In this document: piece by piece, positions 1 through 64,000 of the stretch
Position numbering within the stretch: position 1 is the first letter of the stretch
Layout: every line of letters starts with the position of its first letter
Origin: an uncultured Candidatus Saccharibacteria bacterium
GTDB lineage: Bacteria; Patescibacteriota; JABMPQ01; JAQVVF01
Direction: 5' to 3'
Assembly: GCA_964574655.1 (NCBI GenBank)
Contig: CAZNOH010000001.1
Location: 9,852 to 73,851 of the forward strand
DNA: 64,000 bases
Translations under genes and position numbers: made by a program
The notes under the pieces: generated by a model
What the model was told of the DNA's origin: nothing
Seen by the model: only the letters and a program-made list of their open reading frames with translations
Database searches by the model: none

Positions 1-1684
1 CAGAGTTGCTGGCGAGCCTTCAATGGAAGCAGCTGGTAGAATTGATTATATGGATGTTTCTCCAAAACAAATCGTATCAATTACGACTGCATTGATTCCA
101 TTCTTGGAACATGATGATGCGAATCGTGCTTTGATGGGTTCAAATATGCAACGTCAAGCAGTGCCATGTATTAATCCAGATTCTCCGATTGTTGGAACAG
201 GTTGTGAAGAAAGAGCAGCTAAGGATTCTGGCGTAGCTATTGTATGTAAAAAAGATGGAGAGATTATTGAGGTGTCAGGAAAAAGAATAAAAGTATTGGA
301 AGTTAACAAAAATATTAGAGAATATAAATTATTGAATTTCTTAAGATCGAATACTTCAACTTGTATTGATCAAAGGCCGATTGTATCTGTTGGTGAAAAA
401 GTAAAAAAAGGACAAATTATTGCTGATGGATCTTCGACTGATAACGGCGAATTAGCTTTAGGTAAAAATGTTGTAGTCGCATTTATGGCTTGGCAAGGTG
501 GTAACTTTGAAGATGCTATGTTGATTTCTGATAGATTGGTTAGAGAAGATGTTTATAGCTCAATTCACATTGAGGATTTTTCTATTGATGTTCGTGATAC
601 AAAATTAGGTCCAGAAGTAGTGACTCGCGATATTCCAAACGTTGGCGAGGAAAAATTAAAAGATTTGGATGAAGAAGGCGTTGTCAGAGTTGGAGCTCAA
701 GTTACATCCGGAGATATTTTGGTAGGAAAGATTACACCAAAAGGCGAGACTGAATTGACTGCTGAAGAAAGATTGCTTCGAGCGATTTTTGGTGAGAAAG
801 CAAGAGATGTAAAAGATACTTCTTTGTATTTGCAACATGGTGAACATGGAAAAGTTGTAGATGTCAAAATATTTTCAAGAGAAAAAGGTGATAAATTACC
901 AACTGGAGTAATAAAGACGATTCAAGCTTCTGTTGCTCAATTACGCAAAATTCAAGTTGGCGATAAATTAGCTGGTCGCCATGGTAATAAAGGTGTTATC
1001 TCAAAAATCGTTCCGCAGGAAGATATGCCTTATTTACCAGACGGAAGAACAGTTGATGTGATTTTGAATCCATTAGGCGTGCCATCTCGTATGAATCAAG
1101 GTCAGGTCTTGGAAGTTCATTTGGGTTGGGCTGCAAAACAGTTAGGCTATAAAGTTGCAACTCCAGTATTAGATGGTGTAAAAGAAGAAACAATCAAATC
1201 TGAATTAAAGAGAGCAAATTTACCAGAAAATGGCAAGGTTCAATTATATGATGGAAGAACTGGTAATGCATTTAGTGAAAAAACAACGGTTGGTGTTATG
1301 TATATTTTGAAACTTTATCATTTAGTTGAAGACAAGATCCATCAAAGGTCAATTGGCCCTTACTCTTTGGTTACTCAACAGCCTTTGGGTGGTAAAGCTC
1401 AATTCGGTGGACAAAGATTTGGTGAAATGGAAGTATGGGCGGTTGAAGCTTATGGCGCTGCTCATGTTTTGCAGGAATTGTTAACAATCAAATCTGATGA
1501 TGTTATTGGACGTTCTAAAACATACGAGGCGATTATTAAGGGTGAGCCAATAAGACAGCCAAATGTTCCAGAGTCATTCAATGTTTTGGTTAAAGAATTA
1601 AAAAGTTTAGCTTTGAATGTTGAGATTCTAGATGTATCTGGAAATATTCTGAAAACTGAAGAAAAGAAATTTGATCGCAAATAG
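1..1684 (+). CDS. rpoB: DNA-directed RNA polymerase subunit beta, C-terminal part (5' end lies upstream of the window)
   Basis: ORF 23..1684 is open to the window edge. Conserved RpoB C-terminal motifs are present ([26 protein letters not shown]). rpoC follows directly. Confidence 0.95.
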
Positions 1685-1688
1685 ACGA

Positions 1689-1719
1689 ATATTCGGATAT
1701 TAAGATATTACGGATATTG
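1689..1719. repeat. Word repeat family W1 (ATATTCGGATATTAAGATATTACGGATATTG), copy 1
   Basis: 30/31 identical to 57819..57849. Built from reiterated GGATATT/AGATATT words. rpoB-rpoC intergenic region. Confidence 0.8.
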
Positions 1720-1731
1720 CGAGTTAAATAA

Positions 1732-1822
1732 GTTAGACTGGTTAGATTGGTTAACTAATTGTTCTATTGCTAAATTGTTAACGTCTAACTAGTCGCTAGT
1801 TACTAATTACAAATTTACTAAT
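1732..1822. repeat. Word repeat family W2 (GTTAGACTGG/GTTAGATTGG, CTAAATTGTTAA, CTAACTAGTCGCTAGTTACTAATT)
   Basis: Shares a 13-15 nt core GCTAAATTGTTAA with 37160.. and 49743... CTAAT/TTAAC word style as at 57849..57892. Confidence 0.6.
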
Positions 1823-1830
1823 ATAAATCA

Positions 1831-4800
1831 ATGGCAAATATAACGACTGATTTTAATGCGATAAGATTAAAATTGGCATCTCCAGACGAGATTCTAGACT
1901 GGTCTTTTGGAGAAGTAAAAAAGCCAGAAACAATCAATTATCGTACTCAGCGTCCGGAAAAAGATGGTCTTTTTTCGGAAAGAATTTTTGGTCCAACAAA
2001 AGATTGGGAATGTTATTGCGGAAAATATAAAAGAATTAGATATAAGGGAATCATTTGTGATAAATGCGGTGTTGAAGTTACTAGATCAATTGTTAGACGT
2101 GAAAGAATGGGTCACATTGAATTAGCAGCACCAGTTTCTCACATTTGGTTTCTTAGAGGTGTCCCATCAAAAGTTGGATTGATTTTAGATTTGTCTGCAA
2201 AAAGTTTGGAAAAAGTCGTTTATTTTGCCAGTTATTTAATAACTTCTGTTGACGAAAAAGCAAAGCTAGAAACTTTGAGTGAATTGGAAGATGAATTTAA
2301 ATCAAAGAAGAAAGCAATTGATGATAAATATAAAAATTTAGCTTCTGAATTAAAACAATTGAGAGTCAGACAAAAGTCCGAAAAAGGAAATTCTGCTGAT
2401 GCAGAAAAAAGATTAAAAGTTTTATATTCTGAAAAAGAAAAAGAGCAACAAAAGTTGAATAAGATTTTTAATTTTGAAAAAGAAGAAGTTAAAGACATTA
2501 AAGAATTGAGTATTATTTCGGAATTAAAGTATAGAGACTTGTCTATGAAATATGGACATGTCTTTAAAGCTGGAATTGGAGCTGAAGCAGTTAGAAAAGT
2601 TTTAGTTGAAATTAATTTGGAAAAATTAGTAGCTATTTTAGAAAAAGAATCAACTAATGCTCCAGCCCAAATCAAAAAGAAAATTAAGAGAAGACTAAAA
2701 TTAGTTAAAAATTTGATTAAGGTTGGAATCAGGCCTGAATATACAATTTTGACTGTTTTGCCAGTTATTCCTCCTGATCTTCGTCCGATGGTTCAATTAG
2801 ATGGTGGTAGATATGCAGCTTCTGATTTAAATGATTTATATAGAAGAGTTATCAATAGAAACAATCGTTTAAAAAGATTGATTGAGCTTAATGCGCCAGA
2901 AGTTATTTGTCGAAATGAAAAAAGAATGTTGCAAGAAGCAGTTGATGCATTGTTAGATAATTCTGCAAGATCTGGAAAAGTAACAGCTGCTTCAACTGGT
3001 CAAAAGAGATTATTAAAATCTTTAGCTGATATGTTGAAAGGCAAGCAAGGACGTTTTAGACAGAATCTTTTAGGCAAGCGTGTTGATTATTCTGGACGTT
3101 CAGTAATTGTCGTTGGACCATATTTGAAATTAGGTGAATGTGGTATTCCAAAAATAATGGCATTGGAATTGTTCAAGCCATTTGTTATTCATAGTTTGAT
3201 TAAAAATGAGTTTGCTCATAATGTTAGATCAGCTGGAAAGTTGATTGAAGAAGGCAGACCAGAAGTTTGGGATGCATTGGAAGATATTATTAAAGAAAAA
3301 TACGTTTTGTTAAATCGTGCTCCGACTTTGCATAGATTAGGTATCCAAGCTTTTAAGCCAATTTTGATTGAAGGCAAGGCATTGCAGATTCATCCAATGG
3401 TTTGTTCTGCTTTTAATGCTGACTTCGATGGTGATCAGATGGCTGTTCATGTGCCTTTGACAGATATGGCTCAAAAAGAAGCTAGAGAAATTATGGCTGC
3501 TACTCGTAATTTGTTAAAGCCAGCGACTGGTGTTCCAATTTCTACTCCTTCTCAAGATATTGTTTTGGGTTGTTATTATATTACTAACATGCGAGCTGGT
3601 ATGAAAGGAGAGGGCAAGATTTTCTCTGATTCTGAAGAAGCAATTTTGGCTTATGAAAATGACTTGGTTGATATCAGAGCAAAAATAAAAGTAAGAGTTA
3701 ATGAAGAAATAATTGAAACTTGTGTTGGTAGGATTGTTTTTAATAGAGTTTTACCAAAGGATTTTGGTTTTAGAAATAATGTTATTGATAAAAAAGCATC
3801 ACGTGAATTAATTGGTGAATGTTTGCATAAACATGGTAATGAGGAAACAGTAAAATTAGTTGATGCGATTAAAGAAATCGGCTTTGAATATTTGACTAGA
3901 TCCGGACTTTCTTGGGGCATGGATGATTTGAAATTACCGAAAGAAAAAAAGGGAATGATTGATGAAGCTGCAAAGAAAATTGAAGAAATTAGACAACAAT
4001 ACAAGACTGGACTTTTGACTGACAATGAACGCTATGTCAAAGTTATTGAAACTTGGGCTAATGTAAAAGAAAAAATTACAGAAGTAACAAGAAATACAGT
4101 TGAAGAGTTTGGTCCAGTTTATTCAATGGTTGAGTCTGGTGCTAGAGGTTCATGGCCACAAATTGTACAGATGATGGGTATGAGAGGTTTGATGGCAGCT
4201 CCTTCTGGAAAGACTATTGAGTTGCCAATCAAAAATAGTTTTAAAGAAGGTTTAGGTGTTTTGGAATATTTTATCTCTACTCACGGTGCTAGAAAAGGTT
4301 TAACTGATACAGCCTTGCGTACAGCTAATGCTGGTTATTTGACTCGTAGATTGATTGATGTATCTCAAGACGTTATTGTTCAGGCAGAAGAATGTAGCGA
4401 AACTAAAGGTCTGGAAATTAGCAAAAAAGATAGTCTTGATATGAACACAACAATTGGTGATAGAATCTTAGGAAGAACATTGGCACAAGACATTAAAGAT
4501 AAGGCTGGAAAAGTTGTTATCAAAAAAGGTGAAATCGTTACAAAAATATATGGAAAATTGATTGATAGTTTAGATTTAGATGGAGTTAGAATTTTTTCAA
4601 TAACTACTTGCAAGATGGAAAGAGGAATCTGTCAAAAATGTTATGGTTGGGATTTGGGTGTAAATGATAAGGTAAAAATTGGACAAGCTGTTGGTATTAT
4701 TGCTGCTCAATCGATTGGTGAGCCTGGAACACAGTTGACGATGAGAACCTTCCATACTGGTGGTGTTGCAAGTGAAGGCGATATTACTCAAGGTTTGCCT

Positions 4801-5655
4801 AGAGTTGAAGAATTATTCGAAGCTCGAGGAATCAAAAAACCAGCAGTATTTGCAGAAAATGATGGCATTGCATCAATTGAGGAAGGAAAAGATAGTAAGA
4901 TTTTGAGAATAGTTGCTTCAAATGTTAGCAAGGATTTATATCAATTTGAGGCAAATGACAAGCTTGTTATTTCAGATGGAACTGATGTTGAAAAAGGAAG
5001 CGTCTTAATTAAGACGGAAAAAGGCAAGGATATAAAAGCAAAAGCTTCTGGCTTTGTGAAAATTGAAGGACAGAATTTGATAATTGTTAAAGAAGGCGAT
5101 GTTGAAAAAGAATATATTTTGCCAGGCAATACTGTTTTCTTGGTCAAAAATAAAGATTTGGTTAGTAGCGGACAGCAATTGACAGAAGGCACGTTGGATT
5201 TACAACATTTGTTTAAATCCTGTGGACGCGTAGCTGTTCAAAAATATATTTTGAAAGAAGTACAATATATTTATTCAAGCCAAGGTCAAGATGTAGATGA
5301 TAAGCACGTTGAATTGATTATCAGACAGATGTTGAATTGGGTTAGAATTAAAAAATCTGGCAAAAGTAATTTTATTACTGGCGATGTTGTGACTAGAGTT
5401 AAATTCTTGGCGGTACAAGAGAAATTAAAAAAAGAAGGAAAAGAATTTCCAGAAGCTGAAGAATTGTTACTTGGTATTACGAAATCTTCATTATCAACTG
5501 ATAGTTTCTTATCTGCTGCTTCCTTTCAGGAAACTGCAAGAGTATTGATAGATGCTTCTATTACTGGCAAGGTTGATGAATTGAAAGGTCTGAAAGAAAA
5601 TGTAATTCTTGGTAAGTTAATTCCAGCTGGAACTGGATATAAGAGGAAGGTATAA
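1831..5655 (+). CDS. rpoC: DNA-directed RNA polymerase subunit beta'
   Basis: 1274 aa. N-terminal zinc-binding CxxC cluster, NADFDGD catalytic motif (SAFNADFDGDQMAVHVP), trigger-loop and C-terminal regions. Classic rpoB-rpoC order. Confidence 0.97.
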   Translation: MANITTDFNAIRLKLASPDEILDWSFGEVKKPETINYRTQRPEKDGLFSERIFGPTKDWECYCGKYKRIRYKGIICDKCGVEVTRSIVRRERMGHIELAAPVSHIWFLRGVPSKVGLILDLSAKSLEKVVYFASYLITSVDEKAKLETLSELEDEFKSKKKAIDDKYKNLASELKQLRVRQKSEKGNSADAEKRLKVLYSEKEKEQQKLNKIFNFEKEEVKDIKELSIISELKYRDLSMKYGHVFKAGIGAEAVRKVLVEINLEKLVAILEKESTNAPAQIKKKIKRRLKLVKNLIKVGIRPEYTILTVLPVIPPDLRPMVQLDGGRYAASDLNDLYRRVINRNNRLKRLIELNAPEVICRNEKRMLQEAVDALLDNSARSGKVTAASTGQKRLLKSLADMLKGKQGRFRQNLLGKRVDYSGRSVIVVGPYLKLGECGIPKIMALELFKPFVIHSLIKNEFAHNVRSAGKLIEEGRPEVWDALEDIIKEKYVLLNRAPTLHRLGIQAFKPILIEGKALQIHPMVCSAFNADFDGDQMAVHVPLTDMAQKEAREIMAATRNLLKPATGVPISTPSQDIVLGCYYITNMRAGMKGEGKIFSDSEEAILAYENDLVDIRAKIKVRVNEEIIETCVGRIVFNRVLPKDFGFRNNVIDKKASRELIGECLHKHGNEETVKLVDAIKEIGFEYLTRSGLSWGMDDLKLPKEKKGMIDEAAKKIEEIRQQYKTGLLTDNERYVKVIETWANVKEKITEVTRNTVEEFGPVYSMVESGARGSWPQIVQMMGMRGLMAAPSGKTIELPIKNSFKEGLGVLEYFISTHGARKGLTDTALRTANAGYLTRRLIDVSQDVIVQAEECSETKGLEISKKDSLDMNTTIGDRILGRTLAQDIKDKAGKVVIKKGEIVTKIYGKLIDSLDLDGVRIFSITTCKMERGICQKCYGWDLGVNDKVKIGQAVGIIAAQSIGEPGTQLTMRTFHTGGVASEGDITQGLPRVEELFEARGIKKPAVFAENDGIASIEEGKDSKILRIVASNVSKDLYQFEANDKLVISDGTDVEKGSVLIKTEKGKDIKAKASGFVKIEGQNLIIVKEGDVEKEYILPGNTVFLVKNKDLVSSGQQLTEGTLDLQHLFKSCGRVAVQKYILKEVQYIYSSQGQDVDDKHVELIIRQMLNWVRIKKSGKSNFITGDVVTRVKFLAVQEKLKKEGKEFPEAEELLLGITKSSLSTDSFLSAASFQETARVLIDASITGKVDELKGLKENVILGKLIPAGTGYKRKV

Positions 5656-5673
5656 AAGGATTGGAAATATAGA

Positions 5674-5704
5674 AAGAAGGCTTTAAATGGGCCTTCTTTT
5701 TTTA
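5674..5704 (+). terminator. Rho-independent terminator after rpoC
   Basis: AAGAAGGC-TTTAAATGG-GCCTTCTT hairpin followed by a T-run. Confidence 0.7.
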
Positions 5705-5809
5705 TTGTTGCAAAGGTTAAATTATAGTATAATTAAAGTATCCTATTTGTTAGGACCTTGTCATTCGATAGGGCAAGAATTTTTATTTGTAAAATAAATA
5801 TAAAATAAG

Positions 5810-8068
5810 ATGGCACAAAGAGGACGTCCGCCAAAGGTAAAAAATTTGGCTTCAACGACAATTTTGAGAGGGCAACAAAAAAGAAGACCTGGGAGACCGC
5901 CAAAATTACGTGGACGAAAAAGAAAAGGTTCGATGGGTTTTTTGTTTAATATTGGCATGCAACCAGAAGTTGTGAGAGGCATAATGCTTGTTGTTTTTTT
6001 TATTGTTGGTCTTTTAAGTCTTTTGGCATTAATTGGTTTGGCAGGAAAAATGGGTGATTTTTTGAGCTTAGGTTTAAGACAAGCTTTTGGCAGGCCTGCT
6101 TATATTTTTCCATTTTTATTAATTGGTTTAGCGATTGCGATATTTAGGTCAGAGAGATTAGAAGATCCTAATTTTAGCAAATATAATTTAGTCGGTGCAG
6201 TCATGCTTTTGGTTGGCTTATGCGGTATTTTTCATGTCAAATATAACGGTGAAGCAGCCTTGAGCGTGATAAAGGATGGAGTTGGCGGTGGATATTTGGG
6301 CTATGCTTTTTCTTATCCAGCACAGCTTTTTATGGGATTTTGGGCAACAGGTGTTATTTTATTAGCGATCTTTATTGTAGGGACAATAATGACTTTTAAT
6401 ATTTCCTTGAAAGATGTTATTGAAAGTTTCAAAAGATTAAGGTTATTGATTCTAAAATTATTACATAAGCAACCAATAGAAGGAGAATTAACAATCAAGG
6501 GAATGAATGAAAGATCTGCTGTACCAGTTGAGGCTGAAAATAATTCTGAATTGCAAGCTAAAGATATGGAAGATGGAAAAGCAAAAAGCGTGTTACGGTC
6601 AAAAAAATGGGGAGATTGGAAACCTTATCCTTTAGAGCTTTTAAATAATCAGAGTACAACGCCAATGGCTGGCGATGTAAAAAATAATGCAAGAGTTATT
6701 CAGCAGACTTTGAAGAGTTTTAATATTAATGTAAAGATGCATGAAGTTAATGTTGGTCCAACAGTTACTCAATATACTTTTAAGCCGACAGAAGGTGTAA
6801 AATTAAGTCAAATCGTAACTTTGAATAATGATTTAGCACTAGCTTTGGCGGCTCATCCAATAAGAATTGAAGCGCCGATTCCTGGTAAATCATTAGTTGG
6901 CGTGGAGGTGCCAAATCAAAAAGTGGCGATTGTTAGATTGCGGGAAATTTTGGAGAGCAAAGAGTTTGCAGATGATAAATCTAATTTGACTATGGTTTTG
7001 GGCAGAAACGTTGCTGGCAGTCCGACAATTTGTGAGCTTGATAAGATGCCTCATCTTTTGATTTCTGGCGCGACTGGTTCTGGCAAGTCAATTTGTCTGA
7101 ACACAATTATTATGAGTTTGTTATATAAAAATTCTCCTGATGATTTGAGATTAATACTGGTTGATCCGAAGAAAGTAGAAATGACTAATTATGCAGATAT
7201 CCCTCATTTGTTGACGCCAGTGATTACAGAAGTTGATAAAACTGTTAATGCATTGCGTTGGACTGTTTCAGAAATGGAAAAGCGTTTTACTCTGTTTGCA
7301 GAATGCAAGAAAAGAGATATTCATTCATACAATGCGTCAGTTGGAAAGGATAGATTGCCTTTCATTGTTGTAGTTATTGATGAGTTGGCGGATCTTATGG
7401 CTGTTGCTTCAAAAGAAGTTGAAGCTGCAATTGTTAGACTTTCGCAAATGGCTAGAGCAACTGGTATTCATTTAGTTTTGGCAACACAAAGACCTTCGGT
7501 TAATGTTATTACTGGTTTAATTAAAGCTAATATTACGGCAAGAATTGCATTCGCAGTTGCTTCACAGATTGATTCTAGAACTATAATTGATTCTGCTGGC
7601 GCGGAAAAATTATTAGGCAATGGTGATATGCTTTTCATTTCTTCGGACTTAGGAAAGCCGAGAAGAATTCAAGGTTCATTTGTGACTGAAAAAGATATTC
7701 ATTCTGTTTGTAAATTCTTAAAAGATAAAGGTCAGCCAGAATATGATGAAGCAATCGTTCAAAGACAGCAGATGATGGCGTCAAACGGGATAATAGCTAA
7801 TGGCGAGGTTGATGATGAATTGTATGAAGAAGCCAAAGAGACAGTGATGATGTCTGGAAAAGCATCAGCGTCGTTATTACAAAGAAGATTAAGAGTTGGT
7901 TATGCAAGAGCTGCTCGGCTTTTGGATATTTTGGAAGAAAGAGGAATTGTTGGACCGGCAAACGGAGCAAAGCCAAGAGATATTTTGGTAGTGCCAAGTG
8001 ATAATATGATGGGGTTGCCGAGCAAGGAAGATTTAGCCAACAAGCAATTTAATAATAATCAGTTATGA
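5810..8068 (+). CDS. ftsK: DNA translocase FtsK/SpoIIIE
   Basis: N-terminal TM helices, Walker A GATGSGKS, FtsK motor domain, C-terminal gamma winged helix (LLQRRLRVGYARAARLLD). R/K-rich N-terminus carries two RGRP/GRPPK AT-hook-like motifs. The true start could be the later Met near 5932. Confidence 0.9.
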   Translation: MAQRGRPPKVKNLASTTILRGQQKRRPGRPPKLRGRKRKGSMGFLFNIGMQPEVVRGIMLVVFFIVGLLSLLALIGLAGKMGDFLSLGLRQAFGRPAYIFPFLLIGLAIAIFRSERLEDPNFSKYNLVGAVMLLVGLCGIFHVKYNGEAALSVIKDGVGGGYLGYAFSYPAQLFMGFWATGVILLAIFIVGTIMTFNISLKDVIESFKRLRLLILKLLHKQPIEGELTIKGMNERSAVPVEAENNSELQAKDMEDGKAKSVLRSKKWGDWKPYPLELLNNQSTTPMAGDVKNNARVIQQTLKSFNINVKMHEVNVGPTVTQYTFKPTEGVKLSQIVTLNNDLALALAAHPIRIEAPIPGKSLVGVEVPNQKVAIVRLREILESKEFADDKSNLTMVLGRNVAGSPTICELDKMPHLLISGATGSGKSICLNTIIMSLLYKNSPDDLRLILVDPKKVEMTNYADIPHLLTPVITEVDKTVNALRWTVSEMEKRFTLFAECKKRDIHSYNASVGKDRLPFIVVVIDELADLMAVASKEVEAAIVRLSQMARATGIHLVLATQRPSVNVITGLIKANITARIAFAVASQIDSRTIIDSAGAEKLLGNGDMLFISSDLGKPRRIQGSFVTEKDIHSVCKFLKDKGQPEYDEAIVQRQQMMASNGIIANGEVDDELYEEAKETVMMSGKASASLLQRRLRVGYARAARLLDILEERGIVGPANGAKPRDILVVPSDNMMGLPSKEDLANKQFNNNQL

Positions 8069-9105
8069 AATTAGGTGAAGGTTTTACCACTCATCGCCTA
8101 AAGACGGCAGAGACTTTGGGTGAAAGATTGCAGAACGCAAGAGAAGAGGCTAATTTGACATTAAAGGAAATATCACAAAGTATAAGAGTTCGAGAAACAT
8201 ACATTAGATATTTGGAGGAAGGCAGATATAGTGAATTACCGGCTGATGTTTATGTCAGAGGTTTTTTGAGGAGTTATTGTAATTATGTTGGGACTGATTT
8301 TCAAGGATCATTAGATATATATAAAAATGAAAGAGGTATTCAGGAAAATATTAAGAAATCAAAGGAGCCGATTCCTTTGTCATCGTATAAATCTAATTCG
8401 TTTGTGATTACGCCGAGATTGATAAAAATTTGTTTAACAGTTTTGGCTGTTTTTGTGGTATTTTTATATATTTGGTTTCAGTTAAGTGGATTATCAAAAC
8501 CGCCAGTATTAACTATTCTGGATCCATCAGAAGATAAGACAATTAATGATGATGTAATTGTGCTGGTTGGCGAGACTGATTTAGAAGCAGAAGTAAAAAT
8601 TAATGATCAATCAATTCAGGTTGATGGCAGTGGAAAATTTAAAGAAACTATTGCTTTGCAGGACGGATTGAATGTTTTAAATATTGTTGCCAATAATAAA
8701 TTTGGCAAGAGTACTGAAGTGAAAAGAAATATCATGGTTGAGTTGACTGGCGATTTAGAAAGACAAAAAGAAAATGAAAAGTTGGCTTTGAAGGGTGAAT
8801 ATAAAAAAGAAGTAGTGGCAGTGGATAAAAATGTAAAAGATAAAAATGTAAAAGTAACTATAAAGCCGGAATTTGAGTTGGTAGTGACAGTTTTAGATAA
8901 AGTAGCGTGGATACAAGTAAAGGCTGATGATCGGTTGATTTATTCTGGCATGATGTTGCCAGATGCATCACAGACATTTAAGGCAAAAGAAAAATTTCTC
9001 GTGTCTTCAGGAAAAGCAGACAAGACAAAAGTTGTTTTGAATGGCAAGGATTTGGGTTTTCTTGGGAAAGAAGGAGAAGTTGTGAGGGATAAAGAAATAA
9101 AATAA
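8065..9105 (+). CDS. RodZ-like membrane protein (XRE-type HTH, single TM, DUF4115-like C-terminus)
   Basis: N-terminal HTH with the RodZ-like signature (LKEISQSIRVRETYIRYLEEG...YVRGFLRSY), one TM helix, and a C-terminal beta-rich domain. Its ATG overlaps the ftsK stop (ATGA), so the two are translationally coupled. Confidence 0.6.
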   Translation: MKLGEGFTTHRLKTAETLGERLQNAREEANLTLKEISQSIRVRETYIRYLEEGRYSELPADVYVRGFLRSYCNYVGTDFQGSLDIYKNERGIQENIKKSKEPIPLSSYKSNSFVITPRLIKICLTVLAVFVVFLYIWFQLSGLSKPPVLTILDPSEDKTINDDVIVLVGETDLEAEVKINDQSIQVDGSGKFKETIALQDGLNVLNIVANNKFGKSTEVKRNIMVELTGDLERQKENEKLALKGEYKKEVVAVDKNVKDKNVKVTIKPEFELVVTVLDKVAWIQVKADDRLIYSGMMLPDASQTFKAKEKFLVSSGKADKTKVVLNGKDLGFLGKEGEVVRDKEIK

Positions 9106-9218
9106 TCGCTAATCATTTGCGAATATATGCGAATAGTTTGCTAATAAAGTAAAAAAGTATGACAGAAAAGTAATTTTTATTTGCAAATTATTAGCAAATA
9201 TTTGCAAACTATTAGCGA
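9106..9218. repeat. Word repeat W3: ~40-nt inverted repeat of TTTGCGAAT/TTTGCTAAT/TTTGCAAAT words upstream of recA
   Basis: Left arm 9106..9148 is TCGCTAATCATTTGCGAATATATGCGAATAGTTTGCTAATAAA. Right arm 9179..9218 is the reverse complement of TCGCTAATAGTTTGCAAATATTTGCTAATAATTTGCAAAT. Confidence 0.8.
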
Positions 9219-9245
9219 GAGTTTAAAAAAAGTAATTTAAAAAAT

Positions 9246-10268
9246 ATGGCTAAAGACACAAAAAAAGAGATGATGGAGGGAAAGAACAAGGCTGTTGAAT
9301 CAGCGATTGATCAGATCAAAGATCGTTTTGGCGAGGGAGCTATTATGAAGCTTGGAGAAGTGAAGACAATGGAAATTGATGCAATTACAACTGGATCAAT
9401 TTCTTTAGATATTGCTTTAGGTATTGGCGGAGTGCCAAGAGGCAGAGTCATTGAAATATTCGGCATGGAGAGTTCAGGTAAGACAACGTTGGCCCAGCAT
9501 ATTATTGCGAGCGTTCAAAGAAAAGGCGGATTGGCTGCTTTTATTGATGCTGAACATGCTTTGGATCCTGATTATGCAAAAGTAATTGGCATTGATATCA
9601 ATGATATGTTGATTTCTCAGCCAGAAACAGGCGAGCAGGCATTAGAAATTGTAGAGACATTAGTCAGATCAAATGCAGTTGATGTAATTGTGATTGATTC
9701 TGTGGCAGCTTTGACGCCGCGCGCAGAAATTGAAGGCGATATGGGTGATTCTCATATGGGTTTGCATGCAAGATTAATGTCGCAGGCTTTGCGAAAATTA
9801 ACTGCAGCTATTTCTAGTTCAAAAACAACTGTTATATTTTTGAATCAAATAAGAATGAAAATTGGCGTGGTGTTTGGTAATCCAGAAGAGACAACAGGTG
9901 GCAAGGCTTTGAAATTTTATTCTTCTGTCAGAATTGAATTAAGGCGCGCTGCTCAAATTAAAATGGGCGATAAAATTATTGGAAATCGTGTTAAAGTCAA
10001 AGTTGTCAAAAATAAAGTTGCACCGCCGTTTCAGACAACAGAATTTGATATTATGTATAATGAAGGAATTTCCAGAGTTGGCGATTTGTTAGATACTGGT
10101 GTTGTTTATAAAGTTTTGGGCAAATCTGGATCTTGGTATACTTTTGGCGATTCTCAGATGGGTCAGGGCAGAGAAGCTTCCAAGCAATATTTGAGAGATA
10201 ATCCAAAAGTTGCAAATACAATTGAAAAGAAAATTTGGGAAATCGTGGAGGCGGGGAAGGTGGATTAG
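9246..10268 (+). CDS. recA: Recombinase RecA
   Basis: Walker [10 protein letters not shown] and highly conserved RecA core; 340 aa. Confidence 0.97.
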
Positions 10269-10271
10269 TAC

Positions 10272-10307
10272 GAAAGTTTATAAAGTTTTTAAAGTTATAA
10301 AGTAAAA
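10272..10307. repeat. Word repeat W4 (GAAAGTTTATAAAGTTTTTAAAGTTATAAAGTAAAA)
   Basis: Shared with 49711..49744 and 39339..39375. Confidence 0.75.
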
Positions 10308-10330
10308 ACGAGCTTTAATGCTCGTTTTTT
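10304..10330. terminator. Bidirectional terminator between recA and efp
   Basis: AAAACGAGC-TTTAAT-GCTCGTTTTTTT; A-run upstream and T-run downstream. Confidence 0.7.
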
Positions 10331-10352
10331 TATGTTTAATTATTTTATAACG

Positions 10353-10910
10353 TTAGACTCTTTCTAAATATTCTCCTGTTCTACTGTCTATTGTAACAGA
10401 ATCTCCTTCTTTAACAAAAGGTGGGACTTGAATTTTTTTGCCAGTTTCAAGAGTAGCTTCTTTCATAGTATTGGTTGCAGAATTTCCTTTTACACCTGGC
10501 GCTGTTTCAACAATTTTGAAATCCATTTTGATTGGCAGTTCAATATTGATTGGATCATTATTGTAATAAACAATTTTGACTGTGCCATTTTCTAAAAGTA
10601 AATTTGTTTTGTTGTTTAGAATGTCTTTTGATAAAGAGAATTGCTCGTAGGTTTCGCCATCCATAAAATTATAATTTCCATTGTTTTCATACATATATTG
10701 AGCATCTTTCTTGATGACATCAGACTCTTTTAGGCGGTCACTTTGTTGAAAGGAATGTTCTACTATTTTTCCGGAAATCAAATTTTTTAATTTGGTGAAC
10801 ATCACTGGTCGTCTTTGAGCGTTTTTAACAAATTCTTTTGATAAAACTTCATAAGGATGGTCTTCGTAATCAATAATTGAGCCAATCTTTAGGTCGTTCA
10901 TAGATAGCAT
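10353..10910 (-). CDS. efp: Elongation factor P
   Basis: 185 aa with the three-domain EF-P pattern (KxGKG-like loop region, OB domains), similar throughout to EF-P. Confidence 0.9.
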   Translation of the reverse strand: MLSMNDLKIGSIIDYEDHPYEVLSKEFVKNAQRRPVMFTKLKNLISGKIVEHSFQQSDRLKESDVIKKDAQYMYENNGNYNFMDGETYEQFSLSKDILNNKTNLLLENGTVKIVYYNNDPINIELPIKMDFKIVETAPGVKGNSATNTMKEATLETGKKIQVPPFVKEGDSVTIDSRTGEYLERV

Positions 10911-10974
10911 CGTTTTTTAAGTTAAAAGTAAAAATTTAAAAGTAAAAAGCTGCAAGTAAAAAGTAAAAAAATTA

Positions 10975-12042
10975 CTACTGGCCGATTCTGAAATAAGCGG
11001 TATCTCCGTCTTTTATGATGTATTTTTTTCCCTCTACGCGCATTTTGCCTTTTTCTTTAGCTTTTGTTTCTCCATCTGATGTTATGTAATCGTTGAATGC
11101 AATTATTTCGGCTCTAATAAATTTGTTATAGAAATCAGTGTGAATTCGGCCGGCGGCTTGTTGGGCATTAGAGCCATTTTTTATTGTCCAAGCATGGGTT
11201 TCAGTTGGGCCAGAAGTAAAAAAAGTGATCAAGTTCAAAAGTTCGTAAGATGCTTTAATAAATTTGTTTAGGCTTGTTTCTTTTAGGTTATATTCTTGCA
11301 AATATTCTTTGACTTCTTCGGAAGATAATTGAACCAACTCTGATTCTATTTTGGCAGCGATTGGAATACAAGGTTGTTTTGGGCAATTTATTTCTTTGCC
11401 AATTTCGCTTTCATCAATATTCAAAACATAAAGAATCGGCTTGGTTGTCAAAAGCTGGACATCTTTGATTGATTTTTTTTCATCTTTTTCTAAATTGACA
11501 GTTCTGGCAAGTTCGTTTTTTTCTAAAGCTTGTTTTATTTTATCTAATGCAGAAGCTCTAGCAATTATTTCTTTATCACCTGATTTTGAATTTCTTTTAG
11601 CAAGTTCTAGTAATTTTGTGACTAGATCAAGATCGGCTAAAATCAGTTCTAATTCTACTGTATCGGCATCCTCTTTGGGGTCAATTTTTCCATGAACGTG
11701 GGTAACATTTTTATCTGAAAAATTTCTTAAAACATGCACTATAGCGTCAACTTCTTTGATGTGAGTCAAAAATTTATTACCCAAGCCTTCGCCTTTGTGA
11801 GCGCCCCGAACTAATCCGGCAATATCAACAAATTCAACAACAGCAGGAACAATTTTTGCTGGATGATCAATCTTTACTAATTGATCAATTCTTTCATCAG
11901 GTACGCTAACGATCCCGACATTAGGGTCGATTGTGCAAAAAGGATAGTTAGAAGCATCAACTTGTTTTTTGGTCAAAGCGTTGAAAAGGGTTGACTTGCC
12001 AACATTTGGAAGACCGACGATTCCTACTTTCATATGATACAA
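10975..12042 (-). CDS. ychF: Ribosome-binding ATPase YchF (Obg-family GTPase)
   Basis: G1 motif GIVGLPNVGKSTLFNALT, TGS/YchF C-terminal domain. The start may be the fourth codon (MKVGIV, 12033). Confidence 0.9.
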   Translation of the reverse strand: MYHMKVGIVGLPNVGKSTLFNALTKKQVDASNYPFCTIDPNVGIVSVPDERIDQLVKIDHPAKIVPAVVEFVDIAGLVRGAHKGEGLGNKFLTHIKEVDAIVHVLRNFSDKNVTHVHGKIDPKEDADTVELELILADLDLVTKLLELAKRNSKSGDKEIIARASALDKIKQALEKNELARTVNLEKDEKKSIKDVQLLTTKPILYVLNIDESEIGKEINCPKQPCIPIAAKIESELVQLSSEEVKEYLQEYNLKETSLNKFIKASYELLNLITFFTSGPTETHAWTIKNGSNAQQAAGRIHTDFYNKFIRAEIIAFNDYITSDGETKAKEKGKMRVEGKKYIIKDGDTAYFRIGQ

Positions 12043-12154
12043 ATTATAAACAAATTTATTACAGATTATGGACAGATTACACAGATTATAAACTAAATTT
12101 TAGCTTATTCTCTTGTTTTTTGCAAGGATAAAATAAAAAACGGCGATCGGCCGC

Positions 12155-12931
12155 TTAGGAAAGAGCAACGAAACCTTGGGTTATTTTTTCTGGCGGTAGT
12201 TCCAGAAGTGTGCTAGCTAAATTTGATTGATTGCAGTTTAGTGAATTTTTAAAACTATCAAGCCAATGGGTTGCAAATCGAGAGGTTTTTATAAAGTGAT
12301 AGGCAATTAGATCGCAGAGAAATTCGATATCTTCGTGAGTCAAAGCAAAAGAATTATTTTCGTGCAACCAAGCATGGAAAAGTTCGTGGACAAAAATAGC
12401 AATAAATTGTTCTTTAGGCAGGCCGAAAAGGATAAAGATTTTGTGGCAGGAAATTGTTTTTTTCCCATTGGGGAAAACTTGAAATTGAGTTTGGCATTGG
12501 CCTAGAACTGTTTTGCTAATAACGCCATTGTGTTTTCTTAATTTTAATAATGTATTTAGATCAACTATTTCATAAGAGAGCGGTTTTCTGACGACTATTT
12601 TCCATTGAGATAAGATTTTGAAAACAAAGTTAATAATTGATTGATCTAAAATATAAATGGCATTGGAAAAACAGTTTGAACAGACAAGGCGATGATCTGA
12701 TAATGGGAATGTAGTTTTTTCATCTAGCTGTTTGGTGCAAGAAAAACAGCAGAGATTTGGTTTATAACAGGTTTCGCAGACATTGCCCCAATCTGTTTTG
12801 AGAAAAGATGTGGTGACTGGTTGATGGCAAACAATGCATTTTGGCGCTTGATGGTTTCGACAAAAAATACAAAATTTTCTATCTTCAATTCGATAGATTG
12901 TGTTTACTTCCATACCGCAGTCGCAACGCAT
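12155..12931 (-). CDS. DA1-like zinc metallopeptidase with three N-terminal LIM-like/zinc-ribbon CxxC pairs
   Basis: N-terminus has repeated CxxC...CxxC pairs (CDCG...CIFC, CIVC...CETC, CFSC...CSNC). C-terminus has HELFHAWLHE...E, closely resembling the DA1-like peptidase HEMMHAW motif. Confidence 0.5.
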   Translation of the reverse strand: MRCDCGMEVNTIYRIEDRKFCIFCRNHQAPKCIVCHQPVTTSFLKTDWGNVCETCYKPNLCCFSCTKQLDEKTTFPLSDHRLVCSNCFSNAIYILDQSIINFVFKILSQWKIVVRKPLSYEIVDLNTLLKLRKHNGVISKTVLGQCQTQFQVFPNGKKTISCHKIFILFGLPKEQFIAIFVHELFHAWLHENNSFALTHEDIEFLCDLIAYHFIKTSRFATHWLDSFKNSLNCNQSNLASTLLELPPEKITQGFVALS

Positions 12932-13061
12932 GGCTTCCTCCTTTTTTTAAAGAGCGAATTTATGTTTTTAGAATATACTTTTTTTGAGAGGAAAAATATT
13001 GAAAAAGTTAAGAAAATAAAATATGGCTTATTCAAGCCATATTTTTAGTATTTCTTTATAT

Positions 13062-14888
13062 TTAGATTATTTTGTCAATAATGCTTATTTTAAGATCGTC
13101 TAGATTTATTTTTAAATAAAATTTAATTAGAGTTCCGTTGGTTTTTAGATCTAGGTCTTTTTTAGTATATTTTTTAACAAGTTTTTTTAAAGGGCCGATG
13201 ATTTTTCCTTGCATATCATTTCTATTGGTGCTGTAAGAAGAGCGGGGCAATTTATTGCTGGTAATACTGGATTGTTGATTTTCCAATAATATTTTTAATA
13301 TTTCAATGGCTGTTTTTTGGGAAGGAAGTTGTTTGGAAGTCAGAGTTTTGCCTTTGATAAAAATTTTATGATTGATATTATCTAGGAGTAAATCAATTTC
13401 TTCTTTCTTAATTTTTTCTTCCAGCAGTAATTGAATTGATGTTTCAGAGGATGTAAAAGTTTTTTGAATAAGGGTATCTTTTTGGACATATTTTGAATAA
13501 ATTCCTTGCAACCAAGATTGTTCAATTTTTAATCCTTGTTCTTGAGAAGAATTATCCAGCCAAGAGGCAAAATCTAGATTAATATCTGGATTAAATTTGC
13601 TTTTTAATTCTGCAACAATCTGATCAATTTTGTTTCTCAATTGATAGGAATTAGCAACAAACAAAATATCGCCTCGGCGAACGGTGCCGGAGATCTTAGC
13701 AGCAGCTAAAATGTCTTCTTGGCCAGATTTTTTAGCTAGCAATCTAAAAGACGAAATTAAACGATCGCAATTTGGCGAGGAAAGATTAAGGAGGTTGAAG
13801 AGATACTGCTCTTTATTTAATAGTTCGACAAGATTTTTTAGCAAATCGGAAGAGAATCCTTGGCTAAAGATTTTTTTGAAAGCAATATAAGATTGAAAAG
13901 AATTGATGGGCAAGCAATCAGTATATTTATTCCAAAGCTCATTATTTTCTTGGTAAATTTTTCCGATCAGAGTTTTTGATTTGCCTAAATATTTTTTTAG
14001 ATCGATGAAGCAGTTTTGAGAATCCTTAATCAGTTTAGTTTTAAATTCTTTAATTTGAGCTTGTGAATCATGGACATCTCTGTTTTCTCCCGTATAAATT
14101 AGGCCATAGTCAAAAGGCCAAGACCAGCTGGTTAGATGATTGGTTATTTCATCTAATTTAATGATTTGATAAAAGCTGGAATCGATAGAATCAAGCTCTT
14201 CTAATCTAGGCTGATTTTGAGCTGGATTAGATTTGGTTTTTTTGCTGAAAAATAGAACAGGAACAGAAGATGGCAAAATGCTAGTAAGATTGCTGCCGCT
14301 AGCATTTGGAAAAAGAAAGCTTTCCCATTTCCAAATGGTTTTGAAAAGAAAATCAAATTTTAAATCTTTATTTTCTTTTAACTCAAGGCAATTTTTATTT
14401 TTCCAGCTAATAACGTCTTGTTGGTCTAATTTTTGGTTAAGAATCAAAGCACTAGTTAACAAGGCAACTAAAATAGCGCCACTGCCTAAGCCTCTTTCTA
14501 AAGGCAGTTCATTAAGAATATGAATATTAAAACCAATAGGCTTTTTAATTTGGCAAACATCTGTTAAAAATTTAAGGAAATATTTTTCAGTTTTTTCTGT
14601 TAAATACGGATCAAAATCATCCTTGTGGAAGGTTTGTGAATTAGGATCAAAATAAGCATAGCTGGTGATTCTAATGTTTTGTTTTTTATTGGGAATTAGG
14701 CCGACATAAGTTTTGAGAGGCAGATTTTGACGCAAAGTTAATCCGTCGTATTTGACAGCTTGCTCGCCAAACCAAGTGAAAGATCGCGGGGAAGAACAAA
14801 CTAAAGGGCATTGTGAAAAGAAATCTCGGTAGATTTTAGGGAATGTCTTTTGTAAAGACAATGAATTCATTGTAATGCGATTAGCCAT
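13062..14888 (-). CDS. GHMP-kinase family protein, unusually long (608 aa)
   Basis: GHMP motif I-like SPRSFTWFGEQAVKYDG (compare APGKVILFGEHAVVYG) and motif II PLERGLGSGAILVALL (PxGSGLGSSAA-like). The C-terminal ~350 aa match nothing recognisable. Confidence 0.55.
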   Translation of the reverse strand: MANRITMNSLSLQKTFPKIYRDFFSQCPLVCSSPRSFTWFGEQAVKYDGLTLRQNLPLKTYVGLIPNKKQNIRITSYAYFDPNSQTFHKDDFDPYLTEKTEKYFLKFLTDVCQIKKPIGFNIHILNELPLERGLGSGAILVALLTSALILNQKLDQQDVISWKNKNCLELKENKDLKFDFLFKTIWKWESFLFPNASGSNLTSILPSSVPVLFFSKKTKSNPAQNQPRLEELDSIDSSFYQIIKLDEITNHLTSWSWPFDYGLIYTGENRDVHDSQAQIKEFKTKLIKDSQNCFIDLKKYLGKSKTLIGKIYQENNELWNKYTDCLPINSFQSYIAFKKIFSQGFSSDLLKNLVELLNKEQYLFNLLNLSSPNCDRLISSFRLLAKKSGQEDILAAAKISGTVRRGDILFVANSYQLRNKIDQIVAELKSKFNPDINLDFASWLDNSSQEQGLKIEQSWLQGIYSKYVQKDTLIQKTFTSSETSIQLLLEEKIKKEEIDLLLDNINHKIFIKGKTLTSKQLPSQKTAIEILKILLENQQSSITSNKLPRSSYSTNRNDMQGKIIGPLKKLVKKYTKKDLDLKTNGTLIKFYLKINLDDLKISIIDKII

Positions 14889-14949
14889 AGGTTTGTTTAA
14901 GTTCGAGTTATTATAACAGAAAACTTATTTTTTTGCAAGGGATTTTGTC

Positions 14950-14978
14950 TTGACAATATTGTTTTTCTTAATTATAGT
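14950..14978 (+). promoter_or_regulatory. Putative promoter TTGACA-N17-TATAGT for the P-loop kinase-like gene
   Basis: Consensus -35, 17-nt spacer, then a leader containing GATTGTTCTTTGACAAAG and the SD. Confidence 0.5.
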
Positions 14979-15030
14979 AAAAAGAAATATTGATTGTTCT
15001 TTGACAAAGACAAAGAAAGGAGGGAAGGCA

Positions 15031-16080
15031 ATGGTAATGGAAAATCTGATGCCTGAACAAGAAAAAGTAAAATTGGAACCATTAACAGCTTGGATGATGC
15101 GGGAACGGCGAGATTTTATAGCCAAATCTTCTTTGGCAGTGAGAGCTTTAGTTGTAGAGTTTTTGGGAATGGGCGGTTGTTGGAAAAGCACTTTGATCAA
15201 TGAATTGGTAACAAAATATTTCTATCCATTTGGCATTGAATTAGTGACTTATGAAGAGCCTGATAAAAAGATTCCGGAAGTTTCTCGAGAAAGGGAGCCA
15301 AAGAAGTTTCGCATCGCTACATATAGAAGAACTTTGGCTAATCTTGATGAAGCTTTGGGTTCAGTAAAAGATTTGGCTTTGTTTGATCGCGGACTTTTTG
15401 ATTTTATTGTTTGGTTTAATTTGGATTTTACCGGAGGGCTGTTGAGCGAAGAAGAATGCAGAAGAGGCATTGCTGATATCATGTTGCGTGGTTACGGAAA
15501 GGTTGACTTGATGTTTGTACATACAGATCAGGTTGCTTCTTGCTTGAAAAGCACTCCATCAATGGGTTCAACATCTTTAATGGATTCTTTTTATCTGTCT
15601 CGGCGGAATGCAGGAGAAAGGCAAATTCGTTTCCAGCTTTATCAAAGAATGTACCAAGAAATGTTTTTGGGCGATGAAAAAAAGTTAGTCAAAAAGGCTG
15701 TCAAATTTATGTTTGACATGAATTTGGGAAAGTTTAATCGTAATTTTGCTGAAGTTTTTTGGCAGGCAGTAGTGCTGATTGATCTGTATCTGGTCTTTCA
15801 GACTTGGGAAAGCCTTTTCTTGGATCGTTTTGGAGATGAATTGAAGCAAAATGAGCGCACATCTGATTTGGAAAAAAGGATTATGAAGTTAGGCGAGGCC
15901 TTGTTTTCGTCGCTAGAGCATTTGCGGAGGATTAAAGTTTATGAATTGCATGCAGATATAGTAAAGATCTTGGATTCATACGCGCAGACAGAATTTGTTA
16001 TTGCTCGGTGCGATGGATGGCGGGTGGTGGTTTCGGATATTTTCGGGTCTCCGCCAAAGTTTCGTATCTTGGAAGGTTAA
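15031..16080 (+). CDS. P-loop NTPase, deoxynucleoside/nucleotide-kinase-like
   Basis: Walker A-like VVEFLGMGGCWKSTLINEL followed by a DRGLFD motif. The start is set at the ATG 8 nt after AAAGGAGGG; the in-frame upstream Met at 14950 lies inside the promoter/leader. Confidence 0.45.
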   Translation: MVMENLMPEQEKVKLEPLTAWMMRERRDFIAKSSLAVRALVVEFLGMGGCWKSTLINELVTKYFYPFGIELVTYEEPDKKIPEVSREREPKKFRIATYRRTLANLDEALGSVKDLALFDRGLFDFIVWFNLDFTGGLLSEEECRRGIADIMLRGYGKVDLMFVHTDQVASCLKSTPSMGSTSLMDSFYLSRRNAGERQIRFQLYQRMYQEMFLGDEKKLVKKAVKFMFDMNLGKFNRNFAEVFWQAVVLIDLYLVFQTWESLFLDRFGDELKQNERTSDLEKRIMKLGEALFSSLEHLRRIKVYELHADIVKILDSYAQTEFVIARCDGWRVVVSDIFGSPPKFRILEG

Positions 16081-16105
16081 CTCCTCTTTTTGGGGAGTTT
16101 TTTAT
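16079..16105 (+). terminator. Terminator after the kinase-like gene
   Basis: AACTCCTCTTTTTGGGGAGTT followed by a T-run. It is near-identical to the terminator at 18470. Confidence 0.65.
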
Positions 16106-16185
16106 TGACAAAAAGTAATTATTTTATTATTATTGAGTAAGTTCTTTTATTGAGCGAGTTCTTTCAAAACTAGGAGGAGGAAGAA

Positions 16186-16986
16186 ATGGATGAAAAAAAG
16201 ACATTTAAGGTTGTATTGCCTTCGGGTGATGTGAAGGTTTGGGAATTTGATATTAAAACAAAGCCAAGTGAAGGATTGAATCAAAAAGCAGGAATTGGGA
16301 ATTTATTTTTTAAGTTTGGGAAGATAGCAGGAAAGATAATAGGATTATTTTTCTATTGGTTGGGACATGGATTTGTGTTGATGTTTAAGAAAATTCTAAA
16401 GGCGATTTCTGTCTTTGCAATATTGATTAAAAAAGTAGTGAAAAGAATTTATAGAAAAATGGAATTTCATGGTTTTTTGAGAGTCTTTTTGAATTTCTTT
16501 GTTTTGTTTATTTTAGGATTGGTCAGTTTTTGTTATTGGAAATGGCTAGTTCCTTGGATTCTGTCTGTTGAAGAGATAGCTTATCGTCATTCTGCAACTG
16601 TGTATTTTATTTATTTAGGGGTGTGTTTGTTAGTGACACTTGTATGGCTTTTTAGAAATCTGAATTCAAAAAAACGTAGTGAAATTACAGTTTTATATCT
16701 TGCTTTGATCTTGATTGTAATAGCAATAGCAATGTCAGGTTTTTTTGCTTTTCTAGCAATATCATTTTCTATTTATATCTTTGAAAATGTTGTTTTATCA
16801 GCGATTGTTCATGGGATTTTGCTCCTTTTAGCGATGATATTTGGTATTAGAGAAGCTGAATGGTTAAAACCGGATAAAAAAGAACAACTTGTAATGATTG
16901 ATAGAAACTTAATTGGATTGAAGCGTTTTGCCTCAGATAGCTTAAGAAAATTGGAAAGAATTGAGAAAGAACGTTCAAAAAAATAA
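16186..16986 (+). CDS. Paralog-family protein P1 (conserved N-terminal module MDEKKTFKVVLPSGDVKVWEF, polytopic membrane protein)
   Basis: N-terminal module shared with six downstream paralogs, at least five hydrophobic helices, strong SD AGGAGGAGG, leader motif GTTCTTTCAAAA. Confidence 0.6.
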   Translation: MDEKKTFKVVLPSGDVKVWEFDIKTKPSEGLNQKAGIGNLFFKFGKIAGKIIGLFFYWLGHGFVLMFKKILKAISVFAILIKKVVKRIYRKMEFHGFLRVFLNFFVLFILGLVSFCYWKWLVPWILSVEEIAYRHSATVYFIYLGVCLLVTLVWLFRNLNSKKRSEITVLYLALILIVIAIAMSGFFAFLAISFSIYIFENVVLSAIVHGILLLLAMIFGIREAEWLKPDKKEQLVMIDRNLIGLKRFASDSLRKLERIEKERSKK

Positions 16987-16993
16987 ATTTTAG

Positions 16994-17021
16994 TCCCAAT
17001 AAACAAGATTGGGATTTTTTC
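16994..17021 (+). terminator. Terminator after P1
   Basis: TCCCAAT-AAACAAG-ATTGGGA followed by TTTTTT. Confidence 0.7.
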
Positions 17022-17093
17022 TTAATTTTTTCTCTAGTAAAAAGTTTTAATAGTTAGATAATGGAGTTGTTCTTTGACAAAAAGGAGGAGAAA

Positions 17094-18452
17094 ATGAGCA
17101 AGTCTGTAGTACCGATTATTTTGCAGTCCATGAGACATGAGCAGGATTTATTTAAATGGAATCCAGAATTTGATTTGAATGTAGTTAATTTTGATCAGTT
17201 TAACAGGCCTTACATTAGGCAAAGAGGCAATGATGATCATGAGACTAGTTTTGTTCAAGTTTTGGATGACAGTGGAAAATTGGTAAAGTATGGTTTTGTG
17301 AAGGCAATTAAGGAAAGTTTTTCTGATTTTACAAAGACACTTTTAGGAGCTGGATCGCAGATGGCAAGGATTGTGTTTGATAAAGATAACCATGCTTATA
17401 CTTTAGTACGAATTGCTTGTGGCTTGGGAACGAAAGAAGTCCAGATAGGTTTGTTGCTTTATTCAAGAGATCAATGCAGAACTTGGCAAGTTTATAAGTT
17501 GCCGATTAATGGTGTGGCAACGATGGAATATTTTACCGGACATAATCAGATTAATGGACCGCCAATGATTGCTGTTTTTGAGAAAACAAAGGTGAAGGTG
17601 GCAAAATGGGCGACAATTCATAAATTATATGTTGTGGTGGTTAAAAAAACTAAGACAGGTCTTGAGTTTGAGCAGATAATAAAAGTGACAGAGAAATCTT
17701 TTGGTCTTTCAGCGCATTCTGGTGGGGCATCAGTCTTGGCTAGTTTAGATAGTAAAACGTATGTTATTTGGACAGAAGTAACTAATAACCCTAGTCATTT
17801 GGGATCGCCGACATTTGTAGCGACTTTTGATCATAGTTCCAAGAGATTAATCAATAAATCATTTGTTGGTTGTACATCAAAGCCGAAAAATGATATGCAC
17901 AATACTCCAGGGATTTGTTTGGATAGCCGAGGATTTTTAAATGTAATGCTTGGAGCGCACGCTGGTAGTTTTTTTTATGGCAGGAGCCAGATTTCTAACT
18001 CAGTAGAAAGAGGATGGACTTTGTTGCATGAAACATATTCGTCTGTCGGTCAAACTTATATTGCTTTGGTTTGTGATCAGGTAGATAATTTACATCTTGT
18101 TTTTCGGGATCATAGATATGGCAAAAGAGATTTTCACGCTAGCCATTTTCATTATTGCGCGCTTTGTTATCAAAGAATGTTAAAAGACGGATATTGGGAA
18201 GTTTCAAGACTATTGGTTGTGCCGCCATTGCCAGATTACAGCATCTATTATCATCAGTTGTCGATTGATCGATTAGGAAGATTGTTTTTATCTTACAATT
18301 ACTATAGCGAAAGTGAACCATACAAGAGTTGGATTGAGAAAAATGGCAGATATAATAAGAAATTTCGCGCTATGCTTTTTAGTGGAGATGGCGGTATGAC
18401 TTGGCAAATGGCGACAACGAGAATTTTTTTGGATGGATTTGTGAAGACTTGA
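17094..18452 (+). CDS. Hypothetical protein with two BNR/Asp-box-like motifs (possible beta-propeller)
   Basis: SRDQCRTW and SGDGGMTW match SxDxGxTW. SD AAAGGAGGAG and leader motif TTGTTCTTTGACAAA. The upstream in-frame Met at 17061 is in the leader. Confidence 0.4.
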   Translation: MSKSVVPIILQSMRHEQDLFKWNPEFDLNVVNFDQFNRPYIRQRGNDDHETSFVQVLDDSGKLVKYGFVKAIKESFSDFTKTLLGAGSQMARIVFDKDNHAYTLVRIACGLGTKEVQIGLLLYSRDQCRTWQVYKLPINGVATMEYFTGHNQINGPPMIAVFEKTKVKVAKWATIHKLYVVVVKKTKTGLEFEQIIKVTEKSFGLSAHSGGASVLASLDSKTYVIWTEVTNNPSHLGSPTFVATFDHSSKRLINKSFVGCTSKPKNDMHNTPGICLDSRGFLNVMLGAHAGSFFYGRSQISNSVERGWTLLHETYSSVGQTYIALVCDQVDNLHLVFRDHRYGKRDFHASHFHYCALCYQRMLKDGYWEVSRLLVVPPLPDYSIYYHQLSIDRLGRLFLSYNYYSESEPYKSWIEKNGRYNKKFRAMLFSGDGGMTWQMATTRIFLDGFVKT

Positions 18453-18469
18453 ACTTTGTTAGCTAGGTT

Positions 18470-18497
18470 AACTCTTCTTTTGGGGAGTTTTTTTATT
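18470..18497 (+). terminator. Terminator after the 17094 gene
   Basis: AACTCTTCTTTTGGGGAGTT followed by a T-run; a duplicate of the 16079 terminator. Confidence 0.65.
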
Positions 18498-18627
18498 TTT
18501 CCTAGTTTTTTCAATTTTTTTCTTTTTGATAAGAGATAATAATGAAAGTGGAAAGTAAAAGATAGGACTTTACAACTAGGACATGATCCGCTTTCGCTAA
18601 AGCTACGGCGGACAAAGGAGAACAGCC

Positions 18628-19653
18628 ATGAAGAATATCGGATCAAAATTGTTTGTGCTACTGGGGATGCTTTTGATCGTTATTGGAGCAATTTCGCTTT
18701 TGGTAGCAATTCTTTACGGCAAGTATTTTGCTTTTTTGGCCTTGTATCCTGATTTGGTAGATATGGTGGCGGATTTTGGAGTTAATATTTATCTGTCAAG
18801 AATTGTAGCAGTCTTTGTAACGATTGGATTGTGGGTAGCGATTTTCAAATTCTTGTTGAGCTTCAGCCAGAAAAAGAGAGAAATTGGTTTTTTCATTTTG
18901 TTAGGATTGTTTGTTCTGCATACCTTTTGTTTGTATATTATTAATTTGAATCGGTCTGTTTCTGTTGATGGGCAGGTGGGATTTTGCACGCGAGACCAAA
19001 TTACTGGACGAGTGGAATATTTCGATCGGTCTTTGTATGATGCTTCTGGCCAGAAAGCGGAAAAATGCACAAAAGATGAAATTCGGCAGCTCCGTGTTCA
19101 GGATAAATATCCCAATAATGAGATTCCTTTGATAGCGATTGGCAACTGGTTTGATGAGAATGGTAGTTCGTTGGTTTATTACTATAAAGATAGTCAAGGC
19201 GTACTTCATTTTCGTTATATGGGAGGTTTTGCTCAAACAGGAGAGATGTGGCAACAGGTAACAAAGGAAGTGCTTGGAAAAATCAGTCCAAATTTGCAGT
19301 CGCAGTTTCAGCAAACGAAAGGTGATGTTGTATTGAGGCATAATTTTGATGATCGACCGAATTTAAAGACTCTGTATAGAAATTCTTTGGCGGGATATCT
19401 GATTTTCTTTGTCTTTCTGAATATTGTTTTTTGGGTGGTGTTTTTGAAGATAGCAAGTCTTTCTTTTGGTACGAGGGCTAGTTTAATAGGTTTGGCTGGT
19501 TTGGTTAATCTGGTTGGTTTTTGCGGTATTGATTATGCATCAAGTTGGTCAGGATTGGCAGTTGCGGTTTTAATGATCAGCTTGGCATCGCCGTTTGTAA
19601 TTTCTTTCGTCAAAGGTTTCTGGACAGGAATGAGAGAGAGCAGGCCCGTCTAA
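18628..19653 (+). CDS. Membrane protein, unknown function
   Basis: N- and C-terminal TM clusters flank a ~170 aa hydrophilic domain. SD AAAGGAGAACAGCC precedes the ATG. Confidence 0.55.
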   Translation: MKNIGSKLFVLLGMLLIVIGAISLLVAILYGKYFAFLALYPDLVDMVADFGVNIYLSRIVAVFVTIGLWVAIFKFLLSFSQKKREIGFFILLGLFVLHTFCLYIINLNRSVSVDGQVGFCTRDQITGRVEYFDRSLYDASGQKAEKCTKDEIRQLRVQDKYPNNEIPLIAIGNWFDENGSSLVYYYKDSQGVLHFRYMGGFAQTGEMWQQVTKEVLGKISPNLQSQFQQTKGDVVLRHNFDDRPNLKTLYRNSLAGYLIFFVFLNIVFWVVFLKIASLSFGTRASLIGLAGLVNLVGFCGIDYASSWSGLAVAVLMISLASPFVISFVKGFWTGMRESRPV

Positions 19654-19696
19654 TTAAGGGCGGGAGGTCAACCAACTGGAAGAGGAGGAGACGGTC

Positions 19697-19927
19697 ATGA
19701 CAGGATACACAATCGCAATGTTGATTACTGGCGGGATTTTGCTGATTGTCGGTGTTTTGATTGTAACAGGCGTTTGGAATCCATTTTCTAAGAAGGATGC
19801 AGATGGCAAGAAGGAGCCGTTGTCCCGAAAGGAAAAAGGGATGGTGGCAGGCTTCTTTGCAATGCTGATTCTGGCAATCGTGAATTTCTTCTACGCCATT
19901 TTTCCGATGCAGAAGCGAAAGTCCTAA
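19697..19927 (+). CDS. Small 2-TM protein (paralog of 28448..28696)
   Basis: 76 aa with two hydrophobic helices, shares the W-x-PF...K-x-PL-x-KEK pattern with the 28448 ORF, SD GAGGAGGAG, followed by terminator hairpin CCCGA/TCGGG. Confidence 0.55.
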   Translation: MTGYTIAMLITGGILLIVGVLIVTGVWNPFSKKDADGKKEPLSRKEKGMVAGFFAMLILAIVNFFYAIFPMQKRKS

Positions 19928-19945
19928 AATATCATTCGTTCATTC

Positions 19946-19969
19946 ATCCCGATTTATTCGGGATTTTTA
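19946..19969 (+). terminator. Terminator after the small 2-TM gene
   Basis: CCCGA-TTTAT-TCGGG followed by ATTTTTAT. Confidence 0.55.
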
Positions 19970-20047
19970 TTTAATTGACAATAAGATTCTTTTATACTAT
20001 GTTGGAGAGAATGTTCTTTTCAAAATAGAAGAAAGGAGGAAAAAAGG

Positions 20048-20794
20048 ATGTCTAAGGGAGAGAAATTTAAAGTAATTGATCCATCGGGGGAATTGAAGGA
20101 ATGGTCATTTAAAGAAAAGCCAAAAAGTGCTGAACCAATGGTTTGTGAGGAAAAGAGAATAGAAACAAAGCCAAGTGTATTTTTCGAACTTGGAAAAATG
20201 TTTGGAAAAAAAATGAAGTTCTTGAAGTTATACGGAGTATGGATTATTTTTTGCATTTTGGGTATTCTCGCTGTTTTTTTTATTTGGGTATTGGCAATTT
20301 TTGTGCATGGAAGCGATTTTCTTTCTCAGACCATTCCAATACAGTCTAGGTCGCAACAGAAGCAAAGTATTGTCACACAAAATACCAAAGTGGTACAAAG
20401 ATCATGGCCACTGGGAAGCAAAGCAGAAGTATTGGTAGAAGATGTGGAGTGGAATTATTCAAGAAATGAGTTTTACTGTAATTTACATGAGATTAAGGGA
20501 TGGAGTGTTGTTTTTGATCGGGTAGAGACGCGGATCTGGAAATTACAGAAAAGTGATGAATCACCACAAGTTTTTAAACAAAGAGAGCCTCATTATTGGA
20601 CCCGAAACGTGCATCTTAATATTAGGCCTTTTCAACGTTATTGTGGAAAAGATAGACGGTCAGATCGTTGCGTGATAACTTTGGAAAACTATCGAGCATG
20701 GCTACAAGAAATAGAATGGATTGAGGTGAAACTTTTAGGTAAAGATGCACGAGGAAATGAAGTGAGTGTGGTTTTAGAGACTTATGATCATTGA
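20048..20794 (+). CDS. Paralog-family protein P2 (N-module + 1 TM + C-terminal domain shared with P6)
   Basis: MSKGEKFKVIDPSGELKEWSF, one TM. The C-terminal ~115 aa are alignable with the C-terminus of P6 (RIWKLQ..ESPQ.FKQR.P..WTR.VH...LENYRAWLQ..EWIE.KL.GKD.RGNE). Confidence 0.6.
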   Translation: MSKGEKFKVIDPSGELKEWSFKEKPKSAEPMVCEEKRIETKPSVFFELGKMFGKKMKFLKLYGVWIIFCILGILAVFFIWVLAIFVHGSDFLSQTIPIQSRSQQKQSIVTQNTKVVQRSWPLGSKAEVLVEDVEWNYSRNEFYCNLHEIKGWSVVFDRVETRIWKLQKSDESPQVFKQREPHYWTRNVHLNIRPFQRYCGKDRRSDRCVITLENYRAWLQEIEWIEVKLLGKDARGNEVSVVLETYDH

Positions 20795-20952
20795 TATTTA
20801 TACAGTTTTTTGAAGCTGTATTTTTTTTCTTAACTTTTTCAATTTTCTTTTTAAAGATTTGTTCTAATATTAGGTTAGATGATAGTTGACTAATTTTATT
20901 GTTCATGCTATCCTACAGTGATTGTTCTTTGACAAATCAAGGAGGAAGGAAA
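20795..20952 (+). repeat. Array cassette copy A (terminator + CTTAACTTTTTCAATTTTC box + promoter + GTTCTTTGACAAA leader + SD)
   Basis: About 85-95% identical to cassettes B-E over ~130 nt, by direct reading. Confidence 0.8.
20886..20914 (+). promoter_or_regulatory. Cassette promoter (TTGACT-N17-TATCCT) of P3
   Basis: Part of the duplicated cassette; same geometry in all five array copies. Confidence 0.45.
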
Positions 20953-21558
20953 ATGCCAGAAGAAAAGAAAACTTTTCAAGTGATTGCGCCGGATGGAGAG
21001 CTGAAAGAATGGGAAATTGAGAATTCAAAAGAAATAGGATTGGTGGAAAACAAGTTTAAAGAGAGACGAGCGATTTCAGTGAATGTTTTTTTTAGATGTG
21101 GAAGATGGGCAGGAAAAATAATATTGGGTTGGTTTTCTTTTTTCGTTTCAAAATTAGAACTTTTATTAAAACAAAAAGCCGAAAAGAAATTATTGAAAGT
21201 AAAAGAGAAAGTTGAAAGGGAAGAGAGTAAACGGTTAAAAATAAAGAGAATACATGAAGAAAGAATGCATGAAGAAGCAAAGAGAAAAGAATTAATTTTG
21301 CAGAGTATTGATGTTTTGGACAATGCGGGATATCACGAAAAAGCTGCAAGGATTGCTAAGGAGACAGGAAGTTATGAGAGAGCTATTGATATTTTAGATC
21401 GTACTGGACACCATGAAAAAGCTGCAGAGATTGCTGAGGAGGTAGGAAATTATGGGAAAGCTATTGATATTTTGGTACGATCGGGACATCACGGAAAAGC
21501 AGGGAGAATTGGTGAAAGACTTGCTAGAAGATCTAATAATTCTGTAAAAAAAGTTTAA
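20953..21558 (+). CDS. Paralog-family protein P3 (N-module + tandem 19-aa helical repeats)
   Basis: MPEEKKTFQVIAPDGELKEWEI, then three tandem repeats of G[YH]HEKAA.IA.E.G.Y..AIDIL.R.GHH. The start is at the ATG after AAGGAGGAAGGAAA. Confidence 0.6.
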   Translation: MPEEKKTFQVIAPDGELKEWEIENSKEIGLVENKFKERRAISVNVFFRCGRWAGKIILGWFSFFVSKLELLLKQKAEKKLLKVKEKVEREESKRLKIKRIHEERMHEEAKRKELILQSIDVLDNAGYHEKAARIAKETGSYERAIDILDRTGHHEKAAEIAEEVGNYGKAIDILVRSGHHGKAGRIGERLARRSNNSVKKV

Positions 21559-21746
21559 GATTTAAATAAAGATACTATTTTATTAATTTGTACCTTTTCG
21601 GAGTTTTCTCCGATTTTTTTTATTAACTTTTTCAATTCTCTTTTTAATAATTTGTATTAAAATTAGATTAGATGGATAGTTGACCAATCTTATTGTTCAT
21701 GCTATTCTTCAGTGATTGTTCTTTGACAAATCAAGGAGGAAGGAAA
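21559..21746 (+). repeat. Array cassette copy B
   Basis: Hairpin TCGGAG/CTCCGA, the TTAACTTTTTCAATTCTC box, promoter, leader and SD. Confidence 0.8.
21680..21708 (+). promoter_or_regulatory. Cassette promoter (TTGACC-N17-TATTCT) of P4
   Basis: Duplicated cassette copy. Confidence 0.45.
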
Positions 21747-22838
21747 ATGGCAGAAGAAAAGAAAACTTTTCAAGTGATTACGCCGGATGGGGAATTGAAA
21801 GATTGGGAATTAGATGCGCCTAAACTAAAAAAGGCGGATGATAAGCTTAATAAAAAAAATCAGAGTTTGAGATTGGCTTTTGAATGGATGAAGAAAGCAG
21901 GAATGGCAACAGGAAAACATTATAGATTAATCCTGATTGTTGCGAGCTGTGTTTATTTGGCGGTATGGATTTGGCAAGAAAGATCTTTTCGTCTTGAAGA
22001 ACTTCATCGTCAAGAAGTAGTAGCTATGCAGTTACAGCAAAAAGAGAAAGCTAGAATGAGAGTAGGAGAAGAAAAAAAGGAAGAGAAGATTGCAACCACA
22101 AAGGCACAAAAAACTGACGAAAAAACACAAGAGGTTGAAGAAAAAGTTGAAGTTGCAGAACCTGAAAAAGAAAAAGAATGCTATGGTAAAGGGAACAAAT
22201 TGGTGAATGGGGTATGCGTACTAGAACATGTTATAAGAATGCATGAACAGTACGAGCACGAATTACAAAAAGAAAGACAAGCAGACAAAGAGAGACAACG
22301 TGGAGATGAGTTACGCAGGAAAGAAGTGTTTCACAGACAAGAGGAAGCTTGGTTGGTAGAAGAAGCAATGCGAAAGTTAGAAGTGGAGCGGAAAGAGGAG
22401 CACGAAGCTATTTTGGGACAACGACATGAGTATTTGAAAGAGCAACGAAGATTAGAAAGAGAGAGCAATCCTCATGTATATAGATCAAAATATCCAGTAG
22501 TTTTAAAGCCAGATTTATTAATAAAAGGAGCCTCTTCTAGCGTGATAGACGTTCCGGATGACTTTATAATCAGAGAAGTCATTATTGAACTAGATGTGAA
22601 GGTGGATAAACAGTATCTTCCATCTCAAAGTCATTTTGATTGTAATCTCTTGAGATCAGGCAAATTAATTAGTTTAAAAGGTTGTTGTATAGGTGGATGT
22701 GTTTTTAGCGAATTTATTCGTGAATCGTCAAGAGGGGAATGGAAAATATTGAAGAAAAAAATGCCAGGACGATTTCTTAGGTGGAAGATAACAATTGTCC
22801 CGGCAATTGCAGAAGATGGAACAGTGTTAAAACCTTAG
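21747..22838 (+). CDS. Paralog-family protein P4 (N-module + TM + charged coiled-coil + P-domain-like C-terminus)
   Basis: First ~90 aa identical to P5. E/K/R/Q-rich middle section. C-terminal ~95 aa alignable with P5 (VIDVPDDF.IR...CNL.RSGK...GEWKI...ITI.PA.AEDGTVLKP). Confidence 0.6.
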   Translation: MAEEKKTFQVITPDGELKDWELDAPKLKKADDKLNKKNQSLRLAFEWMKKAGMATGKHYRLILIVASCVYLAVWIWQERSFRLEELHRQEVVAMQLQQKEKARMRVGEEKKEEKIATTKAQKTDEKTQEVEEKVEVAEPEKEKECYGKGNKLVNGVCVLEHVIRMHEQYEHELQKERQADKERQRGDELRRKEVFHRQEEAWLVEEAMRKLEVERKEEHEAILGQRHEYLKEQRRLERESNPHVYRSKYPVVLKPDLLIKGASSSVIDVPDDFIIREVIIELDVKVDKQYLPSQSHFDCNLLRSGKLISLKGCCIGGCVFSEFIRESSRGEWKILKKKMPGRFLRWKITIVPAIAEDGTVLKP

Positions 22839-23002
22839 ATCTTTTTTGTTAAAACGCGCATTATTGACGCGTTTTTTTCTTAACTTTTTCAATTTTGTTT
22901 TTGAAGATTTGTTCTAACATTAGGTTAGATGATAGTTGACCAATCTTATTGTTCATGCTATTCTTCAGTGATTGTTCTTTGACAAATCAAGGAGGAAGGA
23001 AA
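22839..23002 (+). repeat. Array cassette copy C
   Basis: Hairpin AACGCG/CGCGTT; the remainder is near-identical to copy B and continues into the identical first ~270 nt of P4/P5. Confidence 0.8.
22936..22964 (+). promoter_or_regulatory. Cassette promoter (TTGACC-N17-TATTCT) of P5
   Basis: Duplicated cassette copy, identical to the P4 copy. Confidence 0.45.
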
Positions 23003-23959
23003 ATGGCAGAAGAAAAGAAAACTTTTCAAGTGATTACGCCGGATGGGGAATTGAAAGATTGGGAATTAGATGCGCCTAAACTAAAAAAGGCGGATGATAA
23101 GCTTAATAAAAAAAATCAGAGTTTGAGATTGGCTTTTGAATGGATGAAGAAAGCAGGAATGGCAACAGGAAAACATTATAGATTAATCCTGATTGTTGCG
23201 AGCTGTGTTTATTTGGCGGTATGGATTTGGCAAGAAAGATCTTTTCGTCTTGAAGAACTTCATCGTCAGCAGGTAGTAGCTAAGCAGTTACTGCAGGTGG
23301 AAGAAGGAAAAAGAGAGAGAATAAGAATACGAACAGATGAAGAAAGAAAACGTCGTGATGAAGTAGAGAGACAACAGTTGGAACGGCAAAGGTTGGAAGA
23401 ACAGCTGTGGGTAGAAGAGGAGCATAGCAGGCAGGCAAAATTACGTCAGACGAAAGATGATAGGAGACGTCGTGATGAAGAGGAAAGACGGCTGATAATG
23501 TTGCGTCGACAAGAGGAAATCAGATTGGCACGAGAGGCAAAGCAAAGAGAGAGGGAAGAACGTGAACCGCATACATATAAAACGAGTCAGCCAATGGTAT
23601 TAAAAGCAGGCGCATCACAAGAAGCTTATTTTAAATTTGCAGAGAGTGTAATTGATGTTCCAGATGATTTTTATATTAGAGGGATTAGGATTTGGTTAAA
23701 GTTGGATGTTAAGAGCTTTTATAGAGATGAATTTTTAAAACCTCGTTATGACGGTTTAGAATGTAATCTCGTGAGATCTGGCAAGGTAACTTTTTTAAGA
23801 GATTGTTGTCTTGATGGATGTCTTTTTGATGAATTTAATAGTGAATCGTCAAAAGGAGAATGGAAGATAAAGGTAAGAGCAGTAGAAGGATGGATTAATT
23901 CGTGGCAGATAACAATTACGCCAGCAGTTGCAGAAGATGGGACAGTATTAAAACCATAG
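23003..23959 (+). CDS. Paralog-family protein P5 (mosaic paralog of P4)
   Basis: Identical to P4 over the promoter, leader and first ~90 codons, diverges into an R/E-rich coiled-coil, then rejoins P4 in the C-terminal beta-domain. Confidence 0.6.
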   Translation: MAEEKKTFQVITPDGELKDWELDAPKLKKADDKLNKKNQSLRLAFEWMKKAGMATGKHYRLILIVASCVYLAVWIWQERSFRLEELHRQQVVAKQLLQVEEGKRERIRIRTDEERKRRDEVERQQLERQRLEEQLWVEEEHSRQAKLRQTKDDRRRRDEEERRLIMLRRQEEIRLAREAKQREREEREPHTYKTSQPMVLKAGASQEAYFKFAESVIDVPDDFYIRGIRIWLKLDVKSFYRDEFLKPRYDGLECNLVRSGKVTFLRDCCLDGCLFDEFNSESSKGEWKIKVRAVEGWINSWQITITPAVAEDGTVLKP

Positions 23960-24125
23960 ATTGTTTTTTGTTAAAACGCGCATGTGTCGCGTTTTTTTTT
24001 TAACTTTTTCAGTTTTCTTTTTAATAATTTGCATTAAAATCAGATTAGACGGATAGTTGACCAATTTTATTGTTCATGCTATCCTGTAGTGATTGTTCTT
24101 TAAACAAAGAAAAGAGGAGGGAAGT
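23960..24125 (+). repeat. Array cassette copy D
   Basis: Same terminator type as copy C, box TTAACTTTTTCAGTTTTC. The leader variant ends GTTCTTTAAACAAAGAAAAGAGGAGGG. Confidence 0.75.
24057..24085 (+). promoter_or_regulatory. Cassette promoter (TTGACC-N17-TATCCT) of P6
   Basis: Duplicated cassette copy. Confidence 0.45.
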
Positions 24126-25271
24126 ATGCCTACAGAAAAGATATTTAGGGTGATTACGCCGGCAGGAGAGAGAAAAGAGTGGGTGATAAAAAATGAAGCT
24201 TGCGAAGTTCAACCTAAATGTTTAGTGCAAGAACAAAAGAAAGATAGATTTGATGGATTTTTAGATGGAGTGAGCAAGAAATTGGGTGAAGCGGGAAAGG
24301 AATTAGCTAAAATAACAGTTTCTTTTATTTCATGGTTGAGAACGAATATTAGAGTGATCTTGCTTGCTATGTTAGTCTTAGCGGCTTGTATAGCGCTATG
24401 GCGCTTAGTAGTTTTTGTAGGCATTCTATACGAGGCATTTGTTGATTGGTTGACGAAAAATAAATCTTCAGATGGAGCATGGTGGATGACTTATTTTCTT
24501 GGCATTGGCATATGGTTGATGATTGCTGTTGTTTATTTTCTGTTGATCTATGTCAAAAGAGAACACAGAATTTGGGGAGTTCGTTATTATGATTTTGCTG
24601 ACTTTTTTTGGTTCTTGGCATTAGGAGTATTTTTAGCATTTGTTGGCGGGTTAATTTCAGCGCAGGTCGCTTCTTGGCTTGCTTCGATTGTACCTTGGTA
24701 CTTGTCAATAATTATTCCATTAGCGGTTTCTTTGTTAGGAATTGGATTGATTAAAAACGGAATTTATCAATGCAATTTTGATGAAAAAGTTTGGTGGATA
24801 GTTATTCTAGCTGTGATATTGTTAGTCTCTGGAGTTAAAGCAGGCTGTGAATTAAGAAAAAAATGGCAGACTGAAAGAGAAGAATCTTTACGACAGCAAG
24901 CAGTTGAGCGTTTGAAATGCAAGGCAAGAATTTTGGTAGAACATTCAAGTTGGGGTTGGTCAAATAATGAATTTCATTTTAGTTTACAGGACATGGGAAA
25001 TTGTGGAGTTGTTTTGAATAAAGCGGAAGTCAGGATTTGGAAATTGCAAGAAGATAATGAATCTCCGCAATCTTTTAAGCAACGCCAGCCGTTTTTTTGG
25101 ACAAGAGATGTTCATTTTGAGGCTGACTCATTTCAATGCATGGAGGGTAGTATAAAATTGGAAAATTATCGGGCTTGGTTGCAAGATAAAGAATGGATTG
25201 AAATTAAACTATTTGGTAAAGATGAGCGTGGAAATGAGTTAATTGTACTTTTGGAAGCATATGATGAATAA
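24126..25271 (+). CDS. Paralog-family protein P6 (N-module + polytopic membrane region + C-terminal domain shared with P2)
   Basis: MPTEKIFRVITPAGERKEWVI, about six hydrophobic helices, C-terminal domain homologous to the P2 C-terminus. Confidence 0.6.
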   Translation: MPTEKIFRVITPAGERKEWVIKNEACEVQPKCLVQEQKKDRFDGFLDGVSKKLGEAGKELAKITVSFISWLRTNIRVILLAMLVLAACIALWRLVVFVGILYEAFVDWLTKNKSSDGAWWMTYFLGIGIWLMIAVVYFLLIYVKREHRIWGVRYYDFADFFWFLALGVFLAFVGGLISAQVASWLASIVPWYLSIIIPLAVSLLGIGLIKNGIYQCNFDEKVWWIVILAVILLVSGVKAGCELRKKWQTEREESLRQQAVERLKCKARILVEHSSWGWSNNEFHFSLQDMGNCGVVLNKAEVRIWKLQEDNESPQSFKQRQPFFWTRDVHFEADSFQCMEGSIKLENYRAWLQDKEWIEIKLFGKDERGNELIVLLEAYDE

Positions 25272-25465
25272 TATTATTACAGCTCTTTAAAGCTGTATTT
25301 TTTTCTTAACTTTTTCAATTTTCTTTTTTATAATTCGTATTAAAATCAGATTAGATGAATAGTTGATCAATTTTATTGTTCATGCTATTCTATAGTGATT
25401 GTTCTTTGACAAATCAATCCGCCTTCATCTCTGCGGAGACTACGGTGGACAGGGGAGGAAGGAAA
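25272..25465 (+). repeat. Array cassette copy E (with a ~40-nt GC-rich leader insertion)
   Basis: Hairpin ACAGCT/AGCTGT, box, promoter TTGATC-N17-TATTCT. The leader GTTCTTTGACAAATCAA is interrupted by TCCGCCTTCATCTCTGCGGAGACTACGGTGGACAGG before GGGAGGAAGGAAA. Confidence 0.75.
25363..25391 (+). promoter_or_regulatory. Cassette promoter (TTGATC-N17-TATTCT) of P7
   Basis: Duplicated cassette copy. Confidence 0.4.
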
Positions 25466-26269
25466 ATGGCAGAAGAAAAGAGGACTTTCAAGGTTGTTGC
25501 GCCGGATGGAGAGTTGAAGGAATGGGAGTTTGGAGCTTCGGAGGCAAAGAAAAGTATCTCTTTAGAATCATGTCAGTCAACTAAAACAGATGAGATTATC
25601 AAACATTCTTCAAATCAGATTCGAGCAGAAGCGTATATAGTTGTTTTTAAGATCGGTAAATGGTTGGGAAATGTGATTAAACATTTTGTTTTGCAACTTA
25701 GGATATTTTGGCAAAAAATGACAGCTAAGAAATATTCTACTTATGATGATTTTCAGAAAGGCAAGTGTCTTATGGTAGTAGAGGAAGACTTGATTATTAG
25801 TGAAAAGGAACTTAGATATGAACAATCATATGGAAGATCGTATTTGAAATTAATTATGGTAATTTCATGTCTAAGGGAAATAAATGTTGTTTTCACAAAA
25901 GGCAAAGTTGTAGGCGAGAGTGAATATGGTCTTGCAGAATTTGATATTACTGGTTGTATTAGGAATTTGGAAATTTTTGTTTTTGTAGACAGAAAAGAAA
26001 TAGTTATCGATTTGAGTTGTTTAATCAGTCTGATTGAAAAATGTGAAGTGTTAAATATAGAACTTTTGGGGAGCGAAACAGATTTGTTTTCAGGGCAAAA
26101 AAGATTGAGAAAAATTCGTTTTGAATTTGCTAAATTAGGAGGTAAATTAGTTAAATATCATTGTACTTTTTGTGATTCTAGTGCTTTCTCTTCTGATTTG
26201 CTTTTTTATTCCCAATTTATTTGGGATTTTTTATTTTTCTTAATTTTTTCAGTATTTTTCTTATTATAA
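25466..26269 (+). CDS. Paralog-family protein P7 (N-module + distinct body + C-terminal hydrophobic tail)
   Basis: MAEEKRTFKVVAPDGELKEWEF. Its leader carries a ~40-nt GC-rich insertion relative to the other cassettes. The C-terminus FLFFLIFSVFFLL is hydrophobic. Confidence 0.55.
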   Translation: MAEEKRTFKVVAPDGELKEWEFGASEAKKSISLESCQSTKTDEIIKHSSNQIRAEAYIVVFKIGKWLGNVIKHFVLQLRIFWQKMTAKKYSTYDDFQKGKCLMVVEEDLIISEKELRYEQSYGRSYLKLIMVISCLREINVVFTKGKVVGESEYGLAEFDITGCIRNLEIFVFVDRKEIVIDLSCLISLIEKCEVLNIELLGSETDLFSGQKRLRKIRFEFAKLGGKLVKYHCTFCDSSAFSSDLLFYSQFIWDFLFFLIFSVFFLL

Positions 26270-26325
26270 AAAAGCAAAAATGAAGCTAGCAGATAGTTCT
26301 TTCACAACAGGCAAAGGAGGACAAA

Positions 26326-27285
26326 ATGTGGGCGAAAATCGGGTTTTTTTTGCTGGCAGTCTTGGCAATTTATATCGGCATTGCGCTTTTAGTAAAGTTT
26401 TTTCCGCAGATTTTTCGGCAAAAAAATCTTGATACTCTGCGGAGGGCAAGCGGAAATATGTTTGTTCCTCAAGGCGCTTTTGGAAGAACTCTTGGATTAA
26501 CATTGGGAATTCCGGTGGCGATAATGGGAGTAACAGCAGTAGTAGAATTTGAACAAAAAAGATTGCTAGGTTTGAAAATTAGAGAACTGGAAAATAAGAT
26601 AGTTGCTAAATTAAGCAAAGGAATTATTTATTTTATTTCGCTTAGAGTTTTTTTGGATGAGAAGTTGAGTTTGTGGAAAAGACAGATTGCAATTGGTGAA
26701 TTTGAGCATCTTAGTTTGTTGGGCGAGGTTGATGATTTGGCGAGAAAATTAAAAGATTTTTGGCCAGTGATTTCAGAAATCGAAGTTTTGCTGGCAGATA
26801 ATTTTCAATTGTTAGAAAAAGTGAAGCAAATGCAGTTGCCTTCGGAAATTAATGGCGAGGTTGGGAAATTGGAGCAGGCTTTGAGGGAATACCAGAAAAT
26901 AACGATAGATTTTGACAGTTTGGCGCCTTTTGTTTCTTTGGGCGATGATTTGAAACAGATCAATACTTTATTAAAGCAAATTATGATGATGGATTCTGAA
27001 TTGCAGAATAAGATTGAGCCTAAAAAAGATTATTATATCATTTTAGGACTTAAAAAAAATGCTTCACAAGAAGAGATAAAGAAAGCTTATCGAGCTTTGG
27101 CGATAAAATTTCATCCTGATAAAAAAAGATCCCAATTGGAAAAAATTGACGATGAGGATATGAAAGCCAGAATTGAAGAAGAATATAATCGGATGCTGGC
27201 GGATATTAATGAAGCTTATGGAATTTTATTAGATGTCCAAAAGAGAGAAGAATATGACCGAACTTTTTCGTCAAGTACTTTTTAG
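26326..27285 (+). CDS. DjlA-like membrane-anchored J-domain co-chaperone
   Basis: Two N-terminal TM helices, a coiled-coil middle, and a C-terminal J domain with HPD (DYYIILGLKKNASQEEIKKAYRALAIKFHPDKK). Confidence 0.7.
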   Translation: MWAKIGFFLLAVLAIYIGIALLVKFFPQIFRQKNLDTLRRASGNMFVPQGAFGRTLGLTLGIPVAIMGVTAVVEFEQKRLLGLKIRELENKIVAKLSKGIIYFISLRVFLDEKLSLWKRQIAIGEFEHLSLLGEVDDLARKLKDFWPVISEIEVLLADNFQLLEKVKQMQLPSEINGEVGKLEQALREYQKITIDFDSLAPFVSLGDDLKQINTLLKQIMMMDSELQNKIEPKKDYYIILGLKKNASQEEIKKAYRALAIKFHPDKKRSQLEKIDDEDMKARIEEEYNRMLADINEAYGILLDVQKREEYDRTFSSSTF

Positions 27286-27364
27286 TATTTGACATTTTTC
27301 TTTTGTTTTGTTTGAACAAGATAAAAGAAAGATAGTTAGCTCTTTAAAAAAAGGAGGGAGAGAC

Positions 27365-28192
27365 ATGGCAAACATAGTCAAGAGGCCAGAATCAGTAACA
27401 GCGCTTTTGACTGATATTCGGAAATTTACAGGCGGTCAATTTTCATCAGTTAGAAAAGAAGATCAGCAGGCAAGTTTTGGCAAAAAACTGCAAGTTGTTT
27501 TTCTGTTTGATACAACTGGAAGCATGTATCCGTATTATGAGCTTGGCAAGAAGCAAATTAGCCAGATAGTTTCGAAGGTCGTAGAAAAACATCGGCAGGC
27601 GCAGTTTTGCTATTTGGCTTATAAGAATCATGGCGATGAAACAGAATTTTTTGACGGCGAGAATCCTTTCTTTGCCTCTTCTTTTACCAGTGATCCAGAA
27701 CAAATCAAGTTGGAATTAGAGAAGGTGAAGAATGGAGGCGGAGGCGATGGTTTGACAGCTTTGGAATGCGTTTTTCATTATCTTAATGTAAATGTCAAAT
27801 GGCAAGATTCGGCAACAAAAATTGTGGTTTTAATTGGCGATATGCCGCCTCATGGAGTGATTGATTCGGTAGCAAAATGTCCAAAAAAGCATAATTATCA
27901 AGATGAGATTGCGCAAATGAAGGCGAAAGGGATAAAGGTTTATTCAGTATTCTGTTTTGAAGAGGGTAATTTGGTTTCATCTCGGATAAAGCAGGTTAAA
28001 ATGTTTTTTAGGGAAACAGCTTCAAGAACTAATGGGCGCTATCTGGAATTGGCAGAGATTGGAGAAATTGTTGATTTGTTGACAGGAATTTGCATGAAGG
28101 AAATTGGTCATTTGGATGAATTTGTCAAGGATTTGGAAAGATTGCAGCAGCTTTCCGATGGGAAGAGAAGACTGTTGCTGGCACTGAAGTAA
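27365..28192 (+). CDS. von Willebrand factor type A (vWA) domain protein
   Basis: MIDAS-like VVFLFDTTGSM with an alpha/beta alternation typical of vWA. Start is the ATG after AAAAAGGAGGGAGAGAC. Confidence 0.6.
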   Translation: MANIVKRPESVTALLTDIRKFTGGQFSSVRKEDQQASFGKKLQVVFLFDTTGSMYPYYELGKKQISQIVSKVVEKHRQAQFCYLAYKNHGDETEFFDGENPFFASSFTSDPEQIKLELEKVKNGGGGDGLTALECVFHYLNVNVKWQDSATKIVVLIGDMPPHGVIDSVAKCPKKHNYQDEIAQMKAKGIKVYSVFCFEEGNLVSSRIKQVKMFFRETASRTNGRYLELAEIGEIVDLLTGICMKEIGHLDEFVKDLERLQQLSDGKRRLLLALK

Positions 28193-28202
28193 GGAGGAAG
28201 CC

Positions 28203-28457
28203 ATGGTAGAAGAACGGAATGAAACAGTTGCAAAAGGAATTAATTTTTTGTTGGATATGGCTGCAAATATGGGCAAGATGGCAGTGAACAATGTTTTTGA
28301 AGTGGAGACAGCGGATGATAGGACAAAAGAAGTGAGCAAAGCGGAGATCAAGAAAAGTTTCAGAAAGCAATTGATAAAAATGGTCTTGGATTTTTTCGGT
28401 GACGAGGAGGATGAGCAGAAACCCGAAGACAAACAAGGAGGCGAGCCATGTGGTTGA
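28203..28457 (+). CDS. Small acidic hypothetical protein
   Basis: 84 aa, SD TAAGGAGGAAGCC, overlaps the next ORF by 10 nt (coupling). Confidence 0.45.
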   Translation: MVEERNETVAKGINFLLDMAANMGKMAVNNVFEVETADDRTKEVSKAEIKKSFRKQLIKMVLDFFGDEEDEQKPEDKQGGEPCG

Positions 28458-28696
28458 CAATTCTTTTGATTGTTTTGTCGGCAATTGCGATGTTGGTTGG
28501 TTCGGCTTTGATTTTGGATTTTTGGACGCCTTTCAAAAATGAACATGGCGAAAAAACGCCGCTGTTGCCAAAAGAAAAAAGTGCAGTCGGAGTGATTGTG
28601 CTAGGAATAGTTGTTTCATTGTTATCATTGATCTTTGTTGCTAATCCGCCTTGGCTTAGTCAGCTTCGCGAGAAGATGAAGTCTAACAAGGCGTGA
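28448..28696 (+). CDS. Small 2-TM protein (paralog of 19697..19927)
   Basis: 82 aa, two hydrophobic helices, shared W.PF...K.PL..KEK pattern, SD AGGAGGCGAGCC, followed by terminator CCCGAA/TTCGGG. Confidence 0.55.
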   Translation: MWLTILLIVLSAIAMLVGSALILDFWTPFKNEHGEKTPLLPKEKSAVGVIVLGIVVSLLSLIFVANPPWLSQLREKMKSNKA

Positions 28697-28710
28697 ACTT
28701 TTGTACTTTA

Positions 28711-28735
28711 CCCGAAAATAACTTCGGGTTTTTTA
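28711..28735 (+). terminator. Terminator after the second small 2-TM gene
   Basis: CCCGAA-AATAAC-TTCGGG followed by TTTTTTA. Confidence 0.65.
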
Positions 28736-28865
28736 TTTAATCGACAAGTTGTTATTAAAAACGTATAATTTAGATAATAAAAATATAAAATTTATATTAA
28801 ATTAAAATAAAAATATTTGTTCTTTGAAAAAAAGGAGGGCGTAAAAATGGCGTGGTTGAAGAAAA

Positions 28866-29618
28866 ATGATTGAATGGATAAAAGTTGTGATTAATAATTT
28901 TATTCCTATTGTAAAAGAATTGCTAAGTGCAAGAATTTCAAAAATGAGGCAAGTGATTGTTAATTTTCGATATTGGAGATTGATGTCATTTGTTTTTGTA
29001 TCTGTTTGTTTGTTGGTAGTCTTTTTGTTTAATGCTAATTTGAGTTATGAAAATTTAGATTCAGACTTTGATGTTAAATCTAATATTGTTGATTTGAATA
29101 AGCGAGATGTTGGAATCTTGAATTATCAAGATGTGATTTTGTCTTCAGGGCCATTTTTGGATTCTGGCAATGTTGTTTTTGATAGGCCACAAAAACAGAT
29201 TGTTGTCGTAGAAAAAAGATTTGAGAAAATAAAAGTGAAGGAAAAATTGAAGAGAGATTTTTGGAGGGTGTTTTTTGTTGTAGATGATAAATCATTGGAT
29301 GCAAAAGCTACGAGATGGAAGGCTGATCTTTCGCAGATGAGATACATATGTAATTCAAATTGGAATAGACGAGCTGATGTTGTTTGCAAGAGACATGATT
29401 ATTTTTGTACTGTTGCATTTGAGATTGTTTTGGACGGACAGAAATATAAAGTTGTTTTTAGATCAGATGTTGCTATGAATGGCTTTGACAGGGTAAGTAA
29501 GATGAAAGTGTATGTTTGGGGACAAGAAAATATGAAAATTGATATAGAAAACAGTAAGGATTTGGTTGGCAAAATAATTGCATTAAGACCAAAGTGTTCG
29601 CCTTTTTCAAGTGATTAG
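28866..29618 (+). CDS. Hypothetical N-terminally anchored protein; start overlaps a 8-codon uORF
   Basis: SD AGGAGGG serves ATG 28847 (MAWLKKND, stop 28871-73). The main ATG at 28866 lies in another frame inside the uORF, so its true start is uncertain. Confidence 0.45.
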   Translation: MIEWIKVVINNFIPIVKELLSARISKMRQVIVNFRYWRLMSFVFVSVCLLVVFLFNANLSYENLDSDFDVKSNIVDLNKRDVGILNYQDVILSSGPFLDSGNVVFDRPQKQIVVVEKRFEKIKVKEKLKRDFWRVFFVVDDKSLDAKATRWKADLSQMRYICNSNWNRRADVVCKRHDYFCTVAFEIVLDGQKYKVVFRSDVAMNGFDRVSKMKVYVWGQENMKIDIENSKDLVGKIIALRPKCSPFSSD

Positions 29619-29761
29619 TTTGTTCTTTTTGGGGTCAAAATGCTATATTCTGGCATTTTTTTATTGATTGTTGTCTTGTTTGTGGCGAAATCTAATTTTT
29701 TCTTGCATTATTTAATATTACGTGGTAAGATAAGAAATACAAATTTTAAAATTATTACATT

Positions 29762-30265
29762 ATGAAGTACGAATTATCAATGTTTTTGTCGCCTAAAATG
29801 ACCGATGAGCAGGCAGAAAAAAAGACAAAAGAATTAGAAAAAATCCTAGCAAAATTTGATGCGAAAATTTTAGAATCAAATTTTTTAGGAATGAAAGATT
29901 TGGCTTATCCAATCAAGCATTTTAATCAAGGATATTATTTTATTGTTAAAATTGAGGCTGATCAGACTAAAATTAAAAAGATAAGATACCAAGTTTGTGA
30001 TGAATTAGAAGCTGTCAGATTATTAGTGACCAAACAAGAAAAAGATATTAAATTAGAAACTGAAAATAAAGTTGAAGGCGAAGTAAAAGAATTAGCAATA
30101 GAAGATAAAGGCGAAGTCATTTCTGAAAAGAAAGAAGAGAAGAAAGAGAAAAAGATGGTTGAAGATAAGGTTGAAGAAAAACCAATTCTTAAAAAAGAAA
30201 AGCCAGAAGAAACAGATATGGATAAAAAATTAGATAAAATTCTGGAAGAAGATATTGTTGATTAA
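29762..30265 (+). CDS. rpsF: 30S ribosomal protein S6 with K/E-rich C-terminal extension
   Basis: S6 fold signature (MKYELSMFLSP...GMKDLAYPIKH) and rpsF-ssb-rpsR synteny. Confidence 0.85.
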   Translation: MKYELSMFLSPKMTDEQAEKKTKELEKILAKFDAKILESNFLGMKDLAYPIKHFNQGYYFIVKIEADQTKIKKIRYQVCDELEAVRLLVTKQEKDIKLETENKVEGEVKELAIEDKGEVISEKKEEKKEKKMVEDKVEEKPILKKEKPEETDMDKKLDKILEEDIVD

Positions 30266-30402
30266 TTAAAAAAGTTATTTTAAAAATAAATATTTGTGAG
30301 TTCATCCTTGCCTTGGCTTACTAAGTTAAGCACTAGGAAACTCTGCTTGATTCCCGCAATATACGGGATTTTGGCGGATAAGGAGTAGAGCTTTAAAAAT
30401 CT

Positions 30403-31026
30403 ATGGATTTGAACAAAGCAATGATTATCGGAAGATTGACTCGTGATCCAGAAACGAAAACTATTCCTACGGGATCAAATGTTTGTACATTTGGAGTTGC
30501 AACTAATTTGATGTGGAAAGATGCATCTGGCCAAAGACAAGAAAAGGTTGAGTACCACAATATTGTTACATGGAGAAAGTTAGCTGATATTTGCAGCCAA
30601 TATTTAACAAAAGGCAAGAAAGTTTATATTGAGGGCAGATTGCAGACTCGCGATTGGGTTGGACAAGATGGAGCAAGGAGAAACAGAACTGAGATAGTTG
30701 CGGAAAATATGATTATGCTTGATTCAAAAGGTATGAACCAAACAGCTAATACAGGAAGTTTTGCAAATCGAAATTCTGTACAAACTCAACCACAAGTAAC
30801 ACCTGCAGTTAGACCAGTTAATCAAAATTCTGAAAGCTTTGGAGCTGTTTCAAAGCCTGTTTCTGAGAATTTACCTTCAATTTCTTTGGAAGAGCCAGCT
30901 AATTCAATAGCGCCAGCTATGCCTGTTCAAAATGTAATGCCAAAAGCAATTCCAAGCCCAACCGTATCAGTTGCAACAGAAGTAAAGAAAGACGAAGAAA
31001 TTAGAGTTGAGGATATTCCATTTTAG
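30403..31026 (+). CDS. ssb: Single-stranded DNA-binding protein
   Basis: OB-fold SSB core (IIGRLTRDPE...YHNIVTWRKLAD), disordered tail ending DIPF. Confidence 0.9.
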   Translation: MDLNKAMIIGRLTRDPETKTIPTGSNVCTFGVATNLMWKDASGQRQEKVEYHNIVTWRKLADICSQYLTKGKKVYIEGRLQTRDWVGQDGARRNRTEIVAENMIMLDSKGMNQTANTGSFANRNSVQTQPQVTPAVRPVNQNSESFGAVSKPVSENLPSISLEEPANSIAPAMPVQNVMPKAIPSPTVSVATEVKKDEEIRVEDIPF

Positions 31027-31060
31027 AGCTTCGGAGCGTAGGAACTTTGGAACTTCGGAA
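31025..31060. repeat. Word repeat W6-like (GAGCTTCGGAGCGTAGGAACTTTGGAACTTCGGAAAA)
   Basis: Shares the GAGCTTCGGA and ACTTCGGAA words with 46682..46764. Confidence 0.5.
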
Positions 31061-31134
31061 AATGAACATTTGAAATCAAAAATTGGATACGAACTAGTAT
31101 TTTTAATTTTTTATTTTTTTATATTTTAAAATGT

Positions 31135-31350
31135 ATGGCGGAGACTATTTTTAGAAAACCGTGTATGCTCTGCGCGGAAAAAATTGAGGTGATTAACTAT
31201 CGAGACGTTAATTTTTTAAAAAAATTTTTAACTCCTTATGTAAAAATTGCCTCTACTAGAAGATCTGGAAATTGCGCAAGACACCAAAGAATGGTGGCAA
31301 AGGCAATCAAAAGAGCAAGAGTATTAGGATTACTTCCTTTTATTAGATAG
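31135..31350 (+). CDS. rpsR: 30S ribosomal protein S18
   Basis: Conserved S18 region (YRDVNFLKKFLTPYVKI...TRRSGNCARHQR). Confidence 0.9.
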   Translation: MAETIFRKPCMLCAEKIEVINYRDVNFLKKFLTPYVKIASTRRSGNCARHQRMVAKAIKRARVLGLLPFIR

Positions 31351-31354
31351 CAAG

Positions 31355-31397
31355 CGCTGATTTTACGCTGATTTCTAACGCTGATTTGACGCTGATA
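31355..31397. repeat. Word repeat W5: four tandem ACGCTGAT(T)T units (CGCTGATTTTACGCTGATTTCTAACGCTGATTTGACGCTGAT)
   Basis: 41/42 identical to 61204..61251. Confidence 0.85.
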
Positions 31398-31438
31398 TTT
31401 TGGTTAACATGTTAATATTGTTCTATAATTTTTTTATT

Positions 31439-33286
31439 ATGGATAAAATAAAATTAAAATTAGAGGAATTAAGAAAGAAGGGTCTGGTTGATTCTGCTTT
31501 TAAAAATATAAATGATTGGCTTTCAAATTCTGATTGCCAATCTTTTTTTGGTGAAATTGAAAAGATGATTTTGGATAGCAATGTTGACGATTTGAATAAT
31601 GCTTTTTTTCAGGTTATTCCTTTTGGGACTGGAGGAAGAAGGGGAATGATGGGCGTAGGTTCTAACAGAATTAACATTCGGACAATTTCTGAATCAGCTC
31701 AAGGTTTTGCAGATTATTTAATTGAATATTTCGGCAGCAAGGTATTGAAAAAGGGTATTGTGGTTACTTATGATGTTCGTCATAATTCACGTCTTTTTGC
31801 AGAAATAGCGGCTTCAGTTTTTGCTGGAAATAATTTTAAGGTTTATTTTTATGAAGGTGTTAGATCAACTCCGCAAATCTCTTTTACAATCAGAAAAATG
31901 AAGGTTGTTGGCGGGGCAATGATTAGTGCTAGTCATAACCCTCCTTCTGATAATGGCATTAAAATATACTTTGATAATGGTGGACAGATTGTTCCGCCTC
32001 ATGACAAAAATATTATTAATAAAGTCATGGCTGTAAAAAAAATAAAAACAATTGATTTTGATAAAGCAAAACAAAGTGGAAAAATAAAAATTTTGGGTAA
32101 AAAAGTTGATCAAGATTTTATTGATACGGTTAGCAAATTGTCATTAGGAAATTATCGTGATGTCCATATTTTGTTTACTCCTTTAAATGGTTGTGCGAGT
32201 ACTTCTTTTTTGCCAGTCTTGAAAAATGTTGGTTTTAAAAAAATAGAAACAGTAAAAAGTCAGATGGCTTGTGATCCAGATTTCAAAGGCGTTGCAAAAC
32301 AGATTCCTAATCCAGAAGTGCCGATTTCTTTAGACATAGCAACTAAGCAGGCTAAAAAAAGCAAAGTTGATGTGCTAGTAGCAGCTGATCCTGATGCTGA
32401 TAGAATTGGCGTTGTCAGTCCTAAGACAATAAAAAAGGAAAATTATGTATTTATGAATGGCAATCAGATTGGCGTTCTGCTTTTAGATTATATTACGAAA
32501 ATATTAAGCAAGAAAACTGACTTGAAAAAATCAATGGTAATTAAGACTGTTGTGACAACTGATTTGTTGACAAAAATTGCAGTTGATAATGGCTGTAAAG
32601 TAATTACTGATTTGCCAGTTGGTTTTAAATATATTGGCAATGCAATTGATGAAAGATTAAAAGGCAATAAATTTTTATTTGGTGCAGAAGAAAGTCATGG
32701 ATATTTGTATGGAGATTATGCTCGAGATAAAGATGGCGCAATTGCAGCATTATTGATTTGTGAGTATGCAGCTTTATTAAAAAAAGAAGGTAAGACTTTA
32801 TTTGAGCAACTAGAGATTATAAAGAAAAAATATGGTTATTATCGAGAATTATTGCAAGCTGTCTTTTATAAAGGTATGGATGGGATGGACAAGATGAAAA
32901 AAATCATGGATAAAATTAGATCAAAATTACCAACTAAAGTTTCTGGCTTGGAAGTTTTTACTGTTCTTGATCAATTAGAAAAGAAGTTTATTGATCCAAA
33001 AACTAGTAAAGTTGTTGGCAAATATATTGGCTTTCCGGATAATGCTTTGATATTTTATTTGAATAAAGAAAAAACAATTAGGGTGGTTGTTAGACCATCC
33101 GGAACTGAACCAAAAATTAAATTTTATGCAGCTTGTGGAATGGAAGTTGGAGAAGAAAAATCTGAAAAGGAGTATAACGAGATTAAATTAAAATGTGATA
33201 AATTGGTGCATGAAATTTTGGAAGACTTTGTTCTAAGAGCAGAGAAAATTTCTGCTGGTGGTGAAAGATTTGAAATACTAGGATAA
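31439..33286 (+). CDS. Phosphoglucomutase/phosphomannomutase family protein (alpha-D-phosphohexomutase)
   Basis: Active-site ISASHNPPSDNGIK, metal-binding DPDADR, sugar-binding GAEESHG. Start taken at MDKIKL; the ORF opens at 31400. Confidence 0.85.
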   Translation: MDKIKLKLEELRKKGLVDSAFKNINDWLSNSDCQSFFGEIEKMILDSNVDDLNNAFFQVIPFGTGGRRGMMGVGSNRINIRTISESAQGFADYLIEYFGSKVLKKGIVVTYDVRHNSRLFAEIAASVFAGNNFKVYFYEGVRSTPQISFTIRKMKVVGGAMISASHNPPSDNGIKIYFDNGGQIVPPHDKNIINKVMAVKKIKTIDFDKAKQSGKIKILGKKVDQDFIDTVSKLSLGNYRDVHILFTPLNGCASTSFLPVLKNVGFKKIETVKSQMACDPDFKGVAKQIPNPEVPISLDIATKQAKKSKVDVLVAADPDADRIGVVSPKTIKKENYVFMNGNQIGVLLLDYITKILSKKTDLKKSMVIKTVVTTDLLTKIAVDNGCKVITDLPVGFKYIGNAIDERLKGNKFLFGAEESHGYLYGDYARDKDGAIAALLICEYAALLKKEGKTLFEQLEIIKKKYGYYRELLQAVFYKGMDGMDKMKKIMDKIRSKLPTKVSGLEVFTVLDQLEKKFIDPKTSKVVGKYIGFPDNALIFYLNKEKTIRVVVRPSGTEPKIKFYAACGMEVGEEKSEKEYNEIKLKCDKLVHEILEDFVLRAEKISAGGERFEILG

Positions 33287-33323
33287 TAAATTTTACACAA
33301 ATTAAAAACTAATTAGATATAAA

Positions 33324-33353
33324 TAAAAAACGAGAATTGAACCTCGTTTTTTT
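33324..33353. terminator. Bidirectional terminator between the phosphohexomutase and 33361 genes
   Basis: AAAAAACGAG-AATTGAAC-CTCGTTTTTTT. Confidence 0.6.
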
Positions 33354-33360
33354 AATTACT

Positions 33361-33837
33361 TTATATTTCTACTAATTTTTTTTCGTAATCTAGGACTAAT
33401 GTTTTTTTATTCTTTTTGATTATTTTTTGTCCTTCTTGCTTTAAAATTTTGGCTTGATTGGCGATTCCGCCTGGATATTTTTCATTCAATTCGCCATCTT
33501 TTTTTAGCGTTCTCCAATATGGTGTAATTTTTTTCTTGCCTTCCTGTCTCGCTTCTTCAGCAGCATGAGCTGATATCCATGTAAAGATGCCACAAGTAAG
33601 CGGACAGCCGATATCAGTGCCATGTTTTTTGGCAACTTTTTGGCGAATGATGTCGGTTGTAATTAATTTTCCTCTCGGGACTTTGGCCATAATATTGTTA
33701 ACTTCCATTGGTGAGGGGACAGTCATTGTCTCTCCTTTCCAATGAGTTTGAGCTTCTTTATCTAGTTTAACAATCTTTGGCAAATCTTTGCTGTCTTTTA
33801 ATTTTTCTTGCCATGATTTTTTCTTTTTAGTTGCCAT
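33361..33837 (-). CDS. Hypothetical conserved protein (possibly MGMT-like DNA-binding fold; uncertain)
   Basis: 158 aa basic protein. VPRGKLITTDIIRQKVAKKHGTDIGCP weakly resembles the O6-alkylguanine-transferase DNA-binding region. Confidence 0.4.
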   Translation of the reverse strand: MATKKKKSWQEKLKDSKDLPKIVKLDKEAQTHWKGETMTVPSPMEVNNIMAKVPRGKLITTDIIRQKVAKKHGTDIGCPLTCGIFTWISAHAAEEARQEGKKKITPYWRTLKKDGELNEKYPGGIANQAKILKQEGQKIIKKNKKTLVLDYEKKLVEI

Positions 33838-33891
33838 GTTTTTACGTTATATTTTTAAAAAAAGACAGAATATTGTTCTGTCTTTTAATTA

Positions 33892-34884
33892 TTAAGCTAG
33901 TCCCATATTTTGTTTAACTTTTTCCATTGTTTTTTTGGCTTGTTCCTGGGCTTTATTTGTACTGTTTTGTAAAATTTTTAAGATTTTTGTTTTATCTTTT
34001 AACAATTCTTGTTTTTTGTTTTGGATTGGTTTTAATAATTTTATTAATTCTTGAGCTAAATCTTTTTTGAAATCAGCATAGCTAGTTGAATCTTTATATT
34101 TATTTTGGATTTGTTGTAAAGTCCAGCCAGTTGCTAAATGATAAATTGATAATAGATTTGAGATAGCTGGCTTTTTTTCAGGATCAAAAAATATTTTATT
34201 ATCAGAATCAGTAACTGCAGACATTATTTTTTTCTTAATATCATCTTCTGAATCTGAAAGAGAAATATATGATTTTGGGTTATGAGATTTGGACATTTTT
34301 TTGGTTGCATCTTGCAATGACATTATTTTTGCTCCAACTTCTGGAATGAAATGTTCTGGAATTGTGAATGTTTGACCAAATTTTGTATTAAACTTGTGGG
34401 CTAAAGTTCTGGTTAGTTCAATATGCTGTTTTTGATCATGACCAACTGGTACAATATTTGTTTGATACAGTAAAATATCAGCAGCCTGCAAAACTGGATA
34501 ATCTAGTAGACCGATATTAATGTTTTTGGCATGTTGAGCTTTTTTGTCTTTGAATTGAGTCATTCTTTCTAATTCAGAAATTGGCGTAATTGTATTAAGA
34601 AGCCAAGCAAGTTCGCTATGTTCTTTGATTTTTGATTGGACAAAAATAATTGATTTTTCTGGATTAATTCCGCAAGCGATGTAGGTTGCTATTGTGTCTA
34701 AGATTTTGTCTTGAAATTGTTTTGGATCATAATCAATTGTAATGGCATGTAAATCAACGACACAAAAATAGCAGAGATTACCTTGTTTTTGGAATTCTAA
34801 CCAATTCTTGATTGCACCAAAATAATTTCCGATGTGTAATTCTCCACTAGGTTGGATGCCAGAAAAAACTATTTTTTTAGACAT
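33892..34884 (-). CDS. trpS: Tryptophan--tRNA ligase
   Basis: Class I HIGH (GELHIGNY) and KMSKS motifs, 330 aa. Confidence 0.92.
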   Translation of the reverse strand: MSKKIVFSGIQPSGELHIGNYFGAIKNWLEFQKQGNLCYFCVVDLHAITIDYDPKQFQDKILDTIATYIACGINPEKSIIFVQSKIKEHSELAWLLNTITPISELERMTQFKDKKAQHAKNINIGLLDYPVLQAADILLYQTNIVPVGHDQKQHIELTRTLAHKFNTKFGQTFTIPEHFIPEVGAKIMSLQDATKKMSKSHNPKSYISLSDSEDDIKKKIMSAVTDSDNKIFFDPEKKPAISNLLSIYHLATGWTLQQIQNKYKDSTSYADFKKDLAQELIKLLKPIQNKKQELLKDKTKILKILQNSTNKAQEQAKKTMEKVKQNMGLA

Positions 34885-34894
34885 AAAATATATT

Positions 34895-35380
34895 TTATTT
34901 TCTTGTAATAATTAAGCCTCCTAGGAATGTGTGGGTAAAAACAATTTTATTTTTAAATAATATTTGTTCGTGTCCGTTAAATTTTGATATATCTCCTTGC
35001 CAATCAGATTTGTATTGCCAGTCTTTATCAATAAATTCTTTTGGGCCACGTGGTTGGAATCGTTTTTTCTTTTCACCAGCTGATAGAGCTTTTTTTAAAA
35101 AATTGAAAGTTAGGTGGGCAAATTCTGTATTATCTTGAAAACTTTTTTCTATTCCGCCTCCGTAAATTTGTGTCCATAATGGTTTTTTGTTATGCCAAAC
35201 AGTTTCACGGCCCCAAGATTGGAAGAAGCCAGCATAGCTATCTTTATAGTACCATTCATTTTCGGTAAATTCCAATTCTTTGAATCCTGGTTCTTCAGGA
35301 TCCATTTCTGGTCCGCCGCCAGCGTATGTAGCAAGAGTTGCTTTTCCTAAAAAAATATTTAGTTCTTTTAATGATAGCAT
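34895..35380 (-). CDS. Hypothetical protein
   Basis: 161 aa W/Y-rich soluble protein immediately downstream of trpS on the same strand. No family recognised. Confidence 0.45.
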   Translation of the reverse strand: MLSLKELNIFLGKATLATYAGGGPEMDPEEPGFKELEFTENEWYYKDSYAGFFQSWGRETVWHNKKPLWTQIYGGGIEKSFQDNTEFAHLTFNFLKKALSAGEKKKRFQPRGPKEFIDKDWQYKSDWQGDISKFNGHEQILFKNKIVFTHTFLGGLIITRK

Positions 35381-35390
35381 ATGTCTTTAT

Positions 35391-37082
35391 TTAAACCTCT
35401 ATTATTACAGGTAAAATCATTGGTCTTCTTTGAGTTTTAGTAAATAGAAATTGGCCAATTTGATCACGAACTTTGTTTCTGATATAAGTATCATTTGATG
35501 AAGTCCTTGGGTCATGATCGATCATAATTCTCTTTATTCTTTCTTTAGTTTGTCCAATCAATCTTTTTGATTCTTTCATAAAGACAAAGCCACGAGAAAT
35601 AATATCTGGATCACTGACTAATTTTCCAGTTTTGCCATCCATGGTTAAGATTATTACAAACATGCCATCTTCGGCCATTGCTTGGCGATCTCTTAGGACA
35701 ATATTTGAAACATCACCAACTCCAAGACCATCAACCATGATATGTCCAGCAGGAACTTTTCGTTTTGTTAGCTCGCCAACTACAGTTTCTCCTTGTTTTT
35801 GATATTCCATGATTTGGCCATTGTCGCAGATGAAAATATTTTTTTCTGGCATAATCTTTGTATTTCTAGCAATATCGCCGTGAAGTTTTAGTAGGAAATG
35901 ATTTCCATGGACAGGAATAAAATATTTTGGTTTGGTTAAAGTAATCATTTCTGTTAGATCATCAATAAAACCATGACCGCTGGAATGGACATCCATCATT
36001 TTGTAATGAAAAATGTCTGCACCTAATCTTGTCAAATTATCTTTTAATCTTTGAACACTTCTTTCGTTACCAGGAATTACAGAAGAGGAAAAGATAATAG
36101 AATCTCCTTTTTCAATTTCTATTTCTTTGTGGTCTTGATTTGCAATACGCATCAAAACAGCTGCTTCTTCGCCTTGAGCGCCGGTACATAGAATAATTAT
36201 TTTATCTTTTGGTAATTTTAAGGCTTGTTTAGTGCTGACAAGAATCTTTTTTCCAGTTTTTAAATAGCCTAATTTTCTGCAGATTTCAACATTTGTTTTC
36301 ATTGAAAAACCTTCGATAGCAACCTTCTTGCCTAATTTTTCAGCAATAAAAATAACTTGTTGAATACGAGTAATAAGGGAAGAAAAAGTGGCTAAGATAA
36401 TTCTACCTTTGGCTTCGGAAATGATTTTGCTCAATGTCTCCATAATCGTTTTTTCGGAAATCGAATGGCCTTGATTTTCAGCACCAGTGCTATCTGACAT
36501 CAAAGCTAAAACGCCTTGTTTTCCCATTTTGGCTAATTTTTCTTTGTTGGCTGGCAGGTCGCCAATTGGTGTTGGATCAAATTTGAAATCGCCAGTATGA
36601 ATTACAGTTCCAACAGGTGAGTGGACGATTACTCCATAGCCATCTGGAATATTGTGATTGACTTTGAAAAATTCAACTTTAAATTGACCAAGTTGAATTT
36701 GGTCTTGTTCGTTAATTGTATAAATTGATAATTTTTCTTTTTTATCAAATTCTTCTTGGCGTTTTTCGATCATTGCCCTTGTTAATTTGGCAGTGAAAAT
36801 TGTTGGATTGCCAATGCGATCCATAATGTGAGGGATAGCGCCAATGTGGTCAAAGTGACCATGAGTAATAATAACGCCTCTAATATAGTTTTCTTTGCCT
36901 TTTAAATAGGCGATGTTTGGAATGATATAATCAATTCCGGGCATATTTTCTTCTGGGAACTGCAAGCCCATATCAATAATGATAATGTCTCTTGCATATT
37001 CGATTAAGGTCATATTTCGACCTATTTCTTCTAATCCGCCTAGTGGAATAATTTTTAATTTCGGTATATATTTGTTGTCCAT
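35391..37082 (-). CDS. rnj: Ribonuclease J (metallo-beta-lactamase / beta-CASP RNase)
   Basis: HGHFDH zinc motif (ITHGHFDHIGAI), beta-CASP and C-terminal domain; 563 aa. Confidence 0.9.
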   Translation of the reverse strand: MDNKYIPKLKIIPLGGLEEIGRNMTLIEYARDIIIIDMGLQFPEENMPGIDYIIPNIAYLKGKENYIRGVIITHGHFDHIGAIPHIMDRIGNPTIFTAKLTRAMIEKRQEEFDKKEKLSIYTINEQDQIQLGQFKVEFFKVNHNIPDGYGVIVHSPVGTVIHTGDFKFDPTPIGDLPANKEKLAKMGKQGVLALMSDSTGAENQGHSISEKTIMETLSKIISEAKGRIILATFSSLITRIQQVIFIAEKLGKKVAIEGFSMKTNVEICRKLGYLKTGKKILVSTKQALKLPKDKIIILCTGAQGEEAAVLMRIANQDHKEIEIEKGDSIIFSSSVIPGNERSVQRLKDNLTRLGADIFHYKMMDVHSSGHGFIDDLTEMITLTKPKYFIPVHGNHFLLKLHGDIARNTKIMPEKNIFICDNGQIMEYQKQGETVVGELTKRKVPAGHIMVDGLGVGDVSNIVLRDRQAMAEDGMFVIILTMDGKTGKLVSDPDIISRGFVFMKESKRLIGQTKERIKRIMIDHDPRTSSNDTYIRNKVRDQIGQFLFTKTQRRPMILPVIIEV

Positions 37083-37140
37083 AATAGTTATAATTTTTAA
37101 GTAAAATAAAAATTTATTTTAAAATGTTTTATTTTTGTTT

Positions 37141-37185
37141 GTTAAATGTTAAATTGTTTAATTGCTAAATTGTTAAAGTATAAAA
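37141..37185. repeat. Word repeat W2 (GTTAAATGTTAAATTGTTTAATTGCTAAATTGTTAAAG)
   Basis: Shares AATTGCTAAATTGTT with 49743..49757. Confidence 0.6.
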
Positions 37186-37188
37186 ATT

Positions 37189-37272
37189 TGCCCTGAGAGA
37201 GATTTGAACTCTCACGCCCTTGCGGGCACTAGCTCCTGAAGCTAGCCTGTATGCCAGTTCCAGCACCAGGGC
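37189..37272 (-). tRNA. tRNA-Leu (anticodon CAG), long variable arm
   Basis: The reverse complement folds as a cloverleaf: acceptor GCCCTGG/TCAGGGC, anticodon loop TTCAGGA (CAG, G37), variable arm TGCCCGCAAGGGCG, T-arm GAGAG-TTCAAAT-CTCTC. No encoded CCA. Confidence 0.85.
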
Positions 37273-37339
37273 TTGGGCTAATAACTAAATTCTAAATTAT
37301 AAATAACAAAATTTAAAAAATGTTAGTGATAAAAATTTT

Positions 37340-37376
37340 TATTTTGTGAGATTTGTGCTGAATTTGTGCAAATTAG
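37340..37376. repeat. Word repeat W7 (ATTTGTG x3, reverse complement of CACAAAT)
   Basis: ATTTTGTGAGATTTGTGCTGAATTTGTGCAAATT, ~70 nt upstream of tRNA-Leu on its strand. Confidence 0.65.
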
Positions 37377-39103
37377 GGATTCTTTATTTTTAATTTTGTT
37401 TTCATGTACCAATTTTCCACATCTGAAAATCGGTCTGATGGAACAAAAGTAAATTTTTGGTTGAAGCCTTTAACTTTTTTATTCTGTCCATATAAATAAG
37501 TTGGACTGTATAAAAATATTGCAGGAGCTTCATTGATTAAAAGTTCTTGAAATTTCTGATAGGTTTTTTTACGTTCTTCAGGATTGATTTGTTGACGGGC
37601 AGTTTCTAAAAGTTTATCAATATTATCTCTTTCTAAAGAAGAAAGATTTAAACCTGGATCTTTAGTTTGAGAAGAATGCCAAAAAGGATAAGGATCTGGA
37701 TCGTGACCTAACAATTGTCCATAAAGAAGAGCTTGATATTTTCTGGGACGAATATAATTAGATTGAAGATCTGTTGCCTCTAAAGCTTCAATATTAACTT
37801 TAGCACCAATACTTTCCCAGTTAGATTTAATAATTTCAGCTATTTTTTGAAATTCTGGCTGGTTAATTATAGTTAGAGTTATTTCGAGCGGTATATCTTC
37901 AAAAGTTAAAACATCATTATTTTTTTTCCAGCCACCTTTTTTTAAAGTTTTCTTTGCTTTTTCAATATCAAAGCTATATTTGTTGATTTCAGGACTATAC
38001 TTATAATAATTTGGTAGCAAAATAGGTGAAGTGATATAGGTTGCTTGCTTATCGGAAAAAACTTCGTTAATTATTTTTTCTTGATCAACAGCATAACTCA
38101 AAGCTTGTCGGACAGGCTTGTATTTTAAAGCATCATTTTCATTAGTATTAAAAAAGATAGCATAATATTGAGGTAAATTGAGAAGATATGAATTAATATC
38201 TTTTTTTATATTCTGTTGCTCTTCAAAAGGAATATAGCTGATGGCATCAATTTGTTTTTTATTGTAGGCAGTTATAAGATCAGGATAATCATTGTAAAAT
38301 TTAAAAATTATTTCAGAAAGATATGGTTTTTTATCGTAATAATCATTAAATTTTTCTAGAGTGTAAGAAACAACTTGGCCATTAGTTTTATCTTTTTTAT
38401 ATTCTTTGAATTTGAAAGGACCTGATCCCACTGGAACTAGATTTTGTTCAGAAAAAGGTGCATTTTTTGGAGGAATGTTTTCCCAAACTTTTTTTGGAAT
38501 AATGCCAAAGAGAGTATTTTCGGTGAGAAATGGAGAATATTTATCTTTTAATAATGTAAATTGAACGGTAAAATCATCAATTTTGCTGATTTCAACACCT
38601 TCAAAATTTATTTGCAAAGGGCTTTGATATTCAGGATTTTTGATTGCTGAAACTGTAAAAGCTACATCATCAGCGGTAAATGGTTCGTTATTGTGCCACT
38701 TAATATTATTTTTTAGTTTGAAAGTATATATTTTTTTATCTTTGGAAATTTCGTAAGATTCAGCGAGATCAGGCACCAGTTCTTGATTACTGTTATATTT
38801 CATTAATCCGCGATAAATTAGCTTGGTTAAATCTGAATCTACATCATTAGTTTGAGAATAGATTGGATTAATAAATTTTGGCGTGCCAACAACGCCTTCT
38901 GTGTATTTTCCTCCATTTGTAGCAATTGCCTCAATTCTTTTTGTGTATTGCTGATAGCCTAAAAATCCTAAACTAATGAATAGAATTATGATTAGGCCAA
39001 TGCTCAAGATTTTTTCTTTTTTGTTTAAGGCTTGTGGAAGATATTTGATTTGAGAAAAACGAGGAAGTTTTTGTTTTTTGTCCTCCGTGTTAAATTTGTT
39101 CAT
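37373..39103 (-). CDS. ABC transporter substrate-binding protein, family 5 (peptide/nickel-type), N-terminally anchored
   Basis: 576 aa with an N-terminal TM anchor and SBP_bac_5-like architecture (..YTFKLK.NIKWHN.EPFTADDV.FT..). Confidence 0.75.
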   Translation of the reverse strand: MNKFNTEDKKQKLPRFSQIKYLPQALNKKEKILSIGLIIILFISLGFLGYQQYTKRIEAIATNGGKYTEGVVGTPKFINPIYSQTNDVDSDLTKLIYRGLMKYNSNQELVPDLAESYEISKDKKIYTFKLKNNIKWHNNEPFTADDVAFTVSAIKNPEYQSPLQINFEGVEISKIDDFTVQFTLLKDKYSPFLTENTLFGIIPKKVWENIPPKNAPFSEQNLVPVGSGPFKFKEYKKDKTNGQVVSYTLEKFNDYYDKKPYLSEIIFKFYNDYPDLITAYNKKQIDAISYIPFEEQQNIKKDINSYLLNLPQYYAIFFNTNENDALKYKPVRQALSYAVDQEKIINEVFSDKQATYITSPILLPNYYKYSPEINKYSFDIEKAKKTLKKGGWKKNNDVLTFEDIPLEITLTIINQPEFQKIAEIIKSNWESIGAKVNIEALEATDLQSNYIRPRKYQALLYGQLLGHDPDPYPFWHSSQTKDPGLNLSSLERDNIDKLLETARQQINPEERKKTYQKFQELLINEAPAIFLYSPTYLYGQNKKVKGFNQKFTFVPSDRFSDVENWYMKTKLKIKNP

Positions 39104-39117
39104 TTAGCTAGTTTGGT

Positions 39118-39333
39118 TTAGAAAAACAGGTTTAGCATTGCCGTAACTAGAAAAAGTACAGCCAAAACTATTGTAGTTATAAAAATGGCTCTTTCTGCAC
39201 CTCTTTTGGTACGGTAAACATTGCCTTCACCGCCAAAGGTGGCAGACAAGCCAACTCCTTTATTTTGAATTAAAATAGTAATCATTAAGAAAACTGCGAT
39301 GATGATTTGAATAACGCTTAAGATATTTGACAT
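39118..39333 (-). CDS. secG: Preprotein translocase subunit SecG
   Basis: 71 aa, two TMs, conserved LLQNKGVGLSATFGG motif. Confidence 0.8.
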   Translation of the reverse strand: MSNILSVIQIIIAVFLMITILIQNKGVGLSATFGGEGNVYRTKRGAERAIFITTIVLAVLFLVTAMLNLFF

Positions 39334-39338
39334 TACGA

Positions 39339-39375
39339 GGTTATAAAGTTATAAAGTTTTTAAAGTAATAAAGTT
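39339..39375. repeat. Word repeat W4 (GGTTATAAAGTTATAAAGTTTTTAAAGTAATAAAGTT)
   Basis: Same TTATAAAG/TTTTTAAAG words in a different order. Confidence 0.7.
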
Positions 39376-39489
39376 GACAGGTAGTATGAAGATGTTTATT
39401 TTTTTAATTACTTTATCTAGCTTTCTGATTTTAGCATTAATCTGGTCAATTGACAATAGATTTTAAAAAAAGCCAGTTTTTGCTGGCTG

Positions 39490-40659
39490 TTATAAAATTT
39501 CTTCAATTGTGACGTTGATTATTCCCGCACTAGTTGTGCCGCCAATTTTTTCAAAATAATCATAGCGAAGATCAATTACTGTCGGCCAGCCAAATCCGCC
39601 GGTATCGTCAACTGTTACCTCAATATTTTGGCCAGTGCTTGTATTTGTGACTCGAAGTCTTGTTCCAGCTGGAAAGATATTGCAGGCAGCAATTGTTGGT
39701 CCATAATAGTAAGTTGCACGACCTCCAGTAATCACTTTGCCAACAGGATGTTTTTTTGTACCATAAACAATAATTTTATTTTGAGGTTTCAAGGTATTTT
39801 TTTCAGAAACTAGTTTTCTGCTGACTTCTTTGTTGTTTTCTAATTTAATTTCATAAACTTTTTCTAAAATTCCATTTTCTCCATTTTGGGTAACTTTTTG
39901 TTCATCTTCATACATTTGGTCTGAATATTCTGTTTCTGTCTCAAAAGCAACTTCGTTTTTAGTAGTTTCATTTTTTTTAGAGACTCGGATAATCTCAATA
40001 TTAGTATTATTTTCTATTTTAGAGTCTTTATTTGGAATAGAATAATCATCTTTGTCTAATTTAATGCCTGCTTGGGCAATAATTTTGTCCACTTTTTTTA
40101 GATGAGTTTTGATATTTCTTTCTTGTCCATCAACTGTGATATTGACTGAATTGGCTCGAGAAATCATTATTTTTCCATTGTCTTCAATTTTTTCATCTAA
40201 ATTTGGAATAATCGTATCTTCTTTAATGAGTTTAATTTTTTGTTCTTTTAAAATATCTTTAACAACATTTTTGTCAGTAATAATTTCTTGTTTATTCTTT
40301 TTATCAATAATGGTAACTGCATATTTTCTTTGAATATCAACTATGAGTAGACTGTATTTTTTAATATTGGTGTCTAATTTCGGTGTTATGATGTCATGTT
40401 GGAAAATAGAAATATTATTATCTGTTAAAGCTTCCTGCAATGATTCTTTATCGGAATTAAATTCCTTTTTTGAATCTTTATCATTGATAATAATTTTAGT
40501 TGTGTTTTGTTGTTGTGGTGTACGAGTGATTTTAGCTAATAGAACATGATTTTCATCTGTAATTACTAGAGTACCAAAAACAATGGTAATAATTAAAATT
40601 ATGATTAAAATGATAAAACGGATTTTGTTTGGTTTTGTTTGCATATCTCTAATTTGCAC
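39490..40659 (-). CDS. YabE-like cell-wall protein (DUF348 repeats + G5 + 3D/RlpA-like DPBB domain)
   Basis: N-terminal TM, repeated DUF348-like segments (..VTVDGQERNIKTH..), a G5-like region, and a C-terminal 3D-domain signature (GRATYYYGPT.AAC..FPAGTRLRVTN..TGQ.IEVTVDDTGGFG). Confidence 0.7.
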   Translation of the reverse strand: MQIRDMQTKPNKIRFIILIIILIITIVFGTLVITDENHVLLAKITRTPQQQNTTKIIINDKDSKKEFNSDKESLQEALTDNNISIFQHDIITPKLDTNIKKYSLLIVDIQRKYAVTIIDKKNKQEIITDKNVVKDILKEQKIKLIKEDTIIPNLDEKIEDNGKIMISRANSVNITVDGQERNIKTHLKKVDKIIAQAGIKLDKDDYSIPNKDSKIENNTNIEIIRVSKKNETTKNEVAFETETEYSDQMYEDEQKVTQNGENGILEKVYEIKLENNKEVSRKLVSEKNTLKPQNKIIVYGTKKHPVGKVITGGRATYYYGPTIAACNIFPAGTRLRVTNTSTGQNIEVTVDDTGGFGWPTVIDLRYDYFEKIGGTTSAGIINVTIEEIL

Positions 40660-40686
40660 GAATTAAGCACAAATGTCACAAATATT
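40651..40686. repeat. Word repeat W7 (AATTTGCACGAATTAAGCACAAATGTCACAAATATT)
   Basis: Lies between the divergent YabE-like gene and the 40735 promoter. Confidence 0.65.
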
Positions 40687-40734
40687 GCTGTATTTTTTAT
40701 TTTAGCAATTGGATATGAAATGTCAATTATTCCT

Positions 40735-40763
40735 ATTGATTTATTATTTAAGATGGTGTATAA
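40735..40763 (+). promoter_or_regulatory. Putative promoter TTGATT-N17-TATAAT for the 40813 gene
   Basis: Exact 17-nt spacing and a perfect -10; ~50 nt upstream of the SD/ATG. Confidence 0.5.
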
Positions 40764-40812
40764 TATGATTGGTTGCCTGAGAGGAGGCAGAATTGCGGAA
40801 GGAGGGTCAGAA

Positions 40813-41319
40813 ATGGACAAGAGGCAGTTGTTGGGAAAAATGCTGGAAGTGTTGCGAAAAGAAATTCCTGTGGAAAGAGTACCAGATAGCATTGAACAGG
40901 CTTGGATGTGTGATTTTGATTATGGCGATGGTGTTCATGAAAGGATGGAAAAGATTTTGGAAGAATGCGCAAGAGCTTTGGCGTTGGCGGTTTCCTTGGA
41001 GGATGATGTTGTCTTTGTTGAATTGACAGAATTGCGTAAACGGAAGGCGTTGCGTTTGGCAAAATACGATTTTGATGATGCTAAGCGACGCATTCTTAAG
41101 AAGAGAGCGATTAGTTCTTTGGAAGATGTTCCAGGTTATTTGGTGATTGCTGGAGCTAAATTGGAAGATATTGGATCTAGTCAGGAAGAGTTTGATAGAC
41201 TGAAAAGAATGTGTTTTGATGAAAGTTATGTTTTTAATGAGGAAGATTGCGTGAAAGGCGGATCAAATTATGACACTCAGGGAAAGGGTCATGACCCTGA
41301 GCGTGATCCTTTTTTCTAG
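40813..41319 (+). CDS. Hypothetical acidic protein
   Basis: Start at the ATG after GGAAGGAGGGTCAGAA; a TTGATT-N17-TATAAT promoter lies upstream. Terminator hairpin follows. Confidence 0.5.
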   Translation: MDKRQLLGKMLEVLRKEIPVERVPDSIEQAWMCDFDYGDGVHERMEKILEECARALALAVSLEDDVVFVELTELRKRKALRLAKYDFDDAKRRILKKRAISSLEDVPGYLVIAGAKLEDIGSSQEEFDRLKRMCFDESYVFNEEDCVKGGSNYDTQGKGHDPERDPFF

Positions 41320-41321
41320 TT

Positions 41322-41347
41322 CCTAAGTTTTACTTAGGATTTTTTTT
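41322..41347 (+). terminator. Terminator after the 40813 gene
   Basis: CCTAAG-TTTTA-CTTAGG followed by ATTTTTTTT. Confidence 0.65.
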
Positions 41348-41483
41348 GGCCTTTTTCTTGAATAATCTTGGCTAATTTTTTGACGCTTTGGCCGGAAATT
41401 TTCATCTTGTCTTTGCGTTTTTCTTTTTTTTCAGCTTTTTTTTCAAGTTCTTCTTGGATTTTAAAGTGATTATTGTTTTGCAT
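41334..41483 (-). CDS. Possible small K/E-rich protein (49 aa), unannotated by the 60-aa ORF cutoff
   Basis: Minus-strand ORF MQNNNHFKIQEELEKKAEKKEKRKDKMKISGQSVKKLAKIIQEKGQKKS. No SD, consistent with local style. It overlaps the terminator hairpin of the upstream gene. Confidence 0.25.
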   Translation of the reverse strand: MQNNNHFKIQEELEKKAEKKEKRKDKMKISGQSVKKLAKIIQEKGQKKS

Positions 41484-41496
41484 ATTCCATAGTTAT

Positions 41497-41581
41497 ATTG
41501 CAACCACTAAGGCACTAAAACGAGTTAAGACACAAAAAATCATTTTGTGTCTTCGTCAGTTTTGTGTTTTTGTGGTTGCAG
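41497..41581. repeat. Nested inverted repeats downstream of uvrC
   Basis: Outer arms TTGCAACCAC...GTGGTTGCA. Inner perfect 10-bp hairpin AGACACAAAA-AATC-ATTTTGTGTCT. Confidence 0.6.
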
Positions 41582-41596
41582 TTGTTTTATTTTAAA

Positions 41597-43396
41597 TTAT
41601 AAACTTTGCTTAATTTGCTGAGCAACTTTTTTGTTCGAGGCTTTTGTTAATTCTTTAATGCTTGCTTTTTTAATATTATCAATATTTCCAAATTTTAAAA
41701 GCAAATTTTTTTTATATTTTGGACCTAATCCTTGTATTTCGTCTAAAGAAGATATGATTGATTTTTTAGATCGAAGTTTTTTGTGATAGGTAATAGCAAA
41801 ACGATGCGCTTCGTCTCTAATTTGCTGGAGCAAATGAAGCTCTTTTGAATCTCTTGGTAAATTGATCGGCTTTTCAGTATTAGGGGTATAAATCTCTTCA
41901 AATCTTTTGGCTAAAGAAATTAAAGAAGTCTGCCAATTATGTTCGCCTAAAATTTCTAGTGCAGCATTAATTTGAGGTTTCCCACCATCAATGATAATTA
42001 GATCTGGTGTTGGCCAGTCGTTATGGACTCTTCGTTCTAAAACTTCTTTGATCATAGCAACGTCATTGGCCTGGAAGACAGTTTTGATTTTGAATAGCCG
42101 ATATTCTTTTTTGGAAGACATACCATTTTCAAAAACAACCATTGATCCAGTCGCAATTTTTCCTTGAATATTGCTGATGTCATAACATTCGATTCTATCT
42201 GGTAAAGTATTCAAATTCAGTATTTTTTGAAGACTTTTTAGAATCGAAATTTTTTCGCCAATTATAGATCCATTAAATTTTCGTCTTGTGTATTCAATAG
42301 CGTTTTTTATGCCTAAATCTAGCATTTGTTTTTTCTTACCAATGCTTGGAATAGTTATTGTTAATTTTAACCATTTCTCAATAAGATCTTGATCATTGAT
42401 TGTTTCTGGCAAGATTAATTCTTCTGGCCGATCAAGTTGTTTTTGATAATATTGTTTAATGAATGATTCTAGTAATTCTGAGTTATTTGAATCCGAATTG
42501 GCTTTTAAAAGGAAATTTTCTTTGCCAATTAGCTTGCCTTCACGAACGATAAAGAGATTAATAACAAAATCGTTTTCTTTACGATAAAGAGAAATATAAT
42601 CTTGGTTTTCTTGTTTTGGTGAGATGACTATTTGTTTTTTGATGATTGTTTTGATATCTTTGAGGCGATCTCTTAGTCTTGCAGCTCGTTCAAAATTTTT
42701 GTTCGCTGACTCTTGTGTCATTTTTTCTTCGAGATCTTTGGCGACCTGATTTTGTTTTCCTTTTAGAAATAGTTCGCATTGTCTGATTGTTTGATCATAT
42801 TCTTCTTTAGTTACTTTGCCAATACATGGAGCAAGACATCTTTTAATATGATATTTAAGACAAGCTCTTTGTCCAAATTTTTTGTTTAGGCCCGCCTGCG
42901 TTCTTTGTTCGGAACTTCGGCGGGTAAAATCTTTTTCGCAATCCCGGTACTTAAAAACCTTTTGTATTAGATCTAAAGTTTGGTTTACTGCATAGCCGTC
43001 AGTAAATGGGCCAAAATATTGTGCAGGTCCTTTTTCAATTTTTCGTACTGAATAGATTTTTGGAAAACTATCTTGATAATCAATTTTGATATACTTGTAA
43101 TTTTTATCATCTTTTAAGATAATATTATATTTGGGACGGTGTTGTTTGATCAAATTTGATTCTAATAACAAAGCTTCCAGTTCATTAGACGTTAAAATGT
43201 AGTCAATATTATTGGCTTGGTTAAGCATTTTTATCTTGTCTAAAGCTAAGCTGGCTGTGTTTTGAAAATAGGAATTTAATCTTTTCTTTAGATCCTTTGC
43301 TTTGCCAACATAAAGAATTTGTTTTTTGGCATCTTTAAAAAGATAAACACCAGGTTTATTGGGAATATTTTTAATTGTGGCTTTGTTGACAGACAT
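41597..43396 (-). CDS. uvrC: Excinuclease ABC subunit C
   Basis: N-terminal GIY-YIG (PGVYLFKDAKKQILYVGKAKDLKKR), UvrBC domain, RNase H-like and C-terminal HhH; 599 aa. Confidence 0.93.
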   Translation of the reverse strand: MSVNKATIKNIPNKPGVYLFKDAKKQILYVGKAKDLKKRLNSYFQNTASLALDKIKMLNQANNIDYILTSNELEALLLESNLIKQHRPKYNIILKDDKNYKYIKIDYQDSFPKIYSVRKIEKGPAQYFGPFTDGYAVNQTLDLIQKVFKYRDCEKDFTRRSSEQRTQAGLNKKFGQRACLKYHIKRCLAPCIGKVTKEEYDQTIRQCELFLKGKQNQVAKDLEEKMTQESANKNFERAARLRDRLKDIKTIIKKQIVISPKQENQDYISLYRKENDFVINLFIVREGKLIGKENFLLKANSDSNNSELLESFIKQYYQKQLDRPEELILPETINDQDLIEKWLKLTITIPSIGKKKQMLDLGIKNAIEYTRRKFNGSIIGEKISILKSLQKILNLNTLPDRIECYDISNIQGKIATGSMVVFENGMSSKKEYRLFKIKTVFQANDVAMIKEVLERRVHNDWPTPDLIIIDGGKPQINAALEILGEHNWQTSLISLAKRFEEIYTPNTEKPINLPRDSKELHLLQQIRDEAHRFAITYHKKLRSKKSIISSLDEIQGLGPKYKKNLLLKFGNIDNIKKASIKELTKASNKKVAQQIKQSL

Positions 43397-43480
43397 ATTT
43401 ACTTACATTATAGTATGATATTGGTTAATTATAAATGTTCTTTTGATAATTTTCAAGAAAAGAAGGAAGGAGGTGGAACA

Positions 43481-44152
43481 ATGCTTTGGGTGGAAGCAGA
43501 TTTGGTTGAAATTTGTTTGGCAAAACGGTTATTGAATTTAGGAAATGAAATATTTGCTTTTGCTTCAGAAAATAGTGACAAAAAATTGGCAATTGAAAGT
43601 CTTCGTTTTTGGGATGATGAGCGAAGAATTGTTCTTCCTTTCCGGACTGGTTCTGTTTTAATTGATTTGTCTTTTTTGTTAGGTGTTGCAAAGTGTTCTT
43701 CAATAAATGTTGTTAGTGCCTGTAAGAAATGGTCATTGCAAAGACGTGGCTATGAATTATTGGGATTAAGAATTGAAGAGAGCGGGTTGATTGTAGCAGA
43801 AAAGCAAGATTTTAGTGGATTTGGCAGTGATAATTGGCAAGTGTTGCGAATCGGAGACGATGGATACAGTATTTGCGTTCATGTTCAAGGAACTGTATCA
43901 GTATGGAGATTCTTTTTTGATCAAACGAGAGTTAAACTAGTTTTAAATCGGAAATTAGTTCTATCATTGAAGGATAAGCGTATTTTTGCCAATGTTGGTA
44001 GTTTGAGAAAAGCAATGTTAAATAAGCAAGGTATTGATGCAGATGACATTGAAAAATTAGCTGATATGATATATACTTGTTATAGAGATATTCAGGGCGT
44101 TCTTGTTCCAAGAGATTCCGTGGCAGACAAAAGCCGCGATGTTGCTCCCTAA
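43481..44152 (+). CDS. Hypothetical protein
   Basis: Start at the ATG after GAAGGAAGGAGGTGGAACA; leader motif TGTTCTTTTGATAA upstream. No family recognised. Confidence 0.5.
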   Translation: MLWVEADLVEICLAKRLLNLGNEIFAFASENSDKKLAIESLRFWDDERRIVLPFRTGSVLIDLSFLLGVAKCSSINVVSACKKWSLQRRGYELLGLRIEESGLIVAEKQDFSGFGSDNWQVLRIGDDGYSICVHVQGTVSVWRFFFDQTRVKLVLNRKLVLSLKDKRIFANVGSLRKAMLNKQGIDADDIEKLADMIYTCYRDIQGVLVPRDSVADKSRDVAP

Positions 44153-44348
44153 GAAAGAGAAGGAGGGAGCCCAAATATTAGCTTCCAAAATGGAAGCAAA
44201 ATTTTGACAGAACACTGACCATTCTTTGGAGAGGCAAGGGGAATGACAACTTGTACATTTCGCATAGACCCCAATTAGGGTCTTTTTGTTTGCCTTAAAT
44301 TAAGGATTTTTGTATAATGATATGTTATATTAGTTAATTTTCAAAACC

Positions 44349-45047
44349 ATGTATAAAACTAATGGCGGAAATAATAATTTTGGAAAAGGTATTTTTTTAG
44401 GATTTGTTGTTGCATCAATTTTGTTTGGTATTATTTTTTTGTTTAGCAGTTGTGGAAATGATGACAGAAAAAATACTGAAGTGAACAATGAAAATAGTTC
44501 TGTTGAAGTATATCGACCAAATGAAATAGCTATTAATTCAAATGAAAATTCTGTGAATGTGAATTCTAATGTTAATGAAACTAATGAGAATTTGAATGTA
44601 AATGAATTAAATAAAGAAGATATTGGTGGAAAAGAATATAGCGATACGTTCAACGGACAAAAATTTGCTTTTACTATTATAGATGGTTTTCAAACAGATG
44701 AAACAGAAAAAAATAAAGTTGGATTAGTTGATTTGTCAGATGGTACAGCAAATAATAAAGGTAATATAGTTTTTACATTTAAGAGTAATAAACAAAATTA
44801 TAATTTTGATAGATATTATGATGGATTAAATGATGTTAACTATTTTTCTGATTCTTCAGGCGGTTTTGAGAAATTAAAAATCAATGGTTTGGATGCATAC
44901 AAGTTTAAAAATGTTGCTGGCTATTCAAGCTCAACAGTAATTTCAGTAAAAACAAATGGCGGATATGTTGAGATTTCTGATTTAAGCAATAAATATCAAA
45001 ATAATGGGACTTTTGATAAGATTGTGCAATCCTTTACTATAAAGTAA
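44349..45047 (+). CDS. Putative lipoprotein, N/S-rich
   Basis: Signal/anchor helix followed by LFSSC (lipobox-like) and a low-complexity Asn-rich region. Confidence 0.5.
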   Translation: MYKTNGGNNNFGKGIFLGFVVASILFGIIFLFSSCGNDDRKNTEVNNENSSVEVYRPNEIAINSNENSVNVNSNVNETNENLNVNELNKEDIGGKEYSDTFNGQKFAFTIIDGFQTDETEKNKVGLVDLSDGTANNKGNIVFTFKSNKQNYNFDRYYDGLNDVNYFSDSSGGFEKLKINGLDAYKFKNVAGYSSSTVISVKTNGGYVEISDLSNKYQNNGTFDKIVQSFTIK

Positions 45048-45146
45048 ATAAAGCAATAAATAGATATTTGTATTGCTTATTTGTGCTTTTTAGATTATTC
45101 TGGGATATTAGTTTGTTCCTTACAATCAGGGGAGGAGGAGGACGAG

Positions 45147-46646
45147 ATGGCAACAAAAGTTTTGGAGTATTCGAAAGAATTTAAGCAGCGAAGAATTTTC
45201 AACTGGCTGATGTTTGGAACGACTTACATGATTGTTTACATGGGTCGGTATAATTTGAATGCAACCAGTCATGATTTGGAAAAACTCTATGGATTTACTC
45301 ATTCTGATTATGCTAGCATTGGACTCTTGGGATTTTTTATTTATGGCGTGTCAATGTTGATTACTGGTCCGTTGTCTGATCGTCTTGGAGCAAAAAAAGC
45401 AATTTTGATTGCAACAGCTGGTTCTGCTGTTTTCAACTTTGCAATCGGTCTATTGTTTTTTAATTCTTGGGTTGCTAATTTGGCGTTGAGTATGTCTCTT
45501 TTGTATGGTTGCAATATGTTGTTCCAATCATTTATTGCTTTGGCTGTGATTAAAGGAAATGCGCCTTGGTTTCATATAACTGAACGTGGCAGATATGGCG
45601 GTTGGTTTGGAGCAATCTTGTCTTGCGGATACTTTATGGCTTTGACTGTCGGTGGATTCATTCTTTCGTATTTGCCAATTTATTGGGTTTTCTTTATTCC
45701 TTCGGCATTGATTGGTTTGATGTTTCTGGTGGATTATCTTTGGTTAAGTAACAAACCAAGTGAAGCAGGCTTGATTAATATTGATCCGGAAGATGCAACT
45801 TCGAAAGAGATTCGTTTTACTGCCAAAGATTTGTTGGATAAAGTATCTCAATGGTTGGAATATCATCGAGACGATAATTATCACGTTATTATTTTCTCTG
45901 AGTATTTGAGATTGCATGAAGCAATGGAAGATCAGGATCTGGAAAGAATTGAGATGTTAACAAGAAACTTGATAGAAACCGCTCAAGTTGTTGGCATTGA
46001 TTGCAAAATTGAAAAGCCGAAGATGTTTGATATTTTGAAATGGGCATGGTCGCAGAAGGTGATCAGGCGTTTGACTTATTCAGAATTTTGCACTGGATTT
46101 GTACGGCAAGGCATTATGTACTGGTTTATTTTGTATCTGGCGAATGTCTGGGAAGTGAAAAAAGGAACTGGTTTGTTTACTGTTGCAACAATGGGGATCA
46201 CTGTTGGCGGTGTTTTGGGAGCAATCATTTGTGGACAAATGTCTGATCGGGTGTTTGGTTCACGGCGGGCGCCAGTGGCATTTATTTTTTATATAATGCA
46301 AGCTGTAAGTTTGGTTTTGTTGGCAAATGCTTCTGGACCAACTATGGCATCGTTGATGATTCCAATTCTGGCGATGTGGATTTTCGGAGTGCATGGAATG
46401 CTGACTGGAACAGCAACAATGGATTTTGGCGGTTCAAGAGGCGCTGCAACGGTTACGGCAATGCTTGATGGCATTCAGTATGTTGCCTCGACAATTTGTG
46501 TTTTTGGAATGGGCAAGTTGCTTGATTTGACGAAAAGTTATGATTATTGGGCATATTCGTTGGTTCCTTTTGCATTGATGGGAGCATTTCTGATGCTGAC
46601 TATTTGGAATGAAAAACCAGCAGGTAAAAAAGTAGGAGCACATTGA
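45147..46646 (+). CDS. MFS transporter (sugar-phosphate/OFA-like) with a large central cytoplasmic insertion
   Basis: 12-TM-like profile, MFS signature GPLSDRLGAKK after TM2, SD GGGGAGGAGGAGGA before the ATG. The upstream in-frame Met at 45081 was rejected. Confidence 0.7.
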   Translation: MATKVLEYSKEFKQRRIFNWLMFGTTYMIVYMGRYNLNATSHDLEKLYGFTHSDYASIGLLGFFIYGVSMLITGPLSDRLGAKKAILIATAGSAVFNFAIGLLFFNSWVANLALSMSLLYGCNMLFQSFIALAVIKGNAPWFHITERGRYGGWFGAILSCGYFMALTVGGFILSYLPIYWVFFIPSALIGLMFLVDYLWLSNKPSEAGLINIDPEDATSKEIRFTAKDLLDKVSQWLEYHRDDNYHVIIFSEYLRLHEAMEDQDLERIEMLTRNLIETAQVVGIDCKIEKPKMFDILKWAWSQKVIRRLTYSEFCTGFVRQGIMYWFILYLANVWEVKKGTGLFTVATMGITVGGVLGAIICGQMSDRVFGSRRAPVAFIFYIMQAVSLVLLANASGPTMASLMIPILAMWIFGVHGMLTGTATMDFGGSRGAATVTAMLDGIQYVASTICVFGMGKLLDLTKSYDYWAYSLVPFALMGAFLMLTIWNEKPAGKKVGAH

Positions 46647-46652
46647 TTTAGT

Positions 46653-46678
46653 ACTCGCTTAGTTTAGCGAGTTTTTTA
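46653..46678 (+). terminator. Terminator after the MFS transporter gene
   Basis: ACTCGCT-TAGTTT-AGCGAGT followed by TTTTTT. Confidence 0.7.
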
Positions 46679-46681
46679 TTT

Positions 46682-46764
46682 CAGAGCGTCAGAGTATTGG
46701 AACGTCGGAGCTTCGGAAGTTCCGACGTTCTGACGTTCTGACGGTCCGAAGTTCTGAAGCTCTG
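46682..46764. repeat. Word repeat W6: ~80-nt compound palindrome of CGTCAGAG / GACGTTCT / CTTCGGAAG words
   Basis: CAGAGCGTCAG...GGAACGTCGGAGCTTCGGAAGTTCCGACGTTCTGACGTTCTGACGGTCCGAAGTTCTGAAGCTCTG. The outer arms, and AACGTCGGA/TCCGACGTT inside, are complementary. Confidence 0.7.
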
Positions 46765-46833
46765 TTTTCAAGCTTGCAACTATTGAAATAATTGGTTATA
46801 CTTATCATTAACTGTTTATAAAATAATTATTTT

Positions 46834-49707
46834 ATGAAAAACGACAAAATCGTAATAAAAGGCGCCAAAGTTCATAATTTAAAAAATATTGATGTTGAGA
46901 TTCCAAGAGATAAAATAGTTGTGATTACTGGAATTTCTGGATCAGGAAAATCCTCGCTTGCTTTTGATACAATCTATGCTGAGGGGCAGAGAAGATATGT
47001 CGAAAGTTTGTCTGCTTATGCAAGGCAATTTTTGGGAGTGATGGACAAGCCAGATGTAGAAAGGATAGATGGAATGAGTCCAGCAATTTCAATTGATCAA
47101 AAAACAGTTTCAAAAAATCCAAGATCTACAGTGGGTACGATTACAGAAATTTATGATTATTTAAGATTGTTATTTGCAAGAATTGGCAAGCCTCATTGTC
47201 CGAAATGCGGAAGATTGGTTTTGAAGCAGACAATTAATCAAATCTTAGATCAAATTTTAAAATTAAAAAAAGGTACAAGAATCAATTTATTAGCTCCGAT
47301 AATTTCTGATAAAAAGGGCGAGCATCAGCATGTTTTGCAAGAAATTTTGAGAGCAGGATATGTGAGAGTGCGATTTGATGGAAAAATTTATCCAATGGAA
47401 GAAGCCTTAGATATGGATGTGGATAAAAATAAAAGGCATAGTATTGAGGTTGTAGTTGATAGGATTGAAATAAGCGGTAATAACGGAGATAAGATTAGGG
47501 TAGCTGATTCTTTAGAAACTGCTTTGGATCTAGGCAATGGAATTATTACTGTAAATTTAGTTGACGAAAATAATCCCCGAACCACTGAAGTGGTACGGGG
47601 CAGGGATATGCTTTTCAGCCAACTTTTTGCTTGTCCGAAATGTGGAATAAATTTAAGAGATTTGGAGCCTAGAAATTTTTCCTTTAATTCTCCTCATGGT
47701 TCTTGCAAAGAATGTACTGGATTGGGCACAAAGCTTGAAGTTGATGAGAATTTAGTAATTCCAAATAAAAAATTGACTTTAGCGCAAGGCGCAATTCGTC
47801 CTTGGTCTTCCTCTGTTTCGATGAGACAGACATGGTTTTCAAGAATATTAGAAAGCTTGGCAGAAAGCTATGGTTTTTCTTTGGACGTACCAGTTAAGGA
47901 TTTGCCAGAAAAATATTTAGAAAAAGTATTATTGGGCACTGGCAGTAAACTAATTGAGGTAAGCGATGGAATGAAGACAATTAAAACAACTTTTGAGGGC
48001 GTTATCCATAATTTAGAAAGGAGATACAAGGAAACTAATTCTGATTATATCAGGTCAGAAATTGAAAGATATATGAGAATACAGGTTTGTCCTAGATGTA
48101 ATGGCAAGAGGTTAAGACCAGAAGTTTTGGCTGTGAAAGTTAATCAAAAATCAATTTCTGATGTTACTGAAATGACAATTGATAATTTAGTGCCATGGTT
48201 TAAGGAATTATATAATGGCAAAAATATTTTAAGTGTAAAAGATCAAAAAATTTCTGGCCAAATTGTTAAAGAAATAGGCGATCGTTTGAAGTTTCTACAG
48301 AATGTTGGCTTGGAATATATTACTTTGGATCGTGCTGCTCATACCTTATCAGGCGGTGAAGCACAAAGAATAAGATTGGCAACTCAAATAGGCTCAGGAT
48401 TGGTTGGCGTTGTCTATATTTTAGATGAGCCGTCAATTGGTTTACACGCTAGGGACAATGATAAATTGATTGAAACTTTAAAAAATTTGAGAGATATGGG
48501 AAATACGGTGATTGTGGTTGAGCATGACAAAAAAACAATTTTAGAAGCTGATCATGTAATTGATATCGGTCCTGGTGCAGGCAAGCATGGCGGTGAATTA
48601 ATCTTTTCTGGCACTCCTTTAAAAATGAAGCAAGATAAAAAATCTTTAACTGGACTTTATTTGTCGGGAAGGAAGAGAATTGAAGCGCCAAAGAAGTATC
48701 GTAAAGGAAATGGCAAGGAATTAAAGGTATTAGGCGCTTCAGAATTTAATTTGAAGAATATTGACGTGTCAATTCCATTAGGGAAGTTTGTTTGCATAAC
48801 CGGTGTTTCTGGATCTGGAAAATCAACTTTAATGGATGAAATTTTAGGCAAGGCTTTAGCAAATAAGTTTTATGGCGCAAAAGATTTGCCAGGAAAGCAT
48901 AAGAGTATTTCTGGAATTGAAAATATTGACAAAGTAATTAGAATTGATCAATCACCGATTGGCAGAACACCGAGATCTAATCCAGCAACATATACTGGCG
49001 TGTTTACTTATATTAGAGATCTATATGCTGCAACTTCAGAAGCAAGGATGAGGGGCTATAAAGCTGGAAGATTTAGTTTTAATGTAAAAGGTGGAAGATG
49101 CGAGGCTTGTCAAGGAGATGGTTTAGTAAAAATTGAAATGTATTTTTTGCCGGATGTTTATGTTGAGTGTGAAGAATGCAAAGGAAAAAGGTATAACAAA
49201 CAAGCTTTAGAAATCAATTATAAAGGAAAAAATATTTCAGAGGTTTTGATGATGACAATTGATGAGGCAATGATGTTTTTTAGAAATATTCCGGCATTAA
49301 AGCAAAAGATAGGAATTTTGCAGGATGTGGGATTAGGATATTTGCAATTAGGCCAATCAGCAACGACTTTATCTGGCGGTGAAGCGCAAAGAATAAAATT
49401 GGCGACCGAATTATCAAGACGGGCAACTGGCAAGACATTATGCATCTTGGATGAACCGACAACTGGTCTTCATTTTGATGATGTGAAGAGATTGCTAAAA
49501 GTTTTGGATAGATTAGTTGACAAGAAGAATACTGTCTTAGTCATTGAGCATAATTTGGATGTAATAAAATGCGCTGATTGGATTATTGATTTGGGGCCGG
49601 AAGGCGGAGATAAAGGCGGTGAAATAGTGGCTTGTGGTACGCCAAAAGATGTGATGAAGGTGAAGAGAAGTTATACTGGGCAATACTTGCGAAAATTATT
49701 AAACTAG
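46834..49707 (+). CDS. uvrA: Excinuclease ABC subunit A
   Basis: Two ABC ATPase modules ([24 protein letters not shown]), zinc-finger CxxC pairs, LSGGEAQR signatures; 957 aa. Confidence 0.95.
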
Positions 49708-49710
49708 TTT

Positions 49711-49744
49711 GAAAGTTATAAAGTTTTTAAAGTTATAAAGTAAA
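49711..49744. repeat. Word repeat W4 (GAAAGTTATAAAGTTTTTAAAGTTATAAAGTAAA)
   Basis: Near-identical to the copy after recA. Confidence 0.75.
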
Positions 49745-49776
49745 TTGCTAAATTGTTCAATTGTTAAATTGTTTTG
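49742..49776. repeat. Word repeat W2 (AAATTGCTAAATTGTTCAATTGTTAAATTGTTTTG)
   Basis: Follows a W4 copy after uvrA. Confidence 0.6.
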
Positions 49777-49815
49777 ATAAGTTCTTTTGACAAATAGGAG
49801 AAGAAGGAGGGAGAA

Positions 49816-50187
49816 ATGCAGGAGTATTCCGAGAAAGAAAGACAGGATTATGTTGATTGGATGAACATAGAGAAAGAAGCCAGAAAAAATTTAATGGATC
49901 AATTAAATGTAGCAAGAGGGACTTCAGAAGAAAGCGGTCTTTTGGAAAAATTAGGAGAACTTTTCAGACTGGGGTCGTCTGGGTCTGGATATTGTTTGCA
50001 TGAACGAAGTCTTTGTTCTAATTGTATAGCTTGTGATGAGTTGAATCGTCTCTGTTTTTCGCGTTATTGTGAATGTGGAAAATTGGCTATCGGTTTGGTG
50101 AATAATTATGGGGCAAAAGATAATGAATTTTTCTGTGAAGAGCATAGTAAAGATGTAGATAATTTTGAGCCTTACGAGGAAGAATAA
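49816..50187 (+). CDS. Small Cys-rich hypothetical protein
   Basis: 123 aa, multiple CxxC motifs (CSNCIACDE...CECGK), strong SD GGAGAAGAAGGAGGGAGAA, leader motif AAGTTCTTTTGACAAA. Confidence 0.5.
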   Translation: MQEYSEKERQDYVDWMNIEKEARKNLMDQLNVARGTSEESGLLEKLGELFRLGSSGSGYCLHERSLCSNCIACDELNRLCFSRYCECGKLAIGLVNNYGAKDNEFFCEEHSKDVDNFEPYEEE

Positions 50188-50210
50188 GGAGAATGAAAGA
50201 TCTTTTTTGA

Positions 50211-50235
50211 AGCATACTTTGAGTGTGCTTTTTTG
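50211..50235 (+). terminator. Terminator after the 49816 gene
   Basis: AGCATAC-TTTGA-GTGTGCT (one G-T pair) followed by TTTTTTG. Confidence 0.5.
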
Positions 50236-50240
50236 TTATT

Positions 50241-50265
50241 AAAAAAAAGACCTAGAATTTGGTCT
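50241..50265 (-). terminator. Terminator after the CDP-alcohol phosphatidyltransferase gene (minus strand)
   Basis: On the minus strand: AAGACC-AAATTCTA-GGTCTT followed by TTTTTTTT. Confidence 0.6.
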
Positions 50266-50835
50266 TTAGTCTGAAAGGACAATTTTTTTGTTGGACTGAA
50301 AGTAATCGTAAAGAGAATAAATGATAATTACAGCAACGAGCCATTGGACGTGAATGAAGTAAGGAATAATGTCAAAGACATTATAGATTTTGAAAATGTA
50401 GAAAAACATGATCAAGCAGGCATTCCAGGCTAGAGCATGGCATTTGATTTTACCTGCGATTCTGGCGGAAAGAACGATTCCAGTAATGAGGCTTTTGTAG
50501 CGAATGCACATTACTGCAATTTCTCGGCTAACCATTAGAAATAGAAGCCAAGGGTTTGCTAGTTCAAGTTGGATCAGGCAAAAGTATACGGTGCCGTGCC
50601 AAAATGCATCGCTTAATGGATCAAGAAGTTTGCCGATTTGGCTGACTTCATTATATTTTCTGGCGACATAACCGTCAAGAATGTCTAATATTTCTGAGAC
50701 AACCATAATGAACAAAGCGATAGGTATAGCAATTTTGTTGCTTGGCCAGAAGTAAATGATGAAAAAGAGCGTTAAAGGACAAATGACCATTCTTGATACA
50801 GTAATCTTGTTAGCACGAGTCATTTTCCCAGCCAT
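50266..50835 (-). CDS. CDP-alcohol phosphatidyltransferase (PgsA-like)
   Basis: Family motif D-x2-DG-x2-AR...G-x3-G-x3-D-x3-D seen as DILDGYVARKYNEVSQIGKLLDPLSD; multi-TM. SD GGGAGGT precedes the ATG. Confidence 0.8.
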   Translation of the reverse strand: MAGKMTRANKITVSRMVICPLTLFFIIYFWPSNKIAIPIALFIMVVSEILDILDGYVARKYNEVSQIGKLLDPLSDAFWHGTVYFCLIQLELANPWLLFLMVSREIAVMCIRYKSLITGIVLSARIAGKIKCHALAWNACLIMFFYIFKIYNVFDIIPYFIHVQWLVAVIIIYSLYDYFQSNKKIVLSD

Positions 50836-50917
50836 TTTGACCTCCCGTCTTTCCGAGTTTGGGGTATAAAACCGTTAAATTAGAATAGCATTTTAGTTTG
50901 GTTTTTACAATAAAATT

Positions 50918-50926
50918 TGGTATAAT
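50918..50926 (+). promoter_or_regulatory. Possible extended -10 (TGGTATAAT) upstream of polX
   Basis: TGnTATAAT lies ~90 nt upstream of the polX ATG. The CACAAAT word array sits between it and the start codon. Confidence 0.3.
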
Positions 50927-50937
50927 AATCTCAAATG

Positions 50938-51008
50938 CTCACAAATGTGCCACAAATTTCACAAATAATTATTCGTGCTATTTGTGCAGAATTTGTGATA
51001 ATTTGAGA
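50938..51008. repeat. Word repeat W7: CACAAAT x3 followed by ATTTGTG x2 in the polX 5' region
   Basis: CTCACAAATGTGCCACAAATTTCACAAATAATTATTCGTGCTATTTGTGCAGAATTTGTGATAATTTGAG. Confidence 0.7.
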
Positions 51009-51013
51009 TTTTT

Positions 51014-52771
51014 ATGTTAAACGAAAAAATTGCCGATATTTTTGATGAGACAGCTGATATGTATGCAATGGAAAATGTACAATTTAAGCCAAGAGCTTAT
51101 CAAAAAGCAGCTATTTCTTTGCGTTCTTTGAATCGTGATGTAAAAGATATTTATAAAGAAGGCGGTTTAAAAGCATTAAATGAAATTTCTGGTGTTGGCG
51201 AATCTATGGCTTTGAAAATTGAAGAAATAATAAAAACTGGCAAGATCAAAGAATATAAGAAGATGAAGGAAAAGATGCCAGCCAGGGTAGAAGAGATGAC
51301 AGCTATTGAAGGAGTCGGTCCAAAATTAGTCAAAGAAGTCTATGAAAAATTAGGAGTTAAAACTGTAAAACAATTAGAAGAGGCAGCGGAAAAAGGGAAA
51401 ATCAGCAAGCTCAAAGGCATGGGAGAAAAAACTGAAGAGAACATTTTGTCAGGAATCAAATTTTTGGAAAAAAGCAAAGGCAGGAAATTATTAGGAGATA
51501 TTTTGCCTGAGGCAAATTCCATAAAAGAAAATTTAATTAGATTAACTTCTGATAAAGATATCGAGGTTGTTGGATCAATAAGACGAGGCAAGGAAACAAT
51601 AGGTGATATAGATCTTTTAGCAGTCTCTAAAGATACAAAAAAATTAATTGATGTTTTTTGCGAATTAGAACAAGTTGAAAAAGTTTATGCTAAAGGAAAT
51701 GATAAGGCATTGGTTCGATTAAAAGTTGGAGTTGATTGTGATTTACGAGTTTTTAAAAAAGAAAGTTATGGAGCTGGACTTCTTTATTTTACGGGATCGA
51801 AATTACATAATATAAAATTGCGGGAAATGGCCATGAAAAAGGGCTGGACGTTGAATGAGTATGGGTTGTATGAAGTCAAAAGTCTAAAGTCAAAAGTCAA
51901 AAGTAAGAATCAAAATTCAAAAATAGCTGGTGAAACTGAAAAAGAAATTTATGCTAAGTTTAAAATGGATTATATTGAGCCAGAATTGCGTGAAGACCAT
52001 GGCGAGATTGAGGCTTCATTGAGCCATAAATTACCAAAACTTGTTGAGAGAAAAGATATTCTAGGAGTTTTTCATGTTCATAGCAATTATAGTTTGGATG
52101 CTGTTGGCAGTATTTCTGATCTAGTGAAAAAGGCAAAAAAGATGGGGTTAAAATATTTAGTAATGGGCGATCATGTTGGAAGTTTAAAAATTGCAGCGAA
52201 GATGGAAGATAAAGATATCTTGGAATATATAAAATATATTGAAAATTTAAATAAAAAATTATCTGGTTTTAGAATTTTGTCTGGAGTGGAGGCAAATATT
52301 TTGAGAGATGGAACTATTGATGTCTCTGACAAAATTTTAGCAAAGCTTGATGTGGTTGTAGCTGGCATTCATTCTGTTTTTAAAATGCCAAAAAAAGAAA
52401 TGACAGAAAGAATGATTAAAGCAATGGAAAATAAAAATGTTGATATTATTTCTCATCCGACTGGAAGATTATTGACTAGACGAGATGAATATAATTTAGA
52501 TATTGAAGAAATCTTGAAAGCTGCAAAAAGGACAAGAACTTGTCTTGAGATTAATGCCTTTCCAGATAGATTAGATTTGAATGATGTGAATATAAAAAGT
52601 GCAATTGATCATGGAGTGAAATTAGCAATCGGACTTGATTCGCATAATATCGATCAGATGGATGTTTTGGATTTTGGAGTAATTACAGCTCGGCGTGGAT
52701 GGGCGGAAAAAGCGGACATTATAAATACTTATAGTTTAGACAAGTTAATGAATTATTTAGGGAATAAATAG
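51014..52771 (+). CDS. Family X DNA polymerase with C-terminal PHP domain (PolX)
   Basis: HhH motifs, Pol-beta NTase motif GSIRRGKETIGDIDLL, PHP histidines (VFHVHSNYSLD...GDH..). Confidence 0.85.
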   Translation: MLNEKIADIFDETADMYAMENVQFKPRAYQKAAISLRSLNRDVKDIYKEGGLKALNEISGVGESMALKIEEIIKTGKIKEYKKMKEKMPARVEEMTAIEGVGPKLVKEVYEKLGVKTVKQLEEAAEKGKISKLKGMGEKTEENILSGIKFLEKSKGRKLLGDILPEANSIKENLIRLTSDKDIEVVGSIRRGKETIGDIDLLAVSKDTKKLIDVFCELEQVEKVYAKGNDKALVRLKVGVDCDLRVFKKESYGAGLLYFTGSKLHNIKLREMAMKKGWTLNEYGLYEVKSLKSKVKSKNQNSKIAGETEKEIYAKFKMDYIEPELREDHGEIEASLSHKLPKLVERKDILGVFHVHSNYSLDAVGSISDLVKKAKKMGLKYLVMGDHVGSLKIAAKMEDKDILEYIKYIENLNKKLSGFRILSGVEANILRDGTIDVSDKILAKLDVVVAGIHSVFKMPKKEMTERMIKAMENKNVDIISHPTGRLLTRRDEYNLDIEEILKAAKRTRTCLEINAFPDRLDLNDVNIKSAIDHGVKLAIGLDSHNIDQMDVLDFGVITARRGWAEKADIINTYSLDKLMNYLGNK

Positions 52772-52789
52772 TTTCTTCTGTAAATTTTT

Positions 52790-52838
52790 TCGCTAATCAT
52801 TTGCGAATATTTGCTAATTGTTTGCTAATAAAATAAAT
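52790..52838. repeat. Word repeat W3, second locus (downstream of polX)
   Basis: TCGCTAATCATTTGCGAATATTTGCTAATTGTTTGCTAATAAA is about 90% identical to the left arm at 9106. Confidence 0.8.
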
Positions 52839-52890
52839 TAAAATTTTCTTTAAAAATAAAAAAACCTAGATTAACTAGGTAAAAGGGCTA

Positions 52891-53181
52891 CTATATTTTT
52901 CCAGAATGAATCCATTTGCGTGAAGGATCTGATGTTGGTTTGGTGAGATTGCGGAGTTGCTTGTGGCAAAGGTAGGTTTGACGGATATACAGAATCATGA
53001 TACCGAAGACTGTACCGGACAAGAAATAGGCAGATGAAATCATTGTTGGTAGATTGTTGGGTGTGTTCAATATGGCAAAACCATAAAAGAAAACGTACGA
53101 GATAACACAGAAGACGATCATTGAGATATTTGTGTAAAGCGTTACTTTTAGTGCTTTCTTTTCGCTCTTTTCGTCCATCAT
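52891..53181 (-). CDS. Small membrane protein, hypothetical
   Basis: 96 aa with two hydrophobic helices, convergent with polX. Weak support. Confidence 0.3.
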   Translation of the reverse strand: MMDEKSEKKALKVTLYTNISMIVFCVISYVFFYGFAILNTPNNLPTMISSAYFLSGTVFGIMILYIRQTYLCHKQLRNLTKPTSDPSRKWIHSGKI

Positions 53182-53339
53182 TGTCCTCCTTTCCTCTTGT
53201 CTATGGTCTTTTCAAGCTTATTTAAGCTTAGCATATATTTATAATCTTGTCAATTGCAAAACAAAAACAGCTTCACACTAATAAATTTTCGAATAACACT
53301 AGTAAGTTTTTAAATACATTTTTGAAACAAAAATAATTT

Positions 53340-54281
53340 ATGCAAGATTTGGAAAAAGCTGTATTATCGGCTGTTTCTTATTATGATATTTTTGAATACC
53401 CACTGACAAGTTGGGAGATTTTTAAGTGGGGATATTGTCGAGTTAAAAGTCCAAAGTCTAAAGTCAAAAATAATTTGAATAGTATAAATGTTGTTTTGAA
53501 TAATTCTGAAATTTTGAAAAAAAATTTAATGCATAAAAATGGATTCTATTTTTTGAAAGGTAGAGAAGACATTGTTGAAATTAGAAGACAAAGATATTTG
53601 TTGGCGCAAAAGAGATGGAAAAAGTTGCAAAGAATTACGACTATTTTGCAAGTTGTGCCTTTTATAAAAATGATTGCTGGATGTAATAATTTATTAATTA
53701 ATAATATCAAGCCTGATTCAGATATTGATGTTTTTATAGTGGTTAAGGCTGGTCGAATGTGGATAACGAGATTTTTGGTGACTAGTTTAGTAAGCCTATT
53801 AGGGCAATGGAGACATAAAGACAGGATTTCTGGTAAATTATGTTTATCATTTTTTGTAACTGATGATAATTTAAATTTAGAGAAAATCTCTAAAAAACCT
53901 TACGATATCTATCTAAATAATTGGATTTTATTAGCAGCGCCTTTATTGGATAGAGGAATTTACTCTAAATTTATGTTAGATAATATTTGGGCAAAAAATT
54001 CTGTGCCAAATGCTTTGGAATATCTGCCAGTTGGTTATGAGAGGAAAATTAAGAAAATATTATTTTTAGATAAAATGAGAGAATTTAGCGAGAAAATTTT
54101 GGCAGGTAAAGTTGGCAATGGTTTGGAAAATATTTTTCGAAAAATTCAAATTAAAAAAATGAGAGGAAAAGGATTAGATGTTATTATTTCTGATAAAATG
54201 TTGAAGTTTCATGAAGTCGATAGACGGGATCAGTTTCGAGAAGAATTCGAGGTTAATTTGAATAAGGCGATGGGAAATTGA
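53340..54281 (+). CDS. Nucleotidyltransferase-fold protein of unknown function
   Basis: hG[GS]-like IAGC...DSDIDVFIV resembles the Pol-beta-superfamily NTase signature (LicD/CD-NTase/MNT-like). No further assignment is possible by eye. Confidence 0.35.
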   Translation: MQDLEKAVLSAVSYYDIFEYPLTSWEIFKWGYCRVKSPKSKVKNNLNSINVVLNNSEILKKNLMHKNGFYFLKGREDIVEIRRQRYLLAQKRWKKLQRITTILQVVPFIKMIAGCNNLLINNIKPDSDIDVFIVVKAGRMWITRFLVTSLVSLLGQWRHKDRISGKLCLSFFVTDDNLNLEKISKKPYDIYLNNWILLAAPLLDRGIYSKFMLDNIWAKNSVPNALEYLPVGYERKIKKILFLDKMREFSEKILAGKVGNGLENIFRKIQIKKMRGKGLDVIISDKMLKFHEVDRRDQFREEFEVNLNKAMGN

Positions 54282-54304
54282 GATATTAAATATTTAATAT
54301 TATT

Positions 54305-54793
54305 ATGAAAATAACACTAAGATATCAAGAAATGTCTGATGCTAAGAGATTTTGTGAAATTTTAAATAATCCAAATTTTATTTATTTTAATGCAAAGCCG
54401 TCAATGAAGGAAGAGATCGAGTGGTTGAAGGCAGTTCTTGAAAAAGCAAAAAATAATTACGAGCATAATTATACGATTCTTTGTGATGAAGAGATAGTTG
54501 GTGGTATTGGAATAAAAATAAATCAACATTGTAAATTTGTTGGCGAAATTGGTTATTTTTTAGATGAGAAATATTGGGGCAAAGGGATAACTTGCGAAGC
54601 TGTAAAATTAGCTGAAGAAATTGCTTTCAAAAAGTTGGATTTAAGGCGGATAGAAATTTTGACAGACGTAAAAAATGAACAAAGCCAAAGAGTAGCAAAA
54701 AAGTGTGGTTACGAAAAAGAAGGAATTCTAAAAAAAAGAATTATGAATCAGAAAAAATACGTTGATGCAATTTTATTTTCAAAAGTTAAATAA
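54305..54793 (+). CDS. GNAT family N-acetyltransferase (RimJ/RimL-like)
   Basis: Acetyl-CoA binding region (GEIGYFLDEKYWGKGITCEAVKLAEEIAFKKLDLRRIEI) and C-terminal GYEKEG. Confidence 0.8.
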   Translation: MKITLRYQEMSDAKRFCEILNNPNFIYFNAKPSMKEEIEWLKAVLEKAKNNYEHNYTILCDEEIVGGIGIKINQHCKFVGEIGYFLDEKYWGKGITCEAVKLAEEIAFKKLDLRRIEILTDVKNEQSQRVAKKCGYEKEGILKKRIMNQKKYVDAILFSKVK

Positions 54794-54805
54794 TAAAAAT
54801 AAAAT

Positions 54806-56251
54806 ATGAGAAAAATAATTGGTGGTTTTATTTTAGCTGTTGGATTATTTTTGGGAGGTTTTTGTTTTGCTGCAAATTTAGGAGATACCTGGACCAAAAC
54901 AGGAAATTTAGATGGAGCAACTACAGTTTATTGTTTAGCACAAGGTCTGGATGGTGCTATTTATGCAGGTACTTATCCAGATGGCGATGTTTATAAATCA
55001 GCTGATGATGGTTTGACGTGGGCGAATACCGGAGATCTTTTAAACGCAACTGGCGTTCATTCTTTGCTGGTTGATTCTTCGGGCGCGATTTATGCTGGAA
55101 CTGCTCCGAATAGCGATTTGTTTAAATCTACTGATAATGGAGCAACTTGGACAAAATTAAAAACATTTGTTGGCGGATCAAATGTTTATAAAATTATTCA
55201 AACGAGCGATGGTTCAATTTTTGCAGCAACAGATCATGACGGGAATATTTATAAATCAGAAGATGCAGGTTTGAATTGGCAGGATACAGGTAATCTTGCA
55301 AACGCAGAAAATGTTTACACAATTATTCAAGCCTCAAGCGAAGTTTTATATGCTGGAACATTTCCAAATGGCAAAGTTTTTAAATCTGTCGATTTAGGAG
55401 CAAATTGGATTGCAACTGGTACATTGACTAATGCATCTTATGTTGATAGTTTGCTAGAAACTGCTGCGGGAGTATTGTATGCAGGAGCGCGCGGAGATAC
55501 TGTTGGCAGAGTTTATAAATCAGTTGATGATGGTAATGCTTGGGGAATAACTGGAAATTTGTCAGATGCTTGGATTGTTGAACATCTGTTGCAATTACCA
55601 TTAGGCTCTGTTTTTACAGCAACGGCAAGCAGTGGAGATATCTTTAAAACTGTTGATTCTGGTCAACTGTGGACTAAAAATGGCGCTTTGAGTGGTGTAT
55701 CTTGGGCATATAATTTGCTTTTTACTTCAAGCAATTCTTTGTTAGCGGCGACTAATAACGGAGTTTTCAGAAGTGTCGGTGATCAGCAAATAGGCAGTGA
55801 TAAAAAAGGGAATCAAGATATTGATAAAAAGAAATTAAAAGACAGCGATAAAAATCAACCAATAATTGGCAAGGATGTAGTAATAATTTTTCAGCAGTTG
55901 CCTACAAATCCAAAAAAATATTATATTAAGGTTAAAAAAGTTAATAAAAATCCAATAAATTTAGCATCAAGCAAGACTTTGCCGTATTACTGGAAATTAA
56001 CAACAAATTTACGTTCAAATTTCAAACTAAAATTAAAATTCAAGTTTAAAAATAATGAAGTAAGATTATTGAAGTATAAACAAACTTTGCAATACAAAAA
56101 GAGCAGATTAAAATTAGTTTTTAGAAAGGGTAAAATTAAAAGTTGGAGCAATATGAATAATGTGGTTTATAAAAAAAATCTTAGAAAATTTGTAGCGACT
56201 TTTACTTATTTTAAAAAAAATAAAAATTATTTTGCAATAACAATGCGTTAA
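54806..56251 (+). CDS. Secreted BNR/Asp-box repeat beta-propeller protein with Lys-rich C-terminal tail
   Basis: Signal peptide, at least six [YF]KS.D.G..W repeats (KSADDGLTW, KSTDNGATW, KSEDAGLNW, KSVDLGANW, KSVDDGNAW, KTVDSGQLW). Confidence 0.75.
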   Translation: MRKIIGGFILAVGLFLGGFCFAANLGDTWTKTGNLDGATTVYCLAQGLDGAIYAGTYPDGDVYKSADDGLTWANTGDLLNATGVHSLLVDSSGAIYAGTAPNSDLFKSTDNGATWTKLKTFVGGSNVYKIIQTSDGSIFAATDHDGNIYKSEDAGLNWQDTGNLANAENVYTIIQASSEVLYAGTFPNGKVFKSVDLGANWIATGTLTNASYVDSLLETAAGVLYAGARGDTVGRVYKSVDDGNAWGITGNLSDAWIVEHLLQLPLGSVFTATASSGDIFKTVDSGQLWTKNGALSGVSWAYNLLFTSSNSLLAATNNGVFRSVGDQQIGSDKKGNQDIDKKKLKDSDKNQPIIGKDVVIIFQQLPTNPKKYYIKVKKVNKNPINLASSKTLPYYWKLTTNLRSNFKLKLKFKFKNNEVRLLKYKQTLQYKKSRLKLVFRKGKIKSWSNMNNVVYKKNLRKFVATFTYFKKNKNYFAITMR

Positions 56252-56256
56252 TCGCG

Positions 56257-56290
56257 AATTTGCACAAATTCTGACACAAATTGCACAAAT
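56257..56290. repeat. Word repeat W7 (AATTTGCACAAATTCTGACACAAATTGCACAAAT)
   Basis: Three CACAAAT words 6 nt after the BNR gene stop. Confidence 0.7.
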
Positions 56291-56319
56291 AAAAAAAGAC
56301 GAGGTATCTCGTCTTTTTG
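56291..56319. terminator. Bidirectional terminator between the BNR gene and the 56335 gene
   Basis: AAAAAAAGACGAG-GTAT-CTCGTCTTTTT. Confidence 0.7.
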
Positions 56320-56334
56320 AATATTATCTAATTT

Positions 56335-56622
56335 TTAAAGCATTTGATCGATTTCGGCTTTGAATTTGTCAATTGTTTTTTTCAAAACTTCGCTGCAATT
56401 TGCAACAATGGATTGCAAATATTCGACTAAGCCTGGTTCATTTTTAGAAATTTTTTCTTGGGCCTCTTGTTTTTTTTCTTCTGGGATTGCCAATGTCAAA
56501 GCGATAATCAGTCTTTTTTCTAAAAGTTCGCCAATTTTTGGCAATAATTTTTCGCGCATTTCTGGAGCAATTTTGTCAGTAATTCCCAAATTTTGCAATA
56601 TATTTTTGGTTTGTTCTAGCAT
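56335..56622 (-). CDS. Hypothetical protein
   Basis: 95 aa helical protein; downstream of and co-oriented with the 56652..57245 ORF. Confidence 0.4.
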   Translation of the reverse strand: MLEQTKNILQNLGITDKIAPEMREKLLPKIGELLEKRLIIALTLAIPEEKKQEAQEKISKNEPGLVEYLQSIVANCSEVLKKTIDKFKAEIDQML

Positions 56623-56651
56623 TTTTATTTTAAAATTTAATTAATAATAAA

Positions 56652-57245
56652 TTAACGGCTAGTTCTTCTTAATTTTTCGCTAGCTGGTGTTGTCTTTGCA
56701 AATTTTTCTCGAGGTTTTTGACCTTCTTGTTCGCTTATCATGACAGCTTGGACGTATTTTCTTCTGGCTTCTTTAACGAAATCAGGATTTATTTCGGAGA
56801 CATTGTAAACATTTTCTAGCTCTACCCCATGTTTTTTGCAGAACATCATCATTCTGGAAAGTTGTTCAATAATAGCGCGGCCGATTTCACCAGCTTCAAC
56901 TGTTTCTTCACCTTGTTCTGCTCTTTGTTCAGTCAAACTTTCTAATTCTTGTCCATAACGATAGACTGTATTTTCGTCGCCTTCCTTAAATCTTTCTAAT
57001 ATTTCTGATTCGCTTTGTTTTACGTTTTCAGGACGTTGATAATAGAATTCGGCTTGAGCTTCTTTGCTTGCTAAAACGCCAGCAGCAAGCAATAAGCCAG
57101 CTAAAGCAACTTCTTTGCTTCTTGATAATCCGTCAAAGATTATTTTTCGATCTTGAGATATTTCAGGAGATTCTTGTAGCCTTGATTCAATTTCAGAAGC
57201 TAATGCTTCTTGTCGCATTTCTGGTCCTCTTTCTAAAGCGGTCAT
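56652..57245 (-). CDS. Hypothetical acidic protein
   Basis: 197 aa, E-rich, one central hydrophobic helix. No family recognised. Confidence 0.45.
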   Translation of the reverse strand: MTALERGPEMRQEALASEIESRLQESPEISQDRKIIFDGLSRSKEVALAGLLLAAGVLASKEAQAEFYYQRPENVKQSESEILERFKEGDENTVYRYGQELESLTEQRAEQGEETVEAGEIGRAIIEQLSRMMMFCKKHGVELENVYNVSEINPDFVKEARRKYVQAVMISEQEGQKPREKFAKTTPASEKLRRTSR

Positions 57246-57401
57246 ATTTTTGTATTAATTTATTAATCTAGCAATAGGTACAAATAGTTTGTAGCTAGTA
57301 GCTAGTTAATTTAGTATAACATAAATTGTTTGAAATTAAAGTGTATAAGTATTGACTTTTGTTCTTGGAATGACTAAACTAAGGTGATGTGGACAAAATT
57401 C

Positions 57402-57428
57402 TTGACATCATACTTTGAGTGTTATAAG
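57402..57428 (+). promoter_or_regulatory. Putative sigma-70-type promoter of groES-groEL
   Basis: TTGACA (57402-57407), a ~15-16 nt spacer, then TATAAG immediately upstream of CIRCE. Confidence 0.5.
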
Positions 57429-57435
57429 ATTGTTA

Positions 57436-57463
57436 TCTAGCACTCATAAGTAGCGAGTGCTAA
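57436..57463 (+). promoter_or_regulatory. CIRCE (HrcA operator) inverted repeat upstream of groES
   Basis: CTAGCACTC-ATAAGTAGC-GAGTGCTAA matches the consensus TTAGCACTC-N9-GAGTGCTAA with one mismatch. It lies ~50 nt upstream of the groES ATG. Confidence 0.85.
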
Positions 57464-57511
57464 TAATGAAATTATAAATAACTAAATAACAAAATAACTA
57501 AATTAAAAAAA

Positions 57512-57808
57512 ATGACTAAAATTAAACCATTAGGCGACAATGTGGTTTTAAAACCGATTGTTGAAAAAGAAGAAAATAAATCAGGAATTGTATTGCCTGA
57601 GACAGTGGCAAAAGAAAAAACAGAAATTGCAGAAGTTATTGCAGTTGGGGAAGGAAAATTATTATCAAATGGAAAGCGTTCTGAAATGGGTGTTAAAGCT
57701 GGAGACAGAGTTTTGTACAAAAAATACGGTTTGGATGAAATAAAAATGGATGAAGAAGATTATTTAGTCGGCAGTATTAATGACGTTTTAGCGGTAATTG
57801 GAAAATAA
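57512..57808 (+). CDS. groES: Co-chaperonin GroES
   Basis: 98 aa, mobile-loop region, Cpn10 fold signature (KPLGDNVVLKP..EKEENKSGIVLPE). CIRCE operator upstream. Confidence 0.93.
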   Translation: MTKIKPLGDNVVLKPIVEKEENKSGIVLPETVAKEKTEIAEVIAVGEGKLLSNGKRSEMGVKAGDRVLYKKYGLDEIKMDEEDYLVGSINDVLAVIGK

Positions 57809-57818
57809 TATTCTGAAG

Positions 57819-57848
57819 ATATTCGGATATTATGATATTACGGATATT

Positions 57849-57849
<1 letters not shown>
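57819..57849. repeat. Word repeat family W1, copy 2 (groES-groEL intergenic)
   Basis: ATATTCGGATATTATGATATTACGGATATTG. Confidence 0.8.
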
Positions 57850-59607
<1,758 letters not shown>

Positions 59608-59657
59608 TCGCACACTAATGCGACACTAATCTAAACGAATAAAACACTAATTCGAAT

Positions 59658-59692
59658 AAAAAAAAGACGGTGTGAAAATGCCGTCTTTTTGT
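59658..59692. terminator. Bidirectional terminator between groEL and the NUDIX gene
   Basis: AAAAAAAAGACGG-TGTGAAAATG-CCGTCTTTTT. Confidence 0.75.
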
Positions 59693-59708
59693 TTGAGTAT
59701 CAATATTT

Positions 59709-60146
59709 TTATCTATTTTTTTCTTGATAAATTTTTTTTGCTTTATAATTATTTAAAACTAATTCTGTTCCTTGAAATATTTTTTTTGGTAATTTTTTTA
59801 AACTAAACCATTTCCATTCTAAGCATTTGTCTTTTTCCATAACTTTTGGAACTCCGCTTTTATATTCTGCTTGGACGCCGATATTAACACAATGCCTGCC
59901 ATTTGATTTTAAATATCTGAATTCTTCAGCTAATGAAATCATTTTGCATTTTTTCACTTTTAGTCCGGTTTCTTCTTTTGTTTCTCTGATTGCGGTTTGA
60001 AAAAGGGTTTCACTAAATTCTAAGTGTCCGCCAGGAAAGCACCATTCTCCAGCGCCATGAGATCCTTGACGCAAGCCAAGTAGAACTTGTCCTTTTTTGT
60101 TTTTGATCATTACGCCAACTCCGACTAACGGTCTTTTTTTATCCAT
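59709..60146 (-). CDS. NUDIX hydrolase
   Basis: Nudix box GGHLEFSETLFQTAIRETKEETGL. Confidence 0.8.
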   Translation of the reverse strand: MDKKRPLVGVGVMIKNKKGQVLLGLRQGSHGAGEWCFPGGHLEFSETLFQTAIRETKEETGLKVKKCKMISLAEEFRYLKSNGRHCVNIGVQAEYKSGVPKVMEKDKCLEWKWFSLKKLPKKIFQGTELVLNNYKAKKIYQEKNR

Positions 60147-60236
60147 AGAATTTATTTAATTTATTAAATTTTAGTATATCAAAATTTTTGTAAATAAAAA
60201 AGCGACAACGTCGTAATTATTTTAAAAATTAAATTA

Positions 60237-61199
60237 CTATTTTTTAACTAAAACGTCTTGTTGCTGGCTTGCCTTTTCATAAACATACCAAAGATAAAGT
60301 CTGATATTAGCTTCGACATTCAGCGGATATTTATTTTGTTCATTATAAGATTGATGAAGACAAAGATAGGTAACTTCTTGTTTTTGTAAATTTAGTTTAT
60401 TAACTTTCTCTAATAATGGCTGACCTGGTTTTTCTTGAATGCTGGCAAGATAATGATTAAGATTACCCATTCCTTCATTGTAGGCGAGCATGGCGAGATC
60501 CCAGCGGCCATATTGGTTGTAGAGTTTTTTCAGATAAATTAATCCAGCGCGAGTATTTTTTGTTGGATCAAGTCGTTCGTCAACTTTTGCGCTAACTTTT
60601 AGGCCTAGTGATTCAGCAGTAGCTTTTTTAATCTGAAATAATCCTGAAGCGCCTTTTATTGAATCATGAGCATCTGGATTGCATCTAGATTCGTGCATGG
60701 CTATGCCTAAGGCAATAGCTATGGGAACTCCCTGTTCTTCTGCTTCTTTTATAATAATTGGAGCAGCGTTTTGGACATGTTCAAATAGCCGATCTAGCTC
60801 TTTGATATTCTGATGATGTGTTTCATAAATTTCTTGTACTTGGATTTGAACGAGTGCTTCAAAATCTTTTTTTGATGCAGGATCTTGATATTCAATTGAT
60901 AATCCTTGTTGTTCAATAAATTCTTTTGGAAAATCAATTGCTTGCTGAAGGATTTCTTCTGGTGTTCCTTGAAATAAGTTTGTTTCTATTTTTTCTGGTG
61001 TTTTTTTAAGATCATCTTTTTTAGGTAAAACTTGGGCAACTGCTTCTTGTTCTTTTGTTAAAAGCCTGGCAGTTGTTCCACCAAGTGCCATTGATAAACC
61101 AAGAAGCCCTAAACCTTTTAGGAATTGTCGTTTGTTTTGATCAACTTGCGGTTCTTCTTCAAGATCTTTTGGACTTGGTCCGTTGATTTCGATTTTCAT
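60237..61199 (-). CDS. Lytic transglycosylase (SLT domain) with Tat-like/N-terminal signal
   Basis: SLT catalytic region (AMHESRCNPDA...ASGLFQIKKATAESLGL). The N-terminus has KRQFLKGLGLLGL preceding a hydrophobic stretch. Confidence 0.75.
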   Translation of the reverse strand: MKIEINGPSPKDLEEEPQVDQNKRQFLKGLGLLGLSMALGGTTARLLTKEQEAVAQVLPKKDDLKKTPEKIETNLFQGTPEEILQQAIDFPKEFIEQQGLSIEYQDPASKKDFEALVQIQVQEIYETHHQNIKELDRLFEHVQNAAPIIIKEAEEQGVPIAIALGIAMHESRCNPDAHDSIKGASGLFQIKKATAESLGLKVSAKVDERLDPTKNTRAGLIYLKKLYNQYGRWDLAMLAYNEGMGNLNHYLASIQEKPGQPLLEKVNKLNLQKQEVTYLCLHQSYNEQNKYPLNVEANIRLYLWYVYEKASQQQDVLVKK

Positions 61200-61203
61200 A
61201 AAT

Positions 61204-61251
61204 CGCTGATTTTACGCTGATTTCTGACGCTGATTTGACGCTGATAGAGCG
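61204..61251. repeat. Word repeat W5, second locus
   Basis: CGCTGATTTTACGCTGATTTCTGACGCTGATTTGACGCTGATAGAGCG, between the glycerate kinase and SLT genes. Confidence 0.85.
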
Positions 61252-61266
61252 TTAAAGATGCTATTT

Positions 61267-62607
61267 TTATTTTAGAATATAGACAACAATATCTCCAACA
61301 TTTGTTCCTGTTAAACCTGTTTCAATTAAAGAATTGTTAATTTGTTTGAAGAAAGAATTGCTGTCGAATTTTTTTAAATATGACTTGAGATCTAGTTTTT
61401 TTTCTTCTGCTTTTTTTGAAGTTTCTTGATCTGCAATTGCACCTGCGATTTCTTTCATAAAATCTGAACCATCAGTTGAGCAACTTGCGATTGTAAATTC
61501 GCCTTCATATTCTTGTTCGATGAAAGCTTGTAATGAAGCTAAAACATAATGTTGATTTCTGCCACCATTTCCATGATCAGTTGGTAACTTTGGTGTTGTT
61601 TCTCCGCCTAAAATTAAACAATTATAATCTTTAAATTTACCTTTTTTAATTTCTGAAGCATAAAGATTAGCTGCTTCTTCCGGACTGCCTTGCATTTGAG
61701 CGGTCAATAAGATTGGTTCTAGTTTAAATTCTTTGGCTTTGTTTTGTATAGCAGAAAGTGCAATTTTGCTATTTCCAATCAAGAAATTATGGCAGTTTTC
61801 TAATTTTTCTGGCTCTAATTCTTCTAATGTAATATTTTTTTCAAACAGAGTGACAATGCTTGGCGGAATTTGATTCATTAATTTATATTTTTCTAAAATT
61901 GAATAAGCTTGTTTGTCGGTTGAAGTATCAGGAACTGTTGGGCCTGAAGCGATTGTTTCTAAATCATCGCCAATTACATCTGATAAAATTAGAGTAATAA
62001 CTGGAATTGGCGAGAAATATAATCCTAATTTTCCGCCTTTGATTTGAGAAACTTTTTTTCTGATAATATTTATTTCTTTGATGTCAGCGCCTGATGAAAT
62101 TAAAACTTTATTCAATTTTTGTTTGTCTTCTAAGGAAACATTTTTAACTGGATTGACCATCAAAGATGATGCGCCACCAGAAAGAAGGCAGATTATTAAA
62201 TCATTTGGATTGATTTTGTATTTAGATTTTAATTCCATCATTTCTTTTGTACCATTCAAGCTATTTTCGTTTGGAATTGGATGGCTGGCTTTATTTACTT
62301 TTATTTTTTCTAATTTGTAATTAGTATTAGGACAATTAATAATTCCAGCTGTAATATTTTCTTTGCCTAAAACTTGTTCTAAACTTTCAGCCATTTTGCC
62401 AGTTGCTTTTCCAGCTCCGATGACAAAGATTCTGTCTTTGACAATAAATTCTTCTTCTTGAATTTTTAAAGTCTTGTTCTTGGTATCAAATTGAACAAAA
62501 TCTTTGATGATTTTGTCTGGCAAAACGCTATTTATGCCAGCTTCTAAAATTTCTAAAGCTTGTTTTTTTGTCTCTGTTGTTGCTAATTGAGCTTTGTTTT
62601 TGATCAT
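61267..62607 (-). CDS. Glycerate kinase, MOFRL family (GckA/TtuD-like)
   Basis: DUF4147-like N-terminus with VIGAGKATGKMAESL (GKAA..MA signature), MOFRL C-terminal region; 446 aa. Confidence 0.7.
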   Translation of the reverse strand: MIKNKAQLATTETKKQALEILEAGINSVLPDKIIKDFVQFDTKNKTLKIQEEEFIVKDRIFVIGAGKATGKMAESLEQVLGKENITAGIINCPNTNYKLEKIKVNKASHPIPNENSLNGTKEMMELKSKYKINPNDLIICLLSGGASSLMVNPVKNVSLEDKQKLNKVLISSGADIKEINIIRKKVSQIKGGKLGLYFSPIPVITLILSDVIGDDLETIASGPTVPDTSTDKQAYSILEKYKLMNQIPPSIVTLFEKNITLEELEPEKLENCHNFLIGNSKIALSAIQNKAKEFKLEPILLTAQMQGSPEEAANLYASEIKKGKFKDYNCLILGGETTPKLPTDHGNGGRNQHYVLASLQAFIEQEYEGEFTIASCSTDGSDFMKEIAGAIADQETSKKAEEKKLDLKSYLKKFDSNSFFKQINNSLIETGLTGTNVGDIVVYILK

Positions 62608-62750
62608 TTGGATTTAAGGTTAAAGATTTAAGATTAAAGTTAGTTTTTATTATTTTTGAAGTAGATTTAAAATTGTTGACTTTTTATTATTATTTTGATA
62701 TTATATTTTGTTGTAGTTTGGCTTTGGCAGAGAGAGAAAAGGAGGAGAAG

Positions 62751-63146
62751 ATGGCTCTACATCTATTTGCAGGAATGGGTAAGGTGGGAGAAAAAGAATC
62801 GACATCTTGTGGAAAGAATCTTTTGGTGAAAAGTATCCAAGCAGTATATTTAGATGATTCTCGTGTGTGTCAAGATTGTCTCAAAGAAGATTGCCTTGCA
62901 CCAGTTGCAGATCCAGCAATGGTTTTTGAAGCCAAAAGGTTGGGAGTGATTACGGGGACAACCGTGATTAACACCGGGATGATTTCTTTCGTATTTTTGC
63001 GTGATTCAGGAGTGTCTTATGATAAGATTTTTGAATTTCTTGGTTATTATGGTCATGCAGAATTGATCAAGGATGATGAAGGCAAACATTGGGAAATCTG
63101 CGTGATGCAATCAGGACATGGACAAGTATTTCATAGTGGGAATTAA
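62751..63146 (+). CDS. Hypothetical Cys-rich protein
   Basis: Start at the ATG after AAAAGGAGGAGAAG; terminator hairpin ACCGCGACGCGGT follows. No family recognised. Confidence 0.45.
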   Translation: MALHLFAGMGKVGEKESTSCGKNLLVKSIQAVYLDDSRVCQDCLKEDCLAPVADPAMVFEAKRLGVITGTTVINTGMISFVFLRDSGVSYDKIFEFLGYYGHAELIKDDEGKHWEICVMQSGHGQVFHSGN

Positions 63147-63306
63147 TTCTCTTTGCAAGAAATTTTACCTGAAGTACCATCATGTAATCTGCTGATGCAA
63201 AGAGATCTTTTTGATGAGTTTGAAAGGGTGTGTCAGAAGGTGGGGATCGAATTGGTCGTCCATCATTTCGATGGAGAATTGCGAACAAGTTGATCTTTTT
63301 TTGTGA

Positions 63307-63328
63307 AACCGCGACGCGGTTTTTTTTA
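63307..63328 (+). terminator. Terminator after the 62751 gene
   Basis: AACCGCGACGCGGTT followed by TTTTTTT. Confidence 0.65.
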
Positions 63329-63340
63329 TTTTCTTTTTCT

Positions 63341-63366
63341 GGACAGAGCAATGCTCTGTCCCTACA
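63341..63366. repeat. REP-like hairpin GGACAGAGCA-A-TGCTCTGTCC followed by CTACA
   Basis: Perfect 10-bp stem. A twin of 63404..63429. Confidence 0.7.
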
Positions 63367-63374
63367 ACGATTTT

Positions 63375-63599
63375 CTATTTTATAAATTTGAATCTTGGAA
63401 TTAGGACAGGACAATGTCCTGTCCCTACATTTATTTTTTCTAGAAAATTATTAATCGGTCTTGCCCAAATTTGTTTTTTGCCATATTGAGCTTGATAAAT
63501 AACTAGATCCTGTAATGTTTCGCTGTGTTTGGCAATGCCAATTATTTTATATTTTTCACCTTTAAAATGCTGGTATAGGTCTAATTTGATTTGAGGCAT
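63375..63599 (-). CDS. DUF1653 family protein
   Basis: 74 aa with the DUF1653-like pattern Y.HFKG..Y..IG.AKHSET..LV.YQ..YG...W.RP...F......PRF. Confidence 0.7.
   Translation of the reverse strand: MPQIKLDLYQHFKGEKYKIIGIAKHSETLQDLVIYQAQYGKKQIWARPINNFLEKINVGTGHCPVLIPRFKFIK
63404..63429. repeat. REP-like hairpin GGACAGGACA-A-TGTCCTGTCC followed by CTACA (inside the DUF1653 CDS 3' end)
   Basis: Perfect 10-bp stem with the same loop and trailing CTACA as 63341..63366. Confidence 0.7.
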
Positions 63600-64000
63600 A
63601 ATAATCTATTTTGATTTGATTTGGAATTTTGTAGCCGAATTTTTTAATATAAATTTTCAAATCTGATTGGCTGGCAATAGTCAATGTTCTTGGATTAATT
63701 TCTTTTAAATTAATCCATTTTATTTGATAACATTTTTCTGGCTCTAATATTTTTGGCTGGCCTGATTTGTATTTGGCAATAAAAGTAGGCGAGACCCAAT
63801 GTTGTTTTTCGTTTGGAATAATATGATTGACAACTTCTAGTAATTCCAAAATTTTTATATTAAAACCATATTCTTCTTTAATTTCTCTGATTACTGCATC
63901 TTCACATTTTTCGTTAAATTCAACTGATCCGCCTGGAAAATCCCAACATCCTTTTTCATTTCTGGCTTTTTTGCCTCTTTGGGCCAAAAATACTTGGCCG
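63562..64000 (-). CDS. NUDIX hydrolase, 5' end beyond window
   Basis: Nudix box GGSVEFNEKCEDAVIREIKEEYGF. The frame stays open to the window edge upstream of the listed start (..GQVFLAQRGKK..). It overlaps the DUF1653 start by 38 nt. Confidence 0.7.
   Translation of the reverse strand, partial: GQVFLAQRGKKARNEKGCWDFPGGSVEFNEKCEDAVIREIKEEYGFNIKILELLEVVNHIIPNEKQHWVSPTFIAKYKSGQPKILEPEKCYQIKWINLKEINPRTLTIASQSDLKIYIKKFGYKIPNQIKIDYYASNQIRPIPAF

Follow-up and report, generated by a model that had tools for sequence, protein, structure and literature searches.

How does a bacterium with a reduced genome of roughly 0.65 Mb come to encode a protein whose cysteine-rich N-terminus and HExxH-bearing C-terminal part recall the DA1 proteins of plants, and what might such a protein do there? 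The question is raised by one gene in a stretch of Candidatus Saccharibacteria DNA of 64,000 nucleotides, referred to here as the window. Answering it requires that the reading frame be sound, that the peptidase be placed in a family and its active site and zinc fingers be examined, that a bacterial or eukaryotic origin be decided upon, and that the surrounding genes be compared with those of related loci.

The open reading frame is real. A ribosome-binding site precedes it, AAAGGAGGAAGCC lying immediately 5' of the ATG, terminator-like hairpins flank it (Table 1) and its GC content is native, at 35.1% against 33.7% for the 64-kb window. The identical 258-aa protein is on record in NCBI-derived data, on a 654-kb contig. 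The motif HELFHAWLHE (residues 182-191) and the cysteine pairs are present as the original prediction had claimed, on the evidence of the sequence, of Pfam, of 734 homologue clusters and of conservation. Rfam and tRNA scans brought up nothing relevant near the gene. A Kyte-Doolittle scan (17-residue mean of at least 1.8) found no hydrophobic segment in the protein, whereas 64 of 151 relatives carry an N-terminal one by the 17-residue mean. As judged from its sequence, the window peptidase is predicted to be a soluble protein with neither signal peptide nor membrane helix.

Table 1. Features of the peptidase gene, its product and the neighbouring gene cluster (positions in the window)
Feature	Position	Strand	Basis or remark
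DA1-like LIM-peptidase gene, complete, 258 aa (stop codon 12155-12157)	12155..12931	minus	ORF list
Shine-Dalgarno GGAGG, 5 nt 5' of the ATG	12937..12941	minus	upstream sequence AAAGGAGGAAGCCATG
Terminator-like hairpin and T-run, directly 3' of the stop codon	12138..12156	minus	consensus scan, pattern match only
12-bp palindromic hairpin between the upstream GHMP-like gene and the peptidase gene	13018..13045	both strands	consensus scan
N-terminal extra finger, residues 3-24 (C3-x-C5...C21-x2-C24)	12860..12925	minus	read from sequence
LIM-like binuclear zinc module, residues 32-87	12671..12838	minus	conserved cysteines, Pfam LIM on fragment, Foldseek
Zincin-type peptidase domain, residues 97-258	12158..12643	minus	AlphaFold2 secondary structure and Pfam DA1-like
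HELFH (H182, E183, H186)	12374..12388	minus	codons read from sequence; alignment conservation
E203, putative third zinc ligand (HExxH-x16-E)	12323..12325	minus	conservation and plant spacing
GHMP-kinase-like protein, 608 aa	13062..14888	minus	GHMP_kinases_N, 24.7 bits vs 22.3
Weak AAA_28-like protein, 376 aa	14950..16080		AAA_28 below cut-off
Multi-pass membrane protein, 341 aa	18628..19653	plus	homologues adjoin DA1-like genes elsewhere
Membrane protein with C-terminal J domain	26326..27285	plus	PF00226 DnaJ, E 1.2e-17
Soluble VWA-like protein	27308..28192	plus	VWA, 23.1 bits vs 23.8, borderline

The assignment to the DA1-like metallopeptidases, as originally proposed, was upheld. Pfam DA1-like (PF12315) matches the 258-aa protein at 34.6 bits against a gathering cut-off of 25 (E 1.7e-8), the match being limited to profile positions 77-139 of 213 and to protein residues 160-222. 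It is the sole Pfam family above its own threshold; unrelated zincins did not score best, since SprT-like (PF10263; 14.2 bits vs 25.6, E 0.041), some 20 bits lower, and Peptidase_M78 (PF06114, the M78/ImmA family; 14.5 bits vs 22, E 0.032) both stay sub-threshold, as does a phage metallopeptidase family, these weak scores together lying at 12-14 bits. Searches of NCBIfam and of PDB sequences with the window peptidase gave no match, and the family profile retrieved from the PDB LIM domains only, through the N-terminal LIMs of relatives, and no solved DA1-type peptidase.

A word-indexed protein search returned two relatives only, of which one carries the name 'protein DA1 [Candidatus Falkowbacteria bacterium]'. 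An exhaustive HMMER search, for which a three-sequence profile served as query, recovered 734 representatives of 50%-identity clusters at E<=1e-3 (185 at E<=1e-10), and the source-named matches listed among them are all bacterial. Among 68 sampled members of the family, 63 match DA1-like, 46 LIM, six SprT-like and three Peptidase_M78. A second indexed search yielded 258 proteins, of which the best 120 nearly all combine PF12315 with PF00412; some of these 120 are named 'protein DA1' or 'LIM domain-containing protein', and their named sources include Zixibacteria, Ignavibacteria, GN15, Sericytochromatia and a Flavobacterium. The close subfamily comprises about a dozen representatives of 200-290 aa at 27-42% identity, hosted by Falkowbacteria and other Patescibacteria, and one of them bears the UniProt name 'Protein DA1-like domain-containing protein'. 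Homologues outside this subfamily are longer (300-530 aa) and have more CxxC/H pairs. To describe the window peptidase as a member of the DA1-like family, in a short soluble form belonging to Patescibacteria, is essentially right on these comparisons. No biochemical study of any bacterial DA1-like member was found in the literature searched.

The sub-threshold Pfam match and the three relatives out of 68 would also be expected of a protease of the ImmA/IrrE (M78) type cleaving a cognate transcriptional repressor. Its score, however, is far below that of DA1-like, no gene for an HTH repressor adjoins the peptidase gene here or in related loci, and PADLOC has no match for the gene or its neighbours. 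We regard such an enzyme as highly unlikely.

The active site is well preserved. Neither the 68- nor the 76-sequence alignment shows any variation at H182, E183 or H186; at E203 one of them shows none and the other at least 90% conservation, and W188, L168, P172, G144 and C206 vary little or not at all. The predicted combination of an H-E-x-x-H motif with a downstream glutamate is thus conserved throughout. The motif HEMMH-x15-EE has been defined for Arabidopsis DA1, of which the two-histidine mutant AEMMA is inactive (Dong et al. 2017, PMC5322733), and the window peptidase has the same spacing between HExxH and glutamate. We infer that H182, H186 and E203 are the ligands of the catalytic zinc and that E183 acts as the general base. 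The four catalytic-site residues being intact, the protein is predicted to be a zinc-dependent endopeptidase.

Among the DAR proteins of plants there are some that function as inhibitors or decoys. The window protein might similarly be a catalytically dead pseudo-peptidase or scaffold that uses its fingers and peptidase fold for binding only, a reading favoured by the loss of the C-terminal part of the DA1-like profile along with the YGxGFR motif and by the precedent of DAR3 and DAR4, which show that members of the family can regulate without catalytic activity (bioRxiv 10.1101/2022.06.21.497003). The C-terminal motif (D/S)PxYGxGFR occurs in the consensus of the wider family, in two relatives (P0006 and P0010) and in plant DA1, and is absent from the window peptidase and most of its subfamily. 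Against a dead enzyme stands the fact that the four catalytic-site residues are not only intact here but invariant across the subfamily, and we consider it improbable.

The cysteine-rich N-terminus had been described as three LIM-like pairs. Three four-cysteine units are indeed present (C3/C5-C21/C24, C32/C35-C52/C55 and C62/C65-C84/C87), but they do not make three LIM domains: read from the cysteine pattern, the three fingers amount to about 1.5 LIM equivalents, that is, one two-finger LIM-like module and one extra finger. All eight ligands of the module are present and all are Cys (C4 + C4), and a 6-residue spacer separates C55 from C62. The canonical LIM pattern (C-x2-C-x16-23-H-x2-C-x2-C-x2-C-x16-21-C-x2-C/H/D) has a 2-residue spacer, and the module is therefore called LIM-like instead of LIM, as in plant DA1. 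In both alignments (68 and 76 sequences) C32, C35, C62, C65, C84 and C87 show no variation or a conservation of at least 90%. C52/C55 align with a C-x2-H pair of the wider family, D79 and R81 vary little or not at all across the whole family, and the module directly precedes the peptidase in every family member. The proposed comparison with Pfam LIM (PF00412) gave a divided result: the full-length protein had no match at E<=1, whereas a scan restricted to residues 1-98 passed the threshold of 22.9 with 24.8 bits, the best stretch being aa 60-90. Three relatives exceed this threshold, namely P0004 (32.7), P0008 (25.4) and P0007 (23.1), and the equivalent module of P0007 matches LIM profile positions 1-56. 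The extra N-terminal finger is absent from other members of the subfamily and is therefore taken as an accessory module. A finger of the form 'MRC[DA]CG...C..C' is common to the window peptidase, P0003, P0004, P0005 and a 292-aa ORF (L007:8001-8879), and these four relatives have a further half-LIM which the window peptidase lacks.

The AlphaFold2 model obtained with 76 sequences (pLDDT 87.4, pTM 0.77) superseded a poor one made with 3 sequences only (pLDDT 57). It opens with three small beta-hairpin/helix units at 1-27, 32-56 and 61-89. After these come a helix and a mixed sheet (118-123, 144-152 and 158-168), then the helix that bears the active site (173-192), the one that bears the Glu (199-217) and, at the C-terminus, three short helices. 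The best Foldseek match in the PDB is Lhx3 LIM1+2 (2rgt), with a probability of 0.99 but an E of 0.015 and a TM of 0.22-0.34, and the second is the LIM of CRP1 (1b8t, prob 0.87). In the model, LIM domains thus appear as the best solved structural match of the cysteine-rich N-terminus.

The label 'eukaryote-like' and the surprise attached to it are not borne out, for LIM + DA1-like proteins abound in bacteria, as the 734 clusters attest. By sequence comparison, the window peptidase has its nearest relatives, at 30-45% identity, exclusively in Patescibacteria/Falkowbacteria; after them come hundreds of bacterial LIM-DA1 proteins, and the composition of the gene is native. Bacterial homologues, from Roseiflexus, were pointed out by Dong et al. 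(2017, PMC5322733), who cite Burroughs, Iyer and Aravind (2011, Mol Biosyst 7:2261); according to that later paper, the 2011 study was the first to note bacterial LIM + DA1-like proteins. The bacterial link of the family has accordingly been in the literature since 2011-2017, and, the family being widespread and already catalogued, the window peptidase is a real but ordinary member. The 2011 study is reported to have dealt with prokaryotic fusions of LIM domains to a metallopeptidase, a transmembrane helix being present in some, and to have suggested that they process proteins at the membrane.

The order of a LIM-like module followed by a peptidase is nonetheless that of plant DA1, as had been predicted (Dong et al. 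2017, PMC5322733). BLASTP against the LIM-to-C-terminus part of Arabidopsis DA1 gave a single collinear alignment over residues 19-220 (24% identity, E 2e-8) in which PKCxVC, CxSC, LxDxRxxCxxC, ILFGLP, HExxHAW and ExxC are shared in order; the alignment is provisional and serves as a lead only. Such collinearity, and the fact that the DA1 family is best studied in plants, would suit a recent horizontal transfer from a plant or another eukaryote. A recent arrival is hard to reconcile with identity to the plant protein of only about 24% in this provisional alignment, with the layers of Patescibacteria and other bacterial relatives that come first, with the native GC content or with the syntenic position of the gene in a related MAG. 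In that MAG, which holds the closest locus (L003), identity is 45% in the peptidase and 75-87% in YchF and RecA, and the gene order DA1-like, YchF, RecA, RodZ-like, FtsK is that of the window. A transfer of this kind is so improbable that we give it almost no weight.

On one flank the peptidase gene is accompanied by housekeeping genes (YchF, EF-P, RecA, RodZ-like and FtsK). The other flank is occupied by a cluster which, at about 13-28 kb, encodes a BNR-like protein and seven paralogous membrane proteins with a common N-terminal 'KTFxVxxPxGExKxWE' tag and a repeated 5' leader, in addition to the proteins of Table 1; the genes for ribosomal protein S6 and SSB come next. The neighbours had been called kinase-like, which fits the GHMP-like protein, whose match passes its cut-off, but only weakly the 376-aa AAA_28-like protein. 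Database searches yielded little on the cluster: Pfam and NCBIfam have no match for the 341-aa membrane protein, NCBIfam has none for most cluster proteins, PDB sequences have none for the VWA or the GHMP-like neighbour, and PADLOC, consulted on membership in anti-phage defence, has none for ten cluster proteins.

When the cluster proteins were compared with 24 related loci by tblastn, the membrane protein and the VWA protein proved to have homologues directly beside a DA1-like gene (L001/L007-9, L004/L010, L005, L011, L012, L013, L019, L021 and L022), so that one or both adjoin such a gene in at least seven distinct contigs or lineages. The 341-aa membrane protein has homologues immediately beside the DA1-like gene in L001/L007, L004, L005, L011, L012, L021 and L022, and VWA homologues (40-50% identity) lie immediately upstream of or near it in L001/L007, L005, L011, L013 and L019. 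Homologues of the J-domain and GHMP-like proteins recur as well, the former upstream of the VWA and DA1-like genes in L001/L007-L009, the latter about 2 kb from a second DA1-like gene on a Falkowbacteria contig (L016-L018, E 1e-42). On one Falkowbacteria scaffold the order is DA1-like, membrane protein, DA1-like, and on a 449-kb contig two DA1-like genes 13.5 kb apart have six membrane-protein paralogues between and around them. In the window itself, the membrane-protein, J-domain and VWA genes are 5.7 to 14 kb from the peptidase gene, not adjacent to it. The wider family shared no neighbours in the three genomes examined (3.8 to 6.9 Mb).

A gene of roughly 370 aa recurs beside DA1-like genes, and its homologue in the window is that of the 341-aa membrane protein (18628-19653); the 376-aa AAA_28-like protein, considered for this correspondence, was rejected (BLASTP E>0.1). 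The 'KTFxVxxPxGExKxW' tag family was sought in the related loci and none was found there, so the tag is lineage-specific and no conserved substrate motif can be claimed from it. The original prediction had placed the gene at the edge of an accessory island. The peptidase gene does belong to this segment (about 12.1-28.2 kb), but given its recurrence in related loci the segment is better described as a gene cluster of Patescibacteria that includes the peptidase gene. This conserved cluster around a DA1-like gene is apparently the sole new element at the locus, and we offer it as a lead.

The neighbourhood also bears on a protease of the SprT/Wss1/SPRTN type, which would use its fingers to bind DNA and serve in the repair of DNA-protein crosslinks. 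RecA, RodZ-like and FtsK genes lie 2 to 7 kb away in an order kept in L003, Foldseek aligns the model with the SPRTN protease domain (6mdx_A, prob 0.47, TMq 0.26), and to these can be added the sub-threshold Pfam match and the SprT-like matches of six of the 68 members. In other Patescibacteria, however, the conserved neighbours are the VWA and membrane proteins, not repair genes, and only DA1-like, at a score 20 bits higher, passes its threshold. The third ligand of SprT is a nearby His, whereas the conserved candidate here is a Glu 16 residues after HExxH; LIM, which the zinc module resembles, is a protein-binding fold. A repair protease is very improbable on this evidence.

The reading we favour, and hold with fair assurance, is that of a soluble cytoplasmic zinc-dependent DA1-like metallopeptidase performing finger-guided limited proteolysis tied to the cluster. 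Each of the three cysteine clusters would hold one structural zinc. The LIM-like module would bind or position protein partners, and so either select substrates or gate the active site; such a role is suggested by Arabidopsis DA1, in which the C274Y mutation of the LIM-like region abolishes peptidase activity (Dong et al. 2017, PMC5322733). The peptidase would then make limited, site-specific cuts in partner proteins, with no bulk degradation. In view of the conserved cluster with its VWA, J-domain, GHMP-like and membrane proteins, its substrates or regulators would most likely be products of that cluster, met at the cytoplasmic face of the membrane. By the positive-inside rule, the linked membrane proteins probably expose their large Cys-containing soluble domain on the outside. 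These proteins are for that reason not obvious substrates of a cytoplasmic protease, and the VWA protein, the J-domain protein or short cytoplasmic tails would be more plausible partners. The control of plant DA1 by ubiquitin cannot apply: no UIM was matched by Pfam in the window peptidase, which makes a switch-on of that type impossible, and the protein starts at finger 1, leaving no sequence ahead of the zinc fingers. Bacteria of this kind are not known to have a ubiquitin system. The 'regulatory protease' first suggested for this gene is a plausible role.

A more specific proposal, which we put forward tentatively and judge rather doubtful, is that in Falkowbacteria and their relatives a soluble mini LIM-peptidase works within an undescribed conserved module and acts from the inner side of the membrane to process envelope proteins or control their quality. 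The components of this module are the VWA protein, the membrane-anchored J-domain protein, the GHMP-kinase-like protein and the fast-diversifying paralogous membrane proteins. Seven of the latter in the window share the N-terminal tag, predicted to be cytoplasmic, and the processing would be a bacterial, ubiquitin-independent counterpart of the cleavage of signalling proteins by DA1. Retention of the gene in a streamlined genome, taken with its duplication and its tight clustering with envelope, VWA and J-domain genes in related lineages, suggests that the enzyme is of use at the membrane of these episymbiotic bacteria.

Among known systems, the bacterial LIM + DA1-like proteins (PF00412 + PF12315) are the closest. 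They share with the window peptidase the same core with HExxH-x16-E and an upstream LIM-like module, and align with it over nearly the full length. They are typically 320-420 aa long, whereas the window peptidase has 258 and lacks both their canonical N-terminal LIM domains, in place of which it has one extra finger only, and the N-terminal hydrophobic segment present in part of them. It also lacks the C-terminal DPxYGxGFR of the wider family, and it resides in a Patescibacteria-specific cluster while the wider family (three genomes) has no conserved neighbours. The SprT/Wss1/SPRTN proteases resemble it as small alpha/beta zincins whose HExxH sits on a helix and which are frequently combined with zinc fingers, and differ in the sub-threshold match, in the third ligand and its spacing, and in that the related genomes offer no DNA-repair context. 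Eukaryotic LIM domains such as those of Lhx3, CRP1, paxillin and PINCH share with the window module two consecutive four-ligand fingers, and the family profile matches the LIM domains of paxillin and PINCH at E 1e-21 to 1e-23 through the N-terminal LIMs of relatives; the window module differs in being all-Cys, in its spacer of 6 residues vs 2 and in barely reaching the Pfam LIM threshold as a fragment.

The plant DA1/DAR proteins, finally, are collinear with the window peptidase, a LIM-like module of four Cys/His pairs being followed in both by the zincin domain. Both have HE(M/L)(M/F)HAW...x...E(G/F)(I/L)C and, before the active-site helix, the ILFGLP strand. The plant proteins carry tandem UIM motifs, are activated through ubiquitylation by RING E3 enzymes and possess a canonical LIM domain, whereas the window peptidase has neither UIMs nor such a domain; identity is about 24% in the provisional alignment and the C-terminal subdomain is divergent. 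The gene in itself adds little, beyond supporting the view that the 'LIM-peptidase' design of plant DA1 is an old bacterial invention, kept even in a genome as reduced as this one. Its short, soluble, three-finger version would be a convenient minimal model for the control of a DA1-type active site by a LIM-like module, and for the ancestral function that preceded the rise of ubiquitin control.

Among the neighbours of Patescibacteria DA1-like genes, the most constant are multi-pass membrane proteins of one uncharacterised family, for which Pfam and NCBIfam gave no match. Every member combines three N-terminal transmembrane helices, a domain of ~130 aa with conserved cysteines and a variable C-terminus; in most members these cysteines include that of G[YH]CPWG. 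Up to six tandem paralogues occur on one Falkowbacteria contig. DA1-like genes also occur in pairs within the same cluster in some Falkowbacteria, in one case with a single membrane-protein gene between the two, and the window carries only one copy. A further neighbour, the 608-aa protein encoded at window 13062-14888 (-), has as its sole recognisable feature a GHMP-kinase N-terminal motif that is mevalonate-kinase-like and falls far under the equivalog cut-off, followed by a long C-terminal half without family assignment. A conserved counterpart (E 1e-42; L016-L018 4264-6090) lies close to the second DA1-like gene on a Falkowbacteria contig.

Seven other membrane-protein genes of the window are paralogous to one another. 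All share an N-terminal motif approximating 'EEKKTF[QK]V[IV]xPxGE[LV]K[ED]WE', followed by a transmembrane helix and strongly divergent C-termini; a search for this motif in the related loci found none. A repeated 120-nt leader (71-100% identical) and a GGAGG precede five of the seven genes, and the 'MFMLFFSDCSLTNQGGRKM' starts given for them in the ORF list correspond to translated leader rather than protein. Across window 1-64000 all 2-kb bins show positive GC skew and cumulative skew climbs monotonically, which places the window within one replichore. No Rfam family reached its gathering score within these 64 kb.

Coordinates of the features discussed in the window and in related loci (L-handles)
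Feature	Position	Remark
C206 codon of the DA1-like peptidase	window 12314-12316	family alignments A2, A3, A5
Multi-pass membrane-protein family members	window 18628-19653; L004:1275-2381; L005:2048-3193; L007:6622-14858	
Seven paralogous membrane-protein genes	window 16186-26269	starts near 16186, 20048, 20954, 21748, 23004, 24123, 25467
tRNA Leu-CAG	window 37189-37272	only tRNA in 64 kb
Paired DA1-like genes	L004:364-1197 and 2378-3118	
Paired DA1-like genes	L008 8001-8810 with L017 8001-8804	both on the same 449-kb contig

P0002, a relative of 231 aa from the database, appears to be an N-terminally truncated call of an ORF of 292 aa (L007:8001-8879), which encodes two additional fingers. Another relative, P0003 (L002:1712-2434), has 240 aa and comes from a metagenome contig; it lacks 52 residues covering half of the LIM-like module, and this gap is either an artefact of the assembly or a genuine in-frame deletion. 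In the window protein (12155-12931), the Pfam LIM model was reported (24.8 bits) only when the N-terminal 98 residues were scanned alone, the full-length protein giving no report even at E<=1; it exemplifies how whole-protein hmmscan can hide marginal domain matches.

In the peptidase domain, C206 lies three residues past E203, the putative glutamate zinc ligand, and shows at least 90% conservation in the family-wide alignment of 76 sequences as well as within the close subfamily. On a helix, both residues would lie on one face, and C206 may play a structural role or act as a fourth ligand or redox switch. The counterpart of E203-x-x-C206 in plant DA1 is 'EEGIC'.

Follow-up and report, generated by a model that had tools for sequence, protein, structure and literature searches.

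The locus studied here raises the question of why some genes of a bacterium with a tiny genome, a member of the Patescibacteria (CPR), are preceded by strong Shine-Dalgarno (SD) sequences while others carry none. An earlier note on this DNA had put the split down to either horizontal transfer from an SD-using lineage or a dedicated high-efficiency translation class. We analysed a 64-kb window, which makes up about 10% of its 654-kb contig and contains 58 genes (24 SD and 34 non-SD), and compared it with loci from the relatives L213 and L215-L220 (71-93% identity).

Two classes of translation start sites

The motif GGAGG occurs 59 times in the window, counting both strands, and on 24 occasions it precedes the ATG of a long open reading frame (ORF) at SD distance. 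The 24 genes so defined have AAGGAGG-type tracts of 6-10 nt (mostly 8-10) that are complementary to an assumed 16S rRNA tail, ACCUCCUUU, and the 3' end of GGAGG is mostly 5-8 nt away from the ATG, with extremes of 3 and 11 nt. We calculated duplex energies as the best value between positions -20 and -3 against this assumed canonical tail. The SD genes yielded values of -8.9 to -13.6 kcal/mol (n = 24), whereas the non-SD genes yielded +2.9 to -3.6 kcal/mol with a single outlier, g34895, at -6.5 kcal/mol. The energies are bimodal (24 versus 34 genes), and intermediate values are nearly absent.

The non-SD genes are located mostly in three blocks:

1831..12033: conserved block with rpoC, ftsK, rodZ, recA, efp and ychF; A/T-rich leaders without G
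29762..40644: conserved block with rpsF, ssb, rpsR, PGM, trpS, rnj, SBP, secG and the G5 protein; rpsR (31135-31350) and secG (39118-39333, minus strand) are SD-less
51014..62607: polX, GNAT, groES, groEL, NUDIX, SLT, glycerate kinase and others

Their leaders are A/T-rich, with a frequency of G of at most 0.15 at each position from -20 to -1 and of A of about 0.5, and the orthologues in the relatives likewise lack an SD and are A-rich and G-poor upstream. The absence of an SD that had been reported for rpoC, ftsK, recA, efp, ychF, rpsF, ssb, rpsR, trpS, rnj, secG, uvrA, uvrC, polX, groES and groEL was confirmed for every gene. Misannotated starts, named earlier as a possible cause, can be ruled out: no in-frame alternative start near the 5' ends of the non-SD genes has an SD, and the N-termini of these genes are conserved among the relatives. 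The proposal of a near-leaderless uvrC transcript is correct as to the TATAAT, which is located 10 nt from the ATG, but the short leader is not established because 31 nt upstream there is another TATAAT whose -35 box is better. A TATAAT-like box ends 9-10 nt before the ATG of uvrC, ychF and polX, as compared to about 6-8 nt in leaderless mRNAs, with better-scoring promoters further upstream, and the predicted leaders of most non-SD genes are 20-90 nt long.

SD genes are accessory and keep their class in relatives

Homologues at syntenic loci of close relatives were found for 4 of the 24 SD genes versus 28 of the 34 non-SD genes (p = 7e-7). Pfam matches above the curated cutoff showed the same division, with about 5/24 versus 30/34 (p = 3e-7), where 13 of the 30 are core genes whose assignment came from their sequence and from the precomputed Pfam annotation of the relatives. 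The SD genes are orphan or accessory, and the non-SD genes are conserved and Pfam-annotated. The former evolve fast, and many encode membrane or Cys-rich proteins; they comprise a 17-kb segment between ychF and rpsF and single-gene insertions, missing in relatives at about 90% protein identity. The strong SDs listed earlier are real, but two genes on the minus strand had been missed (12155-12931 and 52891-53181). The SD genes outside the island are:

12155..12931, minus: DA1-like Cys-rich gene (258 aa); SD AAAAAAAGGAGGAAG at 12948-12934 and BoxA-like GCTCTTTAAAAAA at 12955-12943, an exact GYTCTTTAANA match
40797..41319, plus: gene 40813, 168 aa, orphan-like; SD GGAAGGAGGG, no box
43481-44152, plus: gene with BoxA-like GTTCTTTTGATAA at 43437-43449 and SD at 43457-43473
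45115..46646, plus: MFS transporter gene (45147-46646) with BoxA-like GTTCCTTACAATC and SD AGGGGAGGAGGAGGA; absent from relatives
49781..50187, plus: gene 49816-50187 with BoxA-like GTTCTTTTGACAA and SD at 49796-49815; absent from relatives
50266..50846, minus: CDP-alcohol phosphatidyltransferase (pgsA-like); SD GGGAGG, no box
52891..53198, minus: gene for a 96-aa membrane protein; SD AAGAGGAAAGGAGGA; absent from relatives
62729..63146, plus: gene 62751, SD-led, 131 aa, Cys-rich; degenerate box-like GTTTGGCTTTGGCAGAG in the leader

Orthologues in L213 and L215-L220 retain their SD or non-SD class at 71-93% identity, and the division is therefore a stable lineage trait. Among L216-L219, the SD is retained in orthologues of pgsA (a conserved gene), of 43481 (the L217 copy has GTTCTTTGAACAA plus AAAGGAGG) and of 40813 (in L216/L217).

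A strain-specific island

The segment between ychF and rpsF contains an island of 16 SD-led genes, mostly as monocistronic units of promoter, leader, ORF and terminator. The island is absent from L213, where ychF, DUF3175, rpsF and ssb are adjacent. Seven genes are paralogs that share the N-terminal motif MxEEKKTFxVIxPDGELKEWE, and they form an orphan family for which no homologues were found elsewhere among 5.8 billion or 1.8 billion representative proteins. The features of the island are:

15031..29618, plus: island, with starts at 15031, 16186, 17094, 18628, 19697, 20048, 20953, 21747, 23003, 24126, 25466, 26326, 27365, 28203, 28448 and 28847/28866
14950..14978, plus: promoter of gene 15031, sigma-70-like TTGACA-17-TATAGT (11/12 matches)
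14996..15008, plus: BoxA-like GTTCTTTGACAAA of gene 15031; SD AAAGAAAGGAGGGAAGG at 15012-15028
16141..16170, plus: tandem BoxA-like pair GTTCTTTTATTGA and GTTCTTTCAAAAC ahead of the SD of gene 16186
17069..17081, plus: BoxA-like GTTCTTTGACAAA ahead of the SD of gene 17094
18590..18622, plus: UNCG-loop hairpin, then SD ACAAAGGAG, in the leader of gene 18628
20013..20025, plus: BoxA-like GTTCTTTTCAAAA ahead of the SD of gene 20048
20924..20936, plus: BoxA-like GTTCTTTGACAAA, with paralogous copies at 21718, 22974 and 25401
24095, plus: BoxA-like variant GTTCTTTAAACAA, paralogous to the 20924 box
26296..26308, plus: BoxA-like GTTCTTTCACAAC ahead of the SD of gene 26326 (membrane protein with DnaJ domain)
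27339..27351, plus: BoxA-like GCTCTTTAAAAAA ahead of the SD of gene 27365 (VWA-like)
28819..28873, plus: BoxA-like GTTCTTTGAAAAA, SD, then an 8-codon ORF, MAWLKKND* (28847-28873)

The GTTCTTTTCAAAA box is located 9 nt past the -10 box of a TTGACA-17-TATGTT promoter (19975-20003), and a TTGACY-17-TATYCT promoter precedes each of the boxes at 20924, 21718, 22974, 24095 and 25401 by 9 nt. Genes 28203 and 28448 are downstream of 27365 in the same operon and have an SD and no box. The hairpin ahead of gene 18628 has no Rfam match; a related element is found at 25421-25455. The SD previously assigned to gene 28866 is present but serves the 8-codon ORF, which overlaps the ATG of this 250-aa gene. A change of 1 nt in an A5 run would join the two reading frames.

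Native composition of the SD genes

We also examined whether the SD genes are cassettes from an SD-using lineage, or a lineage-specific mobile element, that kept the expression signals of the donor. Their absence from relatives with highly similar core proteins (UvrA 90%, YchF 93%) and their arrangement, with single insertions between conserved genes and a cluster in the 17-kb segment, are in line with such an origin, as are the Bacillota-like signals (TTGACA/TATAAT, AAGGAGG and intrinsic terminators) and a GC3 value that is higher, if only by 0.09 (0.32 versus 0.23). Yet the relative synonymous codon usage (RSCU) of the SD genes correlates with that of native genes on the same strand at r = 0.96, and their third-position G/C skew tracks the replication strand on both strands, more strongly than for the core genes. 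No integrase, phage genes, tRNA or direct-repeat border, or donor homologues were found, the main family lacks homologues in either protein set, and the vertically inherited orthologues of pgsA, 43481 and 40813 have retained their SDs over a long divergence. In addition, the host ribosome would have to use the SD in any case. As regards recent transfer, the horizontal origin put forward in the earlier note is thus unsupported, and we consider the acquired-cassette explanation quite unlikely. Since the SD genes are accessory and absent from close relatives, ancient or intra-lineage mobility may nevertheless have occurred.

Of the earlier proposal, it is the dedicated class, as distinct from its high efficiency, that fits, given the shared leader architecture and the retention of class in orthologues. 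The expression of these genes may thus be under separate control.

A BoxA-like motif exclusive to SD leaders

The motif G[T/C]TC[T/C]TT(GACAAA) is located in the predicted transcribed leaders, at most 75 nt upstream, of 16 of the 24 SD genes versus none of 33 non-SD genes (p = 1.3e-8). The restriction of a BoxA-like box to SD-gene leaders is new here. With five paralogous copies among the 16, the number of independent instances is about 11-12. Every box is in sense orientation, 7-50 nt downstream of the best-scoring predicted -10 boxes and 7-25 nt from the SD. Of the 16 genes with a box, 15 have the core GYTCTTT, the exception being GTTCCTT at 45115. The eight SD genes without a box include three that are operon-internal (19697, 28203 and 28448) and five that are promoter-proximal (18628, 40813, 50266, 52891 and 62751).

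BoxA is an rRNA antitermination signal, and its E. coli consensus is GYTCTTTAANA (PMC5725501). This full 11-mer is present in two leaders (12955 and 27339); position 8 of the window boxes is usually G, C or T, most often G as in the Bacillota rrn motif, as opposed to A in E. coli. The window motif nearly matches GATTGTTCTTTGAAAAC, which we take to be the Bacillota rrn BoxA. Matching sequences are found in the spacers or leaders of rrn operons from non-CPR bacteria, such as Priestia (GATTGTTCTTTGAAAACT) and Latilactobacillus (TTTGTTCTTTGAAAACT); from their position, we presume that the Bacillota spacer motifs are BoxA elements. The relatives have box and SD before other genes, including a rSAM gene in L213 (TGTTCTTTGAAAAC), a gene in L217 (GTTCTTTGAACAA) and a kinase gene in L220 (GTTCCTTCAAAAC). 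A metagenome scan for box, SD and ATG yielded single instances per contig only; it may be that the host lineage alone uses the box so densely. A NusB homologue is present in a related CPR locus, L014 (Falkowbacteria). The identification as BoxA is one of sequence resemblance, because the 16S 3' end, the rrn leader with its own BoxA, nusB, rho and rpsU are located outside the window; neither the 64-kb window nor the retrieved loci of the relatives contain rRNA.

Possible functions of the box

The reading that we favour, and to which we give an even chance, is that the SD genes are a native class with promoter, BoxA-like leader, super-SD, ORF and terminator, in which BoxA-based control would set their translation apart from that of the core proteome. 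Ribosomes would initiate on core genes without SD pairing, on short, unstructured, A/U-rich and G-depleted leaders. Lineage-specific genes would depend on a modular cassette of sigma-70-type promoter, box leader, long SD, ORF and intrinsic terminator, with an rrn-BoxA-like box (G[T/C]TCTTT plus an A-rich tail) and an SD of 8-10 nt complementary to a 16S tail whose anti-SD would be present and usable. The box would act in RNA as a NusB/S10 (Nus factor) site, and a Nus-bound box could either make RNA polymerase termination-resistant or, like that of E. coli suhB, gate the access of ribosomes to the SD. If so, the BoxA in the organism's own rrn leader or spacer would be GTTCTTTGA. The box can pair weakly with the SD, and therefore box occupancy and SD exposure could be coupled. 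Control would be exerted by Nus factors or by a hairpin that sequesters the SD.

The pairing could also be the sole function, with the pyrimidine box serving as an anti-SD mimic in a weak, Nus-free hairpin of the fourU thermometer or simple attenuator type. In most leaders the minimum-energy fold, at -4 to -8 kcal/mol, pairs UUCUUU with AAGGAG or the neighbouring AAAGAA, and the predicted mean unpaired probability of the SD core increases from 0.43 to 0.76 when the box is exchanged for A7. A marginally stable hairpin between the U tract and the SD is predicted in about 9 of 14 leaders, where z-scores are modest and covariation is absent. However, the fold energies are only 1-2 standard deviations below those of shuffled sequences, and compensatory changes are not scorable because both arms are nearly invariant. 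Removal of the box barely alters the predicted SD accessibility at 24095, 43437, 25401 and 49781, and the hairpin would lose out to the SD-antiSD duplex (-11 to -13 kcal/mol). Nor does pairing account for the 5' G, which never varies, for the single fixed C or for the exact GYTCTTT register in about 12 independent leaders. We hold a purely hairpin-based function to be unlikely.

A DNA operator or other promoter-proximal element, bound by a transcription factor or an alternative sigma factor and defining a transcriptional regulon with which the SD is merely correlated, seems to us very improbable. The boxes are located at about +1 to +50 of predicted promoters, as is typical of repressor sites, and the commonest form contains a weak dyad, TTGT-N6-ACAA. 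But the conserved part is the asymmetric half GYTCTTT only, the boxes are in sense orientation throughout, and their distance to the -10 box varies over 7-50 nt while that to the SD is short (7-25 nt). The match to the rrn BoxA would also have to be a coincidence.

A further elaboration of BoxA-based control, which we regard as rather unlikely, is a two-tier system in which the anti-SD is reserved for fast-evolving lineage-specific genes with BoxA leaders, sometimes with a boxB-like hairpin and possibly with roles at the cell surface or in host interaction, and in which free NusB/S10 or a ribosome sub-population sets the timing of translation. If true, the supply of ribosomes would govern expression of the accessory genes, separately from that of the SD-less core proteome.

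Comparison with known systems

The anti-SD has been lost in part of the Parcubacteria (PMC9297842), which belong to the same superphylum, and SD use is likewise reduced in the core genes here. The difference is that ideally spaced SDs are conserved in orthologues, and the anti-SD is therefore most likely retained in the host lineage. In Bacteroidia-like initiation the anti-SD is sequestered by bS21, bS18 and bS6. Of these, bS21 is frequently absent from Parcubacteria (PMC9297842); bS6 and bS18 are encoded in the window, which is uninformative for anti-SD sequestration. Bacteroidia have SD-blind ribosomes and A-rich leaders, with an SD retained on rpsU (PMC7797042, PMC9976891, PMC13000453). As in the window, their core genes are SD-less with A-rich, G-poor leaders and a minority has an extended SD, implying a differently controlled subset in both cases, but the strong SD of F. 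johnsoniae is found on one gene (rpsU) as compared to about 40% of the window genes, which are accessory.

Like fourU/ROSE thermometers and SD-sequestering hairpins, the leaders contain a U-rich tract that, with G-U pairs, can mask AAGGAG in weak hairpins, but the box is conserved beyond the needs of pairing and its predicted stability is marginal. The Bacillota rrn element GATTGTTCTTTGAAAACT, a presumed BoxA, is near-identical to GATTGTTCTTTGACAAAT in the window; there it is part of pre-rRNA, here of an mRNA leader beside the SD.

In the E. coli suhB mRNA, a BoxA located 6 nt from the SD mediates Nus-dependent translational repression (PMC5725501). The window leaders resemble those of suhB and the C. 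koseri parE-like gene (PMC5725501) in having a sense-strand GYTCTTT-type box in the 5' UTR a few nt upstream of the SD, and differ in the tail, GA(C/A)AA as opposed to AANA. Gamma-proteobacterial genomes contain 0-7 protein-coding genes led by BoxA, mostly linked to translation or Nus factors (PMC5725501), whereas in the 64-kb window a BoxA-like box precedes 16 genes, which are orphans.

Two classes of leaders

The motif GGAGG occurs 59 times on the two strands of the window, and 24 of these copies are located 3-8 nt upstream of the ATG of a long ORF. We calculated duplex energies for positions -20 to -3 of each candidate start against an assumed canonical 16S tail, ACCUCCUUU. With this assumed tail, the 24 genes with an AAGGAGG-type Shine-Dalgarno sequence (SD genes) yielded values of -8.9 to -13.6 kcal/mol, whereas the remaining genes ranged from +2.9 to -3.6 kcal/mol, with a single value of -6.5 kcal/mol. 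The gap between the two ranges indicates that the distribution of SD strength is bimodal rather than graded. In many SD genes the SD is 8-10 nt long, as in AGAAAGGAGG. Since complements of this length lie at ideal spacing and are conserved in orthologues, we infer that the lineage retains a usable anti-SD.

Features of the window
12155-12931, minus strand: SD gene
15031-29618, plus strand: island of 16 SD-led genes
20821-25532, in the island: five tandem paralogues
28847-28873: SD-led 8-codon ORF overlapping the ATG of the 28866 gene
29762-30265: rpsF
31135-31350: rpsR, no SD
39118-39333, minus strand: secG, no SD
52891-53181, minus strand: SD gene

All 16 housekeeping genes to which the earlier note ascribed no SD, including rpsR and secG, indeed lack one; their leaders are 65-100% A+T, and the frequency of G is at most 0.15 at each position from -20 to -1 in SD-less leaders. 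Start misannotation does not account for the absence, since nearby in-frame starts also lack an SD and the N-termini are identical in relatives. The 24 SD genes scored here agree with the SD genes listed previously, except that the genes at 12155 and 52891 had been missed and that the SD assigned to gene 28866 exists but serves the 8-codon ORF. This ORF (MAWLKKND) stops 5 nt past the ATG of the 250-aa gene in a different frame, and the two frames would be joined by a 1-nt change in an A5 run. Possible explanations of the overlap are an assembly indel, slippage on the A5 run and coupling of termination to reinitiation.

The uvrC gene had been proposed to be nearly leaderless because of an adjacent TATAAT. 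This motif is real and located 10 nt from the ATG, but a second TATAAT with a better -35 box lies 31 nt upstream. Since the predicted promoters give leaders of 20-90 nt for most non-SD genes, systematic leaderless initiation of core genes is unsupported. Short tandem repeats, with units of 7-11 nt in 3-7 copies that differ from gene to gene, are present in the leaders or promoter regions of most SD-less core genes (for example 1689-1822, 9177-9216, 10919-10969, 31355-31396, 37139-37184, 39340-39375, 46712-46764, 57475-57526, 57818-57889, 61204-61245 and 62611-62639). One repeat, CGCTGATTT(T)A in 3.6 copies, is found at two loci, 31355 and 61204. Core leaders in relatives also bear repeats of other units, such as ATTCTAA before efp and ATCTGTG before trpS in L213, the syntenic locus of one relative. 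These repeats might act in SD-independent initiation, as landing pads, or be bound by regulators.

The split follows gene class and is conserved in relatives

Homologues of RecA, YchF and UvrA place the window in the Patescibacteria (CPR), with neighbours labeled Parcubacteria, Falkowbacteria, Uhrbacteria or "Patescibacteria group". Look-ups of exact window proteins gave only short Logan contigs of SRR13723393; one window protein is recorded for a 654,272-bp NCBI contig. The window has a G+C content of 34% and a single tRNA gene, and no Rfam family was detected in it at gathering thresholds. The G>C skew of the plus strand is very strong, about +0.3 regardless of gene direction (13,463 G versus 8,126 C), and is also present at third codon positions in genes of both strands. 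The G-rich, presumed leading, strand carries 21 of the 24 SD genes versus about half of the non-SD genes. The bS6 protein encoded by rpsF is 167 aa long with a long acidic and lysine-rich C-terminal extension, in agreement with the enlarged bS6 of CPR bacteria (PMC9297842).

Syntenic loci of relatives were retrieved via YchF and UvrA homologues, so that the analysis covered the 64 kb window and about 130 kb from relatives.

Syntenic loci and their identity to the window
L213: 93% (YchF)
L216-L218: 90% (UvrA)
L219: 80%
L215: 75%
L220: 71%

Genes without an SD are conserved. A Pfam domain above the curated cutoff was assigned to about 30 of these 34 genes versus about 5 of the 24 SD genes (Fisher p = 3e-7); the 30 include 13 obvious core genes assigned by sequence and the precomputed Pfam annotation of relatives rather than scanned. 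Likewise, orthologues in the syntenic loci were identified for 28/34 non-SD genes versus 4/24 SD genes (p = 7e-7). In L213, ychF is followed directly by a DUF3175 gene, rpsF and ssb, indicating that the entire segment at 12.1-29.6 kb of the window is strain-specific, and the MFS gene 45147 as well as 49816 and 52891 are single-gene insertions absent from L216-L218. The SD rule is tied to gene class but not absolute: the accessory genes 13062, 33361 and 34895 lack an SD, while the conserved pgsA-like gene has one. Membrane proteins tended to be more frequent in the SD class (14/24 versus 11/34), a trend only (p = 0.06).

Housekeeping leaders were A/T-rich and SD-less in every relative examined, whereas the SD was kept in orthologues of the 43481 family (L216-L219), the 40813 family (L216-L218) and pgsA (L216-L219). 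In L220, the most distant locus, 18 genes were SD-less, AAGGAGG preceded a single orphan membrane protein gene and a kinase gene had a weaker SD. The identity to relatives was 37-84% for SD orthologues versus about 80-96% for their non-SD neighbours. The two leader architectures are thus maintained in evolution, and the split is a lineage trait that is stable over substantial divergence rather than an accident of one strain.

A BoxA-like element in the leaders of SD genes

Alignment of the regions upstream of the SD genes uncovered a box, G[T/C]TC[T/C]TT, most commonly (GAT)TGTTCTTTGACAAA, located 7-25 nt upstream of the SD. The core was present within 75 nt of the start in 16/24 SD genes versus 0/33 non-SD genes (p = 1.3e-8). 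With five of the 16 boxes being copies in paralogues, about 11-12 cases are independent, and of the eight SD genes without a box three (19697, 28203, 28448) are internal to operons. The region's best-scoring predicted sigma-70-like promoters (TTGACA-17-TATAGT and similar) lie directly upstream of the box, which is located 7-50 nt downstream of the predicted -10 box and is therefore inside the predicted transcript. Most island genes end with an intrinsic terminator, so that the units read promoter, box, SD, ORF and terminator.

In at least one island paralogue, the 21747 gene (P0002), the NCBI start is a leader ATG at 21699 that precedes the SD-led start by 48 nt; it yields MLFFSDCSLTNQGGRK..., in which box and SD are translated. 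An equivalent leader ATG is also open at 20905, 22955 and 25382. Start calls in CPR genomes would improve if both regimes were taken into account.

The combination of box and SD gave about 5 matches in 1.3 Mb of background versus 13 in the 64-kb window. A recA scan of GTDB representative genomes, in which the best match had 74% identity, revealed no comparable density of box plus SD in any of 80 loci. Viral contigs contained five isolated matches, with a single instance in the one inspected. A metagenome scan for TTGTTCTTTGA..AAGGAGG..ATG gave at least 120 loci, which represent background only: each of the matches listed was an isolated occurrence in an unrelated context, and none of them came from the source organism. 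Four of the metagenome loci (L177, L178, L187, L209) share a small gene whose product has an archaeal-type class III signal peptide (MFKEKKGQAAMEFLMTYGWAIL...), with TTGTTCTTTGATAATTGAATTATGGCAAGGAGG upstream, a conserved box-plus-SD leader in an unrelated lineage that is possibly DPANN or CPR.

The E. coli-derived BoxA consensus is GYTCTTTAANA (Baniulyte et al. 2017, PMC5725501). The box core corresponds to its positions 1-7, and two leaders (12955 and 27339) match all 11 positions. For comparison, motifs of other phyla were taken from plasmid-borne rrn operons. Judging by their position rather than by annotation, we take these conserved motifs to be probable rrn BoxA elements; GATTGTTCTTTGACAAAT and ATTTGTTCTTTGAAAAAA from the window are nearly identical to the Bacillota form. 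The box-plus-SD layout also recurs in relatives, where it precedes unrelated genes.

Presumed rrn BoxA elements, and boxes with SD in relatives
Priestia, rrn spacer: GATTGTTCTTTGAAAACT
Latilactobacillus, rrn spacer: TTTGTTCTTTGAAAACT
Arthrobacter, rrn leader and spacer: GTTGTTGTTTGAGAACT
C. difficile, rrn leader: ATTTTTCTTTGATAAAAC
L213, before the radical-SAM gene: TGTTCTTTGAAAAC
Before the 43481 orthologue: GTTCTTTGAACAA
L220, before the kinase gene: GTTCCTTCAAAAC

A NusB homologue is encoded in a related Falkowbacteria locus. We have moderate confidence, based on sequence, that the box is a Nus-factor site acting in RNA, where it would confer either resistance to termination or control of ribosome access. 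A serious rival is a plain hairpin that masks the SD, since minimum-energy folds of -4 to -8 kcal/mol pair the box with the SD or the adjacent AAAGAA in most leaders, and the SD core is predicted to be unpaired with a mean probability of 0.43, which increases to 0.76 once A7 replaces the box. However, the invariant 5' G, the single fixed C and the exact register of the box are not explained by pairing alone, and both arms vary so little that no covariation can be scored. The two may also be combined, in that binding of NusB/S10 to the box would free the SD. As a third possibility the box could be a DNA operator, but its distance from the -10 box is variable and its conservation is one-sided. 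The BoxA-like leader element is a new, testable handle on the mechanism.

Another small leader hairpin, CCRCC...C(UNCG)G...GGYGG, has the SD, ACA(A/G)(A/G)GGAG, directly behind it and is shared by unrelated SD genes of two or three genomes: at 18590-18622 and 25421-25455 in the window, upstream of gene 16747-17787 (minus strand) in L213 and upstream of 234 in L219. One pair of the stem switches between G-C, A-U and G-U, and the leader hairpins matched no Rfam family at permissive E-values. In the leaders of 25466 and the L213 radical-SAM gene this hairpin follows the box, which is the boxA-then-boxB order of the lambda nut site. In L213 the leader of rpsF contains an additional hairpin with GAAGGAGGA, which at 19 nt from the ATG is too distant for an SD role.

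Origin of the SD genes

The earlier note considered either horizontal origin of the SD genes from an SD-using lineage or a dedicated translation class. GC3 is 0.32 in the SD class versus 0.23, and the excess consists of G in plus strand genes and C in minus strand genes, indicating that it tracks the replication-strand skew, more strongly than in core genes. RSCU values of SD genes and native same-strand genes are highly correlated (r = 0.96). Seven island proteins form a family with a common promoter, leader and N-terminus (MxEEKKTFxVIxPDGELKEWE) and divergent bodies; no homologues were found among 5.8 billion proteins, and the N-terminal profile, run against 1.8 billion representatives, retrieved no proteins other than these seven. 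No integrase, phage genes or bordering tRNA were found in the window. A prophage was discarded, with no PHROG matches except a DnaJ domain.

Given the native composition and the lack of homologues, integrase, phage genes and a bordering tRNA, recent import from an SD-using lineage is unsupported, and horizontal origin is disfavoured. The dedicated class is favoured by the common leader architecture and its retention in orthologues, and the data agree better with genes that are native and evolve fast, or that move within the lineage.

Over about 120-300 nt, covering promoter, leader and the first 25 codons, the five tandem paralogues have a common sequence, and 300-nt stretches of two of them (21675-21974 and 22931-23230) are 100% identical. 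The C-terminal parts are related only in part or not at all. The family, which occurs in this genome alone, is reminiscent of variable surface proteins undergoing continued gene conversion.

Comparison with known initiation systems

The use of SDs is generally regarded as a genome-wide trait that characterizes a lineage. In this one small genome, a near-binary split follows gene age and conservation, which makes it a natural system for studying how SD-independent and SD-dependent initiation coexist on one ribosome. In the literature on CPR bacteria we found no report of a core/accessory SD split within one genome, nor of BoxA-like leaders across many mRNAs.

In E. coli suhB, the Nus complex is recruited by a BoxA at a distance of 6 nt from the SD and represses translation, making Rho termination possible, and the effect survives insertion of up to 100 nt between BoxA and SD; genes of this kind number 0-7 per genome (PMC5725501). 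If the box is a true BoxA, the reach of Nus control would grow from a few housekeeping targets to a large regulon of accessory genes in an uncultivated phylum.

The core genes of the window resemble those of Bacteroidia, which have SD-blind ribosomes and A-rich leaders (PMC7797042, PMC9976891, PMC13000453), but a strong SD is found there on rpsU alone, whereas about 40% of the window's genes have one. About half of the Parcubacteria lack the anti-SD motif and often also bS21 (Tsurumaki et al., PMC9297842). The lineage of the window seems to retain the anti-SD for use by part of its genes.

Follow-up and report, generated by a model that had tools for sequence, protein, structure and literature searches.

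The window that we analysed, 64 kb of DNA from a Patescibacteria (CPR) bacterium with a tiny genome, carries an array of short transcription units with a recurring layout: a terminator, a promoter of the TTGACA-17-TATAAT type, a site resembling BoxA, the strong SD sequence AAGGAGG and an open reading frame. While core genes (rpoC, recA, groEL and others) are without an SD, the units led by a BoxA-like site have predicted consensus promoters (upstream of the site in at least eight units), strong SDs and terminators of their own. An Rfam scan of the whole window gave no match at the gathering threshold, and a permissive scan of 14800-29000 returned chance-level matches only. The features are as follows, with genes referred to by position.

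14950-29620, plus strand: array of short transcription units (predicted promoters and terminators)
14950, 16105, 19975, 20886, 21680, 22936, 24057 and 28741, plus strand: predicted promoters
16079, 16992, 18470, 19946, 21598, 23973, 25278, 26210, 27270 and 28710: predicted terminators
12944-12955, minus strand: BoxA-like GCTCTTTAAAAA, 0 mismatches to GYTCTTTAANA, leader of 12931(-) (DA1-like protein)
14950-14978, plus strand: predicted promoter of 15031, upstream of the BoxA-like site
14996-15007, plus strand: BoxA-like GTTCTTTGACAA, 1 mismatch to GYTCTTTAANA, leader of 15031 (AAA_28-like NTPase)
16141-16169, plus strand: tandem copies GTTCTTTTATTG and GTTCTTTCAAAA, 17 nt apart, leader of 16186
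17069-17080, plus strand: BoxA-like GTTCTTTGACAA, leader of 17094 (BNR_4 protein, foreign origin)
18565-18576, plus strand: degenerate copy GGACTTTACAAC, leader of 18628
18588-18612, plus strand: structured insert between motif and SD of 18628
20013-20024, plus strand: BoxA-like GTTCTTTTCAAA, leader of 20048
20924-20935, plus strand: BoxA-like GTTCTTTGACAA, leader of 20953 (paralogous leader 1)
21718-21729, plus strand: BoxA-like site, leader of 21747 (paralogous leader 2)
22974-22985, plus strand: BoxA-like site, leader of 23003 (paralogous leader 3)
24095-24106, plus strand: BoxA-like GTTCTTTAAACA, leader of 24126 (paralogous leader 4)
25401-25412, plus strand: BoxA-like GTTCTTTGACAA, leader of 25466 (paralogous leader 5)
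25418-25449, plus strand: structured insert between motif and SD of 25466
26296-26307, plus strand: BoxA-like GTTCTTTCACAA, leader of 26326 (membrane DnaJ-domain protein)
27339-27350, plus strand: BoxA-like GCTCTTTAAAAA, 0 mismatches to GYTCTTTAANA, leader of the operon 27365 (VWA)-28203-28448
28819-28830, plus strand: BoxA-like GTTCTTTGAAAA, leader of uORF 28847 and gene 28866
43437-43448, plus strand: BoxA-like GTTCTTTTGATA, leader of 43481
45115-45126, plus strand: variant GTTCCTTACAAT, leader of 45147 (MFS transporter)
49781-49792, plus strand: BoxA-like GTTCTTTTGACA, leader of 49816 (Cys-rich, 123-aa protein)

The first-pass annotation had listed 15 copies of the motif, all of which were present where it placed them. 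It had missed those at 12955-12944 (minus strand) and 18565-18576 and the second tandem copy at 16141; with the leader of 12931(-) and the degenerate copy before 18628 added, 17 leaders have a strong AAGGAGG preceded by the consensus G[T/C]TCTTT[N]A[N]AA, and the 64-kb window holds at least 17 motif-led units. All 17 copies lie on the sense strand. The motif occurs once per transcription unit, and the operon-internal genes 28203 and 28448, whose SDs are equally strong, have none. At 28847 the motif is present as had been described, but the ATG assigned to the gene starts a uORF of 8 codons, overlapping the start codon (ATG) of the true gene at 28866. Five of the leaders (20953, 21747, 23003, 24126 and 25466) are paralogous duplicates of approximately 130 bp and are therefore not independent, which leaves about 12 independent leaders.

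We then compared these numbers with chance expectation. The sequence TGTTCTTTSAMAA, with at most one mismatch allowed, matched 11 times against 2.5 expected, a count reached in 0 of 100 shuffles, and GYTCTTTRANA matched 10 times against 2.2 expected, with nine of the ten in sense-strand leaders. When all GTTCTTT 7-mers on both strands of the window were considered, 13 of 27 had GGAGG and a start codon within 25 nt. Our gene table comprised 51 genes, 21 of them SD-led and 30 SD-less, and the first-pass annotation had overlooked that SDs are not used elsewhere in the genome. The motif core lies no more than 60 nt away in 15 of the SD-led genes; in two further ones (18628 and 25466) a structured insert puts it approximately 55 nt from the SD. 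In this table the motif was associated with 17 of 21 SD-led genes and 0 of 30 SD-less genes (Fisher p=1.7e-8). Across the 51 genes, the BoxA-like motif is thus tied exclusively to the SD-led minority of an otherwise SD-less genome. The spacing to the SD, previously given as 2-15 nt, proved wider: between the last base of the 12-mer and GGAG there are 2-20 nt, or 40-41 nt in the case of 18628 and 25466.

The motif had also been described as a shared sense-strand element of the transcribed leader rather than a -35 box, lying downstream of the -10. Our analysis bears out this description, the position relative to the -10 holding wherever a clear TTGACA-17-TATAAT promoter was found; in the leader of 16186, for example, the -10 TATTAT is followed 7 nt on by the first motif copy. 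A position between promoter and SD could also suit an operator in the DNA, bound by a repressor or activator specific to the lineage, given a common motif near promoters that starts 5-9 nt past the -10 hexamer in seven or eight leaders and shows a weak TTGT-N6-ACAA symmetry. However, the distance from the -10 hexamer varies from 5 to 50 nt, the orientation is identical in every copy, real dyad symmetry is absent, no gene for a DNA-binding regulator lies nearby, and the identical sequence is found as the rRNA BoxA of an unrelated genome (see below), all of which makes an operator a very improbable explanation.

The first-pass annotation had also proposed that in several copies UUCUUU can pair with the purine-rich SD region to form an SD-occluding hairpin; such a hairpin might act as an RNA thermometer or translational brake. 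In the minimum free energy structures of most leaders (-4 to -8 kcal/mol), UUCUUU(G) is indeed paired to AAGGAG or CAAAGAA, and for 17094, 20048, 20953/21747 and 28847 the pairing probability was 0.6-0.8, far over that of motif-shuffled controls. As a general mechanism the hairpin failed, however: partition-function folding gave pairing above 0.6 in just 6 of 16 leaders and at most 0.35 in the other 10, and z-scores were weak for most. Moreover, two variants from a distant relative (GTTCATTT and GTACATTT) break the C-G pair and lose complementarity to the SD, and in 18628, 25466 and the orthologous leader of relative L162 motif and SD are 40-66 nt apart. The equally strong SDs of the operon-internal genes 28203 and 28448, which go without the motif, also speak against it. 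Since any U/C-rich run can pair with AAGGAGG, such pairing leaves the conserved G1, C4 and A-rich tail unexplained, and we regard this mechanism as distinctly unlikely. A fourU/ROSE-like SD-sequestering hairpin in all members was rejected on the same 6-of-16 count.

A likeness that the first-pass annotation had not remarked on is that to BoxA. We scored the 17 sites against GYTCTTTAANA, the gamma-proteobacterial BoxA consensus (PMC5725501): two sites had no mismatch, 11 had one and four had two or three. BoxA is known to drift between phyla. Among the 14 distinct sites, G1, C4, T6 and T7 are each present in 14 of 14 and Y2, T3 and T5 in 13 of 14, while position 8 is free, with G, C or T commoner than the A of the gamma-proteobacterial consensus, and positions 9-12 are A-rich. 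Mutation of two of these positions (C4T/T6C) abolishes the function of the suhB BoxA (PMC5725501). The rRNA operon of L120, another, unrelated genome, also contains the exact 13-mer GTTCTTTGACAAC at two places: approximately 64 nt upstream of the 16S gene, and 8 nt past the spacer tRNA, approximately 90 nt upstream of the 23S gene. Both are canonical rrn BoxA positions. The window contains no rRNA operon, nusB, rpsJ, nusG or rho of the host, and none of the relatives' loci contains an rRNA operon. Taken together, the leader motif is probably a BoxA-type element, a putative RNA site for NusB-NusE(S10) on at least 17 short units. We infer that NusB/S10 would bind these sites and that binding would alter expression.

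The motif core TTCTTT coincides with the NusG pause motif as well, and some of the signal might therefore act at the DNA level. On the non-template strand it would serve as a NusG-dependent pause, with polymerase stalling where GACAA ends, approximately 5 nt further downstream and just ahead of SD synthesis, or as an ops-like loading site for a NusG paralogue. The published pause motif is TTNTTT at -11 to -6, in which the last three T are critical and the first two merely enhancing; in the cryo-EM scaffold TTCTTT is followed by G at -5, and 5' leaders hold about 20% of the pauses in B. subtilis. Of our 17 sites, 13 have TTCTTT and 16 have TTT, the distant relative's variants retain TTT and vary in the first two T, and the anatomy (one per unit, in the leader, sense strand, accessory genes) recalls both the NusG pauses of B. 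subtilis and M. tuberculosis and RfaH/ops. Yet TTNTTT does not account for G1 and C4, both invariant, or for the A-rich run at positions 9-12, all of which fit BoxA and not the pause logo, it is far too frequent at 33% GC to confer specificity, and there is no evident upstream pause hairpin. The ops consensus is GGCGGTAGnnTG. Our motif shows no similarity to it, and Pfam scans of the 64-kb window found no NusG paralogue (KOW/NGN protein), both of which speak against ops-like loading and set these sites apart from RfaH/ops. Although a pause and the BoxA reading are compatible with each other, we consider a DNA-level signal unlikely.

The BoxA reading was further examined in relatives, where conservation in orthologous leaders had been proposed as a check and where the motif or a related variant was indeed retained. 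In leaders orthologous to that of 43481 in L125, L126, L127 and L162 (80-90% UvrA identity) the motif core is kept, and in L162 the remainder differs and the SD lies 66 nt from the motif. A distant relative (32-57% protein identity) keeps a variant in the same place at four orthologous genes (GTTCATTT, GTACATTT and GCTCTTTAAAA), in leaders that are otherwise unalignable. Its commonest variant contains an extra A (GTWCATTT), which departs from all published BoxA sequences compared and counts against the BoxA reading. The same relative bears on the earlier view of the motif as marking an accessory island of membrane genes. The genes are mostly lineage-specific, with TM-like segments in 10 of the 17 first genes, and 45147 and 49816 were not found in close relatives; however, the core of the island (15031, 18628, 26326, 27365, 28448 and one gene with the N-terminal module) is conserved by descent at 32-57% identity, and the island is only partly accessory. 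The motif might have no function and owe its spread to a promoter-leader cassette that duplicated in tandem, as the five duplicated leaders and seven downstream proteins with a common N-terminal module would suggest. This explanation is hardly credible given that at least 10 leaders of unrelated genes have the 12-mer and SD as their sole common sequence, that the motif is kept at orthologous sites in diverged relatives, and that the BNR_4 gene of foreign origin (17094) has the native leader, its closest homologue, on a 70% GC contig, being without one.

BoxA outside rRNA operons has precedents, upstream of protein genes (PMC5725501) and CRISPR arrays (PMC7665894), with effects in either direction. 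It occurs in the 5' UTR of E. coli/Salmonella suhB and also of rpsJ, prsA and ParE-like toxin genes (Baniulyte et al. 2017, PMC5725501), at 0-7 protein genes per gamma-proteobacterial genome, mostly Nus or translation genes under autoregulation (PMC5725501). Like the suhB-type sites, ours lie in protein-gene leaders, on the sense strand just before the SD (6 nt in suhB, 2-20 nt here), with the core GYTCTTT and conserved C4 and T6. Unlike them, they are predicted from sequence, head at least 17 units within 64 kb whose products are membrane or unknown proteins specific to the lineage, usually have G, C or T instead of A at position 8, and belong to a Patescibacteria host with SD-less core genes. 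BoxA-led protein genes as such were already known; what is new is the number of BoxA-like leaders, seventeen within 64 kb of CPR sequence. With the rrn BoxA/rrnTAC antitermination complex our sites have in common the 13-mer found at both L120 positions, and recognition by NusB/S10 is presumed to be the same; however, rrn transcripts are long untranslated rRNA, whereas these are short, translated, monocistronic mRNAs with intrinsic terminators, and no boxB- or boxC-like partners of the sites were identified.

We propose that a BoxA-type site heading each short unit, whose products are lineage-specific and mostly membrane proteins, would be transcribed into the 5' leader and bound there by the NusB-NusE(S10) heterodimer, the candidate target RNA being 5'-UUGUUCUUUGACAAA-3'. 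Joined by NusG and NusA, the dimer would make RNA polymerase a Nus-modified elongation complex of the kind that forms on rRNA operons. Because the site ends 2-20 nt before GGAG, much as in suhB, our slight preference is for a Nus-dependent gate on translation initiation, with premature termination as a possible next step; the alternative is classical antitermination, by which the transcripts would be protected or extended. Gating would tie the BoxA-led genes to the free S10/NusB pool and hence to rRNA synthesis. More tentatively, BoxA and a strong SD may form a separate expression channel, a regulon of envelope or accessory genes set by the NusB/S10 pool alongside SD-less core genes. Fast-diversifying genes would then use consensus promoters, Nus-modified polymerase and SD translation, and by this route their output would be set by free NusB/S10, i.e. 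by the load of the single rRNA operon. Such a channel would amount to a genome-scale Nus-factor regulon coupling host-interaction genes to ribosome synthesis in an episymbiont.

The 14-mer followed by an SD was also found in viral contigs, with 5 matches against 0 and 1 for two scrambled controls, although the expectations behind the cross-phylum enrichment are rough and, among the genome-scan matches listed, a Rhizobium coding-sequence match dominates. The BoxA of CRISPR arrays (Stringer et al. 2020, PMC7665894) is likewise a re-use outside rRNA, in many phyla and at accessory loci, but it shields untranslated arrays from Rho (PMC7665894), whereas strong SDs and open reading frames follow the sites described here. 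The same 14-mer and SD stand in leaders of other phyla, including the conserved one of a cas4-like gene in six Nitrospirota-type contigs.

The 12-mer leader motif G[T/C]TCTTT[N]A[N]AA, hereafter the BoxA-like site, was present wherever the first-pass annotation had placed it, and its sequence identity, position and distribution can be read directly from the DNA. Allowing at most one mismatch, TGTTCTTTSAMAA occurred 11 times in the window, as compared with 2.5 expected. The 7-mer GTTCTTT occurred in 23 copies on the forward strand and 4 on the reverse strand, and 13 of the forward copies have GGAGG and a start codon no more than about 25 nt downstream. Three copies had been missed previously: GCTCTTTAAAAA at 12931 (reverse strand), a degenerate copy before the gene at 18628, and a second tandem copy at 16141. 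We then scored a table of 51 genes for a Shine-Dalgarno (SD) sequence located 4-16 nt ahead of the start and for the core G[TC]TC[TC]TT at most 60 nt upstream. The core preceded 15 of the 21 SD-led genes and none of the 30 SD-less genes (Fisher p=1.7e-8). In front of two further SD-led genes, 18628 and 25466, a structured insert of about 30 nt separates the core from the SD, leaving the two approximately 55 nt apart. Since about 130 bp of the leaders of 20953, 21747, 23003, 24126 and 25466 is paralogous sequence, the set comprises about 12 independent leaders. The structured inserts, a homologous pair, are as follows.

18588-18612, structured insert between BoxA-like site and SD
25418-25449, structured insert between BoxA-like site and SD

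Many of these leaders belong to a single array.

14950-29620, array of short units, each with an intrinsic terminator, a TTGACA-17-TATAAT-type promoter, the motif, AAGGAGG and an ORF

Two operon-internal genes, 28203 and 28448, have a strong SD without the motif, which therefore appears tied to the head of the transcription unit and not to every ribosome-binding site. The first gene encodes TM-like segments in 10 of 17 BoxA-led units. The ATG at 28847, listed earlier as a gene start, is indeed SD-linked, but it opens an 8-codon uORF (MAWLKKND, then stop) overlapping the ATG at 28866. The uORF stop overlaps the start of that 250-aa gene (ATGA; 28847-28873), an arrangement that suggests translational coupling via a leader peptide.

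Judged by UvrA, RpoC, RecA and its other housekeeping proteins, the window belongs to Patescibacteria; the best named UvrA matches are to 'Patescibacteria group bacterium'. The SD-less class includes the core and housekeeping genes, among them rpoC, ftsK, recA, efp, rpsF, ssb, uvrA, uvrC, polX, groES/EL and rnj, that are preceded only by A/T-rich leaders (for example those of 1831, 5810, 9246, 29762, 46834 and 57895), whereas nearly all of the 21 genes with an SD are specific to the lineage. This division was also seen in the related loci L125, L159/L160, L162 and L163, where SD-led genes numbered 3/21 (L125), 0/7 (L160), 3/11 (L162) and 2/20 (L163). In a published survey, the anti-SD motif was less frequent in a Parcubacteria subgroup (PMC9297842). 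Nearly all leaders of SD-less genes also carry a short tandem repeat of their own, made of 3-7 copies of a 7-11 nt unit; examples are listed here.

1689-1822, leader tandem repeat
9177-9216, leader tandem repeat
10919-10969, leader tandem repeat
12037-12100, leader tandem repeat
31355-31396, leader tandem repeat, unit CGCTGATTTT(G)A
37139-37177, leader tandem repeat
46712-46764, leader tandem repeat
49708-49773, leader tandem repeat
52783-52829, leader tandem repeat
57475-57526, leader tandem repeat
57818-57889, leader tandem repeat
61204-61245, leader tandem repeat, unit CGCTGATTTT(G)A, distant from its other site

L162 and L163 have the same habit with other units. Separately, ribosomal protein S6 (29762-30265) is 167 aa long, with the Pfam S6 domain confined to residues 2-90 and a long C-terminal extension that includes a GAAGA-rich repeat (30125-30155).

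A matrix of 14 distinct sites showed G1, Y2, T3, C4, T5, T6 and T7 each in 13-14 of 14, no fixed base at position 8, and an A-rich stretch at positions 9-12. The BoxA consensus derived for gamma-proteobacteria is GYTCTTTAANA (Baniulyte et al., PMC5725501), and a C4T/T6C mutation abolishes the suhB BoxA (PMC5725501); both C4 and U6 lie within the RNA form of the motif, 5'-UUGUUCUUUGACAAA-3'. Measured against this consensus, of a kind known to drift between phyla, 2 window sites had no mismatch, 11 had one, and 4 had two or three. Judged by sequence, the core of the leader motif is the BoxA core. NusG-dependent pausing, whose motif is TTNTTT at positions -11 to -6, may contribute through the same bases: TTCTTT conforms to that motif, the final three T of which are the critical ones, and the cryo-EM scaffold carried TTCTTT-G. 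However, pausing leaves G1, C4 and the A-rich tail unexplained, and TTNTTT is too frequent to confer specificity in a 33% GC genome.

A pattern scan also recovered an unrelated locus, L120, that holds a complete rRNA operon as annotated by Rfam. Here the exact 13-mer GTTCTTTGACAAC occurs twice, once approximately 64 nt upstream of 16S and once in the stretch that separates the spacer tRNA from 23S. As BoxA canonically precedes both 16S and 23S (PMC5725501), we count this coincidence as independent evidence for BoxA. The BoxA reading of the window leaders accordingly draws on sequence, anatomy and comparison, the rRNA operon comparison coming from L120 and not from the host operon. Another candidate rRNA leader, in L113 (Nealsonbacteria), was set aside as the locus contains no rRNA.

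Several other identities were considered and rejected. Firmicute-type boxes (cre, CodY, CtsR, Rex, LexA, or CRP/FNR-like TTGT-N6-ACAA) did not fit a motif of strict orientation with no dyad in a host that is not a Firmicute. The motif contains TTGACA, but there is no -10 at 17 bp to make it a -35 box, and variants lack TTGACA. A Bacteroidetes-type -7 TAnnTTTG promoter was dismissed because canonical TATAAT promoters lie upstream instead, an opposite-strand ECF promoter because of its geometry, and a CsrA site because the ACA-GGA spacing is not fixed. A search of Rfam returned no family for the motif. Resemblances to the CspB/CspE heptamer GTCTTTG and to the T7 epsilon enhancer gave way to the BoxA match.

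Comparison with relatives showed which parts of the leader persist. Upstream of the 43481 orthologue, the promoter and GTTCTTT are kept in three relatives with about 90% UvrA identity. In L162 (80% UvrA identity) the motif is still 6 nt past the -10, while the remaining leader differs and puts 66 nt between motif and SD. The leaders of L159, from a distant relative, cannot be aligned with the window's, yet four orthologous genes bear GTTCATTT, GTACATTT or GCTCTTTAAAA 8-17 nt before AGGAGG; its housekeeping genes are SD-less as in the window. Taken as sequence evidence, the motif at orthologous sites is a phylogenetic footprint, which shows as the positions that matter G1, C4, TTT and then the A-rich tail. 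The first-pass annotation had proposed that in several copies the motif can pair with the start of the SD in an occluding hairpin. As a shared mechanism this did not hold up: of 16 leaders, only 6 had a predicted motif-SD pairing probability above 0.6, MFE z-scores were mostly weak, and the C-G pair is lost in the distant relative's variants. A DNA operator between promoter and SD is also unlikely, given the strict orientation, the distance of 5-50 nt to the -10 and the lack of a dyad.

The description of the array as an accessory island was only partly borne out, since its core has orthologues in a relative, although a BNR_4 gene and a tandem family have been added. In L159-L161, a 608-aa flanking protein 48% identical to the window's accompanies a smaller cluster in the same place, with orthologues (32-57% identity) of 15031, 18628, 26326 (DnaJ-domain), 27365 (VWA), 28448 and one protein bearing the N-terminal module described below. 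The BNR_4 gene (17094-18452) has its closest homologues, at most 44% identical, in 70% GC contigs of another phylum alongside PEP-CTERM/T2SS genes, and was probably acquired horizontally; it now bears a native promoter, BoxA-like site and SD leader. Duplication of a leader cassette cannot explain all copies of the motif, as they also stand on unrelated and foreign-origin genes. Three genes, 45147-46646 (MFS), 49816-50187 and 52891-53181 (reverse strand), are absent from the otherwise syntenic relatives L125-L127 (90% identical UvrA) and seem to have been inserted recently between uvrC, uvrA and polX; the last is SD-led but has no BoxA-like site.

The tandem family has six genes in the window beyond the relative's set. 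A module of about 22 N-terminal residues (M.EEKKTF.V..P.GELKEWE) is common to seven genes (16186-16986, 20048-26269), followed by TM segments and then variable or unrelated C-termini; the first 88 residues of 21747 and 23003 are identical. By sequence these genes look like a diversifying cassette family. They had no Pfam, PADLOC or NCBIfam match, the module (A1) had no confirmed relatives in the viral or metagenome contigs scanned, and neither PADLOC nor NCBIfam assigned the island proteins a function.

NusB-S10 binds BoxA RNA and thereby nucleates a Nus-modified polymerase, with an outcome that varies with context (PMC5725501; 2025 review). On rRNA and CRISPR arrays the result is antitermination, while suhB, with a 6-nt gap between BoxA and SD, undergoes translational repression and then Rho termination. 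The window leaders share the suhB geometry, the gap from the 12-mer end to GGAG being 2-20 nt in 15 of 17, and for this reason we lean slightly toward translation gating. We infer that NusB-S10 binds the BoxA-like sites, where it would gate translation initiation; the alternative to this favoured effect is antitermination across the many inter-unit terminators. Gamma-proteobacterial genomes have 0-7 BoxA-led protein-coding genes, mostly Nus or translation genes (PMC5725501); the 2025 review gives hisG and suhB as the sole protein-coding targets, with a ParE-like toxin gene as a further case from the 2017 study (PMC5725501). The window shares with these the element itself, but differs in density (at least 17 per 64 kb), in targets that are lineage-specific and mostly membrane proteins, and in a host whose core genes are SD-independent. 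Our literature searches found no report of BoxA, or of any other motif, in the leaders of Patescibacteria genes, and nothing relevant for the literal motif sequence. Because BoxA and Nus factors are usually regarded as rRNA-dedicated, a CPR genome in which 64 kb carry at least 17 BoxA-led units would be the first plausible case of Nus control over a whole accessory class. The clean division into SD-less core genes and SD plus BoxA genes bears on start-site choice by ribosomes of reduced-genome Patescibacteria, and on surface and accessory gene regulation in episymbionts with almost no classical transcription factors.

Outside the window, the motif, as a 14-mer followed by SD and ATG, was found in about 22 independent metagenome leaders, and in MAGs of Omnitrophota, Nealsonbacteria, one unclassified Patescibacteria, a delta-proteobacterium, Paenibacillus and Nitrospira. 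A scan of genome contigs was dominated by a Rhizobium match inside coding sequence. Viral contigs gave 5 matches to the pattern, as compared with 0 and 1 for the two scrambled 13-mers used as controls, which roughly indicates enrichment. Six contigs of GC 0.54-0.60 (L025, L119, L142, L148, L150 and L154; Nitrospirota/Nitrospira-type) have a conserved leader, CCTTGTTCTTTGACAAYTGAATAGYGAAAGGAGG, before a protein of about 570 aa with a Cas4-like N-terminus (..LNEFAYCPRLAYLEWVQ..). This is probably, by sequence, a BoxA on a cas operon, and recalls the role reported for BoxA at CRISPR loci (PMC7665894). In two Paenibacillus species (L011, L094), TGTTCTTTGACAATTTAGGAGG is kept directly upstream of a gene starting MCGIVG, a GlmS-like N-terminus.

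A second, T-rich leader element, TTCTTAAYTTTTTCARTWTTT, had 9 matches versus 0.41 expected.

12994-13014, reverse strand, TTCTTAAYTTTTTCARTWTTT
18499-18519, TTCTTAAYTTTTTCARTWTTT
20827-20847, TTCTTAAYTTTTTCARTWTTT
21620-21640, TTCTTAAYTTTTTCARTWTTT
22877-22897, TTCTTAAYTTTTTCARTWTTT
23997-24017, TTCTTAAYTTTTTCARTWTTT
25303-25323, TTCTTAAYTTTTTCARTWTTT
26237-26257, TTCTTAAYTTTTTCARTWTTT

It is always in the sense orientation, right behind the upstream terminator, with 38-76 nt separating it from the BoxA-like site that follows, and it recurs in L159 (32-57% protein identity) upstream of 7445 and 5465. Its spacing is unfit for a -35 box or UP element. The two structured inserts have an outer stem UCCGCY/GGYGGA, an inner stem of 2 bp (GC/GC) in 18628 and UCUC/GAGA in 25466, and then CUAC. 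Their BoxA-then-hairpin order recalls phage nut sites, with folding z-scores of only -0.9 and -1.2.
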